Below, in pieces: positions 1 through 64,000 of a stretch of DNA of 64,000 nucleotides. The notes under the pieces were generated by a model. It made no database searches, was not told the origin of the DNA, and saw only the letters and a list, made by a program, of their open reading frames with translations. This DNA comes from Thiogranum sp. (GTDB lineage Bacteria > Pseudomonadota > Gammaproteobacteria > DSM-19610). A program made the translations under genes and the position numbers. How positions within the stretch are numbered: the stretch's first letter is position 1; every line of letters starts with the position of its first letter. The stretch covers positions 59,722-123,721 of the forward strand of contig JAGXGS010000021.1 of assembly GCA_024636585.1 (NCBI GenBank), written 5' to 3'.

Positions 1-435
1 TTCCTTGACTTTCCAGCCGCGCGCCTTGCCCTCGCGGATTTTTCGATAGAGCGTTTCACCGAACTCCACCTGCTCGCGGGTCGGCCGCGTGCGCAGTGAC
101 ATGAAACCGACCATGCGCCCGTTTTCAAAGATCGGATTGGCATTGGCCTCTACCCAGTAATAGCCGCCGTCCTTGCAGCGGTTCTTGACCAGGCCTTTCC
201 AGGGCTTGCCGGCCTGCAGGGTGTCCCACAGATCCTTGAAAGCTTCCGGCGGCATGTCGGGGTGCCGCACGATGTTCTGCGGCGCACCGATCAGTTCCTC
301 TTCGGCGAAGCCGCTGATTTCGAGGAAAGTGCGGTTGACATAAGTGATGATGCCCTTGAGATCAGTCTTGGATACGACACTGTCGCCATCCTTGAGCATA
401 CGCTCGACATTGTTTACGGGTAGATTGACGCGCAT
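1..435 (-). CDS. aer: Aer-like PAS-domain aerotaxis/redox chemoreceptor (N-terminal part; runs off the window)
   Basis: Own translation from ATG 435: MRVNLPVNNVERMLKDGDSVVSKTDLKGIITYVNRTFLEISGFAEEELIGAPQNIVRHPDMPPEAFKDLWDTLQAGKPWKGLVKNRCKDGGYYWVEAN, the typical Aer FAD-PAS signature. Lies downstream of the che genes; not in the ORF track. Confidence 0.88.
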   Translation of the reverse strand, partial: MRVNLPVNNVERMLKDGDSVVSKTDLKGIITYVNRTFLEISGFAEEELIGAPQNIVRHPDMPPEAFKDLWDTLQAGKPWKGLVKNRCKDGGYYWVEANANPIFENGRMVGFMSLRTRPTREQVEFGETLYRKIREGKARGWKVKE

Positions 436-489
436 GAGTGCCTCCAGTTACGTTCCATGATTTGATGTGTCACGGTGATTTTCACCGCT

Positions 490-1692
490 TCAGAATTCCT
501 GCCAGTCGCCGCCCGCAGGCGCCGCCTTGTTTACCGCACGCGCCGCCGCGCCGCGACCTGCCGCCGAGCCACGCGCCTTCCCCGCAGCCGGCTCGCTCAC
601 TGCGGCGGTTGCGGAACCGGCGCCAAAGAATTGCATGACCTCCACCAGTTTCCGCCCCTGCTCCTCGGCGGAGCGCGAGGCGGCCGCCGCTTCTTCTACC
701 AGTGCCGCATTCTGCTGCGTCACCTCGTCCATCTGTGCGATTGCGCGATTGACCTGCTCGATGCCCGCCGACTGCTCCTGACTCGCCGCGGCGATCTCGG
801 CAACGACATCCGTCACTTTCTTCACGCTCGCGACAATCTCGGTCAGGGTCTTTCCCGACTCATCAACCAGCGACGATCCGGCGCGGACTTTATCCACCGA
901 ATCCCCGATCAGATCCTTGATTTCCTTTGCCGCACCCGAAGACCGCTGGGCCAGGTTGCGAACTTCGGCCGCCACCACCGCGAAGCCGCGTCCCTGTTCA
1001 CCGGCGCGCGCCGCTTCCACCGCGGCATTCAGTGCCAGCAGGTTGGTCTGGAAAGCAATCTCGTCAATGACACTGATGATGTCCGCGATCTTGCGGCTGG
1101 AGGCGTTGATTTGACCCATCGCCGACACCGCCATCGCGACCACCTGACCACCCTGTTCAGCCTGGCTGCGCGCGCCCAGTGCCAGTTCGTTGGCCTGACG
1201 CGCGTTGCCGGCGTTCTGTTGCACAGTCGAAGTCATCTGCTCCATCGACGAGGCGCTTTCCTCGAGCGCGGCCGCCTGTTCCTGGGTGCGCTGGCTGAGA
1301 TCATCGTTACCGGCAGCAATTTCACGTGCCGAGGTGTTGACCGAGTCGGACGCGCAGCGCACCTCGCCAACGATCTGCGAAAGCTTTTCGCCCATCCGGC
1401 GCAGCGCGTTGAGCAGTTCGCCCAGTTCGTCGTTCCGCTCTATGCGGATGCTGTGATCAAGTTCGCCGTTCGCGATACGGCCGGCAACACTCACTGCCTG
1501 CTGCAGGGGCTGCACAATGGCCTTCACCAGCAGCCATGCCATCCACAGTACGAAGCCGGCACCAAGAACGATCGACACAATCGCAGTGGTGCGCATGACT
1601 GCGTAGAGTTCCGTGGCCTTATGATATTCCTCGCCGGCGATCTCCATCTGCAGCTTCAGAAGACTTTGCGTAACCTCGCCCACCGGCTCGTA
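490..1692 (-). pseudogene. Methyl-accepting chemotaxis protein, 3' half (TM2-HAMP-signalling domain, C-terminal pentapeptide DWQEF), separated from its 5' half by the IS
   Basis: Contains [30 protein letters not shown]. Joins in frame to 5645-6106 when the IS and one TSD copy are removed (...[14 protein letters not shown]...). Confidence 0.93.
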
Positions 1693-1700
1693 TAATGTTT

Positions 1701-1722
1701 CGGAAGTATGTACTTAACGAAA
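1701..1722 (+). repeat. Terminal inverted repeat of the IS1595 element (left end in window)
   Basis: Exact reverse complement of 5623-5644; preceded by TSD 1693-1700. Confidence 0.96.
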
Positions 1723-1766
1723 CGTGCGTGGGTATTTGGGCTGTTCAGCCCGTTAATTAGCAACCA

Positions 1767-1937
1767 CTAATCCTTCGGCTTCTTCTCTTTATCAGGCTTC
1801 GGCCAGCCTTCAGTTGGGCGCTCTTTCTTCAGGGCATCGCCCACGGCGTCCTCCCAGTCCTTGTCTATTTTGACGCGGTCTGGCTTTGGGCCGGTCTTAC
1901 TCTTTCCGTCCTCAGTGCTGGCTTTCTTCACCATCAT
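1767..1937 (-). CDS. Small Lys/Pro-rich hypothetical protein (56 aa), IS passenger
   Basis: Own translation MMVKKASTEDGKSKTGPKPDRVKIDKDWEDAVGDALKKERPTEGWPKPDKEKKPKD. Start overlaps the 3' end of the 305-aa gene; below the ORF-track cutoff. Confidence 0.6.
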   Translation of the reverse strand: MMVKKASTEDGKSKTGPKPDRVKIDKDWEDAVGDALKKERPTEGWPKPDKEKKPKD

Positions 1938-2829
1938 CAACATCCGACAGAACCAGTTTTTGAGCTTCCAGGAGCCGGATAAGCTTGCCTATCTCTTTTG
2001 GCCCCATGTCCCCAGATACCAGCAGCCGGTAGCTAATATCGCGTGAGAGTGGGCCACGCAGCCACTCTCGCTCGCTATCCGAAGTAGCGACACCTGGTAT
2101 TGGAAGAGTTGGGGGATTGACTCGCGGTGGCTGGTTATCCGATTGTCCACCCTTGCCTTCAACAATTACTTCGCTCATTGGAATGCCCGTCTGACTTCCA
2201 TCAATGAATACCCATGTCTGGCCTTCGTGTTCCTCAACCGCTCGCACACGCTTAGGTTGTTCGAGTTGGAGTACACCGCCAGACTCCCATTGCACCAGAT
2301 CTCCGATCTCCGCATTGTTTTCACCTTCTGGGCCTTCGTCCTGCACGCTGGCTTTATCAGGATTTATATACGATAAGGCGTCTTTATATACCTTAATTAT
2401 ATCAGAAACAGCATTGGGATTATACTCGCGACTGACGAGATAGTGCCGTAAATTCTCACCCGAAGCTTTACCATCAGGGTATTCGGCCACCAGATCACGA
2501 ATGATCTTAGGGGTAGTCGCAGCAGCCTCTAGTAGCTTACTCCTCTCCGGTGAAATCTCTCGTTCATCTCGGACGATGGATAAGCCCGCCTCTGTTAGAT
2601 TTACCACGCGATCGTTGCCAACACCTTTATCATCTATTAAACCAAAGGCTTTCAGCGCAGCAATGCTCAATTTCCCACCGCTACTCTTCTCACTATAATC
2701 CCAGTGGCTCACAACAGCAGATACAGGTGCCGCGTGCTTCCCCTCTTTTTCATAGAGTTTTTTCGCCCGAGCCACGCATTCTGTGAGAGTCAAACCCGGG
2801 TACGAAGGACTACGATGCCGTTTTGCCAT
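1912..2829 (-). CDS. Hypothetical protein (305 aa), IS passenger; N-terminal winged-HTH-like region, possible regulator
   Basis: Long ORF with GGAGA RBS and a sigma70-like promoter (TTGATA 2893-2888, TAAAAT 2869-2864). The ...SIAALKAFGLID...VNLTEAG segment resembles a wHTH wing. Confidence 0.75.
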   Translation of the reverse strand: MAKRHRSPSYPGLTLTECVARAKKLYEKEGKHAAPVSAVVSHWDYSEKSSGGKLSIAALKAFGLIDDKGVGNDRVVNLTEAGLSIVRDEREISPERSKLLEAAATTPKIIRDLVAEYPDGKASGENLRHYLVSREYNPNAVSDIIKVYKDALSYINPDKASVQDEGPEGENNAEIGDLVQWESGGVLQLEQPKRVRAVEEHEGQTWVFIDGSQTGIPMSEVIVEGKGGQSDNQPPRVNPPTLPIPGVATSDSEREWLRGPLSRDISYRLLVSGDMGPKEIGKLIRLLEAQKLVLSDVDDGEESQH

Positions 2830-2863
2830 GACTTAATCTCCGCTTGAATTTCAAAGTCAGGCT

Positions 2864-2930
2864 ATTTTATCTCCATGTGAGGAGATATATCAACTGAATT
2901 GTTTGACATATATCTCCGATAAGGTACAAT
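2864..2930. promoter_or_regulatory. Divergent sigma70 promoters with palindromic operators
   Basis: Rightward TTGACA (2903-2908)-N16-TACAAT (2925-2930); leftward TTGATA-N18-TAAAAT. Palindromes TATCTCC-N6-GGAGATA (2868-2887) and GGAGATATAT...ATATATCTCC (2881-2917). Confidence 0.7.
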
Positions 2931-3085
2931 TCCCCGCAATGAGGGTGCGGACCAAAAAGGAGGAATTAACTAGATGAGAAGAGCGAGAGGCTGGTCTGGC
3001 AGCCATGACCAAGCACCAAGAAGCAGAGGAAAGCTTGCTGGCCCCTGCTGCTACCTGGCGACCCAGATGGAACGATTATCATCTT

Positions 3086-3186
3086 GCCGACGTGGCGAAA
3101 TTGGTATACGCGGTGGCTTTGGAAGCTACTGGACACTGATCCTTGGGAGAGGGGAGTCCATGCGGGTTCGAATCCTGTCGTCGGCA
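3086..3186 (+). tRNA. Atypical class II tRNA: tRNA-Leu-like body, anticodon TGG (Pro), 31-nt variable arm, no encoded CCA
   Basis: Acceptor GCCGACG/CGTCGGC + A73; D-arm GCG-AAATTGGTATA-CGC; anticodon arm GTGGC-TTTGGAA-GCTAC (TGG at 3120-3122); variable arm TGGAC...GTCCA (3130-3160); T-arm GCGGG-TTCGAAT-CCTGT. Confidence 0.85.
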
Positions 3187-3233
3187 TTTTCACAAAATGC
3201 TATAGCAGTATATATGCTGCGGGAGTAATTTCA

Positions 3234-3380
3234 ATGGCAAAGAACGAGAAAACCTCGAAAAGCGTTGCTTCAAAAGCGGCAAAAATCCTTCGTAATCCGA
3301 GTTCTACGAAGGCCCAGAAGAGCGTAGCCGCATCTGCGCTCACCCAGGCCCCGGATAAGGGAAAGAAGGGCAAGAAGTAG
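3234..3380 (+). CDS. Small basic hypothetical protein (48 aa), IS passenger
   Basis: GGGAG RBS at 3221-3225 then ATG 3234; MAKNEKTSKSVASKAAKILRNPSSTKAQKSVAASALTQAPDKGKKGKK (true start inside ORF-track 3084..3380). Confidence 0.7.
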   Translation: MAKNEKTSKSVASKAAKILRNPSSTKAQKSVAASALTQAPDKGKKGKK

Positions 3381-3384
3381 TTAG

Positions 3385-3660
3385 TTAGGCTGTTTCAGCG
3401 AGTGGCTGGCTTATGTCAGTCACTCGTTTTATTGAACAATTGGGTATTGTGATCGTCCCGGACGCCTGCATATCATCACTGTCGGTATCGGCCAGGTTCG
3501 GTGCCAGCACTTTTGCGTCATCGCTCTCAAAGACCAGAAACCCTACAGACAAACAATTGCATACCGTGGGCGCCTCGATTGCCCCAATAAACTGCCAAGC
3601 CGGAACAGGCTGGCGGCTGTCCAGCCATTCAATGACAACAAGACGCGGAGTTTCAGGCAC
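3385..3660 (-). CDS. Small beta-rich hypothetical protein (~91 aa), translationally coupled to the transposase
   Basis: GTG 3660 lies just upstream of the transposase stop (GTGCCTGA). The LVVIEWLDS...CLSVGFLV...ITIP pattern resembles small phage/MGE proteins. Confidence 0.65.
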   Translation of the reverse strand: MPETPRLVVIEWLDSRQPVPAWQFIGAIEAPTVCNCLSVGFLVFESDDAKVLAPNLADTDSDDMQASGTITIPNCSIKRVTDISQPLAETA

Positions 3661-4615
3661 TTTTAACTGGCTCCCTGTAAAGAAGCCGTTTGCCATCTGC
3701 ACCACGTATAGCCGCTACTGTGCGGTCGCCATCTTCTAGGTGACGGTAGTTATAACGAAACTCGTATTCTGAAAGATAGCGGTGTAAATGCTCTTTTGAT
3801 ACTGAATGATAGATGCCATTCAGACCGCGTTTAACGATTGAGAAGAAACCCTCAATCGTGTTGCTGTGCACATCACCGCGCACGTATTCTTTACGGGCAT
3901 GATGGACAGCCGCATGACCATTCTTGAACTCAGCCCCAATACCACGGTAGGCCTGGTTCTCATCTGTTAGCAGCCGTGAAGCCTCTGGATCAATATTCTT
4001 CCTGATTTCCTTGCTCAGAGTCTTTGCTGTGACGTTGGCAATGACCTTGGTACGGACACGGCCTTTGCGCTCAACCATAGCCATAACGGCCTGCTTATTC
4101 GTTCCGCGCCCCGGTTTGCTCTGACCCTTGTAACGGGGCTTACCGCCGACATAGGTCTCATCAACCTCCACGTCCCCGGATAGTGGGCCGGGCGCTGAAT
4201 CAGACATGGCGAACCGAATACGATGTAGCAGGAACAGAGCTGATTTGTACGAAATTCCGGTATGACGGTGAATCTCAAGCGCGCTGACGCCTTTTTTGCT
4301 GGTAGATGCACGCCAGAAGCCATAGCACCAGTGGCGCAGCGGAATGCGGCTATCCTCAAATACAGTGCCTTTTCGGACGGTGAACTGGCTCTTGCAGCCA
4401 TTGCAGCGCCAGCGGAAGTTAGCCTGGCGCTCTTCCGTCTTGGAGTCCTTCATCTGATAAACGCTGGTGTCGCCACAATGCGGGCAGGCTGGATGATCGC
4501 CCCAACGCTGCTTTTCTAGGAATTCGACAGCCGCCGCTTCATCAGCGCAGGCGAGTGGAAGTTCCTGAATCACGGGGTCGTTCTTGGTGGATCGATTCTG
4601 TACTTTCTTGCCCAT
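3653..4615 (-). CDS. IS1595-family (ISXO2-like) DDE transposase with N-terminal Zn ribbon
   Basis: CPHCG...WRCNGC Zn ribbon; VEVDETYVGGK, LLTDE, HSNTIEGFFS, YLSEYEFRYN motifs. Confidence 0.95.
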   Translation of the reverse strand: MGKKVQNRSTKNDPVIQELPLACADEAAAVEFLEKQRWGDHPACPHCGDTSVYQMKDSKTEERQANFRWRCNGCKSQFTVRKGTVFEDSRIPLRHWCYGFWRASTSKKGVSALEIHRHTGISYKSALFLLHRIRFAMSDSAPGPLSGDVEVDETYVGGKPRYKGQSKPGRGTNKQAVMAMVERKGRVRTKVIANVTAKTLSKEIRKNIDPEASRLLTDENQAYRGIGAEFKNGHAAVHHARKEYVRGDVHSNTIEGFFSIVKRGLNGIYHSVSKEHLHRYLSEYEFRYNYRHLEDGDRTVAAIRGADGKRLLYREPVKSA

Positions 4616-4622
4616 GGGTAAA

Positions 4623-4650
4623 ATTATACTTGAGTAAACTCTTTTGTCAA
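4623..4650 (-). promoter_or_regulatory. Consensus sigma70 promoter for the transposase, probably leaderless mRNA
   Basis: TTGACA (4650-4645)-N16-TATAAT (4628-4623), then only 7 nt to ATG 4615, with no SD. Confidence 0.75.
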
Positions 4651-4697
4651 GTAAAAAGTTAGTTCATTGGCATGCTGAGTCTGTGCTCAAGATATAC

Positions 4698-4731
4698 TTG
4701 ACATGGACGAAAAACTATAAGTACTATAGTT
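4698..4731 (+). promoter_or_regulatory. sigma70 promoter and operator palindrome of the TA-like operon
   Basis: TTGACA (4698-4703)-N18-TACTAT (4722-4727); inverted repeat AACTATA-N5-TATAGTT (4713-4731) overlapping the -10. Confidence 0.7.
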
Positions 4732-4735
4732 ATCT

Positions 4736-5107
4736 ATGGTCACAAACATAGTCGAAATATCTCGCATCATAAAGCCCCGGCGAGGCGAGGTGATAAACAA
4801 ATTGCGGGCACGCCGACTGGTTTGTGAGATATCAAACGTTACCAAAGATATTTGTTTTACAGACCGCGCTAATGAGGATATGGGCAAAAAGCGTGTTACT
4901 AATGCACAAATAGTAGCTGCATTGCGATCTGGAGAATTAGTAAACGACCCGGAGTGGAGCATTGCCAATAAGGCGTGGGAATGCGAGACAGCACATAGTT
5001 TAGTAGCTGGACAGGATATCAAAATTTTATTTGCTATATATATAAATGACGATAGCGACGGGGAGAGGTGCCAGATTATAGTTTATTCAATACATTCAAG
5101 GGCTTAG
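4736..5107 (+). CDS. DUF4258-like putative RNase toxin (type II TA-like)
   Basis: ICFTDRANEDMGKKRVTNAQIVAALRSGELVNDPE resembles the DUF4258 FTxHAxxxMxxRxIT..xLxxG pattern. Immediately upstream of an XRE-HTH gene. Confidence 0.6.
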   Translation: MVTNIVEISRIIKPRRGEVINKLRARRLVCEISNVTKDICFTDRANEDMGKKRVTNAQIVAALRSGELVNDPEWSIANKAWECETAHSLVAGQDIKILFAIYINDDSDGERCQIIVYSIHSRA

Positions 5108-5109
5108 AT

Positions 5110-5559
5110 ATGTATCATTACAAAACATGCGGATTGCCAGATATATGGTTATCCAATGGTTACCAAAAAATAGATACCCCATATGGCGTAGCAGAATCAA
5201 TTGACGATCTAGATGGATTGCATAAAACAATTGCATTAGATGTTATTGACTCGGCTGAATTACTTACTGCTGACGAGGTTCGTTTTTTACGCAAAGAACT
5301 TGGTATGACCCAGCGACGTTTAGGTAACATTGTAGGCTACTCTTCTCAGTCGGTAGCACTGTGGGAGAAAGGTAAATCAAAAATAAAACCATCGGCAGAC
5401 CGTATTATCAGGAAAGTATACTTAGAGTATGCTAACCAGAATGAAACAATTGTTAATCTGGTTGACCGCCTAAATAGCATAGATAAAGAAGACCATCGGC
5501 GTAGACGTACATATATTGAAGATTCAGAAAGGGGATGGAAGCCACAAGAAGCAGCGTAA
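5110..5559 (+). CDS. XRE-family HTH protein, putative antitoxin/regulator
   Basis: MYHYKTCGLPDIWLSNGY N-terminus plus HTH EVRFLRKELGMTQRRLGNIVGYSSQSVALWEKG. ATG is 2 nt after the upstream stop. Confidence 0.8.
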   Translation: MYHYKTCGLPDIWLSNGYQKIDTPYGVAESIDDLDGLHKTIALDVIDSAELLTADEVRFLRKELGMTQRRLGNIVGYSSQSVALWEKGKSKIKPSADRIIRKVYLEYANQNETIVNLVDRLNSIDKEDHRRRRTYIEDSERGWKPQEAA

Positions 5560-5582
5560 CCCACACACCCTTTATTCAGATT

Positions 5583-5611
5583 AAAGCCCTGGTTTATGCG
5601 GGGCTTTTTTT
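5583..5611 (+). terminator. Rho-independent terminator after the TA-like operon
   Basis: AAAGCCC...GGGCTTT stem followed by a T run, just inside the right IR. Confidence 0.7.
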
Positions 5612-5622
5612 ATTCTCGTCCC

Positions 5623-5644
5623 TTTCGTTAAGTACATACTTCCG
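5623..5644 (-). repeat. Terminal inverted repeat of the IS1595 element (right end in window)
   Basis: TTTCGTTAAGTACATACTTCCG followed by TSD TAATGTTT. Confidence 0.96.
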
Positions 5645-6106
5645 TAATGTTTCCATCCGGTTCAGCACATGACGGCGCGCCTCGGCGTGCTGTCCGTCGC
5701 GCAGCAGCGCAATGGCCGGCTGCAGGCCCTGTGTAACAAACAGCTTGCGCTGTGCTGCGAACTGATCCGCGAGCCGGCGTTCTTCGGTCGTCAACCAGGT
5801 GGACATGTAGGCGTCCCAGATGTCACTGATCGATGCGATATTGGCTTCCACCGCCTCGGCATTGGCGCGACTGACTTCGCGATTTTCGCTCAACACCGCT
5901 CGACTGATCAGCAGCCGGTTCAACAGGATCAGGCGATCGATGCCAGCGAGCTGGTCCAGCGGTATGGTGCGATCTTCGTAGACGGTGCGTAACTCTTCCT
6001 TGACCTTGCCCAGGCTGACGACGCCCATGACGCCGATCGCAACCAGCAGCAGGATTGCGACACCCAGAGTGATGACGAGGCGCGCCTTGATGGTCAGTGA
6101 CTTCAT
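5645..6106 (-). pseudogene. MCP 5' half (TM1 + four-helix-bundle Tar-like ligand-binding domain), interrupted by the IS
   Basis: MKSLTIKARLVITLGVAILLLVAIGVMG TM1, then YEDRTIPLDQL 4HB. The last 16 aa of the ORF-track protein are read-through into the IS end. Confidence 0.92.
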
Positions 6107-6133
6107 CTCATAATCCTTTGCCGTCGCCGCCGG

Positions 6134-6661
6134 CTATTCGCTGCCGGCCGAGGTGATTTCCCTGATCTCATCGGGGCGCAACAGGCAATCGATGTCGAGC
6201 AGCATCACCATGTGATCTCCCACCGTAGCCAGTCCGTTGATGAAGTCGGCATCCACCGCAGTGCCAAAATCCGGTTTGGGCCGGATATCCGTTGCCGCGA
6301 TATTCAGCACATCAGAAACGGCGTCGACGACGATCCCGAAGGTGCGTTCGCGCCCCTCGGTGACCAGCGACAACACGATGACCACGGTGGTCGGTGTGTA
6401 TTCCACGGTGTCGAGATTGAAACGCATGCGCAGGTCGACGATCGGCACAATGGTGCCGCGCAGATTCAGCACCCCTTTCAGGTAGTCCGGTGCATTCGGA
6501 ATGATGGTGACCGGCGTCCAGCCCTTGATTTCCTGCACGCGCAGGATATCAACGCCGTATTCCTCGTTCGCCAGCGAAAAAGTGAGAAACTGGTTCGAGG
6601 CGTCGTCGCCGGATTCCGGCCCGCCCGAAGTACGTTCCGTGGTTGTCATGGCTTGCGTCAT
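6134..6661 (-). CDS. cheW: Chemotaxis coupling protein CheW
   Basis: QFLTFSLANEEYGVDILRVQEIKG...GVLNLRGTIVPIVDLR; AAGGAG RBS before ATG 6661. Confidence 0.95.
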   Translation of the reverse strand: MTQAMTTTERTSGGPESGDDASNQFLTFSLANEEYGVDILRVQEIKGWTPVTIIPNAPDYLKGVLNLRGTIVPIVDLRMRFNLDTVEYTPTTVVIVLSLVTEGRERTFGIVVDAVSDVLNIAATDIRPKPDFGTAVDADFINGLATVGDHMVMLLDIDCLLRPDEIREITSAGSE

Positions 6662-6677
6662 AATTTGCTCCTTGTTC

Positions 6678-8726
6678 CTAAGCCGATTTGCGCGCGGCGT
6701 CGAGCGACGGCGCATTGGTCAGACGAATCAGTCCGGGGACATCCATGATCAGTGCAACCGAGCCGTCGCCGAGTATGGTTGCCCCGGAGACACCTTCGAC
6801 GCGGCGATAATTGGATTCGAGGCTCTTGATCACAACCTGCTGCTGACCAAGCAGCTCATCGACAAAAACACCCGCCTTCTGCCCGTCGCCTTCGACTACC
6901 ACCAGCAGACCCTCGGTCAGATTCTCCGTATCCGCCTGAATATTGAAGAGACGGTGGAGCCGTATCACAGACAGGTAGTCGTCGCGCAGCCGGTACACTT
7001 CTGCCATGCCGGCGACCAGGTTGATCAGTTCCTCGCGAGCCTGCAAAGATTCGATAATGGAAACCAGTGGAATGATGTAAATCTGGTCACCGACGCGCAC
7101 CAGCTGCCCGTCGAGAATCGCCAGCGTCAACGGCAACCGTATAATAAAGCGCGAACCTTTGCCCTGCTGCGAATGCACTTCGACGCTGCCGCCCAACGAC
7201 TGGATGTTGCGTCGCACCACGTCCATACCGACGCCGCGACCCGATACATCGCTGACAGCATCGACGGTGGAAAAGCCCGGCTGGAAAATCAGGTCGCAGA
7301 TTTTCTCGTCGGTCATTTCAGCCACTTCGTCGTCACTTACCACGCCACGTTCGACCGCTTTGCCAAGGATCTTCTCGCGATTCAGCCCTGCGCCATCATC
7401 GCTGATCTCGATAACGATATTGCCGCCCTGGTGGCAGGCGTCCAGATGCAAAGTGCCGACTGCCGGTTTGCCGGCAGCGGTTCGCACCTCCGGCGTTTCG
7501 ATGCCATGATCAATCGCATTGCGCACCAGGTGCACCAGCGGATCACTGATTTTTTCCATCACGGTTTTATCGAGTTCGGTATTTTCACCCGACAGGCGCA
7601 GATCGATCTGCTTGTCGAGCTTGCCGCCCAGGTCGTGGACCAGGCGCGGAAAGCGATTGAACGCGAAGCTGATCGGCAACATGCGAATGCGCATGACCGA
7701 CTCCTGCAGTTCCCGCGTATTGCGTTCCAGTTCGGCCAGGCCGTCACAGAGCTTCTCGATCTGCGATTCGGTGGCACCCAGCGACAGACTCTCGCCGATC
7801 TGACCCAGCATCGACTGGGTAATTACCAGCTCGCCAACCATATTGATCAGCGCATCGATTTTATTGGTACCGACACGAATCGAACTGGCATCGGCGGTCG
7901 CTGCCGAGCCCCGGCGATCCTCGCTCTGCCGGCGGTCGGTGCGGCGGCGTTCCGCCACCAGCTCCCCGGCAACCGTTGGATCGCTCGCGGCATCCACTGC
8001 CGGGTCCTGCTGCGGCGCGGCCAGCGGCTCGATAGTCAGCGTGGACTCATCCGCCACCCAGGCGAATGCTTCATCGATAGCCGCACGTTCGACCTCAGCG
8101 TGCAATTCCAGATCCCAGCCGAGCAGGCAGGACTCAGGATCCAGCGCTGGCCATTCGGGTAGCGCCGAGTCGTCCAGTCGCACCCGCAATTCACCAAGAT
8201 CAGCAAGTTCACGCAAAATGCGCAACGGATCGTTGCCGGTACGCAGGATGTCCGGGTGTGGCCGAAAATGGATCCGCCAACCACCTGCAGCGGCCGCCGT
8301 GGCGACAGTCGCGGCAGTCGCTTCGCCACCGCCCTGCCCAAGCTCCGCCCGCAGCTGCGCCTGCAGTACATCGACAGCTGCCTGATCGACCGCTGCGCCG
8401 CCCTGTGCGGCAGCCACCAGCTCACGCAAAGCGTCGACCGCGCGCAGCAGCAGTGCTACCAGTCCCTGACTGACGTCACGGCTTCCATCGCGCACTTCGT
8501 CGAGCAAGGTCTCAAGAACGTGCGTGAAATCGGCAAGTGCGGTGAAACCGAAGGTCGCACTGCCACCCTTAATAGAGTGTGCAGCGCGAAAGATGCTGTT
8601 TATCATCTCGGCATCAACCGCGCCGGCATCGAGATTCAGCAACGCCGACTCCATCAGATCCAGGCCTTCCAGGCTCTCTTCAAAGAAGGTCTGATGAAAT
8701 TGCTCCATGCCGGTTGTGGTCGACAT
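6678..8726 (-). CDS. cheA: Chemotaxis histidine kinase CheA
   Basis: Hpt IFRAAHSIKGG, dimerization domain, HLVRNAIDHGIE, GRGVGMDVV and a C-terminal CheW-like domain. Confidence 0.97.
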   Translation of the reverse strand: MSTTTGMEQFHQTFFEESLEGLDLMESALLNLDAGAVDAEMINSIFRAAHSIKGGSATFGFTALADFTHVLETLLDEVRDGSRDVSQGLVALLLRAVDALRELVAAAQGGAAVDQAAVDVLQAQLRAELGQGGGEATAATVATAAAAGGWRIHFRPHPDILRTGNDPLRILRELADLGELRVRLDDSALPEWPALDPESCLLGWDLELHAEVERAAIDEAFAWVADESTLTIEPLAAPQQDPAVDAASDPTVAGELVAERRRTDRRQSEDRRGSAATADASSIRVGTNKIDALINMVGELVITQSMLGQIGESLSLGATESQIEKLCDGLAELERNTRELQESVMRIRMLPISFAFNRFPRLVHDLGGKLDKQIDLRLSGENTELDKTVMEKISDPLVHLVRNAIDHGIETPEVRTAAGKPAVGTLHLDACHQGGNIVIEISDDGAGLNREKILGKAVERGVVSDDEVAEMTDEKICDLIFQPGFSTVDAVSDVSGRGVGMDVVRRNIQSLGGSVEVHSQQGKGSRFIIRLPLTLAILDGQLVRVGDQIYIIPLVSIIESLQAREELINLVAGMAEVYRLRDDYLSVIRLHRLFNIQADTENLTEGLLVVVEGDGQKAGVFVDELLGQQQVVIKSLESNYRRVEGVSGATILGDGSVALIMDVPGLIRLTNAPSLDAARKSA

Positions 8727-9088
8727 TATCCGAGGACCTTTTTGATGGTGGCGAGAAGTTGTTCCGGATTGAAGGGTTTGACGATCCAGCCGGTGGCGCC
8801 TGCCGCCTTGCCTTCCTGTTTCTTGTTGGCCGCCGACTCAGTGGTCAGCATCAGCATCGGGGTAAACTTGTAATTGGGCAGCGTGCGGAGGTTTTTGATC
8901 AGGGTGATGCCATCCATTTTCGGCATGTTGACGTCGGTCAGAACCAGGTTCACCTGTTTGCCGCGTGCCATGGCAAGTGCCTGTTCTCCGTCTGCAGCTT
9001 CGACGACGTCGTAGCCGGCTCCCTTGAGCGTGAAGCTCACCATCTGTCGCATCGAGGTCGAATCGTCGACCGCAAGTATCGTTGCCAT
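8726..9088 (-). CDS. cheY: Chemotaxis response regulator CheY
   Basis: 120-aa single REC domain (ILAVDDS, LTDVNMPKMDG, WIVKPF) coupled to cheA. Confidence 0.93.
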   Translation of the reverse strand: MATILAVDDSTSMRQMVSFTLKGAGYDVVEAADGEQALAMARGKQVNLVLTDVNMPKMDGITLIKNLRTLPNYKFTPMLMLTTESAANKKQEGKAAGATGWIVKPFNPEQLLATIKKVLG

Positions 9089-9126
9089 TGTTCAGGTTCC
9101 TTGTTGCGGTTGGGGAATAATGAAGG

Positions 9127-9444
9127 TCATGTCTCGAGTCCGAGCGCGGCGGCCATGCCCAGCAGGGCGGCGGCCTCCTTCAGTCGTGGCGGAGCACCGG
9201 TCCAGGTGGTTTTCAGACCTTGAGCCCTGGCGCTGTTGCAGAACACCAGCAACAGTTGCATACCGGCAGCATCAACGTGCTCCACTGCAGTGGCATTCAG
9301 CTTTATGGGTTTCGCGCTATCGAGTGCAGCGCTCAGGACCTGTTTGAGTTCATCGGCGCCAGCGATATCGAGACTCGCCGGTAACGGCAGGACACGAGCG
9401 CGTGGAGCCCGAGCGCGTTTGGGTGTAGTTTTCCTTTCCGCCAC
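9127..9444 (-). CDS. STAS-domain protein heading the chemotaxis operon
   Basis: LPASLDIAGADELK...VEHVDAAGMQLL STAS pattern; AGGAGA RBS before GTG 9444. Confidence 0.8.
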   Translation of the reverse strand: MAERKTTPKRARAPRARVLPLPASLDIAGADELKQVLSAALDSAKPIKLNATAVEHVDAAGMQLLLVFCNSARAQGLKTTWTGAPPRLKEAAALLGMAAALGLET

Positions 9445-9476
9445 AACATGTCTCCTGATGACCAGACGCGAGCGGC

Positions 9477-9503
9477 AAATCGGCGCATAGGCGACGACAG
9501 TTA
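9477..9503 (-). promoter_or_regulatory. sigma28 (FliA)-like promoter of the chemotaxis operon
   Basis: TAAC-N15-GCCGATTT versus consensus TAAA-N15-GCCGATAA, ~33 nt upstream of the STAS start. Confidence 0.6.
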
Positions 9504-9778
9504 TCACGACCAGTCATTCAACAAAGTAAGTGTGGAAAGGCGAGGACGGGGCCTTCCTGAGGAGCGCCAAAACACTGGATTTTCCTTTGAAAAACCAGTG
9601 TATTGGCGTTGCACCAGGTCTCTGGTGCGTTTCCTGTTCCCGCTAGCGTCTCAATTGGAAAAAACCTGAGCGCGGAGCCAGGTCTTTATTCGTGATGCTG
9701 CGGGAAGTGCCGTAATTCCGGCACCGAAACCCTCATGAAAGTGAAGCAGCAAGATGTGCGCCAGTCTCCTGGCCACGA

Positions 9779-12766
9779 TTACATTTTACGATGGGTACTC
9801 AACCAGGCAAGCAGTGCATCACCGGGCATCGGTTTACTGAGCAGAAATCCCTGCATCTGATCACAGCCGTGCTGACGCAGGAATTCCAGCTGTTCCGGCG
9901 TCTCTACGCCTTCGGCAACCACCTTGAGATGCAGCCGTTCGGCCATAGCCACGACCGCGGTGACAATGGCAGCATCATCTTCATCATCGCAGATGTCACG
10001 CACGAAGGTTCGGTCGATCTTGAGTGTGTCGATTGAAAAACGCTTGAGGTAAGCGAGTGAAGAATAGCCGGTGCCGAAGTCGTCGATCGCGACCTTGACG
10101 CCGTGTTCCTTGAGGCGCTGCAGACTCCCGGTGGCGCGTCCGACATCGTCCATCAGCGCACTTTCGGTAATTTCCAGCTCCAGTTTTTCGGGCGGCATCG
10201 CGTAGGTGGACAATGCATCCATGACCACCGCACAGACATCGTCGCGGCGGAACTGATGCATGGAAACGTTGACTGCCACCTCCAGGTGCGCCAATCCGGA
10301 TTCGCGCCAGCTGCACGCCTGGCGACAGGCCTCCTGCAACACCCAGCGCCCCACCGGCACGATCATGCCGGTGTCTTCCAGAGTCGGAATGAATTCTGCC
10401 GGCGCCACCAGACCCAACTGCGGGTGCTGCCAGCGCAATAGCGCTTCCACACCGACGACCGTGCCGCTGCGCAAATCCAGTTTCGGCTGGTAATGCAGCA
10501 CGAACTCGTCGCGCTCCAGTGCCCTGCGCAGTTTGTTTTCCAGCTCCAGCCGCTCGAAGGCGCGCGCATTCATGTCCGCGGTGTAAAAGCGATAACTGTT
10601 GCGTCCATCGGCCTTGGCGCGATACATGGCAACATCGGCATTGCGCAACAGCACCTCGACATCTTCGCCATCCTGCGGATACAGACAGATGCCGATGCTG
10701 AAGGTCAGGAAAAATTCATAGCCATCGAGGCTGAAAGGATACTGCATCGCATTGACCAGTTTTTCCAGTATCGGCATCACGTCGTCCGAATGCTCCAGGT
10801 CTTCGATCAAGGCCGCAAATTCATCACCGCCGAGCCGCGCCACCGTATCATCCTGACGCAGGCAATCACCCAGGCGCCCCGCTACCGCACACAGCAGGCG
10901 ATCGCCGGCTTCGTGCCCGAGCGTATCGTTAATCTTCTTGAAGTGGTCCAGATCCAGAAACAGTATTGCCATCTGCTTCTTGTGGCGGGCCGCGCGGATC
11001 ATCGCACGTTGCAGGCGACTTGCCAGCAGCAGCCGGTTTGGCATTCCGGTCAGCACATCGTGATGGGCGAGATAGTCGAGACGCTGCTGCACCTGCATTC
11101 GATCACTGATGTCTTTTCCGGTGGAGACAAAATGGGTAATCGCGCCGCTAAGTGCGTCGCGTATCGGGGAAATGGTTTTTTCCTCATAATACAGCTCGCC
11201 ATCCTTGCGCCGATTGATGAACACGTCGCGAAACACCTCGCCGCACACGATCGTCTGCCACAGCCGCGCATAGAAACTGCTGCTGTGTTTTCCGGACTTG
11301 ACGATGCGCGGTGTCCTGCCCATCACTTCGGCGCGGCAGTAACCGGTTGTCTCCTCAAAGGCGTGATTCACATATTCGATGCGACCACTGCGATCTGTGA
11401 TGGCGACCGAATCAGCAGTCTGTTCAAGTGCGCCGGCCAGCTTGGCGAGTTCGCCTTCGGCACTTTTTCGCGCAGTGATGTCACGCACGACGCCAATGAG
11501 CATCAGCCGTTCATCCAGACGCATCTCGCTGATCGTCAGTTCCATCGGGAACAGACTGCCATCCTTGCGCCGCCCCTGCAGTTCGCCGGAGCCCGGCGCC
11601 AGCCATCGATCGGCTGCACGATGCTGCGCGTTCCGCCTTTCCCCCAGCAGCTTCTGCATGCCGCAACCGCGCATATCCGCTTCCGTATAGCCGAACAAAC
11701 GTTCGGCTGCAACGTTTAATGACTCGATCAGACCCTGCTGATCCATGCTGACAATGCCATCGGCAACATTATCGAGCACCGCCTGAATCCGTGCTCCCGA
11801 CTGCCGGCTGGTGCTGCGAAGCTGTTCCCGCTCAGTCACATCTTCGAGAATCAGTACTAATACAGCGCGACTGAGATCGCCCAGCGCCAGATGTTGTTGT
11901 TCAGCGAGACCGGTTGCCAGCGGCGCCAGCGTCGCGTCCAGAATACGCATGGGCCCGGTCTCGCCATCCCACTGCACCGTAAAACGCTGTGTCACCTGGC
12001 TGCCAAGCACCTGTGTCGCATAGTCCTGCAACTGCGGGTGGTCGAACAGTTCAGTAAGCCTACGTCCTGTCAGTGCGCTATGCCCGACTTCCAGCAGGCG
12101 GTCCATGAAGCGGTTGGCTGACAGCACTTCCAGATCCGCTGACAGAACCAGCAGGCCTGCCGGTACGCTGCAGATCACGCTTTCAGCGTAATCCTTGAGC
12201 GCCAGGATTGACTGGCGGTCCGCATGAAAGTAGGTTTCCAGAGCCAGACCCATATCGAAGAACACGATCTTGAGAATCGCCCGTACTGTATCAGTGCGAC
12301 TGGCGACATCCTCGTCGGCATTCTCCCAGACGCAGGGCAGCAACTCAGTGAGATACTTGCAATAGGCGCCCAGATACCACTGCGGATCCAGCCCGACACG
12401 TTGATGGACAAGGCCCACCCGCAACCGGTTGGTAACATAATCCCAGTCGTATACACCCTGGGTCAGACTTTCGAAGTATTCACCCTGGCGATCGCGAAGG
12501 CGTTTCTTTACTGCAGAATCCTTGATCAGGTTCCGCGTGGATTCGAATTCCAGCAGATGCGCATGGAAGGCATCGATAAATCGCATCCGCGCACCATGCA
12601 ACTGATCATGTTGAGCGCCCAGCCGTTCGGCATCGGATGCATGAAACCCCAGAAACGCCTTGCGGGTAGCGATTTCCTCTTCGTTGAGATCCAGTTCCGC
12701 CATTACAGCGTTGATCATTTCGTCTATAGAATCCATAAGCGCGAAGACTGAAGCCTTCTCTCCCAA
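9779..12766 (-). CDS. Globin-coupled sensor with three PAS domains, GGDEF and EAL (c-di-GMP cyclase/phosphodiesterase)
   Basis: Protoglobin-like N-terminus (RLRVGLVHQRVGLDPQWYLGAY); PAS repeats; RQDD-x5-GGDEF; EALLRW; DDFGTGYSSL. Start could be ATG 12736. Confidence 0.93.
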   Translation of the reverse strand: MGEKASVFALMDSIDEMINAVMAELDLNEEEIATRKAFLGFHASDAERLGAQHDQLHGARMRFIDAFHAHLLEFESTRNLIKDSAVKKRLRDRQGEYFESLTQGVYDWDYVTNRLRVGLVHQRVGLDPQWYLGAYCKYLTELLPCVWENADEDVASRTDTVRAILKIVFFDMGLALETYFHADRQSILALKDYAESVICSVPAGLLVLSADLEVLSANRFMDRLLEVGHSALTGRRLTELFDHPQLQDYATQVLGSQVTQRFTVQWDGETGPMRILDATLAPLATGLAEQQHLALGDLSRAVLVLILEDVTEREQLRSTSRQSGARIQAVLDNVADGIVSMDQQGLIESLNVAAERLFGYTEADMRGCGMQKLLGERRNAQHRAADRWLAPGSGELQGRRKDGSLFPMELTISEMRLDERLMLIGVVRDITARKSAEGELAKLAGALEQTADSVAITDRSGRIEYVNHAFEETTGYCRAEVMGRTPRIVKSGKHSSSFYARLWQTIVCGEVFRDVFINRRKDGELYYEEKTISPIRDALSGAITHFVSTGKDISDRMQVQQRLDYLAHHDVLTGMPNRLLLASRLQRAMIRAARHKKQMAILFLDLDHFKKINDTLGHEAGDRLLCAVAGRLGDCLRQDDTVARLGGDEFAALIEDLEHSDDVMPILEKLVNAMQYPFSLDGYEFFLTFSIGICLYPQDGEDVEVLLRNADVAMYRAKADGRNSYRFYTADMNARAFERLELENKLRRALERDEFVLHYQPKLDLRSGTVVGVEALLRWQHPQLGLVAPAEFIPTLEDTGMIVPVGRWVLQEACRQACSWRESGLAHLEVAVNVSMHQFRRDDVCAVVMDALSTYAMPPEKLELEITESALMDDVGRATGSLQRLKEHGVKVAIDDFGTGYSSLAYLKRFSIDTLKIDRTFVRDICDDEDDAAIVTAVVAMAERLHLKVVAEGVETPEQLEFLRQHGCDQMQGFLLSKPMPGDALLAWLSTHRKM

Positions 12767-12970
12767 TCCTGTGCAACAGGACAGTCGCTCACCGCATCAC
12801 TGCGCAGCGTCGACCGACGGATTGTCTTGCATGGTGCTCTTCGCCGGATAAAGACAGGCGGACCAGGGATCTGTTCTGGAAGGAGCGGGCTCTGAGCTCC
12901 AGGCACCAGGGTTGTTGCTAACTGTGCCTTCTTGTGGACACGCTTGTTACCAGGCGTAAAAAATCAAACC

Positions 12971-13561
12971 TCAGCCGGCGCCGCTGATACTGGATTCCGC
13001 ACTGTTGACCAGCTCGGCAGCCACTTCGCTGAGCTTGCGCCGCTGGGACCGCGCCTCGGCCCGCAGCCGCTCGAAAGCCGCCTGTTCGGACAGATGGTGA
13101 CGTGCCATCAGAATTCCCACTGCGGTACTGGTCTGACGGCCGAGCCGTAGTGCCGCCGATAACTGCGCCTCTTCCCTGAGCAAGGCACACAGCTCTTTTC
13201 CGCGCAGCAATGCCGCATCGACAGTCGGCAATATCTGCTGCACGTCCAGCGGTTTCACGAGGTATCCGAGGGCGCCTGCCTGCACCGCCTCGGTGACCAT
13301 CGAGGCATCACCATAGGCAGACAGAAACATGAATGGAGTGTCGGTGTGTGAACGTAGCCACAGGGCCACATCGAGCCCGCTTTTTGTCGGCATGCGCATA
13401 TCGAGGATCACAAGATCGGGTTTTTGTTCGCAGGCGATGCGTATCGCTTCCTCACCGTCACTGGCTTCCAGCACCCTGTGCCCGGCTCGCCGCAGCCCCT
13501 CCGCGAGCGTCGCCAGCACCAGACGATCATCGTCAGCGATCAATAAAGTTGCACTGCACAT
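12971..13561 (-). CDS. REC-ANTAR response regulator (PdtaR/EutV/NasT-like)
   Basis: REC (IADDD, ILDMRMP, LVKP) plus ANTAR AVGILMARHHLSEQAAFERLRAEARSQRRKL. Confidence 0.9.
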   Translation of the reverse strand: MCSATLLIADDDRLVLATLAEGLRRAGHRVLEASDGEEAIRIACEQKPDLVILDMRMPTKSGLDVALWLRSHTDTPFMFLSAYGDASMVTEAVQAGALGYLVKPLDVQQILPTVDAALLRGKELCALLREEAQLSAALRLGRQTSTAVGILMARHHLSEQAAFERLRAEARSQRRKLSEVAAELVNSAESSISGAG

Positions 13562-13792
13562 ACCAAAACCTTGAATTCTACGTTTCCGCGTCCTGCGTTC
13601 AACCGACTGTCACGGGACTGCTTCCACAGGAATCCTGGACGCCGCTCGGCGTATCTGCTCTCGCCCAAAAAGGGAAGCTGGTTTAATTTGGGGGCAGTCA
13701 TTTTTCATCGCCCCCGGGAGCGGGCTCTTGGCCCCGGGAAAAGATCACGGCTAAGTTTGTTTCAGATTTAAGTTATAGCGGAGTTGCCGGCG

Positions 13793-15673
13793 CTATGCAA
13801 CCGCCGGATTGTGCTTCACCACCGGTGACCATAGCTGCAATCGCACCTCAACGTGCTGCATCCCCTGCACAAACTCAAGCCGTGCGCCAGTGTGAGGCAG
13901 CAGAGATCTGACCAGTCCCAGTCCGGTCCCGGCGCCCTGTCCGGACACATAATCAAATCCTTCGGGCAGCACGCCTGTATTCACGACCTTCAACTCCGCG
14001 CCATCGCCCCGCTCGGACAGAACGATCCGTACGTTGCTGCTTCTGGCACCCTCTGCGCTGTGTTTGACTGCATTCAGAATCAGTTCATTGATCACCAGGG
14101 CCAATGGCACCGCCTCGTTCTTGTCCACCATCACCGCTTGCTCAACAGTGAGGTCCACCTCGGGTTCCGTAGTGGCGCGCGCGAGGCTGCTGGTATTACG
14201 CGCGATCGCGCATATCATGTCACACAAGCGGATATACAGGTCATCGCCCTGGCCCTGCAATCCGTGCACGACCGATATTGATTGCACCTGACCGACCGCC
14301 GCGTTGACTGCCGCCGCGAGTTCGGGACTGCGGCTGGCATGTTCGCGAAGCAGGCCGACCACCCCCTGCAGGTTGTTCTTGATGCGATGATGTACCTCGC
14401 GCACCAGTGCCTTCTTGTGCTGCTGCTCCCGGGCAAAACGCACAGCTTCACGCTGGCGGCGTTCGGTCACATCGCGGAATATGCCCTGGACGATCTGCCG
14501 GTCGCCGCAGCGAATCAGGATCGCGGCGACCTCCACGCGCAACACACTGCCATCTTTGCGCAACACCGGATGTTCTACCAGCGTTGTGTCGCCATCGTTC
14601 ACCAGGCTCTGGAACACTTCACGAACTCTCGCGTGCTCTTCCGGCGGATGCAGCACAGTTGCGTGCAGGCGCAGCAGCTCGTCACGACGGTAGCCCAGCA
14701 TAATCTCGGCGCGGCGGTTGGCGTCCGTCAGGTTGCCGGCGGTATCTGCGGTGAGAATGGCATCGACGGCATTTTCCATAAACGCACGGTACTTCTGCTC
14801 GGATGCCGACAGTTCCTGTTCGAAACGTTTCTGTTCGGTGATATCCACTGCCACGCTGAGGATCGCCTGACTGTCAGCGCCCGGAGGCGTATACGGCACT
14901 TTGAGCGTGCGCAGAATCCGCGCCCCCAGCCCATCGGTGTAGGGCTCCTCGACCAGCATCGGCTGTCCGGCCTCCAGCACCCATCGCTCGTCGGCACGTA
15001 TCTGTCGCATTTCACTCGGCTCGGCGTGCAGCTCGCCGTGAAGATGTCCCGTGGTTTCTTTTACCGAACGGCCATACCCCTCGGCAACAGCCTGGTTGAC
15101 GAACAGCAAACGGCCTTCCGCATCCTTGCAATAAATCATGTGCGGCACCAGGTCGATGATCTGGCGCAGATGGCGCTCGCTGTTAGCCAGTGCAGTCTCG
15201 GCAGCGTGGCGCTGCGTCAGGTCGCGGCTGATGCCGCGGAGACCGCAGCATGTTTCGCCGCCATCGAACACTGGCACGGCACTGCTCTCCAGCAACACCG
15301 GGCGTCCGTCCCGGTGCAGCCAGACAGTCTCGACGCCTTCGAATGCCTCGCCCCGCCCCATGCAACTGGCAAAGATCCCGCCGCCCTGCCTGGCCTGCTC
15401 CGCGGACATAAAGTCGCGGGGCGCCTTGCCCAGCACTTCGCCGGCTGAATAGCCGAGGATCTCGAGACTTCGGGGGCTGGCATAGCAAAAGCAGCCGTCG
15501 CTGCCGATTTCCCATAGCCAGTCTCTGGAAACTTCCACCATCGCGCGAAACCGTTCGGCAGCCTGGCGCAGCGCCTGCTCCCTCGCCGCGTACCGGGCAA
15601 TCTCCTGCTGCAGGTGAGCGGTGTGCTCAGCCAACTGGCGTTCAAACTCGCTGGGCGCCTGTATGTCGTCCAT
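13793..15673 (-). CDS. Multi-PAS sensor histidine kinase, HisKA_2 (PdtaS/EutW-like)
   Basis: Three PAS domains; EVHHRIKNNLQ H-box; NELILNAVKH; GTGLGLV. Confidence 0.9.
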   Translation of the reverse strand: MDDIQAPSEFERQLAEHTAHLQQEIARYAAREQALRQAAERFRAMVEVSRDWLWEIGSDGCFCYASPRSLEILGYSAGEVLGKAPRDFMSAEQARQGGGIFASCMGRGEAFEGVETVWLHRDGRPVLLESSAVPVFDGGETCCGLRGISRDLTQRHAAETALANSERHLRQIIDLVPHMIYCKDAEGRLLFVNQAVAEGYGRSVKETTGHLHGELHAEPSEMRQIRADERWVLEAGQPMLVEEPYTDGLGARILRTLKVPYTPPGADSQAILSVAVDITEQKRFEQELSASEQKYRAFMENAVDAILTADTAGNLTDANRRAEIMLGYRRDELLRLHATVLHPPEEHARVREVFQSLVNDGDTTLVEHPVLRKDGSVLRVEVAAILIRCGDRQIVQGIFRDVTERRQREAVRFAREQQHKKALVREVHHRIKNNLQGVVGLLREHASRSPELAAAVNAAVGQVQSISVVHGLQGQGDDLYIRLCDMICAIARNTSSLARATTEPEVDLTVEQAVMVDKNEAVPLALVINELILNAVKHSAEGARSSNVRIVLSERGDGAELKVVNTGVLPEGFDYVSGQGAGTGLGLVRSLLPHTGARLEFVQGMQHVEVRLQLWSPVVKHNPAVA

Positions 15674-15810
15674 CCTCACCTCTTGCAGGAACAAGCCTTC
15701 CCCAAGGATACCCGGATACCGGTGCGCCGCAAGCGTAAGCCGATACTGTTTCCCGGGAGGCGATCTGTGTCACCATATCGTACCTCCCGGCCAACTTCGT
15801 AGCGCATCCT

Positions 15811-17262
15811 ATGTCTATAGACGAGCATCACCCGTCCACCTCTGCGGGTGGAGACCTCTCTGCAAGCCGGATACAGCAGACCGACAACGACCTGCAGCTG
15901 CTCGCGTCGATTCTTGAACATACCCATATGCTGGTTGCTTATCTCGATACCGGGCTGAATTTCGTACGTGTCAATCACGCCTATGCGCGCGCTGATAACC
16001 AGACCCCGGAATACTTCGTCGGGAAGAATCATTTTGCGCTTTATCCTCACCCTGAAAATGAAATAATTTTCAGGCGTGTCATCAGCTCCGGCATGCCATA
16101 TTTTGCACATGCGCGGGCTTTCGAATACGCCGCCGATCCGCAACGCGGCACCAGCTACTGGGACTGGAGTCTGATGCCGACCAAAACTGACGACGGCAGG
16201 GTCACTGGCCTGGTATTCACGCTCGCGGATGTAACCGAGCTGGTGTCTTCCCGTCAGGACGTGATGCTGTTCAAGTCGATCGTTCGATCATCCAGCGAAG
16301 CCATTGTCATTGCCGATCAGCGCGGACACGCGGTGTTCGTGAACCAGGCTTACGAAGAGCTGTTCGGGCATGCTGCGGACGCAGTACGTGGCCGCGATTG
16401 TCTGCGTGAGTTTATCGATCCGGCGAGCCTTCCATCCGACATCAACGACCTGCTGCTTTGCGGAGCCAGCGCCATCTGGGAAGGTGAAGCGGCGGCAGTG
16501 GATAGAAACGGCCGCCGTTTCCCGGTGTGGATGCGCCTCGACTGTGCCAGTCACGAGGAAGCCAGCAATCACCATTATGTCGTGTTCGCGCATGACATCA
16601 CCGCGCAGAAACAACAGGAGCAACAGCGCCTCGACGAAGAAAAGCTCCGCCACGAAACATTCATTCGCGAAATTCATCATCGCATCAAGAATCATCTGCA
16701 GGGGGTCATCGGACTGCTCAGGAACAGCATGGCGGAAGAGCCATCGGTGCCGGAAAACTTCAATGTCCTGATCAGCAAGATCAGCGCTCTGGCCGGCGTC
16801 TATAGCATCAGCAGCAGACATTTAGGCCCGGCGCTGCCGCTGGCGGACATCCTGAATTCGGTAACCACGTCGATCAGTTGCTCTCCCGGCACCCTCTGCC
16901 GGCTTGACGCCGATAATCCGGGGCCGGCCGTATGGATCGACAGCGACGAGTCCGTGCCGATCGCGCTGGTGCTGAATGAGCTTGTAACCAACGCCTGCAA
17001 GCATCGACGGAATGCCGCTGCGCCAGTAACGATCAGCCTGCGCATGGATGGATCGCAGGCGGTAGTACGCATCAGCAGTGCCGGCTGCCTGCCACCCGGC
17101 CTTTCATTCCAGCAGCGCACCGGGATTGGCATGGGTCTCTCACTGGTGCACAGCCTGTTGCCGCGCGACTGCGCTGCACTGTCGATTGAACAGTGTGGAA
17201 CAGACGTCATTGCCCGGTTGACGATGGCGCCACCGCTGCTGGTCCTGGCGGCTGGCGAATAA
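15811..17262 (+). CDS. Two-PAS sensor histidine kinase, HisKA_2
   Basis: EIHHRIKNHLQ; NELVTNACKH; GMGLSLV. Paralog of the divergent kinase. Confidence 0.88.
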   Translation: MSIDEHHPSTSAGGDLSASRIQQTDNDLQLLASILEHTHMLVAYLDTGLNFVRVNHAYARADNQTPEYFVGKNHFALYPHPENEIIFRRVISSGMPYFAHARAFEYAADPQRGTSYWDWSLMPTKTDDGRVTGLVFTLADVTELVSSRQDVMLFKSIVRSSSEAIVIADQRGHAVFVNQAYEELFGHAADAVRGRDCLREFIDPASLPSDINDLLLCGASAIWEGEAAAVDRNGRRFPVWMRLDCASHEEASNHHYVVFAHDITAQKQQEQQRLDEEKLRHETFIREIHHRIKNHLQGVIGLLRNSMAEEPSVPENFNVLISKISALAGVYSISSRHLGPALPLADILNSVTTSISCSPGTLCRLDADNPGPAVWIDSDESVPIALVLNELVTNACKHRRNAAAPVTISLRMDGSQAVVRISSAGCLPPGLSFQQRTGIGMGLSLVHSLLPRDCAALSIEQCGTDVIARLTMAPPLLVLAAGE

Positions 17263-17321
17263 CCCCAGGGCGCTACGCTACACTTGTATTCTGATCAGGT
17301 GGCGGGCAACGGGAGGCAGAC

Positions 17322-17558
17322 ATGTTCCATACTGACGGCGGCATGGTTTTCGGCGGATTTTTCATGTGGATCTTCTGGTTGCTGGTGGTGATACTGACAT
17401 TTGCGGCGATCTGGTATCTGGCCACCAACACCAGCGGCGGAAGACGATCATCGCTCCCACCGGAAGAAGACGCACTGGAGATTCTCAGGAAGCGCTATGC
17501 ACGCGGCGAAATCGATTCGGAAGAATACCAGCACCGGCGACAGCAACTGGAGAAATAA
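17322..17558 (+). CDS. Small membrane protein with SHOCT domain
   Basis: One TM helix plus ALEILRKRYARGEIDSEEY; GGAGG RBS. Confidence 0.85.
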   Translation: MFHTDGGMVFGGFFMWIFWLLVVILTFAAIWYLATNTSGGRRSSLPPEEDALEILRKRYARGEIDSEEYQHRRQQLEK

Positions 17559-17582
17559 TCGCCGCCAGATAACCACCGCGAT

Positions 17583-17602
17583 GCATTGAAAAATCTCAAT
17601 GC
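17583..17602 (+). promoter_or_regulatory. Crp/Fnr-type palindrome 1 (PLD gene)
   Basis: GCATTGA-AAAATC-TCAATGC with perfect arms; -10-like CAGTAT at 17622. Confidence 0.75.
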
Positions 17603-17648
17603 ACGCTGTCTTTGGCAGACACAGTATACGCAGGTGCCCGAATCCCCA

Positions 17649-19799
17649 ATGAAGCAGCAGCATATTCTGAAGCCAGGCAGGAACTGCTGGCGCATCCGGC
17701 GCGCCGAACGGGTGGCATTCCTGATCGATCCTGCGCCCTACTTCGAAAACCTTTACGATGCGCTCAACCAGGCGAGAGACCAGGTGCTGGTTCTGTCCTG
17801 GGACATTTACAGTCGCCTGCGCCTGATCGGGCTGCCGGACCGCGGGAACCGCAAGCGCCCCGATCTCACAAAGCTGCTGAACCTGCTGGTGGAGCGGCAT
17901 CCGGACCTGCAGATCTACCTGCTGAACTGGGACTATTCAGTCTTCCATACTCTGTCGCGCGAATGGCTGCCCGCCCACCGGCTCGACTGGTCGACGCATG
18001 CCCAGGTGCATTTCAAACTGGACCACCAGGTCCCGATCGGCTCCTCGCATCACCAGAAAGTTATCGTCATCGACGACGCCCTGGCTTTTGCAGGCGGCAT
18101 GGATCTCACCCGTGAACGCTGGGACACCAGCGAACACCGGCGTCGCGACGCGCGCCGCAAGGCCGTGGACGGCAGCCGCGGGCGATCCTATCATGACGTG
18201 CAGATGGCAGTATCCGGCCCGGTCGCCGGCGCGCTCGGCGATCTGGCCCGGGAGCGCTGGCGACGCGCCACTGGCCAGGTTCTTCCATGCTCCGCGCGCG
18301 CCGGTGCGGACGTCTGGCCAACTGGACTGACAGTTGACCTGAAAGATGTCGATGTGGCCATCGCACGCACCGAACCGATCAACGGCGACCACGGCGAAGT
18401 GCGGGAAATCGAAAATCTGTACCTGGATGCCATCGCGGCGGCGGATCGCTACATCTATATAGAGAACCAGTATTTCACTGCCCCGGCAGTGGCAAAAGCA
18501 CTTGCCGCCCGACTGGCGGATCCCGAAGGTCCGGACATCATCATCAATATGCCGTTGGCCACTGATGGCTGGTTCGCCAATCTGTCCATGGACGTCATGC
18601 GCGTCCGTCTGATCAAACAGCTGCGCGCGGCCGACCGACACCAGCGACTGGCGATCTACTATCCACACCTGCCGCAGCGACGCGCCGAACCCATCAACCT
18701 GCACAGCAAGTTGATGATCGTGGACGACCGGTTCCTGCGTATCGGTTCAGCCAATCTCAACAACCGCTCCTTCGGGCTCGACACCGAATGCGACCTCGCC
18801 ATCGAGGCCAGGGCTGGTCAGCAACGGGTGATCGATGCCATACGCGCATTGCGCAACCGGCTGCTCGGAGAACACCTGCAGGTAAGTTCACAAGCCATCG
18901 ATGCGGCCGAACAACGACATCAGTCGCTGCGACATGCCATCGAATCCTTGCGCAGCAGCGGGCGCAGCCTGTACGAACTGGAACCGGAGCTGGCGCACAT
19001 CCAGCACAGCCCCTTCAGTGATGCGGAACTGATCGATCCCGAGCGCCCGGTCAGTCCGGACACGCTGCTGGATCGTCTGGTAGCCGTCCAGGACACCCGG
19101 CCGGCCGGGCGCAGAGTGCTCGGCTGGCTGCTGGCAGTGTTCGCCACGCTGACGGCGGCAGCGGCAGCCTGGCATTTCAGCGATGTTTCGGAATGGGTGG
19201 ACGCCGCCCTGCTGAGCGAGCGCATGGCGCAAATACGTAGCGCGCCTGCAAGCCCGCTGATTTTTATCGCCGGTTTCGTAATCGCGGGGTTTCTACTGGT
19301 ACCGCTGACGGTCATGGTAATCGCCACAGCGGTGCTGTTCGGGCCGCTGTATGGCTTTGCCTACGCCTTCAGCGGCGCCCTGGCAAGCGCCGTTGCCGGC
19401 TACGCGGCAGGTGTCGCGATAGGCCGTCATGGTGTACGCAAGCTGGTCGGAAGGCGCGTCCAAATCGTGAGCCATCGACTGGGTGAACGCGGGCTACTGG
19501 CGGTCATGGCGGCGCGCGTAGTGCCGGTGGCGCCGTTCACTGTAATCAATCTGGTAGCCGGTGCTTCGTATATCCGGCTACGCGATTTCACCTGGGGCAC
19601 TGCTCTCGGAATAATCCCCGGCATGCTGGCGATTGTATTGCTGGTTGATCGCGCCACCGCCACCCTGCGCGATCCGGGCTGGACCAATATCCTGACCCTG
19701 ATCCTGGTGAGCCTGATAATCCTTGTCGCCGGTTACCTGCTCTCCCGGCAACTGCTGGCACACACCCCGGCACAGCCGCACAAGCCAAGGAACCTCTGA
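17649..19799 (+). CDS. Phospholipase D-family protein fused to a VTT/TVP38 (DedA-like) membrane domain
   Basis: Two HKD motifs (HHQKVIVIDD, LHSKLMIVDD); C-terminal TM region with RVVPVAPFTVIN. Confidence 0.88.
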   Translation: MKQQHILKPGRNCWRIRRAERVAFLIDPAPYFENLYDALNQARDQVLVLSWDIYSRLRLIGLPDRGNRKRPDLTKLLNLLVERHPDLQIYLLNWDYSVFHTLSREWLPAHRLDWSTHAQVHFKLDHQVPIGSSHHQKVIVIDDALAFAGGMDLTRERWDTSEHRRRDARRKAVDGSRGRSYHDVQMAVSGPVAGALGDLARERWRRATGQVLPCSARAGADVWPTGLTVDLKDVDVAIARTEPINGDHGEVREIENLYLDAIAAADRYIYIENQYFTAPAVAKALAARLADPEGPDIIINMPLATDGWFANLSMDVMRVRLIKQLRAADRHQRLAIYYPHLPQRRAEPINLHSKLMIVDDRFLRIGSANLNNRSFGLDTECDLAIEARAGQQRVIDAIRALRNRLLGEHLQVSSQAIDAAEQRHQSLRHAIESLRSSGRSLYELEPELAHIQHSPFSDAELIDPERPVSPDTLLDRLVAVQDTRPAGRRVLGWLLAVFATLTAAAAAWHFSDVSEWVDAALLSERMAQIRSAPASPLIFIAGFVIAGFLLVPLTVMVIATAVLFGPLYGFAYAFSGALASAVAGYAAGVAIGRHGVRKLVGRRVQIVSHRLGERGLLAVMAARVVPVAPFTVINLVAGASYIRLRDFTWGTALGIIPGMLAIVLLVDRATATLRDPGWTNILTLILVSLIILVAGYLLSRQLLAHTPAQPHKPRNL

Positions 19800-19805
19800 T
19801 TAATC

Positions 19806-19891
19806 CGTGACTGCGAGGCGCGTGCCGACGTGGCAATCTCCAGGCGCTTGATTCTGCTGTATGAGATTGCCACGCTTCGCTCGCAATGACG
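19806..19891. repeat. REP/BIME-like palindromic repeat (GTCATTGCGAG...GCAATC family), inverted pair
   Basis: CGTGACTGCGAGG...GTGGCAATCTC and GAGATTGCCACG...CTCGCAATGACG between convergent genes. Confidence 0.8.
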
Positions 19892-19918
19892 TGGAGATCT
19901 CAATTAATAAGAGGCGCC

Positions 19919-20653
19919 CTAGCTCTCGGCCTCACTGGCCAGCGCGCCCAGATCGCAACGGAAACATTCAGTATCGCCCTTGTCCAGCGGCACCAGGATC
20001 TCGAGTCGCTTGAAATCGGCGAGCGTCCGACTGATGCTCTCCGGCGTCACGCCCAGCACCTCGGACATTTCCTCGCCCGTCAGCAGCACCACTTCGCGCG
20101 GCCCGTGTTCGTCATCCATGTCGATAAGAAACTGCACCAGTCGCGCCACCCGGCCGCGTACCGCGCCGGTAGAGAAGTCAGTGATCCAGGCGTCGGCGGC
20201 ATTCAGGGAACGGTGCCACTGTTCCAGCAATTGGCTGTAGGCAAGCGGATCGTCATCTTTCAACGACAGCAACACGTTGAGCGGAATCTGGTATGCCTCG
20301 ACCTGGTCGACGGCGATGGCGGTGTGTCCGTGCGCGTCGCCGAGCAGCCCGTTGAGTCCGAGTACGCTGCCGCGTTTGTGCAGGCGCACAATGCGAGCCC
20401 GCCCATCGGGAAGATAACTGAGTAACTTTACCTTGCCGCGGCGTGGCACATACAGCACCTCGACATCAGCGCCCTCGTTGTATAGCGTTTCACCTGGCTG
20501 ATACACGCTCGACCGCGTCAGTACCGGCTCCTGGCGCAATAAATCAATGATCGTGGCGTCGACTCCGGCGCGGCGCAGTTCTTCCGCTGCCCGCAGTCCT
20601 GCGGATGGTTGACTACCGGCAAGTTCTTCTTGTCGCATCGATATCGTCTCCAC
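19919..20653 (-). CDS. Crp/Fnr-family transcriptional regulator
   Basis: cNMP-like domain (GETLYNEG, GKVKL...DGRARIV) plus HTH LTGEEMSEVLGVTPESISRTL. No N-terminal Cys cluster. Confidence 0.9.
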   Translation of the reverse strand: METISMRQEELAGSQPSAGLRAAEELRRAGVDATIIDLLRQEPVLTRSSVYQPGETLYNEGADVEVLYVPRRGKVKLLSYLPDGRARIVRLHKRGSVLGLNGLLGDAHGHTAIAVDQVEAYQIPLNVLLSLKDDDPLAYSQLLEQWHRSLNAADAWITDFSTGAVRGRVARLVQFLIDMDDEHGPREVVLLTGEEMSEVLGVTPESISRTLADFKRLEILVPLDKGDTECFRCDLGALASEAES

Positions 20654-20689
20654 TGTCGGTGCCTCAGCGCTTTTTTACCATACCAGAAC

Positions 20690-20709
20690 GCAATGAAATT
20701 TATCAATGC
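20690..20709 (+). promoter_or_regulatory. Crp/Fnr-type palindrome 2 (sodB / regulator divergent region)
   Basis: GCAATGA-AATTTA-TCAATGC; -10 TATACT at 20730. Confidence 0.75.
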
Positions 20710-20772
20710 TATGGCAGTGGGGCCTTTCTTATACTTGTGGTTTGACAAGATAACCGCAGCCTGGAGATACAC

Positions 20773-21399
20773 ATGAGCAAACCTCACGAATTACCACCGC
20801 TACCCTACGAACTGAACGCGCTGGAACCGGAAATCTCGCGCGAAACTCTGGAATACCACTATGGAAAACATCACGCCACTTACGTGAACAAGCTCAATAA
20901 ACTGATCGAGAATTCCGAGTATTCCGACATGCCACTGGTGGACATAGTCAGAACCGCCGACGGCGCCATATTCAACAATGCGGCGCAGGTCTGGAACCAT
21001 ACATTCTACTGGAGCTGCCTGAGCCCTGAGGGCGGCGGCGCACCGGAACATGAAGTGGCACAGGCCATCGAACGGGATTTCTCGTCATTCGAATCGTTTC
21101 GCGAGAAGTTCGACGAGGCCGCCACCGGACAGTTCGGGTCCGGCTGGGTATGGCTGGTACGTCAAGCAAACGGTCAGCTTGAAGTATTCAGCACCGGGAA
21201 TGCCGATACACCGATCCGCAACGGAGCGACACCGTTACTGACCTGCGACGTCTGGGAACACGCCTATTACCTCGACTATCGCAACAGCCGCCCTGATTAT
21301 CTGAAGGCATTCTGGAAACGTGTCAACTGGGAGTTCGTAAACCAGCAGTTTCTGATCGCCAGCGAGCAGCAACAGGCCGGTCACGCAGTCAACCAGTAG
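20773..21399 (+). CDS. sodB: Fe superoxide dismutase
   Basis: TLEYHYGKHHATYV, FNNAAQVWNHTFYW (Fe-type AAQ), DVWEHAYY. Confidence 0.95.
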   Translation: MSKPHELPPLPYELNALEPEISRETLEYHYGKHHATYVNKLNKLIENSEYSDMPLVDIVRTADGAIFNNAAQVWNHTFYWSCLSPEGGGAPEHEVAQAIERDFSSFESFREKFDEAATGQFGSGWVWLVRQANGQLEVFSTGNADTPIRNGATPLLTCDVWEHAYYLDYRNSRPDYLKAFWKRVNWEFVNQQFLIASEQQQAGHAVNQ

Positions 21400-21416
21400 C
21401 GCCCGTTACCCGAAGT

Positions 21417-21453
21417 CCCTGCCTGCCTGGTGAAAAGCGCCGGGCAGGCGGGG
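21417..21453. terminator. GC-rich hairpin between convergent genes
   Basis: CCCTGCCTGCCTGGTG / CGCCGGGCAGGCGGGG stem; no clear U tract. Confidence 0.45.
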
Positions 21454-21460
21454 CAGCGCG

Positions 21461-22252
21461 TTACGGGTAAGAATGCCGCTGGTAGTGCCTGAACAACTGC
21501 ATGTCGTAATCGTGTTCGATAGCGCGCTGATCATAAGGCGGAGCACTGCACATTGCTTCGTGGGTCAGGTCGACGCGCAGGCTGCGCTGCACCCAGTCGA
21601 CCATCTCGATCCATCCGGGATTGATGACCAGCAGCCGGTCCCCGGCATCGATTTCCAGATAACGGATTGCCCAGTAACGTGCATCGATCACGATGTCGCG
21701 AATCCGGCCGACCTCAGCGTCCCGGGCCATCAGCGTGCAGCCAGTGATTTCCGCGGCACCATGCAGCCGGGTCTGATCAGAGCGCAATGCCGTGACTCTG
21801 GGCATCGCGCCTGCCAGTGTCCGGCGGTCGCTGGCGCGCGGGAGATCAGTCAGTGCGGGGTCCCAGTACCGCGGCCAGCCATAATACTGGTAGAGACTTT
21901 CCTCATCACCCTGCGAAATAGGTCGCCTGCTGCTGACCGGCGGACTGGCTTCGATCTGTCCACGTTCCAGCTCAATATGGATAAGGTTCTGGTGCTCGAA
22001 TATTTCACCGACGGCGACCGGCGGGATCAGCAGTTGTTTAGCGTCCGGAGAATGACCGCCAGCCATGGCCAGGTAACGCAGTCTCCAGGTCACATCATCG
22101 AAATACAGTTCCTCCAGCACACCGATTTCGCCGTCTACGGCATGCAGCACGCAATGCCGCAGCCGCGCTGCGGAATGCACATCATTGACGATGGCCGCGT
22201 TGTTCGTTTCGGGCAGGCCCCGCCCCTTTTTTCCGGATTTACTCTGCATCAT
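21461..22252 (-). CDS. Tandem PRC-barrel domain protein
   Basis: Two repeats of AxDGEIG/VG..LYFDD/IVID..W.IRYL. Confidence 0.8.
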   Translation of the reverse strand: MMQSKSGKKGRGLPETNNAAIVNDVHSAARLRHCVLHAVDGEIGVLEELYFDDVTWRLRYLAMAGGHSPDAKQLLIPPVAVGEIFEHQNLIHIELERGQIEASPPVSSRRPISQGDEESLYQYYGWPRYWDPALTDLPRASDRRTLAGAMPRVTALRSDQTRLHGAAEITGCTLMARDAEVGRIRDIVIDARYWAIRYLEIDAGDRLLVINPGWIEMVDWVQRSLRVDLTHEAMCSAPPYDQRAIEHDYDMQLFRHYQRHSYP

Positions 22253-22317
22253 TTATTAACCGCTTAGCATCCATCTCCATTCCCGGTGAGTCGCCACAGT
22301 TTGGCTGCCAGCTGCCT

Positions 22318-22352
22318 GAGATTGCCGCGTCACTGCGTTCCTCGCAATGACG
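22318..22352. repeat. REP-like repeat, single unit
   Basis: GAGATTGCCGCGTCACTGCGTTCCTCGCAATGACG, same family as 19806, 42601 and 44762. Confidence 0.78.
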
Positions 22353-22429
22353 GCGACGTTGCCAGGACACTGGGCAAATCGCTCCTGTCGGTTTGGCATT
22401 TGACAACCTATGCGGATGCCGGGAGCTGC

Positions 22430-22449
22430 GCATTGAAAAACCTCAATCA
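22430..22449 (-). promoter_or_regulatory. Crp/Fnr-type palindrome 3 (PRC-barrel gene)
   Basis: GCATTGA-AAAACC-TCAATCA; minus-strand -10 TAGGTT starting at 22410. Confidence 0.65.
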
Positions 22450-22456
22450 CGAGCAA

Positions 22457-23722
22457 TCACCAGAGCAACAACCATCCCACCAGCAGGCCGGTCGCCGAAC
22501 TCACCAGTAATGGCACGCCGACACGCAGGCCGATGCGGGCGCCGCCGATGACGGCTGCCATACCGCCCTTGACGAGGCTGTTGACAGCGGCCGCGATCAG
22601 TATGCCGCTGACTGCGATGCGGATGCCCAGCTGATCTTCGCTCATACGCGCCAGCGATAACGTAATAGCATCGACATCAGCGACGCCCGAGGCCACCGCC
22701 AGCATCAGGACACCGGCTTCTCCCAGCCACGCCTGCAATGCCTTGCTCAGCAATAGCACCAGGGTCAGCAGCAGGCCGAAGGAAACTGCCGTCCGGAGCT
22801 CCAGTGGATTGTTGAGCGGCGCTTCAGTTTCTGTCTTGGCGGGTTTCGACGACCACCAGTAATACAGCGCCGGCGCATACACCAGCACCGTCATCACTGC
22901 TGCCGGCAGCAGCAATGGACGCAGCAACTGCATATTCAGAATGGCCGCGATCAGCAGCATGCGCGGAAACATGGTGCCGCAGGCAAACAGGATACCGATA
23001 CCCAGCAGCGGCACCTGCGCCGGGCGACGACGCGCGGCCCGCGCCAGGTGCAATGTCAGGGCGGTGGAGGACGCAAGCCCCCCGAACAGGCCGGTAAACA
23101 GCGTGCCCCGGCGCGCACCGGCAATCTTGATGGCGAAATAGCCGACAAAGGAAATCGATGCGATCAGCACTACCATCCACCAGATCTCATACGGATTGAG
23201 CGCCTCCCAGGGTCCATAACCCTGGCGCGGCAGGACCGGCAGCATGACTACCGAAATGAGCAACAGCTTGAGTCCGGCATGCAGTTCGTGACTTTCCAGG
23301 GCCTGGATCCAGCGGTGCAACAGCGGCTTGTAACCGAGCAACAGCGTAGTCACTACTGCCGCGGCACCCGCTACTGCGACTTCGCCCAGTCCGGCCAGGG
23401 CGCCGAAAATAAACGCCAGCAAGCTCGCCACCAGGCTGGTAATACCGACATCGGCCCCGCCTTCACGGCGATTCACCACGTACACCGTCGTCAGCGCGCC
23501 CGTCAGACCGATGAATATCAACCCCACCAGTAGCTCGCCGACCTGCTGGGCGAGCACCGCCGAACCGCCCCCGAGCAAGCCGATCAATCCATAGGTGCGC
23601 AGGCCGGCGACCCGCTGCCCTTCCTCGACGTCCCGGGTTTTCCAGCCTCGCTCCACACCCATCAACAGGCCGAGCAACAGCGCCGCCGCCAGATGGTAAT
23701 AGATCAGTTGTTCCTCGCTCAT
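22457..23722 (-). CDS. MgtC/SapB-family membrane protein with DUF4010
   Basis: GLLMGVERGW...AGLRTYGLIG; GGLASSTA; SGVADVDAI; ~12 TM segments. Confidence 0.87.
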   Translation of the reverse strand: MSEEQLIYYHLAAALLLGLLMGVERGWKTRDVEEGQRVAGLRTYGLIGLLGGGSAVLAQQVGELLVGLIFIGLTGALTTVYVVNRREGGADVGITSLVASLLAFIFGALAGLGEVAVAGAAAVVTTLLLGYKPLLHRWIQALESHELHAGLKLLLISVVMLPVLPRQGYGPWEALNPYEIWWMVVLIASISFVGYFAIKIAGARRGTLFTGLFGGLASSTALTLHLARAARRRPAQVPLLGIGILFACGTMFPRMLLIAAILNMQLLRPLLLPAAVMTVLVYAPALYYWWSSKPAKTETEAPLNNPLELRTAVSFGLLLTLVLLLSKALQAWLGEAGVLMLAVASGVADVDAITLSLARMSEDQLGIRIAVSGILIAAAVNSLVKGGMAAVIGGARIGLRVGVPLLVSSATGLLVGWLLLW

Positions 23723-23802
23723 AGGATGGCCCGCGGTCCGTAGGGAATGGCCGACTCATATGGAAAATCGTATTGTGATATTGTGCCGGTTTGACAGGCG
23801 CA

Positions 23803-23822
23803 GCATTGAAGGACATCAATGC
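23803..23822 (+). promoter_or_regulatory. Crp/Fnr-type palindrome 4 (fumC)
   Basis: GCATTGA-AGGACA-TCAATGC with perfect arms; -10-like GATTAT at 23842. Confidence 0.75.
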
Positions 23823-23877
23823 CGCACCTGTCGCCAGCATCGATTATCGTTGAATCCGTCAAGCCCCGGAGGCCCGC

Positions 23878-25263
23878 ATGTCCACAGAAATACCTTACCG
23901 CGTTGAACAGGACAGCATGGGTGAAGTCCGGGTTCCCGAAGGCGCCCTGTATGGCGCCCAGACCCAGCGCGCGGTGGACAATTTTCCGCTCAGCGGGCTG
24001 CGCATGCCACGCGCATTCATTCGCGCGCTGGGGCTGATCAAGGCCTGCGCCGCTGAAGCCAATACCGGTCTGGAACAGCTCGATCCGGCCATCGGGGCGG
24101 CTATCGGCGCAGCTGCGCAACAGGTAGCGCGTGGCGAGCATGATTCACATTTTCCGGTCGATGTTTTTCAGACCGGTTCCGGCACCAGCACCAACATGAA
24201 TGCCAACGAAGTGATTGCACGACTTGCTGCGCAGCAACTCGGCGCCGGCGTGCATCCCAATGATCAGGTCAATCGCGGCCAGAGCAGCAATGATGTGATC
24301 CCCACGGCGATTCACGTGGCGGCCCGCCTGGAATGCCATGAACAGCTGCTGCCGGCGCTGGCGCAGTTGATTGCCGCCATCGACGCACGCGCGGTGGAAC
24401 TCGACAATGTGGTAAAGACCGGCCGTACCCATCTCATGGACGCCATGCCGGTGACCCTCGGTCAGGAACTGGGCGGCTGGAGCGCCCAGCTCGGCGCCGC
24501 CAATGCCCGCCTGGTCGCGGTATTGCCACGCCTGGAACAACTGGCTCAGGGTGGCACCGCGGTGGGCACCGGCGTCAATGCGCACCCGAACTTTGCGGTG
24601 CAATTTGCCGCGGCTCTGCGCGCCGCTACCGGCCTGCCCTTTCAGCCCGCGCAGAATTTCTTTGCCGCCCTGTCGAGTCAGGACACGGCAGTGGAGCTCA
24701 GCGGCCAGTTGCGTGGCCTCGCCGTCACGCTGATGAAAATCGCCAACGATCTGCGCTGGATGAACAGCGGTCCGCTGCACGGCCTGGCTGAAATCCGGCT
24801 GCCCGCCCTGCAACCGGGAAGCAGTATCATGCCGGGCAAGGTGAATCCGGTGGTTCCGGAGGCGGTCGCAATGATCTGTGCACAGGTACTGGGCAACGAT
24901 GCCAGCATTGCGATAGCGGGTCAGTCCGGTAATTTTCAGCTCAACACCATGTTGCCGGTCATTGCCTACAACCTGTTGCAGAGCATCGAACTGCTGGCTA
25001 ACGCCAGCCGCCTGCTGGCCAGCCACGCGATTGCCGGCCTGCAGGTGAATGAAGCGCATCTTCAGGCGGCATTGGCCCGCAACCCGGTACTGGCGACGGC
25101 ATTGAACGAAGCACTTGGCTATGATCGAAGCGCTGCCATTGCCAAGCGCGCCGCCAGTGAAAATCGTCCGGTCCGGGAAATCGCCGCAGAGATGACTGAC
25201 TTGTCCGCAGAAGAACTCGACCGACTGCTCGACCCGGTGCGGCTGGCGCGACCGCACGACTGA
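23878..25263 (+). CDS. fumC: Class II fumarate hydratase
   Basis: RVEQDSMG, YGAQTQRA, FQTGSGTSTNMN, GRTHLMDA, GSSIMPGKVNP. Confidence 0.95.
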   Translation: MSTEIPYRVEQDSMGEVRVPEGALYGAQTQRAVDNFPLSGLRMPRAFIRALGLIKACAAEANTGLEQLDPAIGAAIGAAAQQVARGEHDSHFPVDVFQTGSGTSTNMNANEVIARLAAQQLGAGVHPNDQVNRGQSSNDVIPTAIHVAARLECHEQLLPALAQLIAAIDARAVELDNVVKTGRTHLMDAMPVTLGQELGGWSAQLGAANARLVAVLPRLEQLAQGGTAVGTGVNAHPNFAVQFAAALRAATGLPFQPAQNFFAALSSQDTAVELSGQLRGLAVTLMKIANDLRWMNSGPLHGLAEIRLPALQPGSSIMPGKVNPVVPEAVAMICAQVLGNDASIAIAGQSGNFQLNTMLPVIAYNLLQSIELLANASRLLASHAIAGLQVNEAHLQAALARNPVLATALNEALGYDRSAAIAKRAASENRPVREIAAEMTDLSAEELDRLLDPVRLARPHD

Positions 25264-25266
25264 GCG

Positions 25267-26004
25267 TCACTGGCCGGATGCTACCGGCGTTTTTTCATCT
25301 TCCTCTGCGCTTTGCGGTGATGCCGTGCGCGCGAGATGCAGCTGACTGGTGTCGCGGGGAAACAGCAGCCAGGCCGGGAATCCGGACAGACGCAGGCCGA
25401 ACACTTCGCCAACTGCCCGCCGGTGCCCGATCGAGGCGACCTGGCCGCGCGGGCGGTAGCGAAACGGGCGGGTCGCCTGCCCGTCTATGGCGCGCACGAT
25501 GTTATCCGCCACCTGGCGCGCCTGCCGGACTGCAAATTGTGCTGTCGGCGGACTCAGCGCACCGTCGTGTGCATTGACTACCGCGGCACAATCACCAATC
25601 GCCCACAGGCCGGGCTGATCCGGCACCGACATATCCGGTGCCGTCGCAATCAGATCTTTTTGCTTGTTCACATCGAGCGTTTCAAGCAACGGGTTGGGAA
25701 CGGTTCCGATCGTACAGATCACGTTGGCGCCCAGAATCAGGTCCCCCGCATCGGTCGTTACGCCGGTGGCCGTCACCTCGCTGGCAAGCGCGTGCAGGTG
25801 AACTTCCATTCCGTGCCGGTCCATTGATTTCAGCGCAGCCTCTCCCAGTGAGGGCGCAAATTCGGAAACCAACAGCGGTGTATAGGTCATAAAGTTTTCC
25901 GCGCTGATCAGCACCACCTGCCAGTCCGATGGAATCCGCCGTTCAATGCGTCTCGCGACACCGGTTCCGGCAAACCCGCCGCCAATTACCACCACAGTGC
26001 CCAT
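25267..26004 (-). pseudogene. NDH-2-like (type II NADH:quinone oxidoreductase) gene with internal in-frame deletions
   Basis: First Rossmann fold (VVIGGGFAG) and WAIGDCA, PPTAQFAVRQA are present, but the second GGGxxGxE Rossmann motif is absent; only 245 aa. Confidence 0.7.
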
Positions 26005-26060
26005 GCGTTCCTCTATGCCGCGCAAACTCAGGGGCCATGCTAGGCTCCGCGGTCGGTCTT

Positions 26061-26080
26061 TCATTGAAAATCATCAATAG
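26061..26080 (-). promoter_or_regulatory. Crp/Fnr-type palindrome 5 (ndh-like)
   Basis: TCATTGA-AAATCA-TCAATAG; minus-strand -10 TAGCAT starting at 26042. Confidence 0.65.
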
Positions 26081-26108
26081 TTGCGGCTGCCGGAGTCGCG
26101 CTCTCGCC

Positions 26109-26128
26109 GCATTGACAATTTTCAATGC
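26109..26128 (+). promoter_or_regulatory. Crp/Fnr-type palindrome 6 (diheme peroxidase operon)
   Basis: GCATTGA-CAATTT-TCAATGC with perfect arms; extended -10 TGtCATGCT at 26144-26152. Confidence 0.75.
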
Positions 26129-26188
26129 ATAAGCGTTTGCTGATGTCATGCTTTTACAGCCGATCACCCGTACGCTGGAGACGTTGAC

Positions 26189-27352
26189 ATGACTCGCCTG
26201 ACTAACTGCCGAAGCATTGCCTTCTCTGTGTTGATAGCGGGGCTGGGCATCCCGATGGCGATTGCCGCACCGCTGGGTCTGCCGCCGGTGCCGATTCCGG
26301 ATGACAATCCTCAGACAGAAGCCAAGATTGCGCTGGGAGACCGGCTGTTTCACGACCCGCGTTTCAGCGTCGATGGCACGATAAGCTGTGCCACCTGTCA
26401 TGCACCCGAGAAAGCCTTTACCGACCACCGGCGCCTGTCGGAAGGCCACAGCGGACTGCTCGGCACCCGTAACTCACCGACAGTAATCAACTCCGCCTAC
26501 ATGGAGGAACTGTTCTGGGACGGCCGCGAACCTGATCTCGAAGGGCAGTCGAAGCAGCCGCCTGTGAATCCGGTGGAAGGCGGTCTCGCGGATATCGGGG
26601 TACTGGTTGAAAAGATTCGTAGCGAACCCTCCTATGTCGAGGCGTTCAAGGCGGTATTCGGGGTCAAGGCACAGGATATCACCGCTGATCATTTTGCCGA
26701 CGCGATCGCCAGCTTCGAGCGCACCATCATCGCCGGCGATTCCCCTTTCGACCGTTATCAGTATGGCGGTGACGAGTCAGCCATGAGCGAAGCCGCCGTG
26801 CGCGGACTCGAGGTATTCCGTGGCCAGGGCCGCTGCGTATCCTGCCATCTCATTGAGCAGACCCAGGCGCTGTTTACCGACAACCGTTTCCATAATATCG
26901 GGGTCGGCTTCAAGACCATCCGTGGCCAGGAAGCGGAAATTGCCCGTAAGTTCCTCGAAGCCAAAAACGCCGGTGCGGATGTCGACAAAACGGTACTGGC
27001 AGACAAGGAGGCTTCCGAACTGGGCCGTTTCGCCGTGATCGAAGACATTAACAAGGTCGGGGCTTTCAAGACCTCAACCTTGCGCAACATCGCGCTGACT
27101 CCGCCCTACATGCACGACGGCAGCCTGGACACCCTTGAAGGCGTAATCGATTTCTACAACAACGGCGGACGTGAAAAAGAAACCGACCCCGTTACACCCT
27201 TCCTGAGCGGCGGCATTCGTCCGCTCAATCTTTCAGATGAGCAAAAGCAGGATCTGGTTGCATTCCTCGAGGCACTGACCAGCCCGGAGATCGCCAGCCA
27301 GGTGCCCAGCACTGAAATCATCACCGGGAACACAGGAGACCAGCAACCATGA
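26189..27352 (+). CDS. Diheme cytochrome c peroxidase/MauG-family protein
   Basis: Signal peptide; CATCH and CVSCH heme motifs; RNSPT; LFWDGR; FKTSTLRNIALTPPYMHDGS. Confidence 0.92.
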   Translation: MTRLTNCRSIAFSVLIAGLGIPMAIAAPLGLPPVPIPDDNPQTEAKIALGDRLFHDPRFSVDGTISCATCHAPEKAFTDHRRLSEGHSGLLGTRNSPTVINSAYMEELFWDGREPDLEGQSKQPPVNPVEGGLADIGVLVEKIRSEPSYVEAFKAVFGVKAQDITADHFADAIASFERTIIAGDSPFDRYQYGGDESAMSEAAVRGLEVFRGQGRCVSCHLIEQTQALFTDNRFHNIGVGFKTIRGQEAEIARKFLEAKNAGADVDKTVLADKEASELGRFAVIEDINKVGAFKTSTLRNIALTPPYMHDGSLDTLEGVIDFYNNGGREKETDPVTPFLSGGIRPLNLSDEQKQDLVAFLEALTSPEIASQVPSTEIITGNTGDQQP

Positions 27353-28422
27353 GTCAGATGAATCGCAGACGATTTCTCAGAACCGGAGGTGCGGTGCTAG
27401 CCGCCAGCAGTCTGCCGTTCAGCGTGGTCGAACTGGCTTTCGGCCAATCGGGTCCGGAGGATTTCAGTTTCGCGTTCATTTCAGATTCGCATATCACCCA
27501 TATCAAGGGTGACAAGTTCGTGCGCAACTGGGATCGCGGCATGATCCAGGCGGTCGCCGAGGCCAACCTGCTGTCGCCGCGTCCGGACTTCGTTTTCTAC
27601 GGTGGCGATATTGCCCAGCTCGGCACGCCGGAGGAAATCGATCACGGGCTGGAGATTCTCAGCGGATTGCGCGGAGACGTCCATCATGTGATGGGTGAAC
27701 ATGATTATTACCTCGACCTTGGCGAACACTGGCGCAAGCGCATCGGACCCGATCACTACAGCTTCGATCATAAAGGCGTGCACTTCGTAGTGCTCAACAG
27801 TATCCTCACTTATGACGAGTGGACGCACCGGAAATGGGATACACCGATGCAGCGCATGAAGGAAATGGCGCGCCTGGACAATCCTGACGGCTCACCCTTC
27901 ATGGTCGGCGACAGTCAGCGTGAATGGCTTCGTAAGGATCTCGCCAACATCAGCAAGGACACGCCGATCGTGGTGATGTCACACTCGCCGCTGCAGAAAA
28001 TTTACCGCGGCTGGAACTTCTGGACCGAAGATGCTGAACAGGTTCAGGAACTGCTGAAGCCATTCGACAAGGTGACAGTTCTATACGGTCACGTGCACCA
28101 GATTCAGTATAACCAGATCGGCAATATCAGCTTTCATGCAGCGATGGCGACTGCCTGGCCCTGGCCGTATCCGGAAACCTTTGTCCAGGAAGCCAGCTAC
28201 CTTCCCAAACTGACCGTGGAGATGAGCCGCGCCGATCCCTTCTTCGAGCGCGACGGCACCGGGTGGCAGTTTATCAACATGCACACGGGAGACGTGGATG
28301 TGCACTACGCCCTGCCCGACAATGAAAACCGCGTAGTTGCTTTCAACGAGCAACAGGACAAGCCGGTCGACTCGCTGTACCAGGATGAGTCGAAGCAGAT
28401 TCCGCCGCAGGATCACTACTGA
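27349..28422 (+). CDS. Tat-exported calcineurin-like metallophosphoesterase
   Basis: NRRRFL twin-arginine signal; DSH, GGD, GEHD, SH and GHVH metal motifs. Confidence 0.88.
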   Translation: MSQMNRRRFLRTGGAVLAASSLPFSVVELAFGQSGPEDFSFAFISDSHITHIKGDKFVRNWDRGMIQAVAEANLLSPRPDFVFYGGDIAQLGTPEEIDHGLEILSGLRGDVHHVMGEHDYYLDLGEHWRKRIGPDHYSFDHKGVHFVVLNSILTYDEWTHRKWDTPMQRMKEMARLDNPDGSPFMVGDSQREWLRKDLANISKDTPIVVMSHSPLQKIYRGWNFWTEDAEQVQELLKPFDKVTVLYGHVHQIQYNQIGNISFHAAMATAWPWPYPETFVQEASYLPKLTVEMSRADPFFERDGTGWQFINMHTGDVDVHYALPDNENRVVAFNEQQDKPVDSLYQDESKQIPPQDHY

Positions 28423-28442
28423 AATACCCAGAGGGAAAACTC

Positions 28443-28859
28443 ATGAACAGGATTCGTTATCCGTTGACGCAGGCCGCGCTCGCCGCATTATTGCTCACCA
28501 CGCAGTCGCCGGTACTACAGGCCGACCGCTTCACCGAGGCCGATCTGGAGCGTTGGACGCAGGAGTATATGGCGGTTGTAGACAAGGGCGAGAAACTGTT
28601 TCACGGAGGGCTGGAAAATGAGAACACGGTTTCCTGTGATCAGTGTCACCCCGACGCCGCTAATACCCATCCGGAGACCTATCCCAAATTTCAGCAACAG
28701 CTGGGAAAAGTTGCGGTACTGGGAGAAATGGTCAACTGGTGCATACAGAACCCACTGGAGTCAGACCCACTGACGCTGGATGACCCGCGCATGGTCGCCC
28801 TCCAGGCCTATATTCATGAGCAACGGCGTCTGGTACCTATGGCGCCCGGCAAACACTAG
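28443..28859 (+). CDS. Monoheme c-type cytochrome, SoxA/TsdA-like domain
   Basis: Signal peptide; CDQCH; ETYPKF...LGEMVNWCIQNPL with a candidate Cys axial ligand. Confidence 0.8.
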   Translation: MNRIRYPLTQAALAALLLTTQSPVLQADRFTEADLERWTQEYMAVVDKGEKLFHGGLENENTVSCDQCHPDAANTHPETYPKFQQQLGKVAVLGEMVNWCIQNPLESDPLTLDDPRMVALQAYIHEQRRLVPMAPGKH

Positions 28860-28880
28860 ACTGGCGTTAGAACTGCGGGG

Positions 28881-29102
28881 TTACATCCCGACCAGCTGGC
28901 TGCGCAGGCCCTCGCGCCGGGTATGTTCCACAAATTCCACTGCCTCGACGATGTTCGGATCATATTCGATTATCATCAGGTGCGGCCGTTCGTCGTGGTA
29001 CGCGGCGGCCATTACGCCATTCATGGCCAGCAAGGAATCACGCAGCTTTTCCCTCTGCTCGTGATCGGTATCTTCACTGATATGCAAGGTCACATCGGTC
29101 AT
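28881..29102 (-). CDS. Small HMA/ferredoxin-fold-like protein (no CxxC)
   Basis: 73 aa; GV..A......HLMIIEYDP pattern; AAGGAGG RBS. Confidence 0.7.
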   Translation of the reverse strand: MTDVTLHISEDTDHEQREKLRDSLLAMNGVMAAAYHDERPHLMIIEYDPNIVEAVEFVEHTRREGLRSQLVGM

Positions 29103-29165
29103 GTGACACCTCCTTTCATTTCATTCCCGATACCCGCATAAAGTAAATCCCGATATCCAGGAAGC

Positions 29166-29185
29166 GCATTGCGAAAACGCAAATG
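29166..29185 (-). promoter_or_regulatory. Crp/Fnr-type palindrome 7 (HMA-like gene)
   Basis: GCATTGC-GAAAAC-GCAAATG; minus-strand -10 TACTTT starting at 29145. Confidence 0.55.
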
Positions 29186-29221
29186 CCAGTGGCTTTGCCA
29201 CGGCGAACATAACCGGGAACG

Positions 29222-29241
29222 CAATTGAAGTTTTTCAATGC
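29222..29241 (+). promoter_or_regulatory. Crp/Fnr-type palindrome 8 (cfa)
   Basis: CAATTGA-AGTTTT-TCAATGC; -10-like CAAAAT at 29260. Confidence 0.68.
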
Positions 29242-29332
29242 AGCGGCGCGAGCGGCGGGCAAAATGATGTGCATCATTCAGGGGATGAGCCACTGGATGA
29301 CCACCGAAAACCTGGAAAGGAGCCGCACGATT

Positions 29333-30568
29333 ATGTCACACGCACCAGAATCCCGGGATCTCGGCCGCGCCAGTCATGCAGCCTCCCCCGGACGCTCCAC
29401 GCCACCGGCGCCACCGCGTTTGCTCGTGGAACTGCTTGAAGGCACTGGAGTGCAGTTCAATGGCAACAACGCGTGCGACATCCAGGTCCGCGACGCCGAA
29501 ACCTACCATCAGATTCTGACCCGCGGTTCACTCGGATTCGGTGAGGCCTACATGAACGGCTACTGGGATTGTCAACAGCTTGACGAAATGTTCACGGCTC
29601 TGCTGCGCGCCGAGGTCAACAGAAAGGTGCGTACCCTGCCGCGACTGCGCCTGTTGGTGAGTGCGGCAACCAGTACTGCCATGGCACGACTGGTCAATCG
29701 CCAGACCCGGCGACATGCCTTCGAGGTTGCACAGCGGCATTACGACATCGGCAACGATATATTCCAGGCAATGCTGGATCCGAGCATGTCGTATAGCTGC
29801 GGTTACTGGGAACATGCGCAGAATCTTGAACAGGCCCAGTTCGACAAGCTGGATATGATCTGTCGCAAACTTGAACTGACGCCGGGCGAGCGCCTGCTCG
29901 ACATCGGTTGCGGCTGGGGCGGACTGGCGCATCACGCCGCTGAACATTACGGCGTCGAAGTGTTTGGCGTCACCATTTCACAGGAGCAGTTGCTGCTGGC
30001 TCGCGAGCGCTGCGCCGATCTGCCGGTGAACATCGAACTCATGGACTATCGCGACCTGCGCGGGCGTTTCGACAAGATCGTATCGGTGGGCATGTTCGAA
30101 CACGTGGGACCAAAAAATTACGCGGAATTTTTCGACGTGATACGCCGGCTGCTGACTGACGACGGTCTGATGCTGTTGCACACCATCGGCAGCCGAGGAA
30201 ATGCCGGACAGACCGATCCCTGGATCGACAAATACATTTTCCCCAACGGCCGGTTGCCCTGGTCACAGCAGATCAGCGCGGCGCTGGAACCGGAACTGGC
30301 GATGCGCGACTGGCATGAGTTCGGCTTCGATTACGATCGCACCCTGATGGCCTGGTGGGAAAACTTCAACCACGCCTGGCCGGTCCTGCGGCACGCCTAC
30401 AGTCCGCACTTCTACCGGATGTGGAAATACTATCTGCACAGCTGCGCCGCAAGCTTCCGTTCCGGGCGCTCGCAACTGTGGCAGATCATGCTGACACGAC
30501 GCGGTTCGCGGGCTGACTACCGTTCGATGCGGCCGCAGAAGTTGCCCCGCACGCTGTCTACGCTCTGA
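29333..30568 (+). CDS. cfa: Cyclopropane-fatty-acyl-phospholipid synthase
   Basis: HYDIGND, MSYSCGYW, LDIGCGWGG, SVGMFEHVG, WIDKYIFP; AAGGAG RBS before ATG 29333. Confidence 0.94.
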   Translation: MSHAPESRDLGRASHAASPGRSTPPAPPRLLVELLEGTGVQFNGNNACDIQVRDAETYHQILTRGSLGFGEAYMNGYWDCQQLDEMFTALLRAEVNRKVRTLPRLRLLVSAATSTAMARLVNRQTRRHAFEVAQRHYDIGNDIFQAMLDPSMSYSCGYWEHAQNLEQAQFDKLDMICRKLELTPGERLLDIGCGWGGLAHHAAEHYGVEVFGVTISQEQLLLARERCADLPVNIELMDYRDLRGRFDKIVSVGMFEHVGPKNYAEFFDVIRRLLTDDGLMLLHTIGSRGNAGQTDPWIDKYIFPNGRLPWSQQISAALEPELAMRDWHEFGFDYDRTLMAWWENFNHAWPVLRHAYSPHFYRMWKYYLHSCAASFRSGRSQLWQIMLTRRGSRADYRSMRPQKLPRTLSTL

Positions 30569-30577
30569 ACGACCGAT

Positions 30578-33223
30578 ATGCGCTTACGTCACGCATTCGG
30601 CATTGTTCTACTGGTGGTGGTTCTGGTGATTGGCGCGCCACTGGTGGCGCTGTTCGTGGCACCCATGCTCTACGCTGATCTGATCGAGCGCACGGTGCAG
30701 GCAAGCAGCGGACTGCAGGTGCAGTTCGACGACCTCGAACTCGACCTGTTCCCTCCCGCTGTTGCCATCCGCAATCTGCGGCTACTGAATCCGCATGTCG
30801 AATTCGGCGAGCCGTTGCTGGAGATCGAGCAGTTCTCTGCGCAGGCGGACCCGAACCGCTACCTCGGCGAGGCTTCGAACTGGTGGCGATCGCGAAGCTC
30901 GGGTGTGGTGCTGCGGTCGGCCACGGATGCGTCCGGGCGCAGCAACTGGTACCGTCCGGAGCAATCCAGAGACACAGAGCCGGACGAACCCTTCGATACC
31001 CGGGTGTTCAGTTTTCGCTCGGTCACAATTTCCGACTTCGATTTTTTCCGCATTATCCAGGATCAGACTCATCATGTGCATGCCTCACAGCTGGTGCTGG
31101 AGAAACAGGCCGATGAACGGCTGCTGATAGAAGTCGACGGTAGCTATCGCGACCAGCCACTGAGCGCCTCCGGCGTTCTGGCACTCCCGGATTCCGGGCA
31201 GGCGCGCAACGTTGAGTTTCATGCTTCATTACTCGGCACCGAACTGACTGTCCAGGGCCGAATCGGGCACGATGGCATCACGCCGGGGAAGGCGGAGATC
31301 ACGGCCAGCGCCCAGGATCTTTCGACCCTGGGCCTGTTACTGAACCAGGATCTGAGCGTCTTTGAACCGCTGAATCTTGAAGCCACTCTGGAGGCGCCGC
31401 AACCGGGTCACTGGTCACTGGCAACACAGGGCCAGATTGGAGACTATCCGGTCAACGTCGACTCGACCGCCACGGTCAACGGTGAAACTTACGAAATCGA
31501 GAACCTGAAAGTTGAACTCGGCGATAGCCAGGCGACTGCGCAGGGCGTCATCGATCGGGATGGCAAGTCACTCAGAGCCAGCCTCTCAGCGCCGCGCCTC
31601 GACCTCGACCCGATGCCATTCACCCGGAAGAATGAGCGTCCGCGAAAACCGTCAGACCTTGCGCTGCTGCAGCGCTGGTCACTGGACATCGATGCCCGGG
31701 TCGATGAACTGCTTTACCAGGGCTACCAGGCAAGCGGACTCACGCTGGAGGCCGACAGCGACGCCGGTAGCGTCGATTTCGGCGCTCAGCTCGAAGCACT
31801 CGAGTCAACCACTGACGAACAGCCGCGCTGGCAACTCGTGGCACCGCTGAAATTCAATGGCAGTTTCGACCCGGCGCCCAAAGATGACAGCGCCGGAATG
31901 CTGAGCATCCGCTTCAATACCCGCGGTCTGGAGGGCGAACTGGAGACCGGTCTGCCTGCCGATCCAGACCAGCAGTTCCAGGGGCAAGTGCAGATGCGGG
32001 TAGATGATTTCTCCATCCTGCGCGGCATCGATACCAGCACCTGGGAGAAGTTCCTGCCGATCAAAATTTCCACGGAGGCGCAGGGTACGCCGTTGCGACT
32101 GACGTTGGACCCACTGAAAGTCACCCTCAGTGACGATCAGGTCGAAGGTCGACTGATCCTTGACAGGTCGAGTGAACCGTTAGGTATCAGCGGCGCACTG
32201 CACGGCTCGGCACTGGATATAAAGCGTGTCGCCACCATTCCGAAAGGTGCCGCCGAAGATCCAGCAGATCAGCGGGAGGCGTCGGAGCTGGTGTTCAGCG
32301 ATGAGGCCATCGACTGGTCATGGCTCGAGGCCGCGGTTGTCGACATGGAACTGCGCCTTGACCAGCTCACTTTCAACCAGTCGCGGTTCCGCAACGTCCG
32401 CGCCCAGGTAACGATGCAGGACGGCAAACTCGAAATCGATCCGTTCGATGCCGATCTGGAACAGGGCGGTGTCCGGGGACATCTTCGAATTAACAGAGAG
32501 GCTGCCGGAGCTGCCGTAGAAACCCGCCTCATCGCCACCGAACTGGTGCCCGCGGACCTGGGTCAGCGCGACAAGGGGCTCATCGATGGCGGCGAAACCG
32601 ACCTGTTCATGGATCTCCGTGCCAGTGGCTCGAGTCCGCATGAACTGGCTGCCGCACTGCAGGGCGAAATGGCGATGGAAGTCCAGCACGCGAGCATCCG
32701 TAATGATTTTCTGGACCTGATCGGCTCCGATATCCTGACCCAGACGTTCAGTCTCATCAATCCGTTTGCCGAGAAGGACGAACGAACCGAGCTTGAATGC
32801 GCGGCGCTTGGCTTTACGGCCAGCGACGGCCTGCTCGTGAGTCCCGACCAGATCGTCATCGAGACCGGCAAGCTGAAAATTCGGGGCGGTGGTGAAATCG
32901 ATCTGAGCGAAGAAACCCTGCGCATCGACCTGGTGCCGAGTGCGCGCGAAGGCCTCGGCATCAGTATTGGCGACCTGGCGCGCCTGGTCCGGCTCGGCGG
33001 CACCCTGAGCAATCCGCAGCCGGTGGCCGATCCGGAGGGGGTTCTCAAAACCGGAGCCACTATCGGCGCTGCCATCGCTACCGGCGGTGTGTCACTACTC
33101 GCTCAGGGATTGTTCAACCGGGCCCGCAATGTCGGCACCGCCTGCGGCAAGATATTCGAAAATGTTGCTGAAGTGCCGGAAGGCATCGATCCTTCGGAGC
33201 CAGGCACCGACGCCGAAGATTGA
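30578..33223 (+). CDS. AsmA-family protein
   Basis: 881 aa; N-terminal TM; beta-rich; C-terminal ELEC...GGGEIDL...VRLGGTLSNP pattern. Confidence 0.8.
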   Translation: MRLRHAFGIVLLVVVLVIGAPLVALFVAPMLYADLIERTVQASSGLQVQFDDLELDLFPPAVAIRNLRLLNPHVEFGEPLLEIEQFSAQADPNRYLGEASNWWRSRSSGVVLRSATDASGRSNWYRPEQSRDTEPDEPFDTRVFSFRSVTISDFDFFRIIQDQTHHVHASQLVLEKQADERLLIEVDGSYRDQPLSASGVLALPDSGQARNVEFHASLLGTELTVQGRIGHDGITPGKAEITASAQDLSTLGLLLNQDLSVFEPLNLEATLEAPQPGHWSLATQGQIGDYPVNVDSTATVNGETYEIENLKVELGDSQATAQGVIDRDGKSLRASLSAPRLDLDPMPFTRKNERPRKPSDLALLQRWSLDIDARVDELLYQGYQASGLTLEADSDAGSVDFGAQLEALESTTDEQPRWQLVAPLKFNGSFDPAPKDDSAGMLSIRFNTRGLEGELETGLPADPDQQFQGQVQMRVDDFSILRGIDTSTWEKFLPIKISTEAQGTPLRLTLDPLKVTLSDDQVEGRLILDRSSEPLGISGALHGSALDIKRVATIPKGAAEDPADQREASELVFSDEAIDWSWLEAAVVDMELRLDQLTFNQSRFRNVRAQVTMQDGKLEIDPFDADLEQGGVRGHLRINREAAGAAVETRLIATELVPADLGQRDKGLIDGGETDLFMDLRASGSSPHELAAALQGEMAMEVQHASIRNDFLDLIGSDILTQTFSLINPFAEKDERTELECAALGFTASDGLLVSPDQIVIETGKLKIRGGGEIDLSEETLRIDLVPSAREGLGISIGDLARLVRLGGTLSNPQPVADPEGVLKTGATIGAAIATGGVSLLAQGLFNRARNVGTACGKIFENVAEVPEGIDPSEPGTDAED

Positions 33224-33230
33224 TCGCTGC

Positions 33231-33250
33231 AGGTTGCGATTTTTCAATTC
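33231..33250 (+). promoter_or_regulatory. Crp/Fnr-type palindrome 9 (DUF2892 operon)
   Basis: AGGTTGC-GATTTT-TCAATTC; extended -10 TGtTACTCT at 33267-33275. Confidence 0.55.
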
Positions 33251-33307
33251 CAGGCCAACTGCGCATTGTTACTCTGATCACAGTCCACTGATAAAAAGGA
33301 CGCCAAC

Positions 33308-33526
33308 ATGAAGCAAAACATGGGAACTGTCGATCGCGTCATCCGGACTCTGGTCGTCGTGGTGATCGCCGCGCTGTATTTCATGGGTGAGATCACCGGT
33401 ACCGCAGCTATCATTCTGGGAATTATTGCTGTGGCGCTGTTAGTCACCGCTCTGGTCGGCATCTGTCCAGGCTACCTGCCGTTCCATATGACGACGAAAA
33501 AAATCTCCGCAAAGGAAAAACGATGA
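33308..33526 (+). CDS. DUF2892 (YgaP-like) membrane protein
   Basis: NMGTVDRVIR...TALVGICPGY; two TMs. Confidence 0.88.
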   Translation: MKQNMGTVDRVIRTLVVVVIAALYFMGEITGTAAIILGIIAVALLVTALVGICPGYLPFHMTTKKISAKEKR

Positions 33527-33533
33527 ACGGTGC

Positions 33534-34109
33534 ATGAACGACTCCGGCACATCATCACACCCCGTCATCCTGGCCATGTTCGACGACGAGTCAAAAGCCG
33601 AGCGCAGCGTACGCGACCTCATCGAACATGATTTCCCAATGGACATGCTTTCGGTACTGGGCAAGGCACAGAGCAGCGGCGATGATCCGCTCGGCCTGTA
33701 CTATGCGAGCGCCGGCGAACGCGCCAAAGGCTGGGGCAAGATGGGCGCGTTCTGGGGCGGTCTGTGGGGATTGTTCACCGGCGCTGCGGGGCTGTTTCTG
33801 ATTCCCGGAGTCGGTCCGATCATTGCCGCCGGTCCGGTGGTCGAAGCAGTTGTCGGTGCGGCTGCCGGTGCTGGAGTCGGTGGCGGCGTGATGGCAGGTG
33901 CCGCCGGTCTGTCGCACCTGGTTGTGGTGATGCGTCGCATGGGTATACCCGAAGCACAGCGTGAAGAGGTGCAACAGGCCATCGAGAGCGGACACTATGT
34001 CGTCATGCTCCGTGCTGACGCCAGTGAAGAGGCACGCTGGCGAAACGTGCTGGAATCAGACGCGGCCGGACGCATAATGGCATTTCCGTTCCGTAGCATG
34101 ATCGAATAA
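33534..34109 (+). CDS. General-stress glycine-zipper membrane protein (YflT/DUF1269-like)
   Basis: WGKMGAFWGGLWGL...IPGVGPIIAAGP...MGIPE pattern. Confidence 0.75.
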   Translation: MNDSGTSSHPVILAMFDDESKAERSVRDLIEHDFPMDMLSVLGKAQSSGDDPLGLYYASAGERAKGWGKMGAFWGGLWGLFTGAAGLFLIPGVGPIIAAGPVVEAVVGAAAGAGVGGGVMAGAAGLSHLVVVMRRMGIPEAQREEVQQAIESGHYVVMLRADASEEARWRNVLESDAAGRIMAFPFRSMIE

Positions 34110-34127
34110 ATCACACTCCGCAGCACA

Positions 34128-34147
34128 CCGTTGAGAAAACGCAATGC
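34128..34147 (+). promoter_or_regulatory. Crp/Fnr-type palindrome 10 (pfpI)
   Basis: CCGTTGA-GAAAAC-GCAATGC; -10 TAATCT at 34167. Confidence 0.62.
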
Positions 34148-34217
34148 AAGCCGTTCGGGGGCTCGTTAATCTGCTGCTTTCTACGTCGCCAACGAAATGC
34201 AAATGCAGGAGTGTGTC

Positions 34218-34757
34218 ATGGCGAAGATTGCGATGTTAGTGGGACAGGATTTCGAAGATTCCGAATTCAGCGTTCCGTTCGAACGGCTGCGTGAAGCGGG
34301 ACATGAGATTGTCATTGTGGGTACTAAAGCCGGTGCCACCGTGTCCGGCAAGCAAGGCAAAAGCAAGGCGCGAATCGAGCAAAATGGCGCTGATGCGCTG
34401 GCCGACAGCTACGACGCGCTGGTAATACCGGGCGGTTATGGCCCCGACCATCTGCGCATGGACGATGATATCGTGGGATTTACCCGGGCCTTTGTGGCCA
34501 GCGGCAAGCCAGTGGCCGCGATCTGCCATGGGCCGCAACTGCTCATCGAGGCGGAAGCGGTGCGCGGCATGACCGTCACCTCCTGGCCGTCGGTGCGCAA
34601 GGATCTGATCAATGCCGGGGCCGAATGGGTCAATGAACCAGTGGTCGAGGACGGCAACCTGATCACCTCGCGCAATCCCGATGATCTGCCGGTGTTCTGC
34701 GATACCTTGCTGCAACGGCTCGAGGCTGGCGAGTCCGGCCAGGCAGCAGCATCATGA
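34218..34757 (+). CDS. pfpI: PfpI/YhbO (DJ-1 family) type 1 glutamine amidotransferase-like protein
   Basis: FEDSEF, ALVIPGG, AAICHGP, ITSRNPDDLP; AGGAG RBS. Confidence 0.9.
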   Translation: MAKIAMLVGQDFEDSEFSVPFERLREAGHEIVIVGTKAGATVSGKQGKSKARIEQNGADALADSYDALVIPGGYGPDHLRMDDDIVGFTRAFVASGKPVAAICHGPQLLIEAEAVRGMTVTSWPSVRKDLINAGAEWVNEPVVEDGNLITSRNPDDLPVFCDTLLQRLEAGESGQAAAS

Positions 34758-35512
34758 ATGGCGGGGAGCACGAGATGAATGCGACGAGCCATGAAGATCT
34801 GGTCACCTCGATCTACAGCGCCCTGGCGGAGGATACCCGCATCAATCTGAAAAATGTGCAGCTCGACATCCGCCCTGTCGGACAGACCCTGGAGCTGCAT
34901 GGCAAGGTCGAGAACATCGTTAGCAAACGCATTCTGGCAAACATCGCGCGCCAGATCGGCGGCAATGTATTTGAAGTCGATGACCGGCTGCGCGTCAACA
35001 CCGGGGATATCAGTGACGCGGCCCTGCGCGACAAGGTAGCCGAGGCACTGCTCGGCGAACCGGTGTTTAGCGAATACAGCATCAGCGTCGTGGCCGATGG
35101 CAACGAGGATCTGCTGCAGGACCCGCAGCCGGCAGCCGGGAACATCCGGGCTTCCCTGCATGGCGGTGTCGTCACGCTCAGCGGCGAGGTCTGGAGCATC
35201 ACCCATATGCGCCTGGCCGAAGTCGTGCTGTGGTGGATACCGGGCTGTCAGCGCATTGATAATCAGCTGCACGTGCTGCCGGCGGAAACTGATTCAGATG
35301 ATGAGCTCACGGATGCGGTGAAAATCGTGCTGGAAAAAGATCCTCTGGTGCATGCCAGCCAGATCCGTGTCGGTACCGCCGCCGGTGTGGTGGAACTCGA
35401 CGGGCAGCTGCCGAGCGAGGATGAACATATGCTGGCACTGCTGGATACCTGGGCGGTGCCGGGCGTCTGGGAAGTCTATGACCGTATCGAGGTGGGTCGG
35501 GGACTGGGCTGA
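34754..35512 (+). CDS. Triple BON-domain protein
   Basis: Three repeats of L..D......V.L.G.V....V.D/N.L.V. Confidence 0.82.
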   Translation: MNGGEHEMNATSHEDLVTSIYSALAEDTRINLKNVQLDIRPVGQTLELHGKVENIVSKRILANIARQIGGNVFEVDDRLRVNTGDISDAALRDKVAEALLGEPVFSEYSISVVADGNEDLLQDPQPAAGNIRASLHGGVVTLSGEVWSITHMRLAEVVLWWIPGCQRIDNQLHVLPAETDSDDELTDAVKIVLEKDPLVHASQIRVGTAAGVVELDGQLPSEDEHMLALLDTWAVPGVWEVYDRIEVGRGLG

Positions 35513-35523
35513 GCTGCTACGGT

Positions 35524-36726
35524 TCAGGCCCTGGCCCTGGACCTCGAGCCGACGCAGTGTAGCGCCGGGCCGCTGGCCAGGTGCAGGCGGCGGCGCGGAA
35601 AAACGTCGGTGTCCGCCAGCAGTACACAGCGCTCGACCACGTTGCGCAGTTCGCGCACGTTGCCGGGCCACCGGTAACCTCGCATCAATTCAAACACGCT
35701 GTTCGGGATCCGCTGCACGCGGCCACCGACCAGAGTGTTGAATTCGATGACCATCGCCGCCACCAGCTCTTCCAGATCATCCAGCCGGTCGCGCAATGCG
35801 GGAATTTCCAGTTCGAAGGCGCTGAAGCGCCGGTACAGGTCCTCGCGAAAACTGCCGTCCCGCACCCGCGCCTCGAGATCATGATTGCTGGCGACCAGCA
35901 CCTGCACATCGATGCTGATATTCCTGGCACCGCCGAGCCGCCGCAGCTGGCCCTGTTGCAGGGCCCGTAACAGCTTGCGCTGCAGCACCAGATCCATTGC
36001 CCCGATTTCGTCGAGAAACAGGGTGCCGCCGTCGGCCTGCTCCAGATAGCCTGGCTTGCGGCCATGTGCGGTCGTCTCCTCACCGAACAGCGCTGACTCC
36101 AGCAGCGCCGCCGGCAGGCGCGCACAGTTGACCTCGATCATCGGAGCGCCTGAACGCGGACCCGAATAATGCAGAATGCGCGCAACCAGTGCCCTGCCGG
36201 TTCCCGACTCGCCAGTAATCACCAGTCCGCCGAATGCAATGCCGGCCAGTCGCGTCATCCTGCTGCGCAGGCGACGAGCTGATTCGCTATGCCCGCGGAA
36301 CGCCTGTGGCCGGTACTGGCGGCCCAGGGTTTCAGCCTGCTGGCGCAGCCGGCGCTGCGCCAGCGCCCCCCGGCGTGCGCCATGCAACACTACCGCCAGC
36401 CGTTCGGGACTGCAGGCCGGATCAAGAAAGTTAAGTGCGCCCAGCCGCAGTGCGCGGGCGAAATCAGGCGCGCCCTCGTAGCCGGAAAGCAACACCCATT
36501 CGCCCGGCCGCCCGGCCACCCGCAGCTGTTCCAGCAGGTCGAGCGCATTGCCGTCCGGCATCCGCGCACGCGCCAGCACCAGCAGCGGGTCCATGGCTTC
36601 GGCAAACAACCGGCGCCGCGCCTCGGCCAGGGAATCCACCCGTTCGACATCCCAGTTGTGGTTACGCAAGTGTCGGGCGAGACCGGACCGATCATCGGCA
36701 TCAATAATCAGGAGAGAATCAGTCAT
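35524..36726 (-). CDS. Degenerate NtrC-like sigma54 activator (pseudo-REC, altered Walker A, no GAFTGA, no HTH)
   Basis: AAA+ remnants [35 protein letters not shown]. Clear paralog of 54464-55903. Confidence 0.75.
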   Translation of the reverse strand: MTDSLLIIDADDRSGLARHLRNHNWDVERVDSLAEARRRLFAEAMDPLLVLARARMPDGNALDLLEQLRVAGRPGEWVLLSGYEGAPDFARALRLGALNFLDPACSPERLAVVLHGARRGALAQRRLRQQAETLGRQYRPQAFRGHSESARRLRSRMTRLAGIAFGGLVITGESGTGRALVARILHYSGPRSGAPMIEVNCARLPAALLESALFGEETTAHGRKPGYLEQADGGTLFLDEIGAMDLVLQRKLLRALQQGQLRRLGGARNISIDVQVLVASNHDLEARVRDGSFREDLYRRFSAFELEIPALRDRLDDLEELVAAMVIEFNTLVGGRVQRIPNSVFELMRGYRWPGNVRELRNVVERCVLLADTDVFPRRRLHLASGPALHCVGSRSRARA

Positions 36727-36732
36727 TGCCGC

Positions 36733-37014
36733 TCAGCCATGGGTGGTTGGCACCGGGCGCGCAGCCGGTTCTGTCCCCAGCTGATCGAGCGCCTGCAGCA
36801 CTTCGTCGAGGGATATCCGTGCCGGCTCGGCAGCCGGCATGTTCTCGTCGTCCGCCACCATCGCCTCGCGCAGATCCAGCTCCCACTGGCGGAGTACCGC
36901 GATTTTCTGCTCCCGGTCGAGATCGCTCCGGGCCAGCAGACTCTCCGGCGTTTCGGAATCAAGTAGCTCGCCGGTGTCCGGCGAGCCGGTTTCGGTAGTG
37001 GTGTCTTCGTTCAT
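36733..37014 (-). CDS. Small acidic hypothetical (stress-island) protein
   Basis: GGAGG RBS before ATG 37014; PESLL..DL.REQKIAVLRQWELD pattern; sigma54 motif upstream. Confidence 0.7.
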   Translation of the reverse strand: MNEDTTTETGSPDTGELLDSETPESLLARSDLDREQKIAVLRQWELDLREAMVADDENMPAAEPARISLDEVLQALDQLGTEPAARPVPTTHG

Positions 37015-37075
37015 TCGAGGTCCCTCCTGCCTGCACTGCGTCAGCTGGCTGTGCATAGTCGTCGGTGGTGTTATT

Positions 37076-37091
37076 TGCAAGTCGTGTGCCT
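37076..37091 (-). promoter_or_regulatory. sigma54 -24/-12 promoter
   Basis: AGGCAC-ACGAC-TTGCA. Confidence 0.65.
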
Positions 37092-37290
37092 TCTACCGTC
37101 AGCACGGGATCGTTGCGCGCGACAGCGGCCGGTCGCGGTTCGTCACGACTGGCAGGATGGCAGCTTTGACAGCTCGGCAGCCGGCGGAACCCGGCTCGAC
37201 AGCAGTTCGATGCAGCAGTGGGCAGAGGTCACAACCGCGGTGTTTTTCCACCTGCGGCGGTGCATTTGCACCTTGTATCGCAGCTTCGGA

Positions 37291-38853
37291 TCACTCCTCC
37301 GCAATCGCGGCCTCCAGTTCAGCCACGCCGGCCGGCTTGATCAGGTGCCAGGAAAAACCGGCCTCGGCCGCCAGGCGCCGGTCGGTGGTGCTGCCGTAAC
37401 CGGTCAGCGCGATCAGGCGCGTGTCGCCGAGCGACGGCAGCCGGCGCAGGCGGCGCGCCACTTCATAGCCGTCGATCCCCGGCAATCCGATATCGATGAC
37501 CACGGCATCCGGCACCCACTCGCGCGCCGCTTCCAGACCGGCGTAGCCGTCGTGTGCCAGCCGCACCTCATGTCCGCGGTCCTCGAGCAATGCCTTGAGC
37601 CCCAGCACCAGTGCCCGGTTATCATCGATCAGCAGAACCCGCGCCGGTTTGAATTTCGATGGCGCCGACCGCACCGGACGTTCTATCTCCGCAGCGACGA
37701 CCTCCTGCACCGGCAGCGTCACCACGAACTCACTGCCACGGCCCGGTCCCTCGCTGTGTGCGCGAATGACGCCGCCGTGCAGGTTCACCAGCCGCGCCGC
37801 AAGGTGCAGGCCAAGACCCAGGCCGCGCTGCCCGGGTCGCCGCATGGCGCTTTCAGCCTGATAAAAAGCCTGGAACACATGTTCGAGAGTTTCCGTTGTC
37901 ATGCCCTGGCCATGGTCGCGCACCCGCACCTCGGCGAGTCCGTCTGCGCGTCGCGCGCTCAGCTCGATGGTCTCGCCCTCCTCCAAATAGCGCGAGGCAT
38001 TCTGCAACAGGTTAACGAACACCTGCTGCAGGCGCGTGGTATCGCCGCGCAGCGGCAACGGCTGATCGGGCAGGTCGACCTCCAGGCGCTGAGCCTTGCT
38101 GTTCAATTCAGACGCAACCTGCTCCATCGAGTGTTCCAGCACCAGCGCCAGATCAGCCGGATCGCGTCGCAGGGTGAGCTTGTCCTGAACCAGTCGCGAG
38201 ATGTCCAGAAGATCGTCGAGCATCCGCTTCATGTTGGCCGCCTGCTCCTGCACGATATTCTTGCAGGAACTTGCATGCTGACTGTCAGCTGGCGCCATCT
38301 GCAGCACTTCGGCGCAGGTGACAATAGCTGACAACGGGTTACGTAACTCGTGGCCGAGCACCGCCATGAACTGATCCCGTTGCCGAATCTGTGCGGCACG
38401 CTCCTCGAGCAGGTCACGGATACGGAATTGCTGGCGCCGTTCGTAGAGTGACATCTGGACAGCGCTGACAAAGCTGGTGATGCGGATCGGACTTTCCAGC
38501 AGGGTAACTCTGCCCCGACCGAGCAGGCTGGAGTCTCTGGCTACATCCAGCGTGGCCGGCGGCAGGGCCCGGCACAACAGCACCAGCGGCAGTGCCGACC
38601 AGTCAGGCTGGGCGGCGACAAAATTCCTGAGCGCCTCGCCGGCCCGCCCTTTCATGGTCTCCTCCGCGACCACGACAACATCAGTGTCGCCGACCAGTGC
38701 AGCGCTGAATGTCCGCGCATCGGTGTGCACGCTGCTGGCAATGCCGTGCTGCCGAAGCGCGCGCCCGCACAATTGCGAGTCGCGCGCGCCGTTGACCATA
38801 ACGACCACCCGTTCTTCGCGTCCTTCTCCCGGCGGCAACTGCGGAGCTGACAT
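37291..38853 (-). CDS. Hybrid sensor histidine kinase (pseudo-REC, HisKA, HATPase, REC)
   Basis: LGHELRNPL; NLLQNASRY; GLGLGL; C-terminal REC (LIDDN, DIGLPGIDG). Confidence 0.9.
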   Translation of the reverse strand: MSAPQLPPGEGREERVVVMVNGARDSQLCGRALRQHGIASSVHTDARTFSAALVGDTDVVVVAEETMKGRAGEALRNFVAAQPDWSALPLVLLCRALPPATLDVARDSSLLGRGRVTLLESPIRITSFVSAVQMSLYERRQQFRIRDLLEERAAQIRQRDQFMAVLGHELRNPLSAIVTCAEVLQMAPADSQHASSCKNIVQEQAANMKRMLDDLLDISRLVQDKLTLRRDPADLALVLEHSMEQVASELNSKAQRLEVDLPDQPLPLRGDTTRLQQVFVNLLQNASRYLEEGETIELSARRADGLAEVRVRDHGQGMTTETLEHVFQAFYQAESAMRRPGQRGLGLGLHLAARLVNLHGGVIRAHSEGPGRGSEFVVTLPVQEVVAAEIERPVRSAPSKFKPARVLLIDDNRALVLGLKALLEDRGHEVRLAHDGYAGLEAAREWVPDAVVIDIGLPGIDGYEVARRLRRLPSLGDTRLIALTGYGSTTDRRLAAEAGFSWHLIKPAGVAELEAAIAEE

Positions 38854-38856
38854 CGT

Positions 38857-40308
38857 CTAGCGCAGCGACTCACCGCCCGTATAAACGGGCACAGCGCCGA
38901 GTACGCCGGTAAAGCCGATCATGGGTTCACTGACCTGCATACCGCCGTCACGCATGCTGTACTCACGCACCGTGCGTTCATGATCGCCATAACGCTTCTT
39001 CAACACCGACATCGCATAGCGAACCGTGCCTGCGATCTCGAAATAGCGCTGCAGGATCACGGTGTCGGCGAGATAGCTGAGGTCGATCGGCTGCAGCCCG
39101 CTCTGTTGCTCGAGGGTCATAAAGGCAACTGCGCCGCGGGCCTTGAGATGTCCCAGCAACAGCAGTAGATGTGCTGCGACCGGCGCCCCGCCACTCATGG
39201 CATCGCGGTAGCCGTTCAGGCTGTCGATCACCACCGCCCGCACGCCCTGCTCCACACGCTGCAGGATATCCGCGGCGAGTTCACCGAAAGAGATTTCAGC
39301 ATGGCTGATCGAACGCAGGTAAATGCGTCCTGATGCCAGATGCTCCCTGAGATCCAGACCCTTGCTCCTGGCCCGCAACACCGGCATGCCCGGCGATTCA
39401 TCAAACAGATATATGGCTGTCTTTTCGTCACGTTCGGCGGCGGCGCGGGCATATTGCAATGCCAGCATCGATTTGCCGCAGCCCGGCGGTCCGATAATGC
39501 CTACCGAAGTGCCCACTTCGACACCACCGCCGAGCAGCCGATCGATTTCCATGATGCCGCTCGATATCAGGCCCGGCGCGGGTTCGACTGCGGGTGGCGG
39601 CGCCGACAGCGAGGGATAAACCCGAAGTCCGCCGCTGCGGATTCTGAAGTCGTGGTAACCGGTCGCATAATCCTGGCCGCGCACCTTGAGCACGCACAGA
39701 CGGCGGCGCAACGGACCGAAGTCCTCGATGATTTGTTCGAGGCGAATAACGCCCCAGGCAAGGCTGTAAGGAGCTGCCTGCGCTCCGATGCGCGGCGTCT
39801 CATCCACCATCATCACAGTACAGCCGATTTCATCCAGGCGCTGCCGCAGTGCCACCATGACATCCCGGAAACGCACCGGATGTTCACCGTCGGCGCGCAG
39901 GCTGGACAAGGTGTCGATCACTACCCGTTTGGGACGCGTTGCGCTGATCTGTTCGAGCACCTGGTTCACCCGCTCGTCCTGTTCTACATCCGAAACATCG
40001 AACAGCGAGTTTTCAAGCGCGCTTTCCGGCATCCGTTGCAGCGTCACGACCTGAACCGATGCCAGTTCCCAACCATGCGAGGCAGCCATGACCTCGATCT
40101 CGCGCACGGTTTCGGAAAGCGCGATGAACAGGCAGGTTTCACCACGCCGGACCCCCTCGAGCAGGAATTGCAGCGCCAGCGTGGTCTTGCCGGTGCCGGC
40201 GCTTCCCTCCACCAGATACAGGCAGCCGCTCTGCAGTCCACCGTTAAGGATGGTATCGAGGCCCTGCACGCCAGAGGGAAGGTAAGGTAACGGGAGGTTG
40301 TTGTTCAT
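38857..40308 (-). CDS. KaiC-like double-RecA-domain ATPase
   Basis: Walker A motifs GSAGTGKT and GPPGCGKS; VVIDT/VVIDS; LSYLADTVI; VLKVRG and VLKKR. Confidence 0.9.
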   Translation of the reverse strand: MNNNLPLPYLPSGVQGLDTILNGGLQSGCLYLVEGSAGTGKTTLALQFLLEGVRRGETCLFIALSETVREIEVMAASHGWELASVQVVTLQRMPESALENSLFDVSDVEQDERVNQVLEQISATRPKRVVIDTLSSLRADGEHPVRFRDVMVALRQRLDEIGCTVMMVDETPRIGAQAAPYSLAWGVIRLEQIIEDFGPLRRRLCVLKVRGQDYATGYHDFRIRSGGLRVYPSLSAPPPAVEPAPGLISSGIMEIDRLLGGGVEVGTSVGIIGPPGCGKSMLALQYARAAAERDEKTAIYLFDESPGMPVLRARSKGLDLREHLASGRIYLRSISHAEISFGELAADILQRVEQGVRAVVIDSLNGYRDAMSGGAPVAAHLLLLLGHLKARGAVAFMTLEQQSGLQPIDLSYLADTVILQRYFEIAGTVRYAMSVLKKRYGDHERTVREYSMRDGGMQVSEPMIGFTGVLGAVPVYTGGESLR

Positions 40309-40352
40309 CCCATTAACTCTAGCAAACCCGCTGTGGAAATCTGTGCGGCCGG

Positions 40353-40928
40353 CTATTCCGACTCAGCGGCGCGTTCCAGTTCCTGCCCGGTTTTATCCAG
40401 CACGACGGCCGAACCGTCGCGCGTAATCATTGCCTCTTCCCAGGGTACCCGCACGATGCTTTCGCCAATACCCAGAAAACCGCCACGCTTGATGATCAGG
40501 GCTTCAAGGTTCCCCTGATCCGGTCGGAGCGACAGATCCTCGACCACACCCAGCTCATCGCCCAGACGGTTGCGGACCGGCATGCCCACCAGCCGGTTGA
40601 TCTGCAGTTTCCCCGGATACGCCGTGATTGGCACCGGCACCGCAAATTTCTCAACATCCTTCACGGATTTTGCATGTTCACGATGATCCTCCACCAGCGC
40701 CTCCATCTCTTCTACCAGCCCGATGCACAGCTGTTCCCGACCTTGTTCGCCCAGGTTCTGCGCCACCTGTCGCAGTCTTTCCAGATCCGGGCGGTCCGGA
40801 TCCAGGTAAGGCGCCTCGGCCTGCACGGCCCGCAGCTCATCGATGCGTGCGGCGCAATCGGCGCGTGCCGACTGGCTGGCAACGGAAAACAAAATCATGA
40901 CGATCATCAGCGCAACAGTGTTTTTCAT
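40353..40928 (-). CDS. Exported PRC-barrel protein
   Basis: Signal peptide; LVGMPVRNRLGDELGVVEDL...GGFLGIGE. Confidence 0.8.
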   Translation of the reverse strand: MKNTVALMIVMILFSVASQSARADCAARIDELRAVQAEAPYLDPDRPDLERLRQVAQNLGEQGREQLCIGLVEEMEALVEDHREHAKSVKDVEKFAVPVPITAYPGKLQINRLVGMPVRNRLGDELGVVEDLSLRPDQGNLEALIIKRGGFLGIGESIVRVPWEEAMITRDGSAVVLDKTGQELERAAESE

Positions 40929-40976
40929 CAGACTCCCCTGGCAGATAAAAAAGAGTTTTCTGTTCAATGCAATAAC

Positions 40977-40992
40977 AGCATGGACTATGCCA
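40977..40992 (-). promoter_or_regulatory. sigma54 -24/-12 promoter
   Basis: TGGCAT-AGTCC-ATGCT. Confidence 0.55.
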
Positions 40993-41104
40993 GTTGCGGC
41001 AAATCAGCAGTAGCTGCAGATAGCAAATTAAGTGTTTGTACCTACACTTTTCCCGTTGTAAGCTCGAAGCTCGTTTGGGCTGATTAATTAAATCCGGAGA
41101 GCTG

Positions 41105-41584
41105 ATGCGGTTTACATTACTTCTCGCGCTAGGCATGGCTTTGACAGGGGCTCCTGTCGTCGCCGAGTCAACGGCAGACTTTCAGACGCGCGTCATCATG
41201 ACGGAAAAGTCCGCCTCCACATTCTATGTTCCCGCCAATATCGCGGGCTTCGGACCAACCGAATTAATGGTCGACACCGGTTCCGGCTATGTCACCATCA
41301 ATGAGCAGACACTTGCGGTTCTGAAGAAGGCAGGCAAGGCCAAATATCACAAGGACCTGATCGGTGTGCTCGCCAACGGCAGCGAGATGCGGGTGCCTGT
41401 CTACATCGTCAGCAGCATCAGCATCGGGGCGAATTGCTGGCTGAAGGACGTGGAAGCAGCAGTGTTTCCCGGCACTTCGCGCCAGATCCTGGGACTCAGT
41501 GCGCTGCGCAAGACAGCTCCGTTTGTATTCTCCATCGCTCCCCCGGAACTGATGCTGAGCGCCTGTGCGGGAGCCGCCACCTGA
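41105..41584 (+). CDS. Exported retropepsin-like aspartic protease
   Basis: Signal peptide; MVDTGS; ANG flap; ILGLSAL. Confidence 0.85.
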   Translation: MRFTLLLALGMALTGAPVVAESTADFQTRVIMTEKSASTFYVPANIAGFGPTELMVDTGSGYVTINEQTLAVLKKAGKAKYHKDLIGVLANGSEMRVPVYIVSSISIGANCWLKDVEAAVFPGTSRQILGLSALRKTAPFVFSIAPPELMLSACAGAAT

Positions 41585-41617
41585 ACCGGACCTGACACGG
41601 CTGCCGCGCGCCCGGAT

Positions 41618-42052
41618 TCAGGCCGCCGCGGCAAGTGTCTTATGGGCGCGGCGCAGGTGCCGGGCGAGTTGTTCGAGCAGGTCAGTCTCACCAGGCGACC
41701 ATCCCATCTGCAACACCGGTTCCAGCTCGGCCAGCCATTCCTCATCGCCGTGACGAAGTCGCCCGACCAGCGAACGCTGTTCGCCTGTCGCCGTGCTGAG
41801 ACGATCAATCATCTCTGAAATTACCACCCGCTCCGGATCACCCGGCTGCGGCAGATCTGCATGGGCCCGCTCCAGTTCGGCCAGCGCCTCAACCAGCGGT
41901 GTCCTTTCCCTCTCGATTCCGGCAAGCGTGTTGCGCAGCGGTTCGGCGATCGCCTTCGTTGCGATAGCACTGCGGTAACGCTGCAACAGCTCCTCACCGT
42001 GCGCGTGCAGGGCCGCCAGTCGTTCCTGGCGCTCATTTCGAAGCAGTGTCAT
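41618..42052 (-). CDS. Hypothetical helical protein (ferritin-like?)
   Basis: ORF with host-like codon usage; LLRNERQ..L...Y...LP...DPER pattern. Function not recognised. Confidence 0.6.
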   Translation of the reverse strand: MTLLRNERQERLAALHAHGEELLQRYRSAIATKAIAEPLRNTLAGIERERTPLVEALAELERAHADLPQPGDPERVVISEMIDRLSTATGEQRSLVGRLRHGDEEWLAELEPVLQMGWSPGETDLLEQLARHLRRAHKTLAAAA

Positions 42053-42184
42053 GGCGCCTTGAGCTTTCTCATATTTGCACATCTCCAGTGAGCACCAGTG
42101 GGGCATTTGCACCAATCCTGCGGGCAAATAGACCAGTCAGTCATAGCTGTATGCACGATTGACGTACTGCTGCGGCGGCGCAGC

Positions 42185-42200
42185 TGGCATAACAGGTGCA
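42185..42200 (+). promoter_or_regulatory. sigma54 -24/-12 promoter (upstream of SDR remnant)
   Basis: TGGCAT-AACAG-GTGCA. Confidence 0.5.
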
Positions 42201-42222
42201 GGTTATGCAGCTATCACCTGTA

Positions 42223-42573
42223 ACAAGCATCATCAATACGACATCGGTGAACGCCTATAAAGGCAATGCACACCTGATCGCCTACACCGCCACCAAGGGC
42301 GCCATCGTGGCCTTTACCCGTTCGATTGCGTTATCGCTGGCGGAACGGGAAATTCGCGTTAACGGCGTTGCGCCGGGCCCGGTCTGGACGCCGCTGATTC
42401 CCTCGACCTATCCTGCAGAAGCCACCGAGAACTTCGGAAGCCAGGTGCCGCTGAAACGGCCGGGCCAGCCGTCCGAGATCGCGCCCAGCTATGTATTTCT
42501 CGCCAACCAGGATGCGTCCTATATGACCGGGCAGATTCTGCATCCCAACGGCGGCTACATAGTCAACGCCTGA
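42223..42573 (+). pseudogene. C-terminal remnant of an SDR oxidoreductase (YhdF/YdaD general-stress type)
   Basis: SIINTTS...YTATKGAI...IRVNGVAPGPVWTPLI...YMTGQILHPNGG. The N-terminal TGxxxGIG Rossmann half is missing. Confidence 0.8.
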
Positions 42574-42579
42574 TCGACA

Positions 42580-42735
42580 GAAGCGCGCGGCCGCCGTGAT
42601 AGATTGCCGCGGCGCTGTGCGCCTCGCAATGACAACAATGGTCATTGCGAGCGAAGCGCGGTCATCTTTCACGGCGGCCGCGCTTCGCTCATAGAACCCC
42701 TTCGGGGTTCGTTATGAGTACCTTACCCTTCGGGT
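42580..42735. repeat. Composite REP-like palindrome with UUCG hairpins
   Basis: GAAGCGCGCGGCCGCCGTGA / TCACGGCGGCCGCGCTTC enclosing two inverted GTCATTGCGAG units; then GAACCCCTTCGGGGTTC and ACCCTTCGGGT. Confidence 0.75.
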
Positions 42736-42749
42736 CAAGGCAGAATTCC

Positions 42750-42938
42750 CTAATGCATTTTATCGATTTCGCGCTCCGCCTCTTCCTTCGATATGCCGTA
42801 GTTCTCCTGCAGCTTGCCCGCAAGGCGCTCGCGCTGACCGTCGATGTAAGTCAGATCATCGTCAGTCAATTTTCCCCAGCGTGCTTTCACGCCACCTTTG
42901 GCCTGCTTCCAGTTGCCCTTGATCTGGTCCCAGTTCAT
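42750..42938 (-). CDS. csbD: CsbD-family (YjbJ) stress protein
   Basis: MNWDQIKGNWKQAKGGVKARWGKLTDDDL...GKLQENYG; AGGAGA RBS. Confidence 0.93.
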   Translation of the reverse strand: MNWDQIKGNWKQAKGGVKARWGKLTDDDLTYIDGQRERLAGKLQENYGISKEEAEREIDKMH

Positions 42939-43008
42939 AAAACACTCTCCTGTGTCCGGTTGATGACTGCGGAAGCGTTTCGTCCTGCCTCCACTATTTA
43001 GTTTAGTA

Positions 43009-43024
43009 CGCAGTTCGCGTGCCA
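43009..43024 (-). promoter_or_regulatory. sigma54 -24/-12 promoter (csbD)
   Basis: TGGCAC-GCGAA-CTGCG. Confidence 0.62.
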
Positions 43025-43358
43025 GACGGACTTGCCATTCAAGGCCTGCGATCGGTCCACCTGATGTGGTTGGTATGCACCGCCCACAGCGTGTTATCAA
43101 CCGTCCGGGTGCTGCGATTCAGAACCGTCACCGATCCCGCAGACAGCAAAAGCATCCGCAAAAGCCGTGCACGCCGTTTCGGTCATGCGCTCGAACAACC
43201 AGCGCCGCGATTCACATAGCTGTCGGGTATAGTCATGTCTGGCGGTGCCTGACTGTCTCCGCGCCGCCAGCTCCAAACGCTCCTGCAAATCAGCTGCCAC
43301 CGCAGTGATGGCTGACATCATCAGCCCGAGCAGCACTGCGCAACGTGAATCAAATCCT

Positions 43359-44354
43359 TTAGTCATTTTCCACATCCTGCCGCAGCCCTGGCATTGTCGG
43401 CTGGTGCGCAGCGACCACCTGCAGGGCGCCGGGTAACAGATCGAAATGCGCCGGAGTCCGGGCGATGATTTCACCGTCCGCCGAAATTGGCAGCCGCCGC
43501 GAAGTCCGCACCGACAGGGTGGCGCCCTGCACGGTATATACCTCGCTCAGCTCCCGGTGTCGGCCCCGTGCCAGCCAGGGTCCGTGCAACAACAGCCGCC
43601 ACAGCGGCAACGGCGCCAGGCTGTAGAGATCCAGCCGCCGGTCGTCGATTGCAGCGTCGTCAAATACCGTCGCACCACCGCCGTAGTACCTGCCGTTTCC
43701 GATCGCCACATGAATGCTGTGCAGGCGACGCTGCGGCCCTTCGTCCGCGGCAATGCGGCAGCGAAACGGTCGTATATCGCGATAAGCACTGAACAGCGCC
43801 CGCAGGTAAGCAAAGACACCGGCTCGCGCTTTAAGCTGTGCAGAAAGATGCTCGGTAACCTTCGGTCCAAGTCCGATACTGGCGACATTGGCAAACAGCA
43901 TGCCGTTGACCCGGCCCAGGTCAATGGACATGACCCGGCCATTGATGGCCACTTGAACGGCTTGACCAGGATCATCGGGAATCCCGAGCGTGCGCGCCAG
44001 ATCATTCGCCGTGCCGGTGGGAACAATGGCCAGCGGCAGGGTTGCCTCGACCAGAAACGGCAGCAGGCGATTGATGGTTCCATCGCCGCCCGCCACCAGG
44101 ATGCGGTCGGTCGTCGGATCCAGCATCGCAGCCTGTTCGCGTAGCGTGTCCGGTAATGCATCGGCAAGGATCGGTGCATCGCCGAACAGCGGCACGCCGC
44201 TATCATGCAATGCGTCAACCAGTGCCCCGGTCTCATCCCGCCCGTTGCGGCTGCGCGGATTCACGACCAGCAGGCAGCGCTGCATGGACCCGGAGACGGC
44301 ATTATCCGCTGCGTCCCTCCCGGTCTCGTCACTCATGTGCAGCTCAGTCTCCAT
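43359..44354 (-). CDS. Diacylglycerol/lipid kinase family protein (YegS/Rv2252/BmrU)
   Basis: VNPRS; AGGDGT; PTGTANDLAR; GNGRYYGGG; ADGE. Confidence 0.9.
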   Translation of the reverse strand: METELHMSDETGRDAADNAVSGSMQRCLLVVNPRSRNGRDETGALVDALHDSGVPLFGDAPILADALPDTLREQAAMLDPTTDRILVAGGDGTINRLLPFLVEATLPLAIVPTGTANDLARTLGIPDDPGQAVQVAINGRVMSIDLGRVNGMLFANVASIGLGPKVTEHLSAQLKARAGVFAYLRALFSAYRDIRPFRCRIAADEGPQRRLHSIHVAIGNGRYYGGGATVFDDAAIDDRRLDLYSLAPLPLWRLLLHGPWLARGRHRELSEVYTVQGATLSVRTSRRLPISADGEIIARTPAHFDLLPGALQVVAAHQPTMPGLRQDVEND

Positions 44355-44381
44355 CTTTCTTGCACCTCATTCGCGTGGCAA

Positions 44382-44420
44382 TGCAAGACAGGTGCCGCCA
44401 GTGTTGGCGTGATGTTTGCT
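44382..44420. promoter_or_regulatory. Back-to-back sigma54 promoters (lipid kinase leftward, DUF1328 rightward)
   Basis: Minus strand CGGCAC-CTGTC-TTGCA (44397-44382); plus strand TGGCGT-GATGT-TTGCT (44405-44420). Confidence 0.65.
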
Positions 44421-44509
44421 GAACCTTGTACACAGGCACCTGAATTGCCCGCGACGGAAATGCCGGCGAAGCAGGCGCACGAGCCAACAGCAGAATAAGG
44501 AGGTGGAAC

Positions 44510-44677
44510 ATGCTTTATTGGGCAGTGGTTTTTCTCGTAGTAGCAATCGTAGCCGGACTTCTCGGATTCTCCGGCATTGCCGGTGCAGCAACTAATATCG
44601 CCTGGATACTGTTCGTGATTGGCATCATCGTGGCCCTGGTCCTGTTTATTTCCGGGCGAGGTCGCGCGGCGCGTTGA
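44510..44677 (+). CDS. DUF1328 / UPF0391 (YtjA-like) small membrane protein
   Basis: Own translation MLYWAVVFLVVAIVAGLLGFSGIAGAATNIAWILFVIGIIVALVLFISGRGRAAR; TAAGGAGG RBS; absent from the ORF track. Confidence 0.93.
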   Translation: MLYWAVVFLVVAIVAGLLGFSGIAGAATNIAWILFVIGIIVALVLFISGRGRAAR

Positions 44678-44694
44678 GCGCTTCTGCCGTATCA

Positions 44695-44855
44695 GACGGG
44701 TGATACTCCACGTCATGGTGGAGTCATACGTCATTACGAGGAACGCGGTGACGATATTCCACGTCATTGCGAGGAACAGAGTGACGCGGCAATCTGTGGA
44801 CTTGCATCTACACCGGCGTGAGATTGCCGCGCTGCGCTCGCGATGACGGGTGATA
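44695..44855. repeat. REP-like repeat cluster (partial tandem copies plus inverted pair)
   Basis: CGTCATTACGAGGAACGCGGTGACG; CGTCATTGCGAGGAACAGAGTGACGCGGCAATCT; AGATTGCCGCGCTGCGCTCGCGATGACG. Flanked by GACGGGTGATA twice. Confidence 0.78.
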
Positions 44856-44944
44856 AGGCCCGGCGCACGGTGCAAATCACCCCTGTTGGGGGTACCAACC
44901 TGAACCCGGTCCGCTGCCAGGCTTTGCCCGCGCGGAAAACAGAC

Positions 44945-44960
44945 TGGCACCGCTATTGCA
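44945..44960 (+). promoter_or_regulatory. sigma54 -24/-12 promoter
   Basis: TGGCAC-CGCTA-TTGCA, a consensus match. Confidence 0.75.
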
Positions 44961-45022
44961 ACTTGTGCAGTACCGCCCGGGCAGTCCGGGTTTGACAGAA
45001 TCTCAACACGAGGAGAAGACAC

Positions 45023-45748
45023 ATGACACTTACAAAACATGCATTGGCGATAGCCATATCTTTCACAATGGGCGCCACAGCCTACGCAGCCGAGGACATG
45101 AAATCCGGAATGGGACAGCAGCAGCCGGGTGCACAGACAGAAGCGGGCCAGGAGCGCCAGGGCATGATGACGGCGCAACCCGCTCCCGATCAGCCGCTGA
45201 TGTACAAAAGCGCCGACGACATCATTGGTATGAATGTGAAGAATCAGAACGATGAAGACATCGGCAGCGTCGATAATGTCGTTGTTGATCCGGACACCAA
45301 TGAGTTGTACGCGGTCGTATCGGTTGGAGGTGTTCTCGGCATCGGCGACAGGAAGGTTCCAATGGAACTGAGCCAGCTGGAATTACGCGACGAAAGTCTG
45401 ATCAGCCGCACCCAACTATCCGAGGACGAACTGAAAAATCGTCCGAAGTATATCGCCACCAACTACCGTGAGCTCGAAGGTGATCGGGTGCTTAGGGACG
45501 TTGCCGCTGTCGGACCCGCAGGTGGTGAAAGTTCCCAGCAGTTCGCCCAACTCGACACCAATGGCGATGGCGTCATCAGTCAGCAGGAAGCCCAGCAAAG
45601 CGATACCTTGCAAAACAAGTGGCAGAGGGCTGACATAAATAATGACCAGCAAATCGATCGCGTGGAATTCAGCGCGTTCGAAGAACGCGAGAAACAGCAT
45701 GGCGATTACAAACAATCGGGACAGAAGGAGCAACAGGGACAGCAGTAA
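45023..45748 (+). CDS. Exported PRC-barrel + EF-hand protein
   Basis: Signal peptide; IIGMNVKNQNDEDIGSV...VGGVLGIG; EF-hands DTNGDGVISQQE and DINNDQQIDRVE. Confidence 0.85.
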   Translation: MTLTKHALAIAISFTMGATAYAAEDMKSGMGQQQPGAQTEAGQERQGMMTAQPAPDQPLMYKSADDIIGMNVKNQNDEDIGSVDNVVVDPDTNELYAVVSVGGVLGIGDRKVPMELSQLELRDESLISRTQLSEDELKNRPKYIATNYRELEGDRVLRDVAAVGPAGGESSQQFAQLDTNGDGVISQQEAQQSDTLQNKWQRADINNDQQIDRVEFSAFEEREKQHGDYKQSGQKEQQGQQ

Positions 45749-45787
45749 CCACCAGCGCATTACGACCCGCCCTCGTGCGGGTTCTTT

Positions 45788-45814
45788 ACGGCGGCCCCCG
45801 GCCGCCGTTTTTTT
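45788..45814 (+). terminator. Rho-independent terminator
   Basis: ACGGCGGCC-CCC-GGCCGCCGT followed by a T run. Confidence 0.75.
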
Positions 45815-45830
45815 GTCCGCGTCTTTCGCC

Positions 45831-46940
45831 CTAGTCGATGATACGCGCCACTGACTTGGCTGTGCCCACCCGCTCCAGCGTTACCTTGACACACACCAGA
45901 ATCGGGACCGTCAACAGGGCGCCGACAATGCCCCATAGCCAGAACCAGAACATCAGCGACACGAAAATCAACAGCGGATTAAGGGTCAGACGCGTACCCG
46001 CGGCCATCGGTGTGATGACGTATCCTTCCAGCGACGTTATCGATAGAAACAGCACCGGCACCAACAGCGCGTGGCCGATGCTCGGATAGGTCAACAGGGC
46101 TACCATACCCAGGATCACCGCGGTCACAGCCGGTCCGAGGTACGGCATGTAATTCAACAACGCAGTAACAACGCCCCAGAGCACCGGGTTGGGCATCCCG
46201 ATCAGATACATGACTACCGCCACGATAATACCGAGCAGCAGGTTGATTACAGTGATGGTGGCGAGGTAGCGGGAAATCGCCTCTTCTATCTCCTGCGCAA
46301 TCTCCACGATCTGGCGCTGCTCGTGAAAATGCGGAAGACTCGAAATGACGTTACGGTACAGTCGCTCGCCCCAGCCGAGAATGAAAAACAGCAGGATAAG
46401 CGTGGTGAAAATCCCAACCACCGCCTCGCCGGTCTGGAGCAGCAGGCGCTCATTGAGGCCAGTTTGCTTGAGGATGACCGCGGGCTCTGATTGATCCCCG
46501 ATCTGCCCGAGTTTTTCCACCTGGGCAGCCGCCGCCTTGACGTCCTCCATGGTTCCCTCGGTCGCCGTATCGATCCGGTACTGGAGCTGCTGCAGCGCCC
46601 GCGGCGCCTCCAGAAGCCACTGGCTGGCCGGTTCCCTGAGACTGAAAATACCGACCGCCAGAGCACTTGCAATAATCAACACCAGCAGCACTGAACTGAG
46701 CGGTAAAGGCACATGCCAGCGTGCCAGACCACGGACCACCGGACGCAGTACAAAGCTCAGCAACAGCGCCATCGCCATCGGCAGCAGCACCGGCCGCCCG
46801 ACGTACAGCGCCGCCAGCAGCGCCAGCACCAGAAGGCTTACCATTACCAGACGTATCTGCCGCAAATTGCGATGCAGCCGCTCACTGCGCGCAGCGCGTT
46901 CCGCCGCGGCCTGCGATGGAGGGGAAACAGGGTCCGTCAT
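45831..46940 (-). CDS. AI-2E family transporter
   Basis: Multi-TM; LNYMPYLGP; LEGYVITP; WGIVGALLTVP. Confidence 0.88.
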   Translation of the reverse strand: MTDPVSPPSQAAAERAARSERLHRNLRQIRLVMVSLLVLALLAALYVGRPVLLPMAMALLLSFVLRPVVRGLARWHVPLPLSSVLLVLIIASALAVGIFSLREPASQWLLEAPRALQQLQYRIDTATEGTMEDVKAAAAQVEKLGQIGDQSEPAVILKQTGLNERLLLQTGEAVVGIFTTLILLFFILGWGERLYRNVISSLPHFHEQRQIVEIAQEIEEAISRYLATITVINLLLGIIVAVVMYLIGMPNPVLWGVVTALLNYMPYLGPAVTAVILGMVALLTYPSIGHALLVPVLFLSITSLEGYVITPMAAGTRLTLNPLLIFVSLMFWFWLWGIVGALLTVPILVCVKVTLERVGTAKSVARIID

Positions 46941-47002
46941 GGCAGCGCGTGAAGCATAAGCCGGGTATCAACCGCTGTGCATGGATCTCTCACCGTTCTG
47001 CT

Positions 47003-47176
47003 TCAGTGTTTCAGAATAACGTACAGCGCGTGAATGACGCCGGGGATGAATCCCAGCAGGGTGAGCAGAATGTTCAACCAAAAGTGTCCTTTGAACCCGA
47101 CTTCGGTGAAAACACCCACCGGGGGCAGCAGGATGGCGAGAATAATCTTGAACGGATCGGTCGCGGTAACAGGCAT
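47003..47176 (-). CDS. YqaE/Pmp3-family small membrane protein
   Basis: Own translation MPVTATDPFKIILAILLPPVGVFTEVGFKGHFWLNILLTLLGFIPGVIHALYVILKH; AGGAG RBS; absent from the ORF track. Confidence 0.93.
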   Translation of the reverse strand: MPVTATDPFKIILAILLPPVGVFTEVGFKGHFWLNILLTLLGFIPGVIHALYVILKH

Positions 47177-47220
47177 TTCCAGCTCCTAATATTTATTTCC
47201 GGTTGTTTCCCTGCATTTGA

Positions 47221-47272
47221 AGCAATTCGTATGCCCGTTCTCACACGAGCAGCTGGCGGTGTGGTTATTGCT
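47221..47272. promoter_or_regulatory. Divergent sigma54-like promoters (YqaE leftward, DUF4112 rightward)
   Basis: Minus strand GGGCAT-ACGAA-TTGCT (47236-47221); plus strand CGGTGT-GGTTA-TTGCT (47257-47272). Confidence 0.55.
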
Positions 47273-47318
47273 TGAGTGAAATGACAATTACCGATATTCA
47301 GAATCGGAGGATACGTCT

Positions 47319-47807
47319 ATGCCGGAAAGGACCAGCGACACCCGCACTGAACGCAATCGCCAACGCGCCACGCTGCAGCGACTCGCGCACGTAATGGACA
47401 GCGCGATTCCGCTACCGGGCGGATTGCGCATCGGAATGGACGGCATTATTGGACTGATACCCGGCGTCGGCGATGCGATCGGAGCCGCCGTGTCATCGTA
47501 CCTCGTCATACAGGCCAACAGCCTGGGAGTATCGCGCGCGGTGCTGATGCGCATGTTCGGAAACATCATCATCGATGCTGCGCTGGGTGCGGTGCCGGTG
47601 GTCGGCGACCTGTTCGACTTCGCCTGGAAAGCCAATCGCCGCAATATCAAGCTCCTCGAAGATGCACTCGCCGAACCGCACCGGACACGTCGTCGCAGCG
47701 CTCTGGTTGTCACCGCCCTGGTGATCGGGGTGCTGGCACTGGCGGTGCTCGTCACAGTTTCCGCAGTGGCGCTGGTGCGCTGGGTCTGGACCAGCCTCGG
47801 CGGCTAA
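47319..47807 (+). CDS. DUF4112 membrane protein
   Basis: MDSAIPLPG..IGMDGIIGLIPGVGD...VPVVGDLFDFAWKANRRN. Confidence 0.9.
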   Translation: MPERTSDTRTERNRQRATLQRLAHVMDSAIPLPGGLRIGMDGIIGLIPGVGDAIGAAVSSYLVIQANSLGVSRAVLMRMFGNIIIDAALGAVPVVGDLFDFAWKANRRNIKLLEDALAEPHRTRRRSALVVTALVIGVLALAVLVTVSAVALVRWVWTSLGG

Positions 47808-47821
47808 GTTCCGCGCTGGCA

Positions 47822-48862
47822 ATGCAGCAACCGTCATTTCCCACCGATTCGCAACTGATCATGGTACTGGCGCTGACGGTTTTCTTTGGCGCTTTGTTTC
47901 TGGCCTTTCAGCGCATCTACACAGTGCTGTTACTGATCTTCCTCGGAATCGTGCTGGCCATATTTCTGGATGCGGTGGCGCGCGGCATTGCGCGCCTGAC
48001 GCACCTCCGCAGGGGCTGGTCGGTTGCCATCAGCCTGCTGCTGTTGCTGGCGATTGCGGGGCTGAGTGCCGCCTGGACAGTGCCGCGCATTGCTGAGGAT
48101 GTGGTACAACTGAGCGAGCGCCTGCCGCAATCGCTGGCGACGCTCGAACACACGCTGCGGGATCGTGAATGGGGCCGCACGCTCCTCGATAAACTGTCGA
48201 CGGTGGAGGATCGCTTCAGTCTGGCGGAGACTGCGCGGCGGTTCCTCGGCGTGTTCTCGACTGTGGTCGGCGGTATCACCGGCGCGGTGATCATCTTCGT
48301 GCTGGGCATTTATTTCGCGTTCGAACCACGTACTTATACCCAGGGCACACTGTCGCTGATCCCGCCGGCGCGACGCGCGCACAGCAGCGAGGTGCTGCGC
48401 GAACTCGGGTATGCACTGCGCTGGTGGCTGCTCGGGCGGATGCTGTCGATGCTGGTGGTGTTCGGGCTGACGTGGATCGGACTGACACTGCTGGGGGTGC
48501 CGCTCGCATTCCTGCTCGCAGCGATCGCCGGACTGCTTTCGTTTATCCCGAACATCGGTCCACTACTGTCGCTGGTGCCGGCGGTGCTGGTGCCGCTCGG
48601 CCAAAGCTGGCATCAGGCGGTGTACGTGGTGTTCCTGTATGCCGGTGTGCAGGCTCTGGAGAGCTATCTGATTACGCCGATGATTCAGCGCAAGACCGTT
48701 TCGCTGCCGCCTGCCCTGTTGCTGGTGTTTCAATTGCTGATGGGCATACTGGCGGGCTTTCTCGGTCTGTTCGTTGCGACGCCACTGCTGGTGGTGATCA
48801 TGGTGCTGGTCAAGATGCTGTACATACAGGATCAGTTCGGCGAACGCGCCTCACTGCCCTGA
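47822..48862 (+). CDS. AI-2E family transporter
   Basis: LSFIPNIGP; QALESYLITP; GLFVATPL. Confidence 0.88.
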   Translation: MQQPSFPTDSQLIMVLALTVFFGALFLAFQRIYTVLLLIFLGIVLAIFLDAVARGIARLTHLRRGWSVAISLLLLLAIAGLSAAWTVPRIAEDVVQLSERLPQSLATLEHTLRDREWGRTLLDKLSTVEDRFSLAETARRFLGVFSTVVGGITGAVIIFVLGIYFAFEPRTYTQGTLSLIPPARRAHSSEVLRELGYALRWWLLGRMLSMLVVFGLTWIGLTLLGVPLAFLLAAIAGLLSFIPNIGPLLSLVPAVLVPLGQSWHQAVYVVFLYAGVQALESYLITPMIQRKTVSLPPALLLVFQLLMGILAGFLGLFVATPLLVVIMVLVKMLYIQDQFGERASLP

Positions 48863-48876
48863 ATCCTGTGGATTAA

Positions 48877-49848
48877 TTATTCGCCGGGGAGATGATCGGC
48901 GACATAAGCGCCGCGCTGGCCCCGCTCCTGATCGCCCTGATAAGTCGTGTCGCGCGCCGTCTGGTGCTCCAGTTCGGCATTTAACTCGGCACCCAGCAAC
49001 ATCATTAGCGCCGTAATGAACAGCCACATCAGCAGTATGATCACCGCACCGAGCGAGCCGTAGGTCGCATTGTAGTTACTGAAGTTCGAGACATAGTAGG
49101 AAAACAGTCCCGACGCGATCAGCCACAGCACCAGTGCAATACCGGCGCCCCATGACACCCACTGCCAGCGCGCCTGGCGCCGGTTTGGCGCATAACGGTA
49201 GATGACCGCCAGTGCGAACAGCACTACGGCCGCCAGCACCGGCCAGCGCAGCCAGTTCACTGCCGTCTCGGCAATAGCGCCGAGCCCGAGAAAATTCAGG
49301 GCGATCGGCAGCGCCACGATCAGGCCCACGACCACCACCGCGAGCAGCACCAGGAACAGCGTCAGAGTGAAGGCCACCGCATTCAGGCGCAGGAAGCCGC
49401 GCTGCTCGTGCTCGCTATAGGCAATGTTGAGCGCCTTGATCAGGGACTTTGTGCCCCTGGTCGTGCTCCACAGCGCCAGCAGGATTGCCACGATCAACCC
49501 GACGCCGAGTGCATTACTGCTCGCCGGCGACGCGAGTTGCTGCAGCTGACCCTGCAGCAGCTCATAAGCCTCTCCGGGCAGTATGGTGCGCAGCTGCGAA
49601 AACTGCTCGGTGACCTGCGCGGGATCGGACAGTAATCCATACACTGAAACCAGCGCTGCAAGTGCCGGAAATAATGCCAGCAGGCCGTAAAAGGCGACCC
49701 CCGCCGACACCAGCCCGATATCGTCATCCGACACCTTGTGCCGGACCCGGTTCAGCACCTGCTTCCAGCCGCGTGCGGGAATACCCCGCGGAGTACGCGC
49801 GGCACGGCCCCGATCGGACTGCTCCGCCGGGTCAGCGTAACTGCTCAC
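48877..49848 (-). CDS. YihY/BrkB-family membrane protein
   Basis: AGVAFYGLLALFP; YNATYGSLGAVIILLMWL; GAELNAE. Confidence 0.9.
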   Translation of the reverse strand: MSSYADPAEQSDRGRAARTPRGIPARGWKQVLNRVRHKVSDDDIGLVSAGVAFYGLLALFPALAALVSVYGLLSDPAQVTEQFSQLRTILPGEAYELLQGQLQQLASPASSNALGVGLIVAILLALWSTTRGTKSLIKALNIAYSEHEQRGFLRLNAVAFTLTLFLVLLAVVVVGLIVALPIALNFLGLGAIAETAVNWLRWPVLAAVVLFALAVIYRYAPNRRQARWQWVSWGAGIALVLWLIASGLFSYYVSNFSNYNATYGSLGAVIILLMWLFITALMMLLGAELNAELEHQTARDTTYQGDQERGQRGAYVADHLPGE

Positions 49849-49881
49849 TGCACAGTACTCTTCCCGCAGCAGCGGCGTCGC

Positions 49882-51084
49882 TCAGCCATTGTCCCGCTGC
49901 TCCTGCCGCGCGGCGTCGCGGGCGGCCGCTGCCACCCTTTCGACCTTTTCCCGGGCCCGGTGCACTTCCTCTTCGACCGCAGCCGCACTGAGGCCCTGAT
50001 GTTGTGCTTCGGCGCGCGTGGCTTCGGCCACCTGTTCCGCACGTTCGCGCCATTCGCGCCCTTCCTCTCGCAGGCCTTCGCCGCTCAGGCCCTGGGCGCG
50101 TGCCTCTGCCATGGCCGCATCGCGCGCGGCAGCAGCGGTCCGACGGCCACGCTCGGTCTGTGCCTCCATTTCCGCCCGGGCCCTGCCCTTGAGTTCATCG
50201 CTGGTCTTCCCGAACAGCCGGTCTTCACGGCGCGTCTCCGGGAGCGCCGTACCCAGCGCGGTGCCGGCCGCCAGGCCCACTGCGATCAGAGACAACGGAT
50301 AGCGCTCGATCAGGTCGCCGGCCTGGTGTGCGGCCGAGCGGGCTCGAGTGGCGGTTGTGTGCCGCGCCTGCCGCGCACGCCGCCAGGCATTGTCGCGCGC
50401 CTGACGGCTGCGTTCGCGCACGTCGGCGCTGGCTGCGGCCATGCGCGCCCCGGCGCTGTCGATTCGCGCCCGCGCCTGTTCTCCCAGTTCGCCGGCAGCG
50501 CTACGCGCTTTCTCGGACCATTCGCCGACCTTTTCCGACGCCTGCGATGCGGCGGAACCGCCTTTGTCTCTCCACTCGTCCATGTGCGCGCCGGCGCGGC
50601 CGCTGCGCGACTGGTATTCGCCCAGGGATTCGGAGCCGAGATCTTCGTAGATGATGAGGTCGATCTCGTCCTCCTCGAACGGGTATTCCTGTTCCAGGTA
50701 CTGGGCATAGATATCGGCCATGCCGCCCTGTCGTGCGGCCTCCTCGACGTGGCGTTCGACGTCGCGTTCGCCTCCCGGTGCCGCAGCGGAACCCGGGCCA
50801 CGCTGGCCTGCCATCAGCCATGCCAGTCCGATGCCGGTGAGTGCCATCGGCACCGGATTGTCCCTGGCAGTCCGCATCAGATTGGCAAAGAATTCACCAG
50901 ACCCGCTTTTCATGTAGCGCAGCCCCTCATCCAGCAGTTCCCCGGGGGACAGTTTGTCACCGAGCGCCGAAAGCGTGCGATCCAGATTTTCGCGATGCCG
51001 TTCAATGTCCTCGTGCAATTCCTGCGAACTGCGTGCGCCATTGGTCCGCGCATCGCCATTCCCATGTACTTCTGGATTTCTCAT
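49882..51084 (-). CDS. DUF3618 domain protein
   Basis: ELHEDIERHRENLDRTLSALGDKLSPG; NPVP..L.GIG; LPETRREDRLFG. Confidence 0.82.
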   Translation of the reverse strand: MRNPEVHGNGDARTNGARSSQELHEDIERHRENLDRTLSALGDKLSPGELLDEGLRYMKSGSGEFFANLMRTARDNPVPMALTGIGLAWLMAGQRGPGSAAAPGGERDVERHVEEAARQGGMADIYAQYLEQEYPFEEDEIDLIIYEDLGSESLGEYQSRSGRAGAHMDEWRDKGGSAASQASEKVGEWSEKARSAAGELGEQARARIDSAGARMAAASADVRERSRQARDNAWRRARQARHTTATRARSAAHQAGDLIERYPLSLIAVGLAAGTALGTALPETRREDRLFGKTSDELKGRARAEMEAQTERGRRTAAAARDAAMAEARAQGLSGEGLREEGREWRERAEQVAEATRAEAQHQGLSAAAVEEEVHRAREKVERVAAAARDAARQEQRDNG

Positions 51085-51509
51085 GTGTTAGTCCTCCTGA
51101 ACAGGCGGCTGTCGCGCCGCACTTCATCCAGCGTCTGCTGCGGTTTCAGATTCTTCGCCCTGACCTTCTTGCGCCCGCTCAGCAGCATGATCAGACCGAT
51201 CAGTGCAACCACACCGCCAACGATCAGAGGCGCGGCCCAGGCCTGCTGCTCCAGCGGGATGACCATCAGCAGCCCTGCCACCGCGGCATCCAGCAGCACC
51301 AGCAGTCCTGCGAACAGCACCAGCGCTCCCATTCCGAGATTGCGCAGGCCGCTACCCAGTTGCGAGATCTTTTCCGAGACCTCGGCTTTTGCGAGGTCGA
51401 CCTCGTCCTGCACCAGTGCCGTACTCTCGTGGGTGAAATCCCGGATCAATTGGGCAATCGAACGGCTTTCCCGATGAAAACCCTTGGTATCGTGCATTTC
51501 AGCTGACAT
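51081..51509 (-). CDS. Phage-holin-like (YhjD/DUF1469-type) membrane protein
   Basis: SIAQLIRD...LVQDEVDLAKAEV; two TMs; P..T..V..D. Confidence 0.85.
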   Translation of the reverse strand: MSAEMHDTKGFHRESRSIAQLIRDFTHESTALVQDEVDLAKAEVSEKISQLGSGLRNLGMGALVLFAGLLVLLDAAVAGLLMVIPLEQQAWAAPLIVGGVVALIGLIMLLSGRKKVRAKNLKPQQTLDEVRRDSRLFRRTNT

Positions 51510-51523
51510 AATTTTCCCTCCAC

Positions 51524-52081
51524 TCAGTAGGCCGAACGCTCGAGGTCCGGTGAATTGGTCGTTGCGTAAGATTCACTCCGCGATTCCGCTTCCGGCTCGG
51601 AACTCTTGAGCAGTCGCGCCAGCAGGAAGCCAACCGCGACGGCACCGCCGAAGGCCAGGCCCGGCTGGCGGCGCGCATAGGTCTGACCCTGCTGCCACAG
51701 TTCCTGGGCGGATTTGCTCTCCAGCCAGCGTGCCAGGTCTTCGGTGCCGACGGCGGCACGCCGCCAGTAGTTCGCTACGGTGTCGCGATTCTGCGTCTCG
51801 AGCGAACCGGCGCTCTCCTGCATTGCGTCGGCAATCGCCTGCACGTTCTCGGCGATTGCGGATTGCCGCTCATCGACATAGTCATGCAGTTGTTGACGCG
51901 CGGTACCGGCCGCTTCTCGCACCGCTGTCAGCGACTCTTCGCGCAGCGTTTCGTACTCGTCCTTGACAGCACCGGCGACTTCACCGGCGGCCTCACGCAT
52001 ACCTTCTCCTGATAGAGCACTCTGGTGCGGCGTTTCGGGCGTCCCGGGATCCGCCGGGGAACGGGTGGTTTCATCTTGCAT
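51524..52081 (-). CDS. Helical stress-island hypothetical protein with C-terminal membrane anchor
   Basis: GGAGG RBS before ATG 52081; ARRQPGLAFGGAVAVGFLLARLLKSS; usual neighbour of holin-like and DUF3618 genes. Confidence 0.75.
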   Translation of the reverse strand: MQDETTRSPADPGTPETPHQSALSGEGMREAAGEVAGAVKDEYETLREESLTAVREAAGTARQQLHDYVDERQSAIAENVQAIADAMQESAGSLETQNRDTVANYWRRAAVGTEDLARWLESKSAQELWQQGQTYARRQPGLAFGGAVAVGFLLARLLKSSEPEAESRSESYATTNSPDLERSAY

Positions 52082-52288
52082 GTCAGACCTCCAGATGGTC
52101 ATAGGCTTTTGCTGTATCACTTGTCTATCAAGAACTGTGCCGCAACCATCGTTTGCCGCACGCTGCTGCCCGGTCGCCAGGCTCGGCAATCAATCGCTGT
52201 GCCGGCGAGCTTCAGGTGTTGTGATATGAGCCAGGAGGCGGTGGAAAAGCACCAGGAATACGCCCGCTGCCAGCGCGTCATTAGCCGG

Positions 52289-53038
52289 TCACGCGGGTCC
52301 GGAACCGGTGTCCGTATCACCGGCTTCCTCTTCAACCATGCGGCGACGCTGCAGGTGGTAAATGAGCAGCCAGCAGAACATCGCCCAGGCCGCGCCGGCA
52401 CTCCATCCGGCGAGCACATCGGTCGGCCAGTGAACACCCAGATAAACGCGGCTGACACCAACCAGCGCGGTAATCACCAGCGCCGTCGTCAGCACATAGA
52501 TTTTGATGACGCGGGCGCGGTGCGCGCGGGCCAGAATCGCCGCCAGCGTCAGGTACACGATCGCTGCATTCATTGAATGGCCACTCGGGAAACTGGCGGT
52601 ATAAACCTGCTGGCCGTGCGGCAGGAAATCCGGTCGCGGCCGTGCAAAACCGGCTTTCAACGCCAGGCTCAGCAACAGACCGCCCACCACTGCCAGCAGC
52701 AGGAAGGCGATAGTGCGCGGTTTGTGTTCCAGCACCAGAAAACCCACCGCAGCCAGTGTAATCAGCGTCAGTATCGCGGTGCCGCCGAGTGCCGTGATAT
52801 CGCGTACCGACTGTTCCAGCCAGCCTGGACCAAGTGGATCGGACAGGTCGCCGGGCGTACGCAAGGATTCCAGGACCCACTGATCGAATGCCTGGCTGCT
52901 GCCTTCCAGCACTTCGTCGGCGATCTCGGCGAACGCCCACAGGCCCAGCGCGATGACCAGGAAAAACAGCAGATAATACATGCCATCGCGACTGAACCAG
53001 TTGCGCGCCCGCAGGGGACCTGGAAGTGTTTTCCACAT
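52289..53038 (-). CDS. PAP2-family phosphatase
   Basis: KAGFARPRP; SFPSGH; SRVYLGVHWPTDV. Confidence 0.92.
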   Translation of the reverse strand: MWKTLPGPLRARNWFSRDGMYYLLFFLVIALGLWAFAEIADEVLEGSSQAFDQWVLESLRTPGDLSDPLGPGWLEQSVRDITALGGTAILTLITLAAVGFLVLEHKPRTIAFLLLAVVGGLLLSLALKAGFARPRPDFLPHGQQVYTASFPSGHSMNAAIVYLTLAAILARAHRARVIKIYVLTTALVITALVGVSRVYLGVHWPTDVLAGWSAGAAWAMFCWLLIYHLQRRRMVEEEAGDTDTGSGPA

Positions 53039-53056
53039 AAGCTGCTCCGGTTCCGT

Positions 53057-53308
53057 TTAGAGAATTGGCGATGCAAGACGCGCCAGGCGACTTTTCCAGG
53101 CCTCGCGGCCGTGCAGTTGAAATGTATCCAGCCGGATCTCCTGTGCGTATTCAAGGTCGGCCATAAAGCTGCGTTCGAGTTCCTCCGCGACGCTCTCGTC
53201 ACGGATCACCAATGCCACTTCATCGTTCAGCTTCATGGAACGGTTATCGAGATTGAATGTGCCTACGGTCGCCCAGCAACCGTCAACCACGAACGTCTTG
53301 GCATGCAT
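53057..53308 (-). pseudogene. C-terminal remnant of a cardiolipin synthase/PLD
   Basis: Single HKD motif MHAKTFVVDG...VGTFNLDNRS..LNDE. Only 78 bp separate it from the upstream gene, so the N-terminal part is missing. Confidence 0.78.
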
Positions 53309-53386
53309 CTTCGAGGGCGTCCTGATTCTGACCTTTTATCTGGGCGGTTTTCTGGTGCTGATATTCGGCTTCGACTGAAGTCTCTT

Positions 53387-54442
53387 TCAAGCCATATCCC
53401 GTTCGACCCGCTCGTGTACCTGCGCCAGTGTAGACCCGGATATCCATCCGCGTTGCGCGGCATCCACTGCGATTTCGGCGCTGTTCGGCGCCGCCAGCAT
53501 CGGCACATCGAGCGCGGCCAGTTCCGCCTGCATCGCCGCCAGCTCGCGGGTGCGAGTCCGGGACAGACGCAGATCGCGAATATAGATGCCAGCGACGCGC
53601 TCCGGCTGCTGCCGCGCCAGCCCCACGTACAGTTCGGGGTCGTGCTGGCCACTGTCGCCGATCAATAGCAGCGGCAATTCGGGATAGACAGTCAGAACCC
53701 GCTCCAGCACCTCGCGCTTTTGCCCCGGCGCACGCCGCGGGAACGGGTGCCGCAGGGTGATACCCCAGTCGCGCAGCTGCAACACCGGCCCGATCGGAAT
53801 GTCATGCAGCTGAAAGAACTCCTCCAGGGTCGGATAGATGCTCCATGGACTGCGCGAAACATAAATCAACGGATTTTTTTCTTCTGTATCCGGCCCCGCG
53901 TAGAGGCCGCGATACAGCGCGGCGATGCCGGGAAACGGCACCCGGTCATGGGGACCGCGAGCAAACAGTTGCCACAGCATCTTCAGCTTGTTCGATACAC
54001 CGGTGAAGATGACGGTATCGTCAATGTCGCTGACGATAATGCGCCGGGCGGCAGGCGTCGCTACCAGTATTTCACCGCGAGCGGTGACCGGTTCCTGCCG
54101 CTGCGGTTCGATGAGCTCGACCAGATACTCGCGCCAGAGGGATGTGACATTCTGGGGCGGGAGCTCCAGACATGCTGAAAAATGGCCATGCGTGTCGGCG
54201 GTCACTTCGCGTACCGCGCCGCCGCAATGTACGCGCACGCGTGCGCCCGGAATGCGCGGGCTGGTAGCCAGCCGCATGGCATCGACAATGCGCGTCCACA
54301 GGCGCCGCTGTTCATCGCGGCCAATCGGTCGGCGCATGTGGGCCCGGCGGCCGAATGTCACCTGGCCATTGACGCACACCATGCGGCCATTACCAAAGCC
54401 CCGGAACGGCTGGATCGACACTGGCAGTTTCAGTTCGGACAT
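53387..54442 (-). CDS. App1-family (DUF2183) phosphatidate phosphatase
   Basis: VSDIDDTV (DxDxT); YVSRSPW; LIGDSGQHDPELY; IYIR. Confidence 0.88.
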   Translation of the reverse strand: MSELKLPVSIQPFRGFGNGRMVCVNGQVTFGRRAHMRRPIGRDEQRRLWTRIVDAMRLATSPRIPGARVRVHCGGAVREVTADTHGHFSACLELPPQNVTSLWREYLVELIEPQRQEPVTARGEILVATPAARRIIVSDIDDTVIFTGVSNKLKMLWQLFARGPHDRVPFPGIAALYRGLYAGPDTEEKNPLIYVSRSPWSIYPTLEEFFQLHDIPIGPVLQLRDWGITLRHPFPRRAPGQKREVLERVLTVYPELPLLLIGDSGQHDPELYVGLARQQPERVAGIYIRDLRLSRTRTRELAAMQAELAALDVPMLAAPNSAEIAVDAAQRGWISGSTLAQVHERVERDMA

Positions 54443-54463
54443 TCCGGTCAGATGCAGGTGTCT

Positions 54464-55903
54464 TCAGCGATTGGCCAGATTCCTTTCTCCGGCATGGCCT
54501 GCGGCCGCCGCCATCTGGCTACTCTGAAGCCGGTACTTCTGGATGCGGTAACGCAGGGTTTCGCGAGTCGTGCCGAGCGCCTTGGCAGTCGCGGCGACGT
54601 TATAGCGGCTGCGTTCCAGCGCCGCCTGGATGATGTAGCTGTCCATCTCATCGAGCGCCATCGAACCATCGAGCGGGATGATCACCCGGTCGCCGTCCAC
54701 CTCGGCACGTCCGTCGCCCTGGCCGGTTTCGCGATCGAGCTGCAGCCAGCGTTCCTCGAGATGACTGCCCTGCGACAGCAGTACCGTGCGCTCGATCACA
54801 TTGCGCAACTCCCGGACATTGCCCGGCCAGTGATAACGCGACAGCTGTTGATAGATCCGGTCACTGATGTGACTGATGTGCTGATTGGCAATGGCATTGA
54901 ATTCTTCTACGAATACCGGCACCAGCTGCCGGAGATCTTCCATGCGCTCGCGTAGCGACGGCAACGGAATCTGGAATACATTCAGACGATGATAGAGATC
55001 GCCGCGAAAACGCTGGTCACGCACCTGGCGCTCGAGCTGCCGGTTGCTGGCGGCGATCACCTGGACATCCACGCTGAAGGTTTTTTCACCGCCTACCCGG
55101 CGCACCCGGCGATCTTCGATGGCGGTCAGCAGCTTGGCCTGCAGATCGGGGTCCAGCTCACCGATCTCATCGAGAAACAATGTGCCGCCATCGGCCTGTT
55201 CCAGATAGCCGCGGTGCCGGCCTCTGGCGCCAGTGAACGAACCTGACTCGTGACCGAACAGCTCCGAGTCGGCGAGGTCACGCGGCAGTGCAGCGCAATT
55301 TACATCGATGAACGGCCCGTCGCCGCGCGCGCCGCCGTGGTGCAGGATGCGCGCAATCAGACCTTTGCCGGTTCCGGTTTCACCGCTGATGATCAACCCG
55401 CTGATCGGCACTTCGATCAGACGTTGCACCAGGTCACGCACCTGCTGTGCCTGTGGACTGCCGCCGACGAAAGCTTCCGGTCCATAGCGCCTGACGCCCT
55501 CGGCGCATTGCCGGCGCAGTCGCCCCTGCGCAGTCGCACCGCGACGGGCACCGTTCAGCACCACACTCAGACGCTCCATGCTGCAGGGCTTTTCCAGAAA
55601 ATCGAGTGCCCCCAGTCTGAGCGCGCGCACCGAATCCGGCATATTGCCGTTGCCGGTCAGCAACACCCATTCGACGGACTTGCGCTGTTCCCGGACATCC
55701 TCCAGAAGATCCAGCGAATTGCCATCGGGCAGGGTCATGTCCGCCAGCACCACCAGCGGCTCGTTTGCCTCGTCACTCAGTATCCTGCGGGCCTCGGCAA
55801 GGGTGCTGGCCACCTGTACTTCCCATCCCTGAGGGGAAAGGTAGCGCGCCAGTTCGTTGGCCAGTCGTTCTTCGGCTTCGATAATCAGCAATGAATCAGC
55901 CAC
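54464..55903 (-). CDS. NtrC-family sigma54-dependent response regulator (REC-AAA+-Fis HTH)
   Basis: GETGTGK; [13 protein letters not shown]; GTLFLDEIG; [10 protein letters not shown]; AAKAL-like [21 protein letters not shown]. Confidence 0.92.
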
Positions 55904-56125
55904 TACAACTCTCCATCCGGATACCGGCCGGGTCCAGTGGCAGCAGCGCCGTCAGTCGGCGCCGCGGGTGAAAAAAAATATCGTCCCTGACTTTAACGTC
56001 CATGTTTCCTCCATCGAATTCAGCCGCCGAACGGACTTGCCAGACCGAGCCGGCACGCCCACTGCACAGCGCCTGTTCAATAAAAACCTTTCCAATGGCC
56101 CTGGAGCCGGTGGCGATTGCTCTGT

Positions 56126-56656
56126 TCACAGCGTACCAACTACGTTGTCTGACATATCCTTCAGTACATCCCGGGCACGCTGCTCTTCATCGTGGTCGCG
56201 GGCATGCACCACCACGAACCAGTGACCGTTACGAGCGGCATCCTCCACCCAGGCGATAACCACATCATGATCGGGCCGCAGTGTAAAAAAGCCGCCGAGC
56301 AGCAATCCGCCAACGGTCCCGAACCCCGCCAGCGCGCCATAGGTGTAGAGCGGATTCGAAGTAAAGGCCCGGATGTCGGTGGTCACCAGAATCGATGCGA
56401 TCAACAGACCCAGCAGAAATCCTGCAATACCCAGCACGACGTGAGCCAGAACCAGCGTCCTCGCGATGCCGCGGGTCTCGGGTTCCAGTTTTTTCTCGAC
56501 GGCAGGATCGTTCGGCTTCACGATGCGGACCTGACGGCTGCTGAGTCCGCTCTGCCTGACCAGGCGATCCGCTGCTTCCCGGGCCTGTTCCCCGGTGGCG
56601 AATTCCGCGGCGACTCTGGACAAATATTTTTCGCCGAATATCGCAAGCGTTGCCAT
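56126..56656 (-). CDS. Two-TM hypothetical membrane protein
   Basis: AGGAGA RBS; KLEPE..GIARTL; two TMs. Confidence 0.75.
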   Translation of the reverse strand: MATLAIFGEKYLSRVAAEFATGEQAREAADRLVRQSGLSSRQVRIVKPNDPAVEKKLEPETRGIARTLVLAHVVLGIAGFLLGLLIASILVTTDIRAFTSNPLYTYGALAGFGTVGGLLLGGFFTLRPDHDVVIAWVEDAARNGHWFVVVHARDHDEEQRARDVLKDMSDNVVGTL

Positions 56657-56689
56657 TATTTTTCTCCTCCAGACCTGCGCGCCCGCGCC

Positions 56690-57658
56690 TCAGTCTCTGT
56701 TCGTATTGCGACGCATGGACTCGACGACCCGCCCCGGCAACGGATGAGCAGCGCCTTCGGCAGCTCGCTTGGCCTTGTAGCAGGCTGCATCGGCCTGGGC
56801 CCAGACGGTTTCGAAAGTCCCGCTGTTGCGATCTATATTCACCAGTCCAATACTGATACCGAGACTCAGCGACTGACCCTGCCAGTTGAACTCCTGTTCC
56901 TGCAGCAGCAGGCGCAGTTCACTGACGGTACGCACTCCCTCCGCAGGCAGGCAGTGCTCCATCAGCAGGCCGAACTCATCGCCGCCAAGCCGGCCGAGGG
57001 TATCGCGCTCGCGAATCGAGGATCGCAGGGTGGTGGCAACCTGTTTGAGTACCGCATCGCCGGCCAGATGACCGTGCGTGTCATTGATCTGTTTGAAGCG
57101 ATCGAGGTCCATGAACAGCAACACATGTTGCGATCCGTCCTGGCGGGCGCGCTCCAGCACCGTGCCCAGCCGGCGCTCGAACTCCCGTCGGTTGACCAGG
57201 TTGGTGAGATGGTCACGCGCGCACTGGCGTTTCAACTGGCGCAGTCGGTCATAGGCGCGCGTGCAATCGCGGAGCAGCACCACCCGGTCCGGCCAGGCGC
57301 GCCAGGCGGGATTGCTCGCACTGGCAATCTTCACCACCCGACGGCTGCCGTCGCAGCGCGTGAGCAGGTAGTGCGGATCATCTCCCTGGCAGTCGCTTTC
57401 CCCCTGCCCCTCGGGCAGCGCTGTCAGCGGCTGCTTTGTGCCTGCCGTGTCGCGCAGGATCATGAGTTCCGACCAGTGCCGGCCCACCGCCTGATCCGCG
57501 GATACATTCAGCAGCCGTTCCGCCTGTGGATTCAGGAACCGCACCTCGCCATCCGGACCGACTGTCAGTAACGCCTCCGGCAGTGCCAGCAGCAACTGCA
57601 TGGCCCATCGACTCTCGATTGCCGGGTGTTCGGTCGGAAGTGCGTATTGCAGTGCCAT
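56690..57658 (-). CDS. PAS-GGDEF diguanylate cyclase
   Basis: DHLTNLVNRR; DLDRFKQINDTHGHLAGD; RERD-x5-GGDEF. Confidence 0.9.
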   Translation of the reverse strand: MALQYALPTEHPAIESRWAMQLLLALPEALLTVGPDGEVRFLNPQAERLLNVSADQAVGRHWSELMILRDTAGTKQPLTALPEGQGESDCQGDDPHYLLTRCDGSRRVVKIASASNPAWRAWPDRVVLLRDCTRAYDRLRQLKRQCARDHLTNLVNRREFERRLGTVLERARQDGSQHVLLFMDLDRFKQINDTHGHLAGDAVLKQVATTLRSSIRERDTLGRLGGDEFGLLMEHCLPAEGVRTVSELRLLLQEQEFNWQGQSLSLGISIGLVNIDRNSGTFETVWAQADAACYKAKRAAEGAAHPLPGRVVESMRRNTNRD

Positions 57659-57745
57659 CTCGTCTGGTCTCCTGGTAGTTCTTTTTACTGGGCATACTGA
57701 CTTTTTAACAGTATTCCCCTCGCGCAGGTGGAAGAATCCGTGTGA

Positions 57746-58405
57746 TTACGTTCGGAAAAACTCGTACCCCGGGCTCATGTCCGGTTCGATCCCCAACTCA
57801 TGGCACAATGCAGCCTTGCGGCACAGGTCGGCGATATTGGCAGCCTGCATTTTTTCCATGACATGTGCGCGGTGATTTTCAACAGTGCGCGGACTGATAT
57901 TCAGCACCCGCGCGATTTCCTTGTTACTCAAGCCGTCGGTGGCGAGCTGCATGACTTCGCACTCGCGCGGCGTGAGCTGTTGACAGCGAGCCCGGATCTG
58001 GCTTTCCGCCATTTCCCGTTCCCGCTGTCGCCGGTCTTCGGCGACAGCTTTCTCGATCCGGGAAATCAGGGTTGCGGTCGACAGTGGCTTTTCCAGAAAA
58101 TCGACCGCCCCCTGCTGCACTGCTTTCACACTAGCCGGAATACTGCCGGCGCCGGAGATGAAGATCACAGGGATCTGGCAACCCTTCTTCCTGAGTGCCT
58201 CCTGCAGACTCAGGCCATCCATGCCCGGCATGCGCAGATCCAGAATCAGGCAACCGGGCCGGTCTCCGTCACTGCAGGTCTCGAAGAAGGATTCAGCCGT
58301 GGCATAGGCCTGGACCCTGTAGCCTGCCAGGTCGAGCGCCATCGACAGCGACTCGCGTACTGCACTGTCGTCGTCCACCAGAAAGATTGTTGGCTTCTCA
58401 TCCAT
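57746..58405 (-). CDS. FixJ-like REC-LuxR response regulator
   Basis: LVDDD; LDLRMPGMDG; LTPRE...NKEIA...ISPRTVENHR. Confidence 0.9.
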   Translation of the reverse strand: MDEKPTIFLVDDDSAVRESLSMALDLAGYRVQAYATAESFFETCSDGDRPGCLILDLRMPGMDGLSLQEALRKKGCQIPVIFISGAGSIPASVKAVQQGAVDFLEKPLSTATLISRIEKAVAEDRRQREREMAESQIRARCQQLTPRECEVMQLATDGLSNKEIARVLNISPRTVENHRAHVMEKMQAANIADLCRKAALCHELGIEPDMSPGYEFFRT

Positions 58406-58433
58406 CCCCGGTCATTTCACCTGTGTAGCCGGC

Positions 58434-58742
58434 TTAATGTGTGGCATAGGTCAGACAGTTGATAACCTGATCGCCACTGATGCCGACAGAGATTTCGTCG
58501 GCGCCACACTCAAGCTCGACATTGTGAACGCAATCACTCACTTTGCACGCACCAACGCCGGCGATCAGCTTACCGTCGACGTGCATGGAACCGCTGTTCT
58601 CGAGAAAAGTGTCGCATCCCGGGATACTACTGTGACCAATGGTAATCGCTTTGGCGTGACACCTTTCATTGATGTTGTATGCACATTCCTTTATCGAACA
58701 CCCGTTGACTGCGGGCATCTCTACGGTCATCTTCATCGTCAT
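58434..58742 (-). CDS. Cys-rich DUF1540 repeat protein
   Basis: C.IKECAYN...CHAKAI.I and C.VSDCVHN...CGADEI.V; GGAGG RBS. Confidence 0.85.
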   Translation of the reverse strand: MTMKMTVEMPAVNGCSIKECAYNINERCHAKAITIGHSSIPGCDTFLENSGSMHVDGKLIAGVGACKVSDCVHNVELECGADEISVGISGDQVINCLTYATH

Positions 58743-58806
58743 TACCTCCGTGTCCTGCGGTACTGATTTTCCAGGCCAGTATCGTATAAAACTGTTCCGC
58801 CTGATG

Positions 58807-58826
58807 TCATTGCGATATCACAATGA
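58807..58826 (-). promoter_or_regulatory. Crp/Fnr-type palindrome 11 (DUF1540)
   Basis: TCATTGC-GATATC-ACAATGA; minus-strand -10 TACGAT starting at 58786. Confidence 0.6.
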
Positions 58827-58841
58827 ATCGCCACCTGTTGC

Positions 58842-59390
58842 CTAGATCGCGTCGACTGCGATCACTCCGCAGGCTACACGCTCACCGCCGCCACCCAGCG
58901 GCTTTGGGCTGTCGGAATAGTTATCTCCGCTCTCATGCACAACCACCGAGCGAGCGACCAGATCCGGAACCTCCAGGCGCGGCGCGAACATTGCCATAGT
59001 TGCCGTGCCATCCGGTCCAACCAGCAAGGCCGGCATGTCACCGAGATGCCCATCGCCTACCGGACCTGCATGCTTCCCGGTGTTTTCCGCGTCATAATGG
59101 CCGCCCGCCGCGCCGCCGGGAACCGTCTTGCCATTTTTGCTTTTTGCTCCACAGTCAGGATTCTCGTGCACATGGAAGCCATGCGCTCCGGGGCTGAGGC
59201 CCTTGAGGTCAGGGATGATCAGCAGCCCCAGTTCACTGCTGTCACGGAAGGTGACGGAGCCAATAGATTCGCCGACGCCCTCCTTTGTGGCTTTCTTTAT
59301 CTCCACCTTCAGATCCGCGGCCTGAGCGCCTGTCAGTACACCGCCCATCAGCAATGCGCCTGATACTATGGATGCCATTTTGAAATTCAT
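58842..59390 (-). CDS. sodC: Periplasmic Cu/Zn superoxide dismutase
   Basis: Signal peptide; HGFHVHENPDC; AGGHYD; HLGDMP; VVHESGDNY; GERVACG. Confidence 0.94.
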   Translation of the reverse strand: MNFKMASIVSGALLMGGVLTGAQAADLKVEIKKATKEGVGESIGSVTFRDSSELGLLIIPDLKGLSPGAHGFHVHENPDCGAKSKNGKTVPGGAAGGHYDAENTGKHAGPVGDGHLGDMPALLVGPDGTATMAMFAPRLEVPDLVARSVVVHESGDNYSDSPKPLGGGGERVACGVIAVDAI

Positions 59391-59503
59391 AGAGTCCCTC
59401 CTTGCCGGCGATAGCCTCGGCGTCAGCGCAATTGAACGAGAAGTTGACGGCCCCACTGAGGCCGGCACACCAGCATTAACCATAAGGCCCGCATTACCCG
59501 CCG

Positions 59504-59555
59504 TCACTGACAATTCGCAATTCTCGGGCGCCTCGCGATTGAGAATTATCATTGC
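59504..59555. promoter_or_regulatory. Crp/Fnr-type palindromes 12 and 13 (sodC leftward, ahpC rightward)
   Basis: TCACTGA-CAATTC-GCAATTC (59504-59523; minus -10 TATGGT starting at 59484) and CGATTGA-GAATTA-TCATTGC (59536-59555; plus -10 TAATTT at 59575). Confidence 0.58.
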
Positions 59556-59622
59556 CAGTCCGGCGCATCTTTTCTAATTTCAGCGCAACCGAATGGACAG
59601 TCACACCTGAACGGAGCTCACG

Positions 59623-60219
59623 ATGACACTGGTAAACACAGCGGCACCCGATTTCACCGCCCCGGCAGTCATGCCGAATGGATCGATCAACGAGAATTTC
59701 CGGCTGCAGGACTTGCGTGGCCACTATGTGGTGGTGTTTTTCTGGCCGCTGGACTTCACCTTCGTGTGCCCTTCGGAAATCATAGCCCACGATAACCGAT
59801 TCGATGAATTCAAGGCGCGCGGCGCGGAACTGGTCGGGATATCAATCGATTCGGTGTACGTGCACTACGCCTGGCGGGAGACACCGCGCGACAAAGGCGG
59901 CATCGGCCCGGTGAAGTTCCCCATCGTCTCCGACCTCACGCACGCCATCACCCGCGCCTATGGCATCGAACACAGCGACGGCGTGGCGCTGCGCGGCTCC
60001 TTTCTGATCGACCGCGAAGGGATTGTGCAGCATCAGGTGGTGAACAATCTGCCACTGGGGCGTGAGGTCGATGAAATGCTGCGCCTGCTGGATGCCCTGC
60101 AATTCTGCGAAGAGCATGGCGAAGTCTGCCCGGCCGGCTGGCACAAGGGCGAGGAAGGTATGAAGCCTACCGCACAAGGGGTAGCGGACTACCTCGGCAA
60201 ACACGCGCAGCAGCTGTAG
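59623..60219 (+). CDS. ahpC: 2-Cys peroxiredoxin (AhpC/TsaA)
   Basis: PLDFTFVCPSE and EVCPAGW. Confidence 0.93.
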   Translation: MTLVNTAAPDFTAPAVMPNGSINENFRLQDLRGHYVVVFFWPLDFTFVCPSEIIAHDNRFDEFKARGAELVGISIDSVYVHYAWRETPRDKGGIGPVKFPIVSDLTHAITRAYGIEHSDGVALRGSFLIDREGIVQHQVVNNLPLGREVDEMLRLLDALQFCEEHGEVCPAGWHKGEEGMKPTAQGVADYLGKHAQQL

Positions 60220-60259
60220 ACGCGGCTGATCGGCTGCGCAACCCGGACCGGGTGCAACG

Positions 60260-61630
60260 ATGTCCGACACCGTCGACATGCTGCTGCTGGCGCGCATCCA
60301 GTTCGCCTTCACCATTGCCTTCCATATTATTTTTCCCGCCTTTACGATCGGGCTCGCCAGCTACCTGGCATTCCTTGAAGCACTGTGGTTGAAGACGCGG
60401 CGCCAGCTGTACATGGATCTGTACCGGTTCTGGTTGAAACTGTTTGCTCTCTCGTTTGGCATGGGCGTGGTATCCGGACTGGTCATGAGCTATCAGTTCG
60501 GCATGAACTGGAGCCGGTTTTCCGAGCAGACCGGCAATGTGCTCGGCCCGCTGCTCGGCTATGAGGTGTTGACGGCGTTTTTTCTCGAGGCATCGTTTCT
60601 CGGTATCATGCTGTTCGGACATAACCGCGTCGGCCCGCGCCTGCATTTCATGGCCACCTGTATCGTCGCCATCGGCACCCTGATCTCCGCCTTCTGGATT
60701 CTTTCCGCCAACAGCTGGATGCATACGCCGGCCGGGCATTCTCTGATCGATGGTGTTTTTTACGCCGAGGACTGGTGGGCCGTCATATTCAATCCGTCCT
60801 TCCCCTATCGACTCGTGCACATGACGCTGGCGGCATTCCTGTCCACGGCGCTGGTCATCTGCGCGGTCGCTGCGCTGCACCTGTTGCGGCGCACGCACAC
60901 CGAGGCCGCAAGTACCATGCTGCGTATGGCGCTGCCGTCCATCGCAGTCATTGCAACACTGCAGATCATCGCCGGCCATGAACACGGCGTGAACACCTGG
61001 CACCATCAGCCGGCCAAGCTGGCAGCCATGGAAGGCATCTGGGAAACCCGTCGCAATGCACCACTGCTGTTGTTCGCGCTGCCCGACCAGGAGGCCGAAC
61101 GTAACCACTTCGAAGTTGGCGTGCCCGGGCTGGCGAGCTGGGTGGTTACCGGTGATTTCGCGGGTGAGATCAGGGGGCTCACGACCTGGCCGGCCGATGA
61201 GCGGCCGTTTGTGCCGCTGGTGTTCTGGAGCTTTCGCCTGATGGTCGGAATCGGATTGCTGGCACTGGCAATCGGGCTGTACGGCAGCGCCTGGCTGTGG
61301 CGCGGGGGTATTGCGCGACAGCGCGGTTTCCTGCGCCTGTGCACACTCAGCGCGCCGCTCGGATTCATCGCGGTGCTTGCCGGCTGGATCACCACGGAAT
61401 CGGGGCGTCAGCCTTACACGGTGTACGGACTGCTGCGCACCGCCGATTCGGTTTCCCCACTGAGCGCCGACGCTGTGGGCATGTCGCTCATAGTATTCGT
61501 GTTCGTGTACCTGGTCATCTTCAGCGCCGGCATTTTCTACATGCTGCGGATAGCGCGCCAGGGTCCCGTGAGCCGTCCCGAACCAAAGCCGCACGCCCAC
61601 GGCGCAACTGCCGTGGCTCCGGAATACTAA
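60260..61630 (+). CDS. cydA: Cytochrome bd ubiquinol oxidase subunit I (short Q-loop, CIO-like)
   Basis: RIQFAFTIAFHIIFP; EVLTAFFLEA; NSWMHTP; QPAKLAAMEG; TESGRQP. Confidence 0.94.
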   Translation: MSDTVDMLLLARIQFAFTIAFHIIFPAFTIGLASYLAFLEALWLKTRRQLYMDLYRFWLKLFALSFGMGVVSGLVMSYQFGMNWSRFSEQTGNVLGPLLGYEVLTAFFLEASFLGIMLFGHNRVGPRLHFMATCIVAIGTLISAFWILSANSWMHTPAGHSLIDGVFYAEDWWAVIFNPSFPYRLVHMTLAAFLSTALVICAVAALHLLRRTHTEAASTMLRMALPSIAVIATLQIIAGHEHGVNTWHHQPAKLAAMEGIWETRRNAPLLLFALPDQEAERNHFEVGVPGLASWVVTGDFAGEIRGLTTWPADERPFVPLVFWSFRLMVGIGLLALAIGLYGSAWLWRGGIARQRGFLRLCTLSAPLGFIAVLAGWITTESGRQPYTVYGLLRTADSVSPLSADAVGMSLIVFVFVYLVIFSAGIFYMLRIARQGPVSRPEPKPHAHGATAVAPEY

Positions 61631-61642
61631 GGCAGAGCGCCC

Positions 61643-62671
61643 ATGGATGCTTTTGACCTGCCATTGATCTGGGCCGCCCTGCTGGTTCTGGCGGTATTCA
61701 TGTACGTGCTGCTGGACGGCTTCGATCTCGGCGTCGGCATTCTGTTCCCGTTTGTCGAGACTGACGAACACCGCGACATCATGATGAATTCGGTCGCACC
61801 GGTCTGGGACGGCAATGAGACCTGGCTGGTGCTTGGTGGCGCCGGCCTGTTCGCCGCCTTTCCCAAAGCCTATGCCGCACTGATGCCCGCGATCTACATG
61901 CCGATCGGATTCATGCTGACCGCATTGATTTTCCGCGGCGTCGCCTTTGAATTCCGTTTCAAGGCCAGCGGCGCAATCCGGCGCCTATGGGACCAGGCGT
62001 TTCACTGGGGTTCAGTAGTCACTGCCTTCGCCCAGGGCCTGGTGCTGGGGGCGATCGTACAGGGTATCGATCTGGAGCAGGGGCGCTTCAATGGCGCGCT
62101 GTTCGACTGGCTGACGCCATTCAGTTTCGTCACCGGTTTTGCGCTGGTATGGGGCTACACGCTGCTCGGCGCCGGCTGGCTGATTTTGAAAACCGAAGGC
62201 GAACTGAACGCCTGGGCACATCGCGCGGCGCGCCTGGCGGCCGGCCTGGTGTTGATCATGATGGTGATCGTGACACTCTGGGTGCCGACGCTCGATACCG
62301 CTGTAAGCGAACGCTGGGGCCTGCATTACCCGGTGCCGGACTGGTCGCGGTTACTGCCCTGGTCGCCGGTCCCGCTGCTGGTTGCCTTCTCGTTCTGGAG
62401 GCTGTTCCGCAGCCTGCGCGGCGGCGCCAGCCATGCACCCTACCTGTGGACGGTAGCCCTGTTTCTGCTCGGCTATCTCGGCCTGCTACTCGGCATCTAT
62501 CCCTACCTGGTGCCCTACCAGCTGACGTTCCGGGAAGCCGCCGCCGCACCCAATGCCCAGGCGTTGTTGCTGGTCGGCGCGCTGGTACTGCTGCCCCTGA
62601 TCCTGGGTTATACGGCCTATGCCTACTGGGTGTTCCGCGGCAAGGTCAGAAGCGACGCCGGATATCACTGA
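61643..62671 (+). CDS. cydB: Cytochrome bd oxidase subunit II
   Basis: LDGFDLGVG; PVWDGNETWLV; RGVAFEFR. Confidence 0.94.
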   Translation: MDAFDLPLIWAALLVLAVFMYVLLDGFDLGVGILFPFVETDEHRDIMMNSVAPVWDGNETWLVLGGAGLFAAFPKAYAALMPAIYMPIGFMLTALIFRGVAFEFRFKASGAIRRLWDQAFHWGSVVTAFAQGLVLGAIVQGIDLEQGRFNGALFDWLTPFSFVTGFALVWGYTLLGAGWLILKTEGELNAWAHRAARLAAGLVLIMMVIVTLWVPTLDTAVSERWGLHYPVPDWSRLLPWSPVPLLVAFSFWRLFRSLRGGASHAPYLWTVALFLLGYLGLLLGIYPYLVPYQLTFREAAAAPNAQALLLVGALVLLPLILGYTAYAYWVFRGKVRSDAGYH

Positions 62672-62691
62672 GCACTGCCAGGGCGCTGCTT

Positions 62692-63159
62692 TCAGGGTGC
62701 CGTCTTCGGCGTAAGCTGCCGGGCTATGGCGACAGTGCCGCCGCCTACCCAACGCGCATTCTCGAAGCCGATCGAACGCAACAGCATCGTTGCTCCGAAC
62801 GAGCGCGGGCCGGTGTGGCAAATCACCAGCACCGGACGGTCAGTCGGCAAACGGTCCAGACTCTGCTTCTGGAACAGCTGATCCAGCGGCACATGCACGG
62901 CATCCGGATGACTGAACGCGAGCACCTGCCGTTCGGCCGCGGTACGCACATCGAGCAACAGTACCGGCTGTTTTTTTGCCAGCATCTCCAGCGCCTTGTC
63001 GGCACCGATTTTTGCGTTGCCTGACGCCAGTGCCGCCTGAGTCAGTTTGCCGGTGACCTGTTCATGCAGCGTCGCGGCCAGCTCCGCGTCATAGGCCTGC
63101 GCCACACCACCGAACAGCATAAACGCCGGCAACACCCACAGACGCATTGATTTCTTCAT
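62692..63159 (-). CDS. Exported rhodanese-like protein
   Basis: Signal peptide; LLDVRTAAE; CHTGPRS active-site loop; AGGAG RBS before ATG 63159. Confidence 0.85.
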   Translation of the reverse strand: MKKSMRLWVLPAFMLFGGVAQAYDAELAATLHEQVTGKLTQAALASGNAKIGADKALEMLAKKQPVLLLDVRTAAERQVLAFSHPDAVHVPLDQLFQKQSLDRLPTDRPVLVICHTGPRSFGATMLLRSIGFENARWVGGGTVAIARQLTPKTAP

Positions 63160-63327
63160 GGTGTTCTCCTGATTATCAGATGACCATAAGGAAGTGTAGT
63201 CCAGCACCTGCCGCAGCAGATTGACGCGGATCAGACAGAGATCATGGATTCAGACAAACGGGTGCTTTATGCTCCGGTTTCCACACCAGCGACGGCGGCT
63301 TCACGATTTGCAGGATTTTCGGGCACC

Positions 63328-64000
63328 ATGACTGATGCATTTCGCCTGCATGGCGGCAAGTGGCTCCCGGCCGGTGCAGGACTGTTGCTGGTGGCGCTGT
63401 TACTCGCTGCGACACTGGTGAGCTGGCCACCGGTACAGCAGGTGATCGAACGTCTGGAACTGCTGACTTACGACATCCGGCTCAATCACGCGCCGCTGCC
63501 ACGCGAGCGCGATACCGCCCGCATCGTGATTGTCGATATCGATGAACGCAGCCTGCAACAGCAGGGCCGCTGGCCCTGGCCGCGCGATCAGGTCGGTCAG
63601 CTCCTGCAGCGACTGAACGATGCCGGCGCCGCAGTGATCGCCTTCGACGTGCTGTTCAGCGAACCGGACCGCAACCCGGCCATCGACGTCCTGGATTACC
63701 TGGTGGCGGGCGACCAGGGACACGAACTGCGCGCCGGGCTGCAAAACCTGTCACTGGAACTGGATCGCGACCGGCGCTTCGCTGCCCAGCTTGGCGACCG
63801 CGACGTGGTGCTGGGGATGTTGTTTCATCGCGAGGATTCGCCGTCGGTCGGTGCGCTGCCGGTGCCACTGCAGGTTCTGGATACGCTGCGCAGCGGCCGC
63901 CTCACAGCCTATGACCTGCCGCGCTTCACCGGAACGCTGCCGGCCCTGCTCGAGGCCGTGCCGGCGGTGGGTTTTCTCAATACGCGACCGGATGTCGATG
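63328..64000 (+). CDS. CHASE2-domain sensor (partial; runs off the window)
   Basis: Own translation: TM then IVIVDIDERSLQQQGRWPWPR...GAAVIAFDVLFSEPD; absent from the ORF track. Confidence 0.88.
   Translation, partial: MTDAFRLHGGKWLPAGAGLLLVALLLAATLVSWPPVQQVIERLELLTYDIRLNHAPLPRERDTARIVIVDIDERSLQQQGRWPWPRDQVGQLLQRLNDAGAAVIAFDVLFSEPDRNPAIDVLDYLVAGDQGHELRAGLQNLSLELDRDRRFAAQLGDRDVVLGMLFHREDSPSVGALPVPLQVLDTLRSGRLTAYDLPRFTGTLPALLEAVPAVGFLNTRPDVD

Follow-up and report, generated by a model that had tools for sequence, protein, structure and literature searches.

What a tRNA with a leucine-type body and a proline anticodon does inside an insertion sequence is the question raised by a 3,944-bp element at positions 1701–5644 of a 64,000-nt stretch of Thiogranum sp. 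DNA (the window). Natural missense tRNAs are known in bacteria, and the available texts on them describe their purpose as an open question (PMC5389517, PMC11415595). An initial annotation of the window tentatively combined the tRNA of this element with a toxin–antitoxin (TA) pair and a regulator into a single addiction or abortive-infection system. Comparison across loci instead reveals two linked modules: the tRNA with an IS1595 clade, and a 305-aa putative regulator, p305, with a leader and an odd tRNA.

The element and its passengers

The element is bounded by a perfect pair of 22-nt inverted repeats, the left one (1701–1722, plus strand) beginning CGGAAGTATG and the right one lying at 5623–5644 (minus strand); related elements have similar ends. 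The 8-bp target duplication TAATGTTT flanks it at 1693–1700, within a methyl-accepting chemoreceptor gene, and at 5645–5652. Removal of the element and one duplication copy in silico yields a single open chemoreceptor frame of 554 codons. The empty allele is also present in run X2, which comes from the same study and possibly from the source sample. There, a contig skips 3,952 bases, that is, the element plus one duplication, at a depth of 9.3 versus 31.3 for the filled allele. RNA run X3 yielded no sequence of the element, which does not speak for or against expression. The recent movement proposed in the initial annotation is thus confirmed. The element occurs once in genome G000, and its GC content is about 0.48 versus about 0.6 in the flanks. 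Close relatives are absent from 40 related genomes, except for a remnant of the transposase and the peptide p58 in G005.

The terminal inverted repeats and the 8-bp duplication place the element in the IS1595 family, and a single transposase with passenger genes within one pair of ends makes it a transporter IS (tIS). The transposase (3653–4615, minus strand) has a Zn ribbon and a DDE triad (D152, D218, E255), and it uses CCA at P20, P42, P144, P210 and P316. It matches PF12762 (E 1e-40), PF12760 (E 1e-12) and NF033547 (190.6 bits, cut-off 75). Together with the passenger ORFs between the ends (four to one side of the transposase, of 91, 48, 305 and 56/58 aa, and two to its other side, of 123 and 149 aa), these profile matches uphold the description as a cargo-carrying IS1595 element. 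Members of the ISNha5 subgroup have CGG ends and a length of 3.5–8 kb. The present element, with ends beginning CGG and a size of 3.9 kb, may belong to this subgroup. ISNha5-like tIS share with it the Zn-ribbon and DDE transposase, the 8-bp duplication, the terminal repeats and passenger genes that include regulators, but the available text of the two sources (PMC11891212 and PMC8101967, both citing Siguier et al. 2009) mentions no tRNA passenger. Here, by contrast, a swapped tRNA and the 56/58-aa peptide are found across the clade, and the transposase uses codons that fit the anticodon.

Four sigma-70-like promoters had been noted before, and four good matches were indeed found, at 4650–4623 (minus), 4698–4727 (plus), 2903–2930 (plus) and 2893–2864 (minus); in all, 11 such sites were found versus a shuffle mean of 4.7. 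Two of the four lie back to back at 4623–4727, one (12/12) facing the transposase and the other (10/12) the TA-like pair. Among the smaller passengers, the basic 48-aa peptide (3234–3380, plus strand; phrog_5079, E 6e-13) is variable cargo that is also present in two loci without a tRNA (L011, L356), and its gene was the only one matched in a search of plasmid DNA. The 91-aa protein (3385–3660, minus strand) has an EWLD motif and matches phrog_25889 (E 2e-4). It is an occasional companion of elements with p305 and the leader, is present also in L015 and L449, and had eight matches, itself included, in a homologue search.

The 123-aa ORF (4736–5107, plus strand; the true start may be later) is a putative toxin with a DUF4258 match at Pfam E 0.072, under the cut-off. 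It precedes a 149-aa XRE-HTH protein (5110–5559, plus strand), an MqsA-like putative antitoxin with matches to HTH_3 (E 4e-6), phrog_5119 (E 6e-31) and TIGR03830 (E 1e-10, under the cut-off). A hairpin resembling an intrinsic terminator follows at 5583–5617 (plus strand). The weak point of the cargo first described is the DUF4258-like label, which is supported mainly by position, because relatives of the XRE gene come after annotated DUF4258 genes (in both of two records examined). A homologue search with the 123-aa protein returned only itself. In gene order, sizes, own promoter and HTH partner, the pair resembles predicted type II TA pairs of DUF4258 with an MqsA-like HTH protein, from which it differs in the sub-threshold toxin match and in lying outside the tRNA module.

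The proposal of one unit made of tRNA, TA pair and regulator fails on the assortment of these genes. Across 444 loci, the XRE and DUF4258-like proteins matched only the window's own copies, the pair was found on two plasmids without tRNA or IS, and 13 other complete tRNA-bearing elements hold unrelated cargo (RelE-like/XRE, AlbA, IrrE/XRE, NYN, GNAT and dCTP deaminase-like). The TA pair thus assorts independently of the tRNA, which is part of the outcome that the initial annotation had named as refuting a single system. In the suggested defence-system search, PADLOC 2.0 matched the XRE protein only at the level of HTH domains, with one more match at E 0.03, and no model beyond HTH domains was matched by the cargo proteins. 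Judged from these sequence comparisons, the TA-like pair is replaceable cargo, a passenger like the 48-aa peptide.

The tRNA and its partners

The tRNA gene (3086–3186, plus strand; Rfam RF00005, 50.5 bits), which ARAGORN missed at default settings, has the anticodon loop UU-UGG-AA and a variable arm with a 29-nt extra insert, and it does not encode its CCA end. Its body carries a full leucine-identity set, namely A73, G18G19, an A15:U48-type hinge, A20a in a leucine-type D-loop, C2:G71 and a long variable arm. Bacterial proline identity includes C1:G72 besides G35, G36 and A73, whereas the window tRNA has G1:C72 (identity rules as given in the available text of PMC9976931). The identity swap recognised at the outset is thus real at the level of body, identity bases and anticodon. 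The element has no synthetase ORF, and the tRNA would be charged with leucine by the host LeuRS, because LeuRS ignores the anticodon and the host ProRS, a family II enzyme of the E. coli type, wants C1:G72. An origin as an integration-site remnant is ruled out by the mid-element position of the gene and the transposase-type ends.

Among 87 complete Leu/UGG tRNAs, A73 is present in 86, G1:C72 in 77 and C1:G72 in 5. The family alignment has 96.8% of cells paired, with two-sided changes in 22 of 24 pairs, which indicates selection on the structure. The variable arms measure 14–51 nt, and only 25 of the 87 encode CCA. Before counting, 36 of the 123 matches of the pattern search were removed as incomplete; a group I intron in tRNA-Leu applies to part of these, and the anticodon arm in the window closes normally. 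A covariance model applied to 151 genomes also found ordinary tRNA-Leu. Scanning viral contigs for non-Leu anticodons gave, among the matches listed, mostly introns and other tRNAs, and a scan for the AGG anticodon gave one new locus, without a transposase.

In the open-licence literature and the accessible supplement text of PMC5389517, no description of an IS-borne Leu/Pro tRNA or of the leader was found. Allo-tRNAs share the mismatch between identity and anticodon and the proximity to TA genes and mobile DNA, and one p305 locus (L049) has an allo-like UAU tRNA. However, they have an 8/4 or 9/3 acceptor branch and mostly serine identity, whereas the window tRNA is a canonical 7/5 cloverleaf and stands outside that class; the available text reports no coupling to transposase codons or a regulator (Mukai et al. 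2017, PMC5389517). The tRNA-ProX/ProRSx system of Streptomyces and Kitasatospora also involves proline and sense-codon mistranslation, predicted or shown (PMC11415595, PMC10404621). There, a proline body bears a non-proline anticodon and has its own synthetase, ProRSx (PMC11415595), whereas the window tRNA is the reverse, with a leucine body and a proline anticodon, is borne by an IS and is predicted to use the host LeuRS.

An IS1595 transposase adjoins 44 of 86 complete Leu/UGG tRNAs. Among the 43 with flanks of 500 nt or more on each side, the number is 30, versus none of 18 incomplete or intron-type control matches with the same flanks. In 13 other elements, inverted repeats and a target duplication enclose the tRNA. 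A search that started from the transposase and left the anticodon unforced (98 loci) added 14 Leu-body tRNAs that the UGG pattern search had missed, with 9 UGG, 2 AGG and 3 other anticodons, none for leucine. In the FastTree phylogeny, the clade of the window transposase (SH 99) has 30 rows, 26 of them with the tRNA. The Leu-body/Pro-anticodon tRNA travels with this IS1595 clade, with the transposase and p58, the 56/58-aa peptide, as its constant partners. p58 (1767–1943, minus strand) is a basic peptide with GPKP..WP motifs and a regular companion of the transposase clade. It was matched by tblastn at 24 of 123 tRNA loci, window included, and searches of Pfam, PHROG and PADLOC gave no match.

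The second module centres on p305 (1912–2829, minus strand), which has 323 homologues. Its structure model (pLDDT 87) comprises an N-terminal winged helix, matched to the MarR type (Z 9.6, rmsd 2.3, 73 aligned), a helical domain, a barrel closest to Spt5 KOW (Z 7.0, rmsd 2.3, 56 aligned) and a C-terminal beta-beta-alpha part that the fold searches barely covered. WYL activators (PafBC/DriD), which combine wHTH, WYL and WCX domains, were compared with p305: the top Foldseek row, PafBC, has E 4e-4 but a TM of 0.17; the WYL Pfam domain is absent from 67 family members, and the barrel is nearer to KOW/Tudor. A toxin or nuclease role was rejected, as Pfam, PHROG and PADLOC give it no support and the folds are wHTH and KOW-like.

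Back-to-back sigma-70-like promoters at 2864–2930 point leftward to p305 and rightward to the leader and tRNA. ATCTCC/GGAGAT boxes (2836, 2869, 2881, 2912) overlap them as a candidate operator, and as a family-wide operator they were discarded, not being among the enriched words in relatives. The leader (2959–3085, plus strand) has GGAGG, an ATG at 2974 and then AGA AGA GCG AGA, a run with tandem rare arginine codons. In relatives, two hairpins lie downstream of these codons; they are less clear in the window. Tandem AGA/AGG leaders occur at 28 of 49 p305 loci versus 173 of 6594 background windows, with the codons in frame in 27 cases versus 7 and 5 out of frame. A divergent odd tRNA is present at 14 of 53 distinct p305-family loci, which substantiates the linkage of tRNA and 305-aa protein supposed in the initial annotation. 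The tRNAs at p305 loci are many different swapped ones, an amber reader among them; of the other Leu/UGG tRNAs (n=82), just three were found behind the leader. The protein p305 probably regulates the divergent leader–tRNA transcript. The p305 gene has no codon bias matching the tRNA.

Codon placement in the transposases

CCA accounts for 137 of 397 proline codons in tRNA-bearing transposases versus 89 of 719 in the others, and other NNA codons are little changed; many of the tRNA-bearing rows came from the tRNA search. Observed and expected CCA counts are 133 and 60 in 33 UGG elements versus 107 and 106 in 87 without tRNA. The excess is placed: CCA occupies 42 of 58 linker positions with the tRNA versus 10 of 90 without, the C-terminal proline in 19 of 23 versus 3 of 25, and P20 in 21 of 24. 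The conserved P42, P45, P92 and P176 are unbiased (14/105), with the window as an exception in that its P42 is also CCA. The fixed sites belong to variable loops and termini; at these positions, many other residues are seen in relatives.

Elements with an AGG tRNA fit the coupling of codon and anticodon, L336 having no CCA and four CCT and L357 having CCT at both signature sites. Exceptions are L340 (UGC), with CCA at 5/15 prolines, L432 (UCU, 4/13) and, by its total of 3/16, L357. A tRNA-less clade has CCT at the same C-terminal proline in 18 of 25 cases, so a constraint for a rare proline codon exists without the tRNA. An independent-pairs test with only four supported pairs (mean 2.4 the same way, 0.1 opposite, p 0.5) was underpowered, and co-evolution therefore lacks statistical demonstration. 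In the host, CCA is a minor proline codon (13.7%) and a tRNA-Pro(UGG) is present, so the transposase is not strictly dependent on the element's tRNA.

A second family shows a comparable match. In five IS1-type elements that have p305, the leader and, immediately upstream of the transposase, a UAC tRNA, GTA occurs 36 times versus 11.9 expected, and the same cluster recurs in two more found tRNA-first. L027 has the cluster with no tRNA detected, and L449 has only 6 GTA overall versus 4.5 expected. No clear matching bias was seen in the IS1-type L127 and L154 (UGG tRNA) or in IS1-type elements with ACU, CGU or UAU tRNAs.

Possible roles of the tRNA

Since transposases keep CCA at set places, the tRNA likely tunes transposase production. 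The account preferred here, held tentatively, is that the leucine-charged tRNA reads transposase CCA codons at loop positions and thereby gates or boosts synthesis. Should the host tRNA-Pro(UGG) run low or be damaged, CCA codons would slow or block transposase translation; the tRNA of the element would bypass them with leucine, which the variable loops would tolerate. In this copy, the divergent p305 might control the tRNA, as might the leader, the tandem AGA/AGG codons of which could sense slow translation. The direction of the effect, boosting or damping, is argued from codon placement and would follow from it only provisionally.

In Streptomyces, the bldA tRNA-Leu gates TTA codons, and phage tRNAs are matched to phage codon use. 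The likeness lies in a tRNA controlling the translation of genes that retain its codon. However, bldA and phage tRNAs are cognate, whereas the element's tRNA would change the amino acid and serve a single transposase.

Three other roles are less probable. It is unlikely that the tRNA is a toxic mistranslator, putting leucine for proline proteome-wide, silenced by p305, the leader or a TA antitoxin and freed by phage infection or stress. Such a role would retain the abortive-infection or addiction idea of the initial annotation while dispensing with this particular TA pair. In its favour, the induction of missense allo-tRNAs led to arrest and killing in E. coli, and TA systems are neighbours of allo-tRNA genes (PMC5389517). 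TA- or defence-like cargo also recurs among related elements, a regulator and a conserved leader precede the tRNA, and the swapped tRNAs at p305 loci are diverse, with an amber reader included. A toxin of this kind predicts CCA avoidance, whereas the element's transposase is CCA-enriched; in addition, the TA pair assorts independently, PADLOC has no model beyond HTH, and the leader is rare before other Leu/UGG tRNAs.

Less likely again is copy-number control in trans, in which leucine at CCA would yield inactive or unstable transposase as copies accumulate. Damping would account for CCA fixation equally well, a stable tRNA acts in trans, and G000 has one copy. The fixed CCA sites are nevertheless not the best-conserved prolines, and mistranslating all host CCA codons would be a costly repression of one gene. 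Least likely is a tRNA-like RNA without a decoding role (a nuclease or synthetase decoy, or a structural or processing element), with the CCA bias due to, for example, inherited rare-proline pausing: the CCT of the tRNA-less clade, the non-significant pair test, the uneven variable arms, the scarcity of encoded CCA ends and the translation-inactive allo-tRNA(UAU), the commonest allo-tRNA group (PMC5389517), fit it, but full cloverleaf covariation with retained leucine identity bases, a proline anticodon in 11 of 14 unselected cases and a codon–anticodon match in two IS families speak against it.

The preferred account, tuning of the transposase through its CCA codons, may extend to a broader and more speculative one. 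IS1595 and IS1 elements could possess private decoding circuits, each an odd or swapped tRNA with a transposase seeded with its codon (CCA for Leu/UGG, GTA for UAC), many with a wHTH/KOW regulator and a rare-arginine attenuator. A self-encoded change of the code would then switch transposition under translation attack.

Standard tRNA scans miss or mislabel such genes, as in the default ARAGORN miss here and tRNA-Pro calls elsewhere, and the elements provide suppressor-type tRNAs of natural origin (Leu/Pro, amber, 8-nt loops). For a widespread class of putative missense tRNAs, the transposase of the carrying element is a candidate target, and a candidate control region is also at hand, so the purpose of the class becomes testable by codon swaps. 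If the preferred account is true, it would represent a new mode of transposition regulation.

Insertion site and cargo of the element

The element (1701-5644) is delimited by perfect 22-nt inverted repeats and flanked by the target duplication TAATGTTT; with its IS1595-type transposase, it has the characters of a transporter IS1595. The initial annotation had described these ends correctly, and every ORF that it listed is present, as are its tRNA gene and its four sites resembling promoters. The element interrupts a chemoreceptor gene that belongs to a che cluster at 438-9088 (cheY, cheA, cheW, MCP and a PAS-domain receptor), and removing the element in silico restores a frame of 554 codons. 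Filled (depth 31.3) and empty (depth 9.3) alleles both occur in sequencing run X2, from the same study as the likely source; the population has the gene both split and intact. Genome G000 has one copy, and a search of 40 related genomes found no more of the element than a remnant in genome G005.

The further claim that the tRNA, the toxin–antitoxin-like pair and a regulator form one unit did not hold, as the pair assorts apart and the cargo of other elements differs. Among 444 loci, no copy of the XRE or DUF4258-like protein was matched apart from those of the window itself; on two plasmids, XRE relatives follow DUF4258 genes, with neither IS nor tRNA annotated. Other tRNA-bearing elements carry AlbA, IrrE/XRE, NYN, GNAT, dCTP deaminase-like and unknown genes, or XRE with a RelE-like gene (assigned by eye from sequence). 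The 48-aa peptide recurs at L011 and L356, both without a tRNA, and the 91-aa protein at L015 and L449. In one IS1595 element, a Schlafen/AlbA_2-domain protein (L073:1490-2938) adjoins a Leu/UGG tRNA, and in two IS1-type elements with GGTAGTG ends (L127, L154) such a tRNA converges on a NYN-domain gene.

A leucine-type tRNA with a UGG anticodon

The tRNA gene (3086-3186; Rfam, 50.5 bits) combines a UGG anticodon with A73, G1:C72, C2:G71, a leucine D-loop and a long variable arm; its nearest host gene is tRNA-Leu(GAG), not tRNA-Pro(UGG). According to PMC9976931, E. coli LeuRS recognises its tRNA through A73 and the D/T hinge, without regard to the anticodon, while E. coli ProRS requires C1:G72. 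As the tRNA has leucine identity bases and the host ProRS is of the E. coli type, we infer that it would be charged with leucine.

A pattern of leucine D-arm and UGG loop matched 14 viral and at least 120 metagenome loci (long flanks for only 80 of the latter), and distinct tRNAs of this pattern number at least 123, window included. Among the 123 matches listed, 87 form a complete cloverleaf, 86 of them with A73; the remaining 36, which were truncated, of intron type or unparsed, were set aside. An IS1595 transposase adjoins 44 of 86 complete tRNAs, and 30 of the 43 whose flanks reach 500 nt or more on each side, versus 2/36 and 0/18 in the set put aside, all among the matches listed. In an alignment of 46 tRNAs (43 of the class and three others), 96.8% of cells are paired and 22 of 24 pairs have two-sided changes. 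Thirteen further elements with repeats and duplications enclose a Leu/UGG tRNA (11 IS1595-type, two IS1-type).

Because the tRNA pattern forced UGG, a transposase-first search was added, in which 98 of 110 loci were scanned for Leu-body tRNAs. Of 17 matches above 60 bits, three lay on contigs already found; the other 14 have the anticodons UGG (9), AGG (2), UGC, GGA and UCU (one each), none of them a leucine anticodon. Just under this level fell an ordinary tRNA-Leu of locus L344, where it is part of a tRNA array. In the clade of the window's transposase (SH 99), whose companion is the 56/58-aa basic peptide p58, 26 of 30 rows have the tRNA, many having been found via the tRNA itself. Near some IS1595 transposases lie short remnants resembling tRNAs, in which the T-arm and acceptor are kept and the D-arm is poor (L332:5945-6011, L379:4921-4988, L371:3874-3940). 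In a phage tRNA cluster (L079/L081), a Leu/UGG tRNA directly precedes one with ACU, and no match to an IS transposase was found.

The p305 protein, its leader and other unusual tRNAs

The 305-aa protein p305 is predicted to contain a winged-helix domain (Z 9.6, rmsd 2.3, 73 aligned) and a KOW/SH3-like barrel, the latter with a match of middling score (Spt5 KOW, Z 7.0, rmsd 2.3, 56 aligned). It has 323 homologues; its 55 genome loci become 53 distinct ones with three copies of one element merged. Repeat-bounded elements contain 14 p305 loci, and many loci have IS1- or IS1595-type transposases. In 14 of the 53, a tRNA lies upstream on the other strand, at a distance of 107-360 nt, that of L049 being detected only with relaxed ARAGORN and a custom descriptor. 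With bodies assigned by eye from the D-arms, these comprise two Leu/UGG (L016, L024), six Gln-like bodies with UAC, often with an 8-nt loop, two ACU, one each of CGU and UCC, an amber (CUA) tRNA with a Ser body, and one UAU tRNA of allo-like type. None of the 122 other Leu/UGG loci among the matches listed has p305.

Opposite p305, a start codon is followed within three codons by AGR-AGR at 28/49 loci versus 2.6% of background windows (in frame 27; other frames 7 and 5), with two hairpins downstream; among the Arg codons of the host, AGA accounts for 3% and AGG for 5%. In IS1-type elements, leader, tRNA and transposase follow on a single strand, and four UAC tRNAs found tRNA-first have the leader hairpin (4/4), p305 (2/4) and an IS1-type transposase (3/4). 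Since p305 is linked to odd tRNAs and the tRNA to the transposase and p58, the window brings together two modules, p305–leader–tRNA and transposase–p58–tRNA.

UAC tRNAs upstream of IS1-type transposases with GTA clusters (L014, L021, L023, L032, L038, L040, L449-L452) have a Gln/Glu-like D-arm and a U1:A72-type acceptor, several with an 8-nt anticodon loop; they may be tRNA-Val in disguise, or else read frameshift or ochre sites. The amber tRNA (L042:6702-6791, minus strand) is divergent from its p305 homologue, with no transposase found nearby. An Opitutaceae genome has three copies of one p305-like locus (L044-L046), flanked upstream by a UCC tRNA and downstream by a Ser-like body whose anticodon is GAU. 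An ACU tRNA (L036:6592-6709, minus strand) has a D-loop insertion of about 45 nt and a layout sister to L039.

Codon use and a possible role for the tRNA

At equal GC3, CCA makes up 137/397 proline codons in transposases beside a Leu-body tRNA versus 89/719 in others. Relative to each gene's own NNA rate, 133 CCA codons were observed against 60 expected in 33 UGG elements, and 107 against 106 in 87 others. The excess is concentrated at three places, each of which has CCA in the window: P20, the linker that leads to the first catalytic Asp, and the final proline. The most conserved prolines have no such bias. AGG-tRNA elements are shifted toward CCT, and IS1-type transposases behind UAC tRNAs have clustered GTA codons (36 versus 11.9 expected); the p305 gene has no bias of this kind. 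Against a coupling stand an independent-pairs test with only four supported pairs (p 0.5), exceptions to the codon–tRNA match (L340, L432, L357, L027, L127, L154, L039, L017, L049) and the fixed C-terminal CCT of a tRNA-less IS1595 clade. In that clade (e.g. L343, L354, L360, L365, L369), this codon is CCT in 18/25 transposases, despite high GC3 and often near CGA, a synonymous constraint.

The favoured reading of these sequence patterns, nearly as likely to be true as not, is that the tRNA is charged with leucine and acts at the CCA codons of the transposase encoded beside it, while p305 and the Arg-codon leader set the timing of the tRNA's production. CCA would be a slow or vulnerable codon that the tRNA bypasses by inserting a tolerated residue. 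The proposed gate resembles the bldA codon gate, and the tRNA would work like natural missense tRNAs. Its 7/5 stem rules out an allo-tRNA, and it does not belong to tRNA-ProX. Three rival readings are each unlikely: toxic mistranslation by the tRNA for defence or addiction and, slightly less probable still, a tRNA that damps the transposase or a non-decoding passenger.

IS-borne Leu/Pro tRNAs or such a leader were not found described in the open-licence literature; the papers used for comparison were PMC5389517, PMC9976931, PMC7609411, PMC11891212, PMC8101967, PMC11415595 and PMC10404621. The tRNA serving its own transposase may, tentatively and with the balance somewhat against it, represent a new class of transposon control.

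Follow-up and report, generated by a model that had tools for sequence, protein, structure and literature searches.

A leucine-bodied tRNA with a proline anticodon in IS1595-family elements, and matching codons in the transposase: a candidate for self-directed recoding

The tRNA-Leu(UAA) encoded by bldA controls genes that contain TTA codons, and is cognate and chromosomal. Stop-recoded phages carry suppressor tRNAs for their own genes, and the codons used there are stop codons. In both cases one tRNA gates selected genes through a chosen codon, which is the likeness to the tRNA described here. A natural bacterial mismatch between tRNA body and anticodon is described in tRNA-ProX (tRNA-ProA, tRNA-ProN and tRNA-ProT) of Streptomyces and Kitasatospora, which is also missed by routine annotation; in the available part of that work, tRNA-ProX is shown to mistranslate and to be variably toxic (PMC10404621). 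The allo-tRNAs of Mukai et al. have in common with the present tRNA a long variable arm and an anticodon to which the synthetase is blind (PMC5389517; review PMC7609411, both available in part). They have missense activity and are located near toxin-antitoxin and transposon genes (PMC5389517). The carrier element, for its part, resembles the tIS of the IS1595 family, for which the accessible text describes a Zn-ribbon and DDE transposase, terminal inverted repeats (TIRs), an 8-bp duplication, and regulators among the passengers (PMC11891212, PMC8101967). A search of the accessible full-text literature found no description of tRNAs in IS1595 elements or of bacterial leucine-bodied UGG tRNAs; the supplements on allo-tRNAs may list such tRNAs.

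The tRNA gene lies at 3086–3186 (+) of the window, by which we mean the whole stretch of 64,000 nucleotides of Thiogranum sp. DNA that was analysed. It combines a leucine-type class II body with a UGG anticodon, as judged by the Rfam tRNA model RF00005 (50.5 bits, E 1.2e-8, full length), by its sequence, and by a family of at least 83 members. The first-pass annotation had proposed ARAGORN for isotype scoring, but ARAGORN made no call at 3086–3186 at default settings and at a low threshold gave only a false internal fold; it is the Rfam model that detects a tRNA with UGG. The complete 7/5 cloverleaf with intact stems, a UGG loop and no encoded CCA, described in that annotation, is all there. 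The acceptor stem has 7/7 pairs, including G1:C72, C2:G71 and C3:G70. The D arm (3095–3111) carries A15, G18G19, U20 and A20a. The anticodon stem is paired 5/5 and the loop is UU-UGG-AA, with the anticodon at 3120–3122 and A37 at 3123. Then come a variable region of 31 nt (3130–3160), with U48, and a T stem paired 5/5, including two G-U pairs; the discriminator is A73, at 3186. Folding of the whole RNA gives a z of -1.6, a value that says little either way. In two runs with matching contigs a single letter is found throughout the gene, at a depth of 28–31, and the partial homologs from two other studies, one in each, differ elsewhere and leave the anticodon unchanged.

All of the tRNA-Leu identity elements of E. 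coli considered here (A73, A15:U48, G18G19, A20a, G18:U55, G19:C56 and U54:A58) are present in the window tRNA, whereas the leucine anticodon base A35 is absent, the anticodon being UGG. The tRNA-Pro set includes G72 and G37, and the ProRS determinants are anticodon bases G35 and G36 together with A73 (PMC9976931, in the part available for both sets). G35, G36 and A73 are found in the window tRNA; C1:G72, G15:C48, G37 and a short variable loop are absent, their places being taken by G1:C72, A15:U48, A37 and the 31-nt arm. The leucine-type body and the missing G72 and G37 of the proline set, both claimed earlier, are thus confirmed. The extended variable arm claimed with them is indeed 31 nt long, with a basal stem of 5 bp that is predicted to form, but the apical part folds only weakly and differently from the proposed hairpin. 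The arm (3130–3160) also resembles a kink-turn, with a 3-nt bulge followed by tandem G-A pairs. A kink-turn was considered as a feature of the whole family and rejected: the window arm fits and a copy in genome G196 comes close, but in most of the other long arms the bulge is on the 3' side.

The gene sits in an IS1595-family element of 3,944 bp (1701–5644). Repeat comparison identifies a left TIR of 22 bp (1701–1722, +) and a right TIR (5623–5644, -), both flanked by an 8-bp target duplication, TAATGTTT, at 1693–1700 and 5645–5652, which bears out the earlier statement that the tRNA is transposon-borne. The transposase (3653–4615, -; 320 aa) matches PF12762 (E 1e-40) and PF12760 (E 1e-12), and a fold search returned only distant DDE integrases and transposases. 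With a Zn-ribbon and DDE_Tnp_IS1595 transposase, TIRs, the 8-bp duplication and passenger genes, the carrier has the features of an IS1595-family tIS. The passengers include a basic protein of 58 aa (1767–1943, -), which is conserved in tRNA-bearing elements (16/61 loci), a basic protein of 48 aa (3234–3380, +; phrog_5079, E 6e-13) and a protein of 106 aa (3385–3705, -; phrog_25889, E 3e-4). A pair of genes at 4736–5559 (+), one DUF4258-like (a weak match, E 0.07) and one encoding an HTH/MqsA-like protein, is likely to be toxin-antitoxin cargo and is absent from most relatives. The gene divergent from the tRNA (1912–2829, -) encodes a candidate repressor of 305 aa with a possible N-terminal winged helix and a weak profile match to Csa3 (E 0.04). 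This protein falls in no Pfam or PHROG family, its structure predicted without an alignment has a pLDDT of 41, too low to be of use, and profile comparison with the upstream proteins of other loci gives a weak match (probability 23%); its homologs at two other loci are likewise divergent from the tRNA.

The element interrupts a methyl-accepting chemotaxis gene (490–1683 and 5594–6106, -) within a chemotaxis cluster, separating the sensor part from the HAMP-signalling part. The element is present as one copy in a genome that is 83% complete, and an empty-site joint (1692–5645) occurs in run X2 at a depth of 9.3, about a quarter of the depth, so that the insertion is probably recent. The host encodes a bacterial-type ProRS and three ordinary tRNA-Pro genes, all with C1:G72 and G37. 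One of them has the anticodon UGG, which disposes of a missing host tRNA-Pro(UGG) as an explanation. CCA accounts for 5.6 per 1000 codons in the host and 12% of its proline codons.

Relatives of the tRNA were sought with a pattern consisting of a leucine-type D arm (A15, GG and A20a included) followed by a UGG loop, which matched 17 viral stretches and at least 127 genome stretches. Parsing left 93 rows with a T arm and acceptor stem, 86 of them intact and 83 distinct; the rows dropped resembled, by eye, intron-split tRNA-Leu genes or half-gene repeats, and one locus (L444, genome G039) was excluded from every analysis. There are therefore at least 83 distinct intact relatives, and by their record titles they include proteobacteria, acidobacteria, planctomycetes, verrucomicrobia and gemmatimonadetes. 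Such tRNAs are rare per genome. A DNA search of 400 genomes of the class found one full-length homolog, 400 genomes of the phylum gave one match besides that of the window, with a string resembling the intron-type false positives, and blastn against plasmids gave no match. A control scan with other anticodons on the same D arm in viral contigs matched at least 122 stretches, with UGG in 3 of the sample; many of these are normal phage tRNAs that have identity elements of their own, genes split by introns, or sequences whose stems are broken, and the D arm alone is therefore no proof of leucine identity.

The 83 listed relatives have a median core identity of 68%. Each stem pair is formed in 80–83 of them, and this pairing exceeds that of all 500 shuffles at each of 17 variable pairs, both figures coming from rows pre-filtered for pairing. 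A73 (80/83) and U48 (82/83), neither of which was in the search pattern, are almost always retained. G1:C72 occurs in 72/83 listed relatives, C1:G72 in 4/83, G3:U70 in none (0/83) and A37 in 62/83. Judged by these bases, the relatives match the E. coli leucine identity set, without the G72 and G37 of the proline set. The CCA end is unencoded in 54/83. The relatives keep UGG and their stems covary, the two points on which the first-pass annotation had proposed to judge its reading; its view that the gene is not decaying holds, and the family together with the matching contigs of two runs excludes a sequencing error or one-off mutation. The oversized variable arm, on the other hand, finds no support as an essential feature. 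The arms are bimodal in length, with 13–19 nt in 52/83 listed relatives and 23–51 nt in 31/83, the long ones having in common a base of 5–6 bp and an asymmetric loop. In engineered allo-tRNAs a bulge in the V-stem blocked SerRS (PMC7590224, in the part available), and by analogy the asymmetric loop may have the same role here.

A number of variants were seen. The four relatives with C1:G72 may have gained proline identity, and the transposase of one of them (L176) has no CCA site. Four loci have a second tRNA-like sequence in tandem before the UGG tRNA, two others (L283 and L285) have two odd tRNAs each, and three have an anticodon loop with C33 in place of U33. Four loci on Ruminococcaceae/Lachnospiraceae contigs have repeats of the 5' half of a tRNA-Leu followed by a short conserved motif, with as many as five such halves within 2.1 kb. 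At five phage loci, tRNA-Gln and tRNA-Asn genes combine a leucine-like D arm and a long variable arm with U1:A72 and G73.

Homologs in other IS1595 elements, which it had been proposed to look for, were found: an IS1595 transposase is present in 41/58 long loci of the tRNA family, while the other 17/58 have no transposase within about 3–4 kb. In 12/35 loci, TIRs with an exact 8-bp duplication enclose tRNA and transposase together. Conversely, among 187 loci picked by transposase alone, UGG is the dominant odd anticodon, occurring in nine leucine-bodied tRNAs, one serine-bodied, one short-armed and one ordinary phage tRNA-Pro; a profile search added three leucine-bodied UGG tRNAs, three with AGG and a few single others. 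Leucine-type bodies linked to IS1595 also occur with the anticodons UGU, UCU, GGA, GUC (L283) and UGC, at one locus each, and L283 has altered D- and T-loop bases in common with L301. Across 61 loci the recurrent neighbours are the transposase, two very small basic proteins and upstream proteins of various kinds; no recurring toxin, nuclease, synthetase or modifying enzyme was found beside the tRNA. Helix-turn-helix matches, mostly weak, were obtained for about a dozen of 44 hand-picked upstream proteins, and the upstream regulators, although frequent, come from several families.

Upstream of the window tRNA there is a predicted sigma70-type promoter, TTGACA-16-TACAAT (2903–2930, +; 11/12 match), 155 nt before the gene. 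Three of the window's eight GGAGATA boxes (2868–2874 reverse, 2881–2887 forward and 2911–2917 reverse) overlap it and a divergent promoter match at 2893–2864, and are likely to form an operator. The near-consensus promoter claimed earlier is thus present in the window as a predicted one, with a likely operator over it, but it is untypical: only 3/82 relatives have such a promoter within 250 nt upstream, and an alignment of the promoters of three loci showed nothing conserved. A stable hairpin is found just upstream of the tRNA in 49/80 relatives, compared with 7/80 control windows. The scarcity of promoters and the frequency of the hairpin suggest that the tRNAs of the relatives are expressed at a low level by read-through. 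It is worth adding that a strong Shine-Dalgarno sequence (within 2960–3228, +) and an ATG at 2974 open a frame of 84 codons that extends across the tRNA, begins with three AGA codons, contains one CCA and has no PHROG match; it may link translation to the processing of the tRNA, or have arisen by chance.

The codons of the transposase match the anticodon of the tRNA. In 36 tRNA-linked transposases CCA clusters at the positions that correspond to residues 20, about 144 and 316 of the window protein; at structural prolines it is rare. In a structural model, residue 20 is part of a helix, 144 falls in the linker that precedes the catalytic domain, and 316 belongs to the tail. The window transposase has CCA at 5/11 prolines, including all three conserved sites (residue 20, 4556–4558; 144, 4184–4186; 316, 3668–3670; all -). 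At the three sites CCA makes up 92/124 of the proline codons in 47 tRNA-bearing elements, against 12/80 in 49 tRNA-less ones, and at least one CCA site is present in 41/47 against 9/49, this comparison omitting 103 transposases with short flanks. Elsewhere in the same transposase genes the share of CCA is 74/420 and 52/419, respectively. As the pattern-selected set had served to define the three sites in the first place, a fair test has to come from 11 held-out elements picked by transposase only, and here a CCA site is found in 11/11, with CCA at 24/32 codons. Corrected for the tree, the association is no more than suggestive: over 12 independent pairs, 5.8 agree with it in direction, 0.2 run against it and 6.0 show no difference (median p 0.06). 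Exceptions occur in both directions, since 6/47 tRNA-linked transposases have no CCA site, and three elements have two or three CCA sites with no UGG tRNA detected nearby.

Other proteins and other anticodons can be compared in the same way. In the small basic protein (window 1767–1943) the first proline of a GP motif is encoded by CCA (1887–1889), and by eye this holds for 13/20 UGG elements and 0/3 tRNA-less ones. In two sister elements whose tRNA has the anticodon AGG, both the linker site and the C-terminal site are CCT; a third AGG element, with C33, has no CCT at the sites, and the switch from UGG/CCA to AGG/CCT is a single lineage. The serine-bodied UGG tRNA (G73) of L285 is accompanied by CCA at all three sites, from which it seems that a charge other than proline is the point common to these tRNAs. 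No base is conserved before or after the CCA sites. Conservation of the codon and not of its flanks fits in-frame decoding and gives no sign of a frameshift context at the sites, leaving the earlier suggestion of a frameshift-prone tRNA unsupported at its target codons. An IS1595 clade, mostly with no tRNA detected (five loci and their relatives), has the T-ending codons ACT, CCT, GCT and TCT at the C-terminal site.

On the basis of these observations we propose, with a probability of about 0.6, that the element recodes its own proteins by means of a leucine-charged tRNA of low abundance. Charging by the host LeuRS is likely, as is decoding of proline codons as leucine by the window tRNA, which is the best reading of its sequence; its expression, 3' maturation, leucylation and decoding are all inferred. 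A UGG tRNA would compete best at CCA, a codon read by one host isoacceptor, and we infer that CCA is the chosen codon because only this one competitor is met there. Leucine would then be inserted at the CCA proline codons of three fixed transposase sites, and transposition would thereby probably be tuned. Pro-to-Leu errors across the host would then come as a side cost, kept small by repression or by dependence on read-through of the hairpin.

What leucine would do at these sites can be considered from the homologs. Among 120 close homologs (70–94% identity), residue 20 is proline in 118 and never leucine, which gives no support to a need for leucine; residue 144 is proline in 93, methionine in 18 and leucine in 2, and residue 316 is proline in 87, serine in 16 and leucine in 2. 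Proline at 144 occurs in 49/92 relatives with no detected UGG tRNA, mostly with other codons. Since tRNA-less relatives retain proline, with other codons, at two of the three sites, a strict need for leucine seems to us slightly less likely than a minority form, substituted with leucine, that alters activity or the behaviour of multimers. Leucine at 316 is found in 33/152 transposases with no detected tRNA and in 0/47 with one, which may point to activation, the alternative being that leucine damps the element.

The first-pass annotation had offered a Pro-to-Leu mistranslator or a conditionally toxic RNA. The first half of this is retained, since Leu-for-Pro decoding is likely, but the maintenance of CCA at three transposase sites points to the element itself as the target, and away from general mistranslation or toxicity. 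A repressed toxic RNA, causing host-wide mistranslation on loss of the neighbouring HTH protein or on phage infection, and so acting in addiction or abortive infection, would explain the small gene, often with an HTH match, just upstream in many relatives, and would suit the common toxin-antitoxin cargo and the toxicity of natural mistranslating tRNAs in E. coli (PMC5389517 and PMC10404621, in the parts available). Such an RNA should nevertheless lead to avoidance of CCA, which is instead enriched at fixed sites of the transposase and small protein, and the upstream protein is not of one family; we regard this explanation as unlikely. A tRNA that delivers no amino acid, serving as a decoy that diverts a tRNA nuclease or modifying toxin, or pausing ribosomes at CCA in its uncharged form, is rather improbable. 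Some allo-tRNAs near toxin-antitoxin loci are inactive in translation, according to the accessible text (PMC5389517), variants with C33 and altered D and T loops do occur, and the CCA end is mostly unencoded. All synthetase and tertiary determinants are retained, however, the 61 loci show no recurring nuclease or toxin partner, which also speaks against the decoy or antitoxin suggested earlier, and a pure decoy would leave the in-frame CCA codons at fixed protein sites without explanation.

It is equally improbable that the tRNA is charged with proline and supplies CCA decoding, in which case the transposase would keep its sequence and its CCA sites would serve as a translational switch of the bldA kind. 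G35, G36 and A73 are ProRS determinants (PMC9976931, available in part), proline 20 is nearly invariant in close homologs, and a few listed relatives have C1:G72. Yet G72 is absent from 79/83 listed relatives and G37 from 62/83, though other stem pairs vary freely; the host already has a tRNA-Pro(UGG) and uses CCA at 5.6 per 1000 codons; and a serine-bodied version exists. Finally, the ARAGORN result and the single genome copy might suggest an assembly error, or a captured tRNA-Leu that is in decay and has changed its anticodon by chance, but this reading is refuted by the intact UGG relatives across phyla, their covarying stems and the matching contigs, and its probability is close to zero. 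Self-directed recoding is what we prefer to all of these. Its extension to the family is put forward tentatively, and we consider it somewhat doubtful: a widespread group of IS1595 elements would use a private genetic code, in which a synthetase-blind tRNA (leucine or serine body; UGG, sometimes AGG) has its proline codon placed at fixed positions in the transposase and small protein, and activity is switched by the regulated missense tRNA, for example in a burst on entering a host that lacks the repressor.

Natural mistranslating tRNAs are known, but not the purpose they serve in their hosts. In the present case the DNA itself shows the likely target, three codons of the neighbouring transposase whose presence varies together with that of the tRNA, and what deliberate mistranslation is for thus becomes directly testable. 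If the proposal is true, it adds a mode of transposon control beside frameshifting and antisense RNA. Annotation labels these genes tRNA-Pro or misses them, so that carriers would have unnoticed Pro-to-Leu errors. The natural variable arms of 23–51 nt probably reflect a tolerance of leucine tRNA for inserts, and would be of use in tRNA engineering.

Compared with the described systems, the tRNA is the opposite of tRNA-ProX, which has a proline body and a non-proline anticodon. As far as the available text of PMC10404621 goes, tRNA-ProX lies beside a dedicated ProRS (ProRSx) and has a narrow host range, whereas the present family has no synthetase among its recurring neighbours, is borne by IS1595 elements in many phyla, and has matching codons in the genes of the element. 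The allo-tRNAs have an 8/4 or 9/3 branch, a D arm like that of tRNA-Sec, serine or alanine identity and G73 or U73 (PMC5389517, in the part available); the window tRNA has a canonical 7/5 branch, a leucine-type D arm and A73, and one anticodon dominates its family. The passengers of tIS described in the accessible parts of PMC11891212 and PMC8101967 are regulators, methyltransferases and resistance genes, with no tRNAs and no codon link to the transposase. In contrast to bldA and the phage suppressors, the codon is a sense codon, a host tRNA competes for it, and the wrong amino acid would be inserted. The family is real and apparently undescribed, and its members are probably natural mistranslating tRNAs with a putative self-directed function.

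What the first reader, a model, noticed from the sequence alone, without database searches (positions are those of the whole stretch)
17583..59580. Hidden 13-promoter regulon: FNR-variant box GCATTGA-N6-TCAATGC at class II position
Seen: sites at 17583, 20690, 22430, 23803, 26061, 26109, 29166, 29222, 33231, 34128, 58807, 59504 and 59536, all intergenic, three with perfect 7-bp arms. In every case an xAxxxT -10 hexamer begins 28.5-30.5 bp from the site centre towards the gene, matching the -41.5 geometry of class II Crp/Fnr activation. Divergent gene pairs often have one site each. The box keeps TTG(A/C)-N6-(T/G)CAA but lacks the FNR T5/A and adds GCA/TGC flanks. Targets: PLD-VTT, sodB, PRC-barrel, fumC, ndh-like, diheme peroxidase operon, HMA-like, cfa-asmA, DUF2892, pfpI-BON, DUF1540, sodC and ahpC-cydAB. 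Inference: the Crp/Fnr protein at 19919-20653 (helix ESISR), divergent from sodB, activates an oxidative-stress regulon normally run by OxyR/SoxRS/Fur/RpoS.
Basis: partly seen in the sequence, partly recalled or inferred. Interest (0 to 1): 0.8.

Follow-up and report, generated by a model that had tools for sequence, protein, structure and literature searches.

The report
Cysteine-less Fnr-like general stress regulon
A 20-base palindrome sits at one fixed distance in front of dozens of stress-survival genes in a Thiogranum-related bacterium and its kin, and is likely the docking site of an unstudied Crp/Fnr-type activator that would switch these genes on together, a job usually given to stress sigma factors.

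Summary
All 13 sites are present, between genes, each with a -10 hexamer starting 28.5-30.5 bp from the centre. The regulon is larger than the window: 46 strong genomic sites, 44 intergenic, before glycogen, trehalose, LigD, BON, encapsulin and protease genes as well as sodB, sodC, ahpC and cydAB. It is a general-stress regulon, not only an oxidative one. The core equals the published FixK2 box; the GCA flanks and A/T-rich centre are extra. The box tracks a cysteine-less Crp/Fnr clade: mean 10.7 sites in 11 relatives that have it, 0.8 in 33 that do not, while canonical FNR is in 41 of 45. The clade lies apart from FNR and nests among Cys-bearing relatives. The genome has two paralogs, so the window's protein cannot be named as sole binder. 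RpoS, Fur and an OxyR-like gene are present, so nothing is replaced. Binding, start sites and signal are untested. The scan noted what is probably this box on other DNA before (e1-753209).

The parts
19919..20638 (-). Cysteine-less Crp/Fnr-family regulator, 239 aa, recognition helix TPESISR; one of two candidate binders in the genome
   Evidence: Pfam cNMP_binding and HTH_Crp_2 over cut-off; below all named NCBIfam cut-offs; CRP/FNR fold; tree
17583..17602 (.). Box, perfect arms; -10 CAGTAT at 17622-17627 facing the PLD-VTT gene (17712-19799 by my call, start uncertain)
   Evidence: a box with a -10 precedes the same gene in G033 and G001
20690..20709 (.). Box between the regulator and sodB; -10 TATACT at 20730-20735 facing sodB (20773-21399)
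   Evidence: identical in L001; box before sodB in 6 other loci
20677..20706 (-). Predicted sigma70 promoter of the regulator: TTGATA (20706-20701, inside the box), 18 bp, TATGGT (20682-20677); binding would repress it
   Evidence: read from the sequence; inference, no start site mapped
22430..22449 (.). Box; -10 TAGGTT (22410-22405) facing the PRC-barrel gene (21461-22252, -)
23803..23822 (.). Box, perfect arms, with a -10 on both sides: GATTAT (23842-23847) facing the fumC/aspA-family gene (23878-25263, +) and CAATAT (23783-23778) facing mgtC/DUF4010 (22457-23722, -)
   Evidence: falls in an alignment gap against L001
26061..26080 (.). Box; -10 TAGCAT (26042-26037) facing the pyridine nucleotide-disulphide oxidoreductase gene (25267-26004, -)
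26109..26128 (.). Box, perfect arms; -10 CATGCT (26147-26152) facing the di-haem MauG/MbnH-type peroxidase, metallophosphoesterase and cytochrome c genes (26189-28859, +)
29166..29185 (.). Weakest box (TTGCG-N4-CGCAA form); -10 TACTTT (29145-29140) facing a 73-aa gene without Pfam hit (28881-29102, -)
29222..29241 (.). Box; -10 CAAAAT (29260-29265) facing cfa and asmA (to 33223, +)
33231..33250 (.). Box; -10 TACTCT (33270-33275) facing the YgaP-like (DUF2892) gene (33308-33526) and a 177-aa gene
   Evidence: box before the same gene in 5 other loci
34128..34147 (.). Box; -10 TAATCT (34167-34172) facing pfpI and a two-BON gene (34218-35512, +)
   Evidence: box before pfpI in G019
58807..58826 (.). 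Box; -10 TACGAT (58786-58781) facing DUF1540 (58434-58736, -), which is followed closely by a FixJ-like response regulator gene
59504..59523 (.). Box; -10 TATGGT (59484-59479) facing sodC (58842-59390, -)
59536..59555 (.). Box; -10 TAATTT (59575-59580) facing ahpC-cydA-cydB (59623-62671, +)
   Evidence: box before ahpC in L121

Best explanation
The palindrome GCATTGAnWW-WWnTCAATGC lies about 29.5 bp upstream of a -10 element at dozens of stress-gene promoters and is likely the operator of a cysteine-less Crp/Fnr clade, two members of which are encoded in this genome, that would activate a general stress-survival regulon as class II activators. Shown: the box, its spacing to the -10 element, its targets, its co-occurrence with the clade and its clustering around the clade's genes, and the loss of all four FNR-type cysteines and of the cAMP-pocket residues. 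Inferred: a dimer binds with its E-S-x-S-R helix centred near -41.5, in place of a -35 element, and recruits RNA polymerase, more likely with sigma70 than RpoS; one box between divergent genes can serve both. Inferred: the window's paralog represses its own promoter while activating sodB from the same box, so its level is held steady and its activity is gated after translation. Most likely gate (a guess, about 40%): an oxidant or metal/redox cue read by the His87/His105 pocket or Cys228, turning on protection when this probably microaerophilic cell meets oxygen, drying or starvation.
For: Spacer-specific and intergenic enrichment. -10 hexamer in 38 of 49 gene-facing directions against 4 of 18 directions with no gene start, background 12% (p about 1e-4); in other genomes' sites 53 of 173 directions have it at 29.5, 17 at 28.5, 23 at 30.5 and 3-18 at all other offsets. 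Family: mean 10.7 sites in 11 genomes with the clade, 0.8 (maximum 3) in 33 without. Class sample of 400: 3 of the 5 other genomes with the clade are among the 4 highest counts. 33 of the 34 closest metagenome loci carry a box; 74 hits in 457 kb around 72 distinct cysteine-less loci (two from this genome) against 1 with the reversed matrix. The same targets recur with box and -10 in other lineages: sodB, YgaP-like, PLD-VTT, pfpI, otsB, glgC, glgX, BON, ahpC, encapsulin cargo. sodB is the commonest neighbour, 22 of 86 loci. A box lies 23-61 bp before the start in 6 of 7 loci of the window's subclade. Five of six boxes keep 66 of 70 arm bases in the close relative L001, against 61% for other intergenic DNA, gaps counted. 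No CxxC in 120 of 120 homologues; E200, S203 and R204 invariant; His87 117 of 120, His105 118 of 120, Cys228 106 of 120. No RpoS-type C at -13: 18 of 57.
Against: No binding, start site or expression data. Some clade-bearing genomes have few sites (G024 1, G023 2, G005 2; G225 3, G282 3), and only 12 of the 46 more distant metagenome loci (L081-L126, duplicates included) have a box. G339, G289, G440, G064 and G328 reach 10-13 loose matches without the clade (base composition not checked). Targets travel with the regulator (LigD in 6 of 45 and pfpI in 5 of 45 genomes, all clade-bearing), so co-occurrence is partly that of an accessory gene set, and kin are not independent. Cys-bearing sister proteins also have the box nearby (9 hits in 22 loci). 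10 of the 44 strong intergenic sites have no -10 facing a called gene. A full TAnnnT for the self-promoter is at the same place in only 3 of 7 subclade loci, one base off in a fourth. The foreign matrix was trained on sites chosen with the first matrix, so searches are independent for the -10 spacing but not for the motif.
Confidence: 0.8

Rival explanations
1. Same protein clade and box, but the regulon answers to low oxygen or energy limitation, as a dormancy programme like Burkholderia lxa, FixK2 or mycobacterial DosR, with activity set by transcription from an upstream two-component system. This differs from the best explanation in the signal only.
For: The core equals the FixK2 box. Targets include cydAB, phosphoketolase-acetate kinase, otsB with GH65, a CBS protein, an M50-CBS protease and P-type ATPases, like DosR members otsB1, ctpF and Rv2625c (PMC7753917 passages). 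A FixJ-like regulator is in the window (209 vs 255 bits) and near 8 of 86 clade loci. Cys-bearing relatives have boxes before ccoG, cydA and a multihaem cytochrome.
Against: No box within 300 bp upstream of either USP gene or either cbb3-type ccoN gene of this genome, the usual hypoxia targets. sodB, sodC, ahpC, encapsulin, fpg and LigD protect against oxidative and drying damage. The B. cenocepacia Anr-like protein groups with FNR, not with this clade.
Confidence: 0.3
2. Canonical FNR (or the DNR-like protein) binds these sites, and the GCA flanks and A/T centre only tune affinity; the cysteine-less proteins are passengers of the stress islands.
For: Shared TTGA-N6-TCAA core and E-x-x-S-R helix; FNR, FixK and DNR motifs are nearly identical in alphaproteobacteria (PMC2908626 passages). 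Two canonical TTGAT-N4-ATCAA sites (before hemN and a 741-aa 4Fe-4S protein gene) also score on the matrix.
Against: FNR is over the cut-off in 41 of 45 family genomes, most with 0-3 boxes. T at the FNR position in only 18 of 64 half-sites. Boxes crowd around the clade's own genes in unrelated metagenome contigs and sit at its own 5' end. FNR was not found in G000 itself (83% complete; probably an assembly gap, as it is split at contig ends in G028).
Confidence: 0.07
3. Only the C51 paralog activates the regulon; the window's protein is a local modulator of sodB or a competitor at the same box.
For: G037 (27 sites) and G018 (7) have the C51-type paralog and no member of the window's subclade; G001 has only the window type and 4 sites. 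A box with a -10 points towards a small ORF and then the C51 paralog, which would fit a cascade.
Against: G033 has 25 sites with the window type and another member but no C51 type; the window's subclade and its sister group have the densest local boxes.
Confidence: 0.2
4. The sites are chance matches or a dispersed repeat without a protein partner.
For: A/T-rich palindromes arise more often in intergenic DNA.
Against: Spacer-specific, fixed -10 spacing, unrelated flanks, conserved before the same genes in other lineages.
Confidence: 0.01

Closest known systems
FixK2 of Bradyrhizobium diazoefficiens (FixK subfamily)
   Same: Core box TTG(A/C)-N6-(T/G)CAA, a start site 40.5 bp from the box centre at nosR, negative autoregulation, a regulatory cysteine near the DNA-binding domain (passages of PMC9104804 and PMC5582078); FixK proteins lack the Fe-S cysteines (PMC2908626 passages).
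   Different: Sequence far from FixK (43.6 vs 300 bits; 4i2o E 1.8e-4). It derives from a separate CxxC-bearing clade, not from the FNR group (no FixK row in that tree). Box extended by GCA flanks and an A/T centre, with a TTGCG alternative half-site (21 of 21 TTGC followed by G in other genomes). No box before ccoN or USP genes.
FNR/ANR of gammaproteobacteria
   Same: E-x-x-S-R helix, TTGA-N6-TCAA core, class II spacing.
   Different: All four cysteine ligands absent; 44.6 vs 228 bits; T5 not required; targets are protection genes, not anaerobic respiration.
SdrP (TTHA1359) of Thermus thermophilus
   Same: A Crp/Fnr class II activator of oxidative-stress genes (PMC8465061 passages): the closest functional precedent.
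   Different: CRP-like site AWTGTRA-N6-TYACAWT and RETVTK helix; no orthology (best NCBIfam hit LdrP 49 vs 300 bits).
Burkholderia cenocepacia lxa locus
   Same: A clustered accessory stress locus with a TGA-N6-TCA motif at 17 intergenic points (PMC3721108 passages).
   Different: Candidate regulators are Anr-related; a B. cenocepacia Anr-like protein groups with FNR; USP genes are not boxed here.
RpoS, SigB and EcfG general stress regulons (recalled, no call)
   Same: Target types: BON/OsmY, PfpI, glycogen and trehalose enzymes, cfa, CbpA-CbpM, WrbA-like flavodoxin, LigD, SodC.
   Different: Driven here by an activator box; rpoS is present, has no box and the -10 elements show no C(-13) enrichment.

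Membership tests
Crp/Fnr superfamily | N-terminal cNMP-binding-type barrel plus C-terminal winged HTH | tested here: met
   PF00027 58.9 vs 27.5 and PF13545 39.3 vs 27 bits; model pLDDT 85.7, Foldseek TM about 0.76 to GlxR, CRP and FNR
Crp/Fnr superfamily | Binds a TnGnn-N6 type inverted repeat as a dimer | not testable with these tools
   Only association shown
Class II Crp/Fnr promoter | Site centred about 41.5 bp upstream of the start site | tested here: inconclusive
   -10 hexamer peaks at 29.5 bp from the centre, as this geometry needs; no start site mapped; no RNA holder listed
FNR (canonical) | Four cysteine ligands for a [4Fe-4S] cluster | tested here: not met
   No CxxC in 120 of 120 homologues; the C122-equivalent column is Tyr in the window protein and Cys in 4 of 4 FNRs and 16 of 16 CxxC relatives
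FNR (canonical) | Score over the NF008365 cut-off | tested here: not met
   44.6 vs 228 bits
FNR (canonical) | E-x-x-S-R recognition helix | tested here: met
   E200, S203, R204 in 120 of 120
FNR (canonical) | TTGAT-N4-ATCAA box | tested here: not met
   T in 18 of 64 half-sites
FixK / FixK2 | No Fe-S cysteines, FNR-type helix | tested here: met
FixK / FixK2 | Box TTG(A/C)-N6-(T/G)CAA | tested here: met
FixK / FixK2 | Member of the FNR-FixK sequence group | tested here: not met
   43.6 vs 300 bits to NF050806; separate clade from FNR with support 96 (FastTree, no FixK row)
FixK / FixK2 | Induced by FixLJ | tested here: inconclusive
   FixJ-like gene in the window below cut-off; no FixL partner or FixJ site tested
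FixK / FixK2 | Controls ccoNOQP and USP genes | tested here: not met
   No box within 300 bp upstream of 2 ccoN and 2 USP genes
CRP (cAMP receptor protein) | cAMP pocket G71-E72...R82 and R-E-x-x-R helix (residue roles recalled) | tested here: not met
   Aligned to the genome's own CRP the positions are G94-L95 and H105; helix TPESISR
DNR | Haem binding and NO sensing | not tested
   A separate DNR-like protein is encoded at G000:C11:47585-48304 and falls outside the clade
RpoS regulon | C at -13 next to the -10 element (recalled) | tested here: not met
   18 of 57 TA-type elements, about background

The most novel reading that the evidence does not exclude
An undescribed Crp/Fnr lineage lost its Fe-S sensor independently of FixK, gained a histidine-lined sensing pocket and became the master activator of a portable general stress and desiccation-survival regulon of 40 or more promoters in sulfur-oxidising gammaproteobacteria, working beside sigma54 and without a stress sigma factor.
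Probability: 0.45. Interest if true: 0.72.

Novelty: new variant of a known kind. Interest (0 to 1): 0.52.

Why it matters
General stress responses are normally assigned to alternative sigma factors. Here a stress gene set of that type carries an activator box in a lineage that still has RpoS. The finding names a box, two candidate proteins and about 44 promoters, so the question can be tested at once with purified protein or a reporter. It also gives a second case of an Fnr-like sensor losing its cluster and changing its regulon, and the box can be used to assign unknown small genes of uncultured sediment bacteria to a stress response. The mechanism of activation itself is textbook, which limits the surprise.

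Tried and rejected
Replacement of RpoS/OxyR/Fur: rejected, since rpoS is over cut-off in G000 and 40 of 45 family genomes, fur is present and a contig-truncated LysR gene matches OxyR best; soxR not found (genome 83% complete). RpoS dependence of the box promoters: no signature. cAMP sensing through the nearby CHASE2 cyclase: pocket residues absent. Profile search of cluster representatives: queue full three times, not done. The Atlas search with homologue P0003 gave only generic Crp/Fnr clusters. Cluster look-ups gave no organism names. The first tree did not finish its careful search; the quick tree was read, and one search is FastTree without bootstrap or a one-clade test. A first sigma54 pattern had the wrong spacing and found nothing; corrected. 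Six of the seven Crp/Fnr proteins of G000 were read in full; the one at C77:5769-5969 was missed by my gene caller and not read. Literature: searches returned 0 papers, 42 and 48 one unrelated paper each, 39 and 58 listings without a description of this clade or box; the library lacks most subscription journals, the written form 'CRP/FNR' could not be searched, and no supplements (for example RegPrecise-type motif tables) were read, so 'not described' rests on these searches only.

Full report
Setting. The window is G000:C45:59722-123721 of a 2.6-Mb, 83% complete genome. The nearest named relative of the window's regulator is 89% identical and comes from a Thiogranum sp. record. That the organism is a sulfur-oxidising, probably microaerophilic gammaproteobacterium is inferred from this kinship and from recall.

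Observation. Genome-wide, the consensus with a 6-base spacer has 16 matches with at most one mismatch; spacers 3-5 and 7-10 give 0-2 each. A matrix trained on 12 sites outside the window gives 33 hits at 18 bits or more against 0-3 for ten column-permuted matrices; 32 of 33 are intergenic. Twelve of the 13 sites are in the window's top 13; 29166 is 26th. A matrix from other genomes' half-sites gives 46 hits at 16 bits or more, 44 intergenic, 34 of these with a -10 facing a called gene, and lists all 13 window sites. The half-site is (G)(C)ATTGA-N-A-W; TTGCG is an alternative, with G following TTGC in 21 of 21 foreign half-sites and in 5 of the 6 TTGC half-sites among the ten commonest forms printed for G000.

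Promoter geometry. An xAxxxT hexamer starts 28.5-30.5 bp from the centre in 38 of 49 gene-facing directions, against 4 of 18 directions with no gene start and a 12% background. That set includes the 13 window sites, so it is partly circular. The independent check is in other genomes: 53 of 173 directions have the hexamer at 29.5 bp, 17 and 23 at the two neighbouring offsets and 3-18 elsewhere. This is the spacing expected when a Crp/Fnr dimer sits at about -41.5 (established knowledge; a FixK2 box is 40.5 bp from a mapped start at nosR, PMC5582078 passages). There is no RpoS-type C at -13 (18 of 57).

Targets. In the window: PLD-VTT, sodB, PRC-barrel, mgtC/DUF4010, fumC-like, an oxidoreductase, a di-haem peroxidase operon, cfa-asmA, YgaP-like, pfpI-BON, DUF1540, sodC and ahpC-cydAB. 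Elsewhere, mostly on C32, C42, C49, C51 and C57: glgB-glgE-treS-malQ, glgX, otsB with GH65, a five-BON protein, degP-cbpA-cbpM, dodecin, M50-CBS protease, transaldolase, phosphoketolase-acetate kinase, fructose-bisphosphate aldolase and trkH-trkA have a box with a -10 facing them; encapsulin with its ferritin-like cargo, DsrC-like genes, a CBS-LigD cluster, glgC, a xanthine-dehydrogenase-type trimer and a KefC-type antiporter lie next to or downstream of boxes, some without the -10 match. Pfam was run on 98 of the 120 genes I listed around the sites. This is a general-stress, storage and repair set with an oxidative core. Neither USP gene, neither ccoN gene, nor rpoS has a box.

Which protein. 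G000 has seven Crp/Fnr genes; six were read: CRP, a DNR-like protein, two of the RR(E/V)GVT type, the window's protein and a paralog on C51 with helix TQESVSR. Among 44 family genomes, 11 have a cysteine-less member and average 10.7 matches to CATTGANWWWWNTCAATG with one mismatch; 33 lack it and average 0.8, maximum 3. Canonical FNR is over cut-off in 41 of 45, so it does not explain the difference. In a class-wide sample of 400, five other genomes carry the clade; they have 18, 16, 12, 3 and 3 matches, three being among the four highest counts. In metagenome contigs 33 of the 34 closest loci have a box, but only 12 of the next 46. The same genes are boxed in other lineages. Against a clean assignment: the targets travel with the regulator, several clade-bearing genomes have few boxes, and G037 has 27 sites without the window's subclade while G033 has 25 without the C51 type. 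The box belongs to the clade; which paralog acts in G000 is open.

The protein. It has the CRP/FNR fold and an invariant E-S-x-S-R helix; an ExSR motif is described as the FNR-type DNA-binding motif (PMC3590769 passages). It scores far below the FNR, FixK, FnrL, CRP and LdrP cut-offs. In a 55-row FastTree the 28 cysteine-less rows form one branch (support 95) inside a 45-row clade (96) whose other members have CxxC and the fourth FNR cysteine; canonical FNRs and a B. cenocepacia Anr-like protein lie outside. The Cys-bearing relatives, one of them in Azospirillum brasilense next to ccoG, often have the box too, before ccoG, cydA, a multihaem cytochrome and SLAC1-type channels; the Azospirillum locus itself has none. 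So the box is probably ancestral to the wider clade, and the cysteine-less branch kept it while losing the cluster, in parallel with FixK (inference). His87 (117 of 120; Leu, Ile or other in most CxxC rows), His105 (118 of 120, at the position of the cAMP-binding Arg of CRP), Asp149, Trp151 and Cys228 are conserved. I could not measure distances in the model.

Self-regulation. The 20690 box has a -10 for sodB at class II distance and none towards the regulator at that distance. Instead TTGATA inside the box, 18 bp and TATGGT form a plausible sigma70 promoter for the regulator. A box lies 23-61 bp before the start in 6 of 7 subclade loci, and in G033 it has no class II -10 on either side. A full TAnnnT at this place is seen in 3 of 7, one base off in a fourth. 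Self-repression is therefore likely but unproven; FixK2 is also auto-repressed (PMC9104804 passages).

Comparison. The core equals the FixK2 consensus TTG(A/C)-N6-(T/G)CAA, and the lxa motif shares TGA-N6-TCA (PMC3721108 passages). SdrP is a Crp/Fnr class II activator of oxidative-stress genes with a CRP-like site (PMC8465061 passages). Some targets resemble DosR members (PMC7753917 passages). The system works like FixK2 or SdrP but fails the membership tests for FNR, FixK and CRP. Of the papers I saw passages only (plus the abstract of PMC3590769); no supplements. Searches found no description of this clade or of the extended box, within the limits given under Tried and rejected.

Earlier notes. 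The scan recorded an 18-bp palindrome with an uncharacterised Crp/Fnr activator of oxidative and general stress genes in sulfur- and methane-oxidising gammaproteobacteria (e1-753209), probably this box, though its letters were hidden; a protein look-alike in e1-1238085; and a parallel case with a 16-bp box in Rhodoferax (e1-5451207). These are not independent support.

Verdict. A real, genome-wide and conserved regulon. A new variant of the class II Crp/Fnr activator theme: known core box and mechanism, undescribed protein clade, general-stress output. Confidence in clade-box pairing 0.8; signal uncertain. Interest 0.52.

Noticed in passing
window 35000-57000: The box-free middle of the stress island (csbD, yegS, PRC-barrel and small membrane genes) has sigma54-type GG-N10-GC elements before 8 of 20 genes with upstream space, against 27 of 1473 elsewhere in the genome. 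Two NtrC-like activators lie at 35524-36669 and 54464-55903. The island looks split between a Crp/Fnr half and a sigma54 half.
   Followed up: partly
window 37291-40308: KaiC-like ATPase followed by a hybrid histidine kinase, inside the sigma54 half.
   Followed up: no
window 12971-17262: Two divergent PAS-HisKA_2/HWE kinases and an ANTAR response regulator just left of the first box; kinases of this type feed the alphaproteobacterial general stress response (recalled). A possible input, untested.
   Followed up: no
window 57746-58405: FixJ-like response regulator directly downstream of the boxed DUF1540 gene, so possibly part of the regulon; similar regulators lie near 8 of 86 clade loci.
   Followed up: partly
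window 63328 onward (L015:49-4050): CHASE2 adenylate/guanylate cyclase next to a FecR-domain gene; no box.
   Followed up: no
G000:C51:16887-17470 (L004:8887-9470): Two boxes; the second has TAGTCT at 29.5 bp facing a 126-aa ORF without Pfam hit, upstream of the second paralog: a possible cascade.
   Followed up: partly
G000:C63:42362 and G000:C61:13075: Canonical TTGAT-N4-ATCAA boxes before hemN and a 741-aa 4Fe-4S protein gene; 5 intergenic canonical boxes in all, although FNR was not found in this assembly.
   Followed up: partly
L056:7750-8037 and 14 other loci: A 95-aa helical protein without Pfam hit is a frequent boxed neighbour of the sister subclade (15 of 86 loci).
   Followed up: partly
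G000:C51:37032-39301 (L005): Two DsrC-like genes, an encapsulin and a ferritin-like cargo gene cluster among boxes: a possible link between sulfur carriers and iron storage under stress.
   Followed up: no
window 3653-4615: IS1595-family transposase within the chemotaxis region.
   Followed up: no
window 9779-12766: Protoglobin-PAS-GGDEF-EAL protein, a likely oxygen-sensing c-di-GMP enzyme; no box.
   Followed up: no
G037:C19:99887-100417: The pfpI homologue of G037 has an internal TAA.
   Followed up: no
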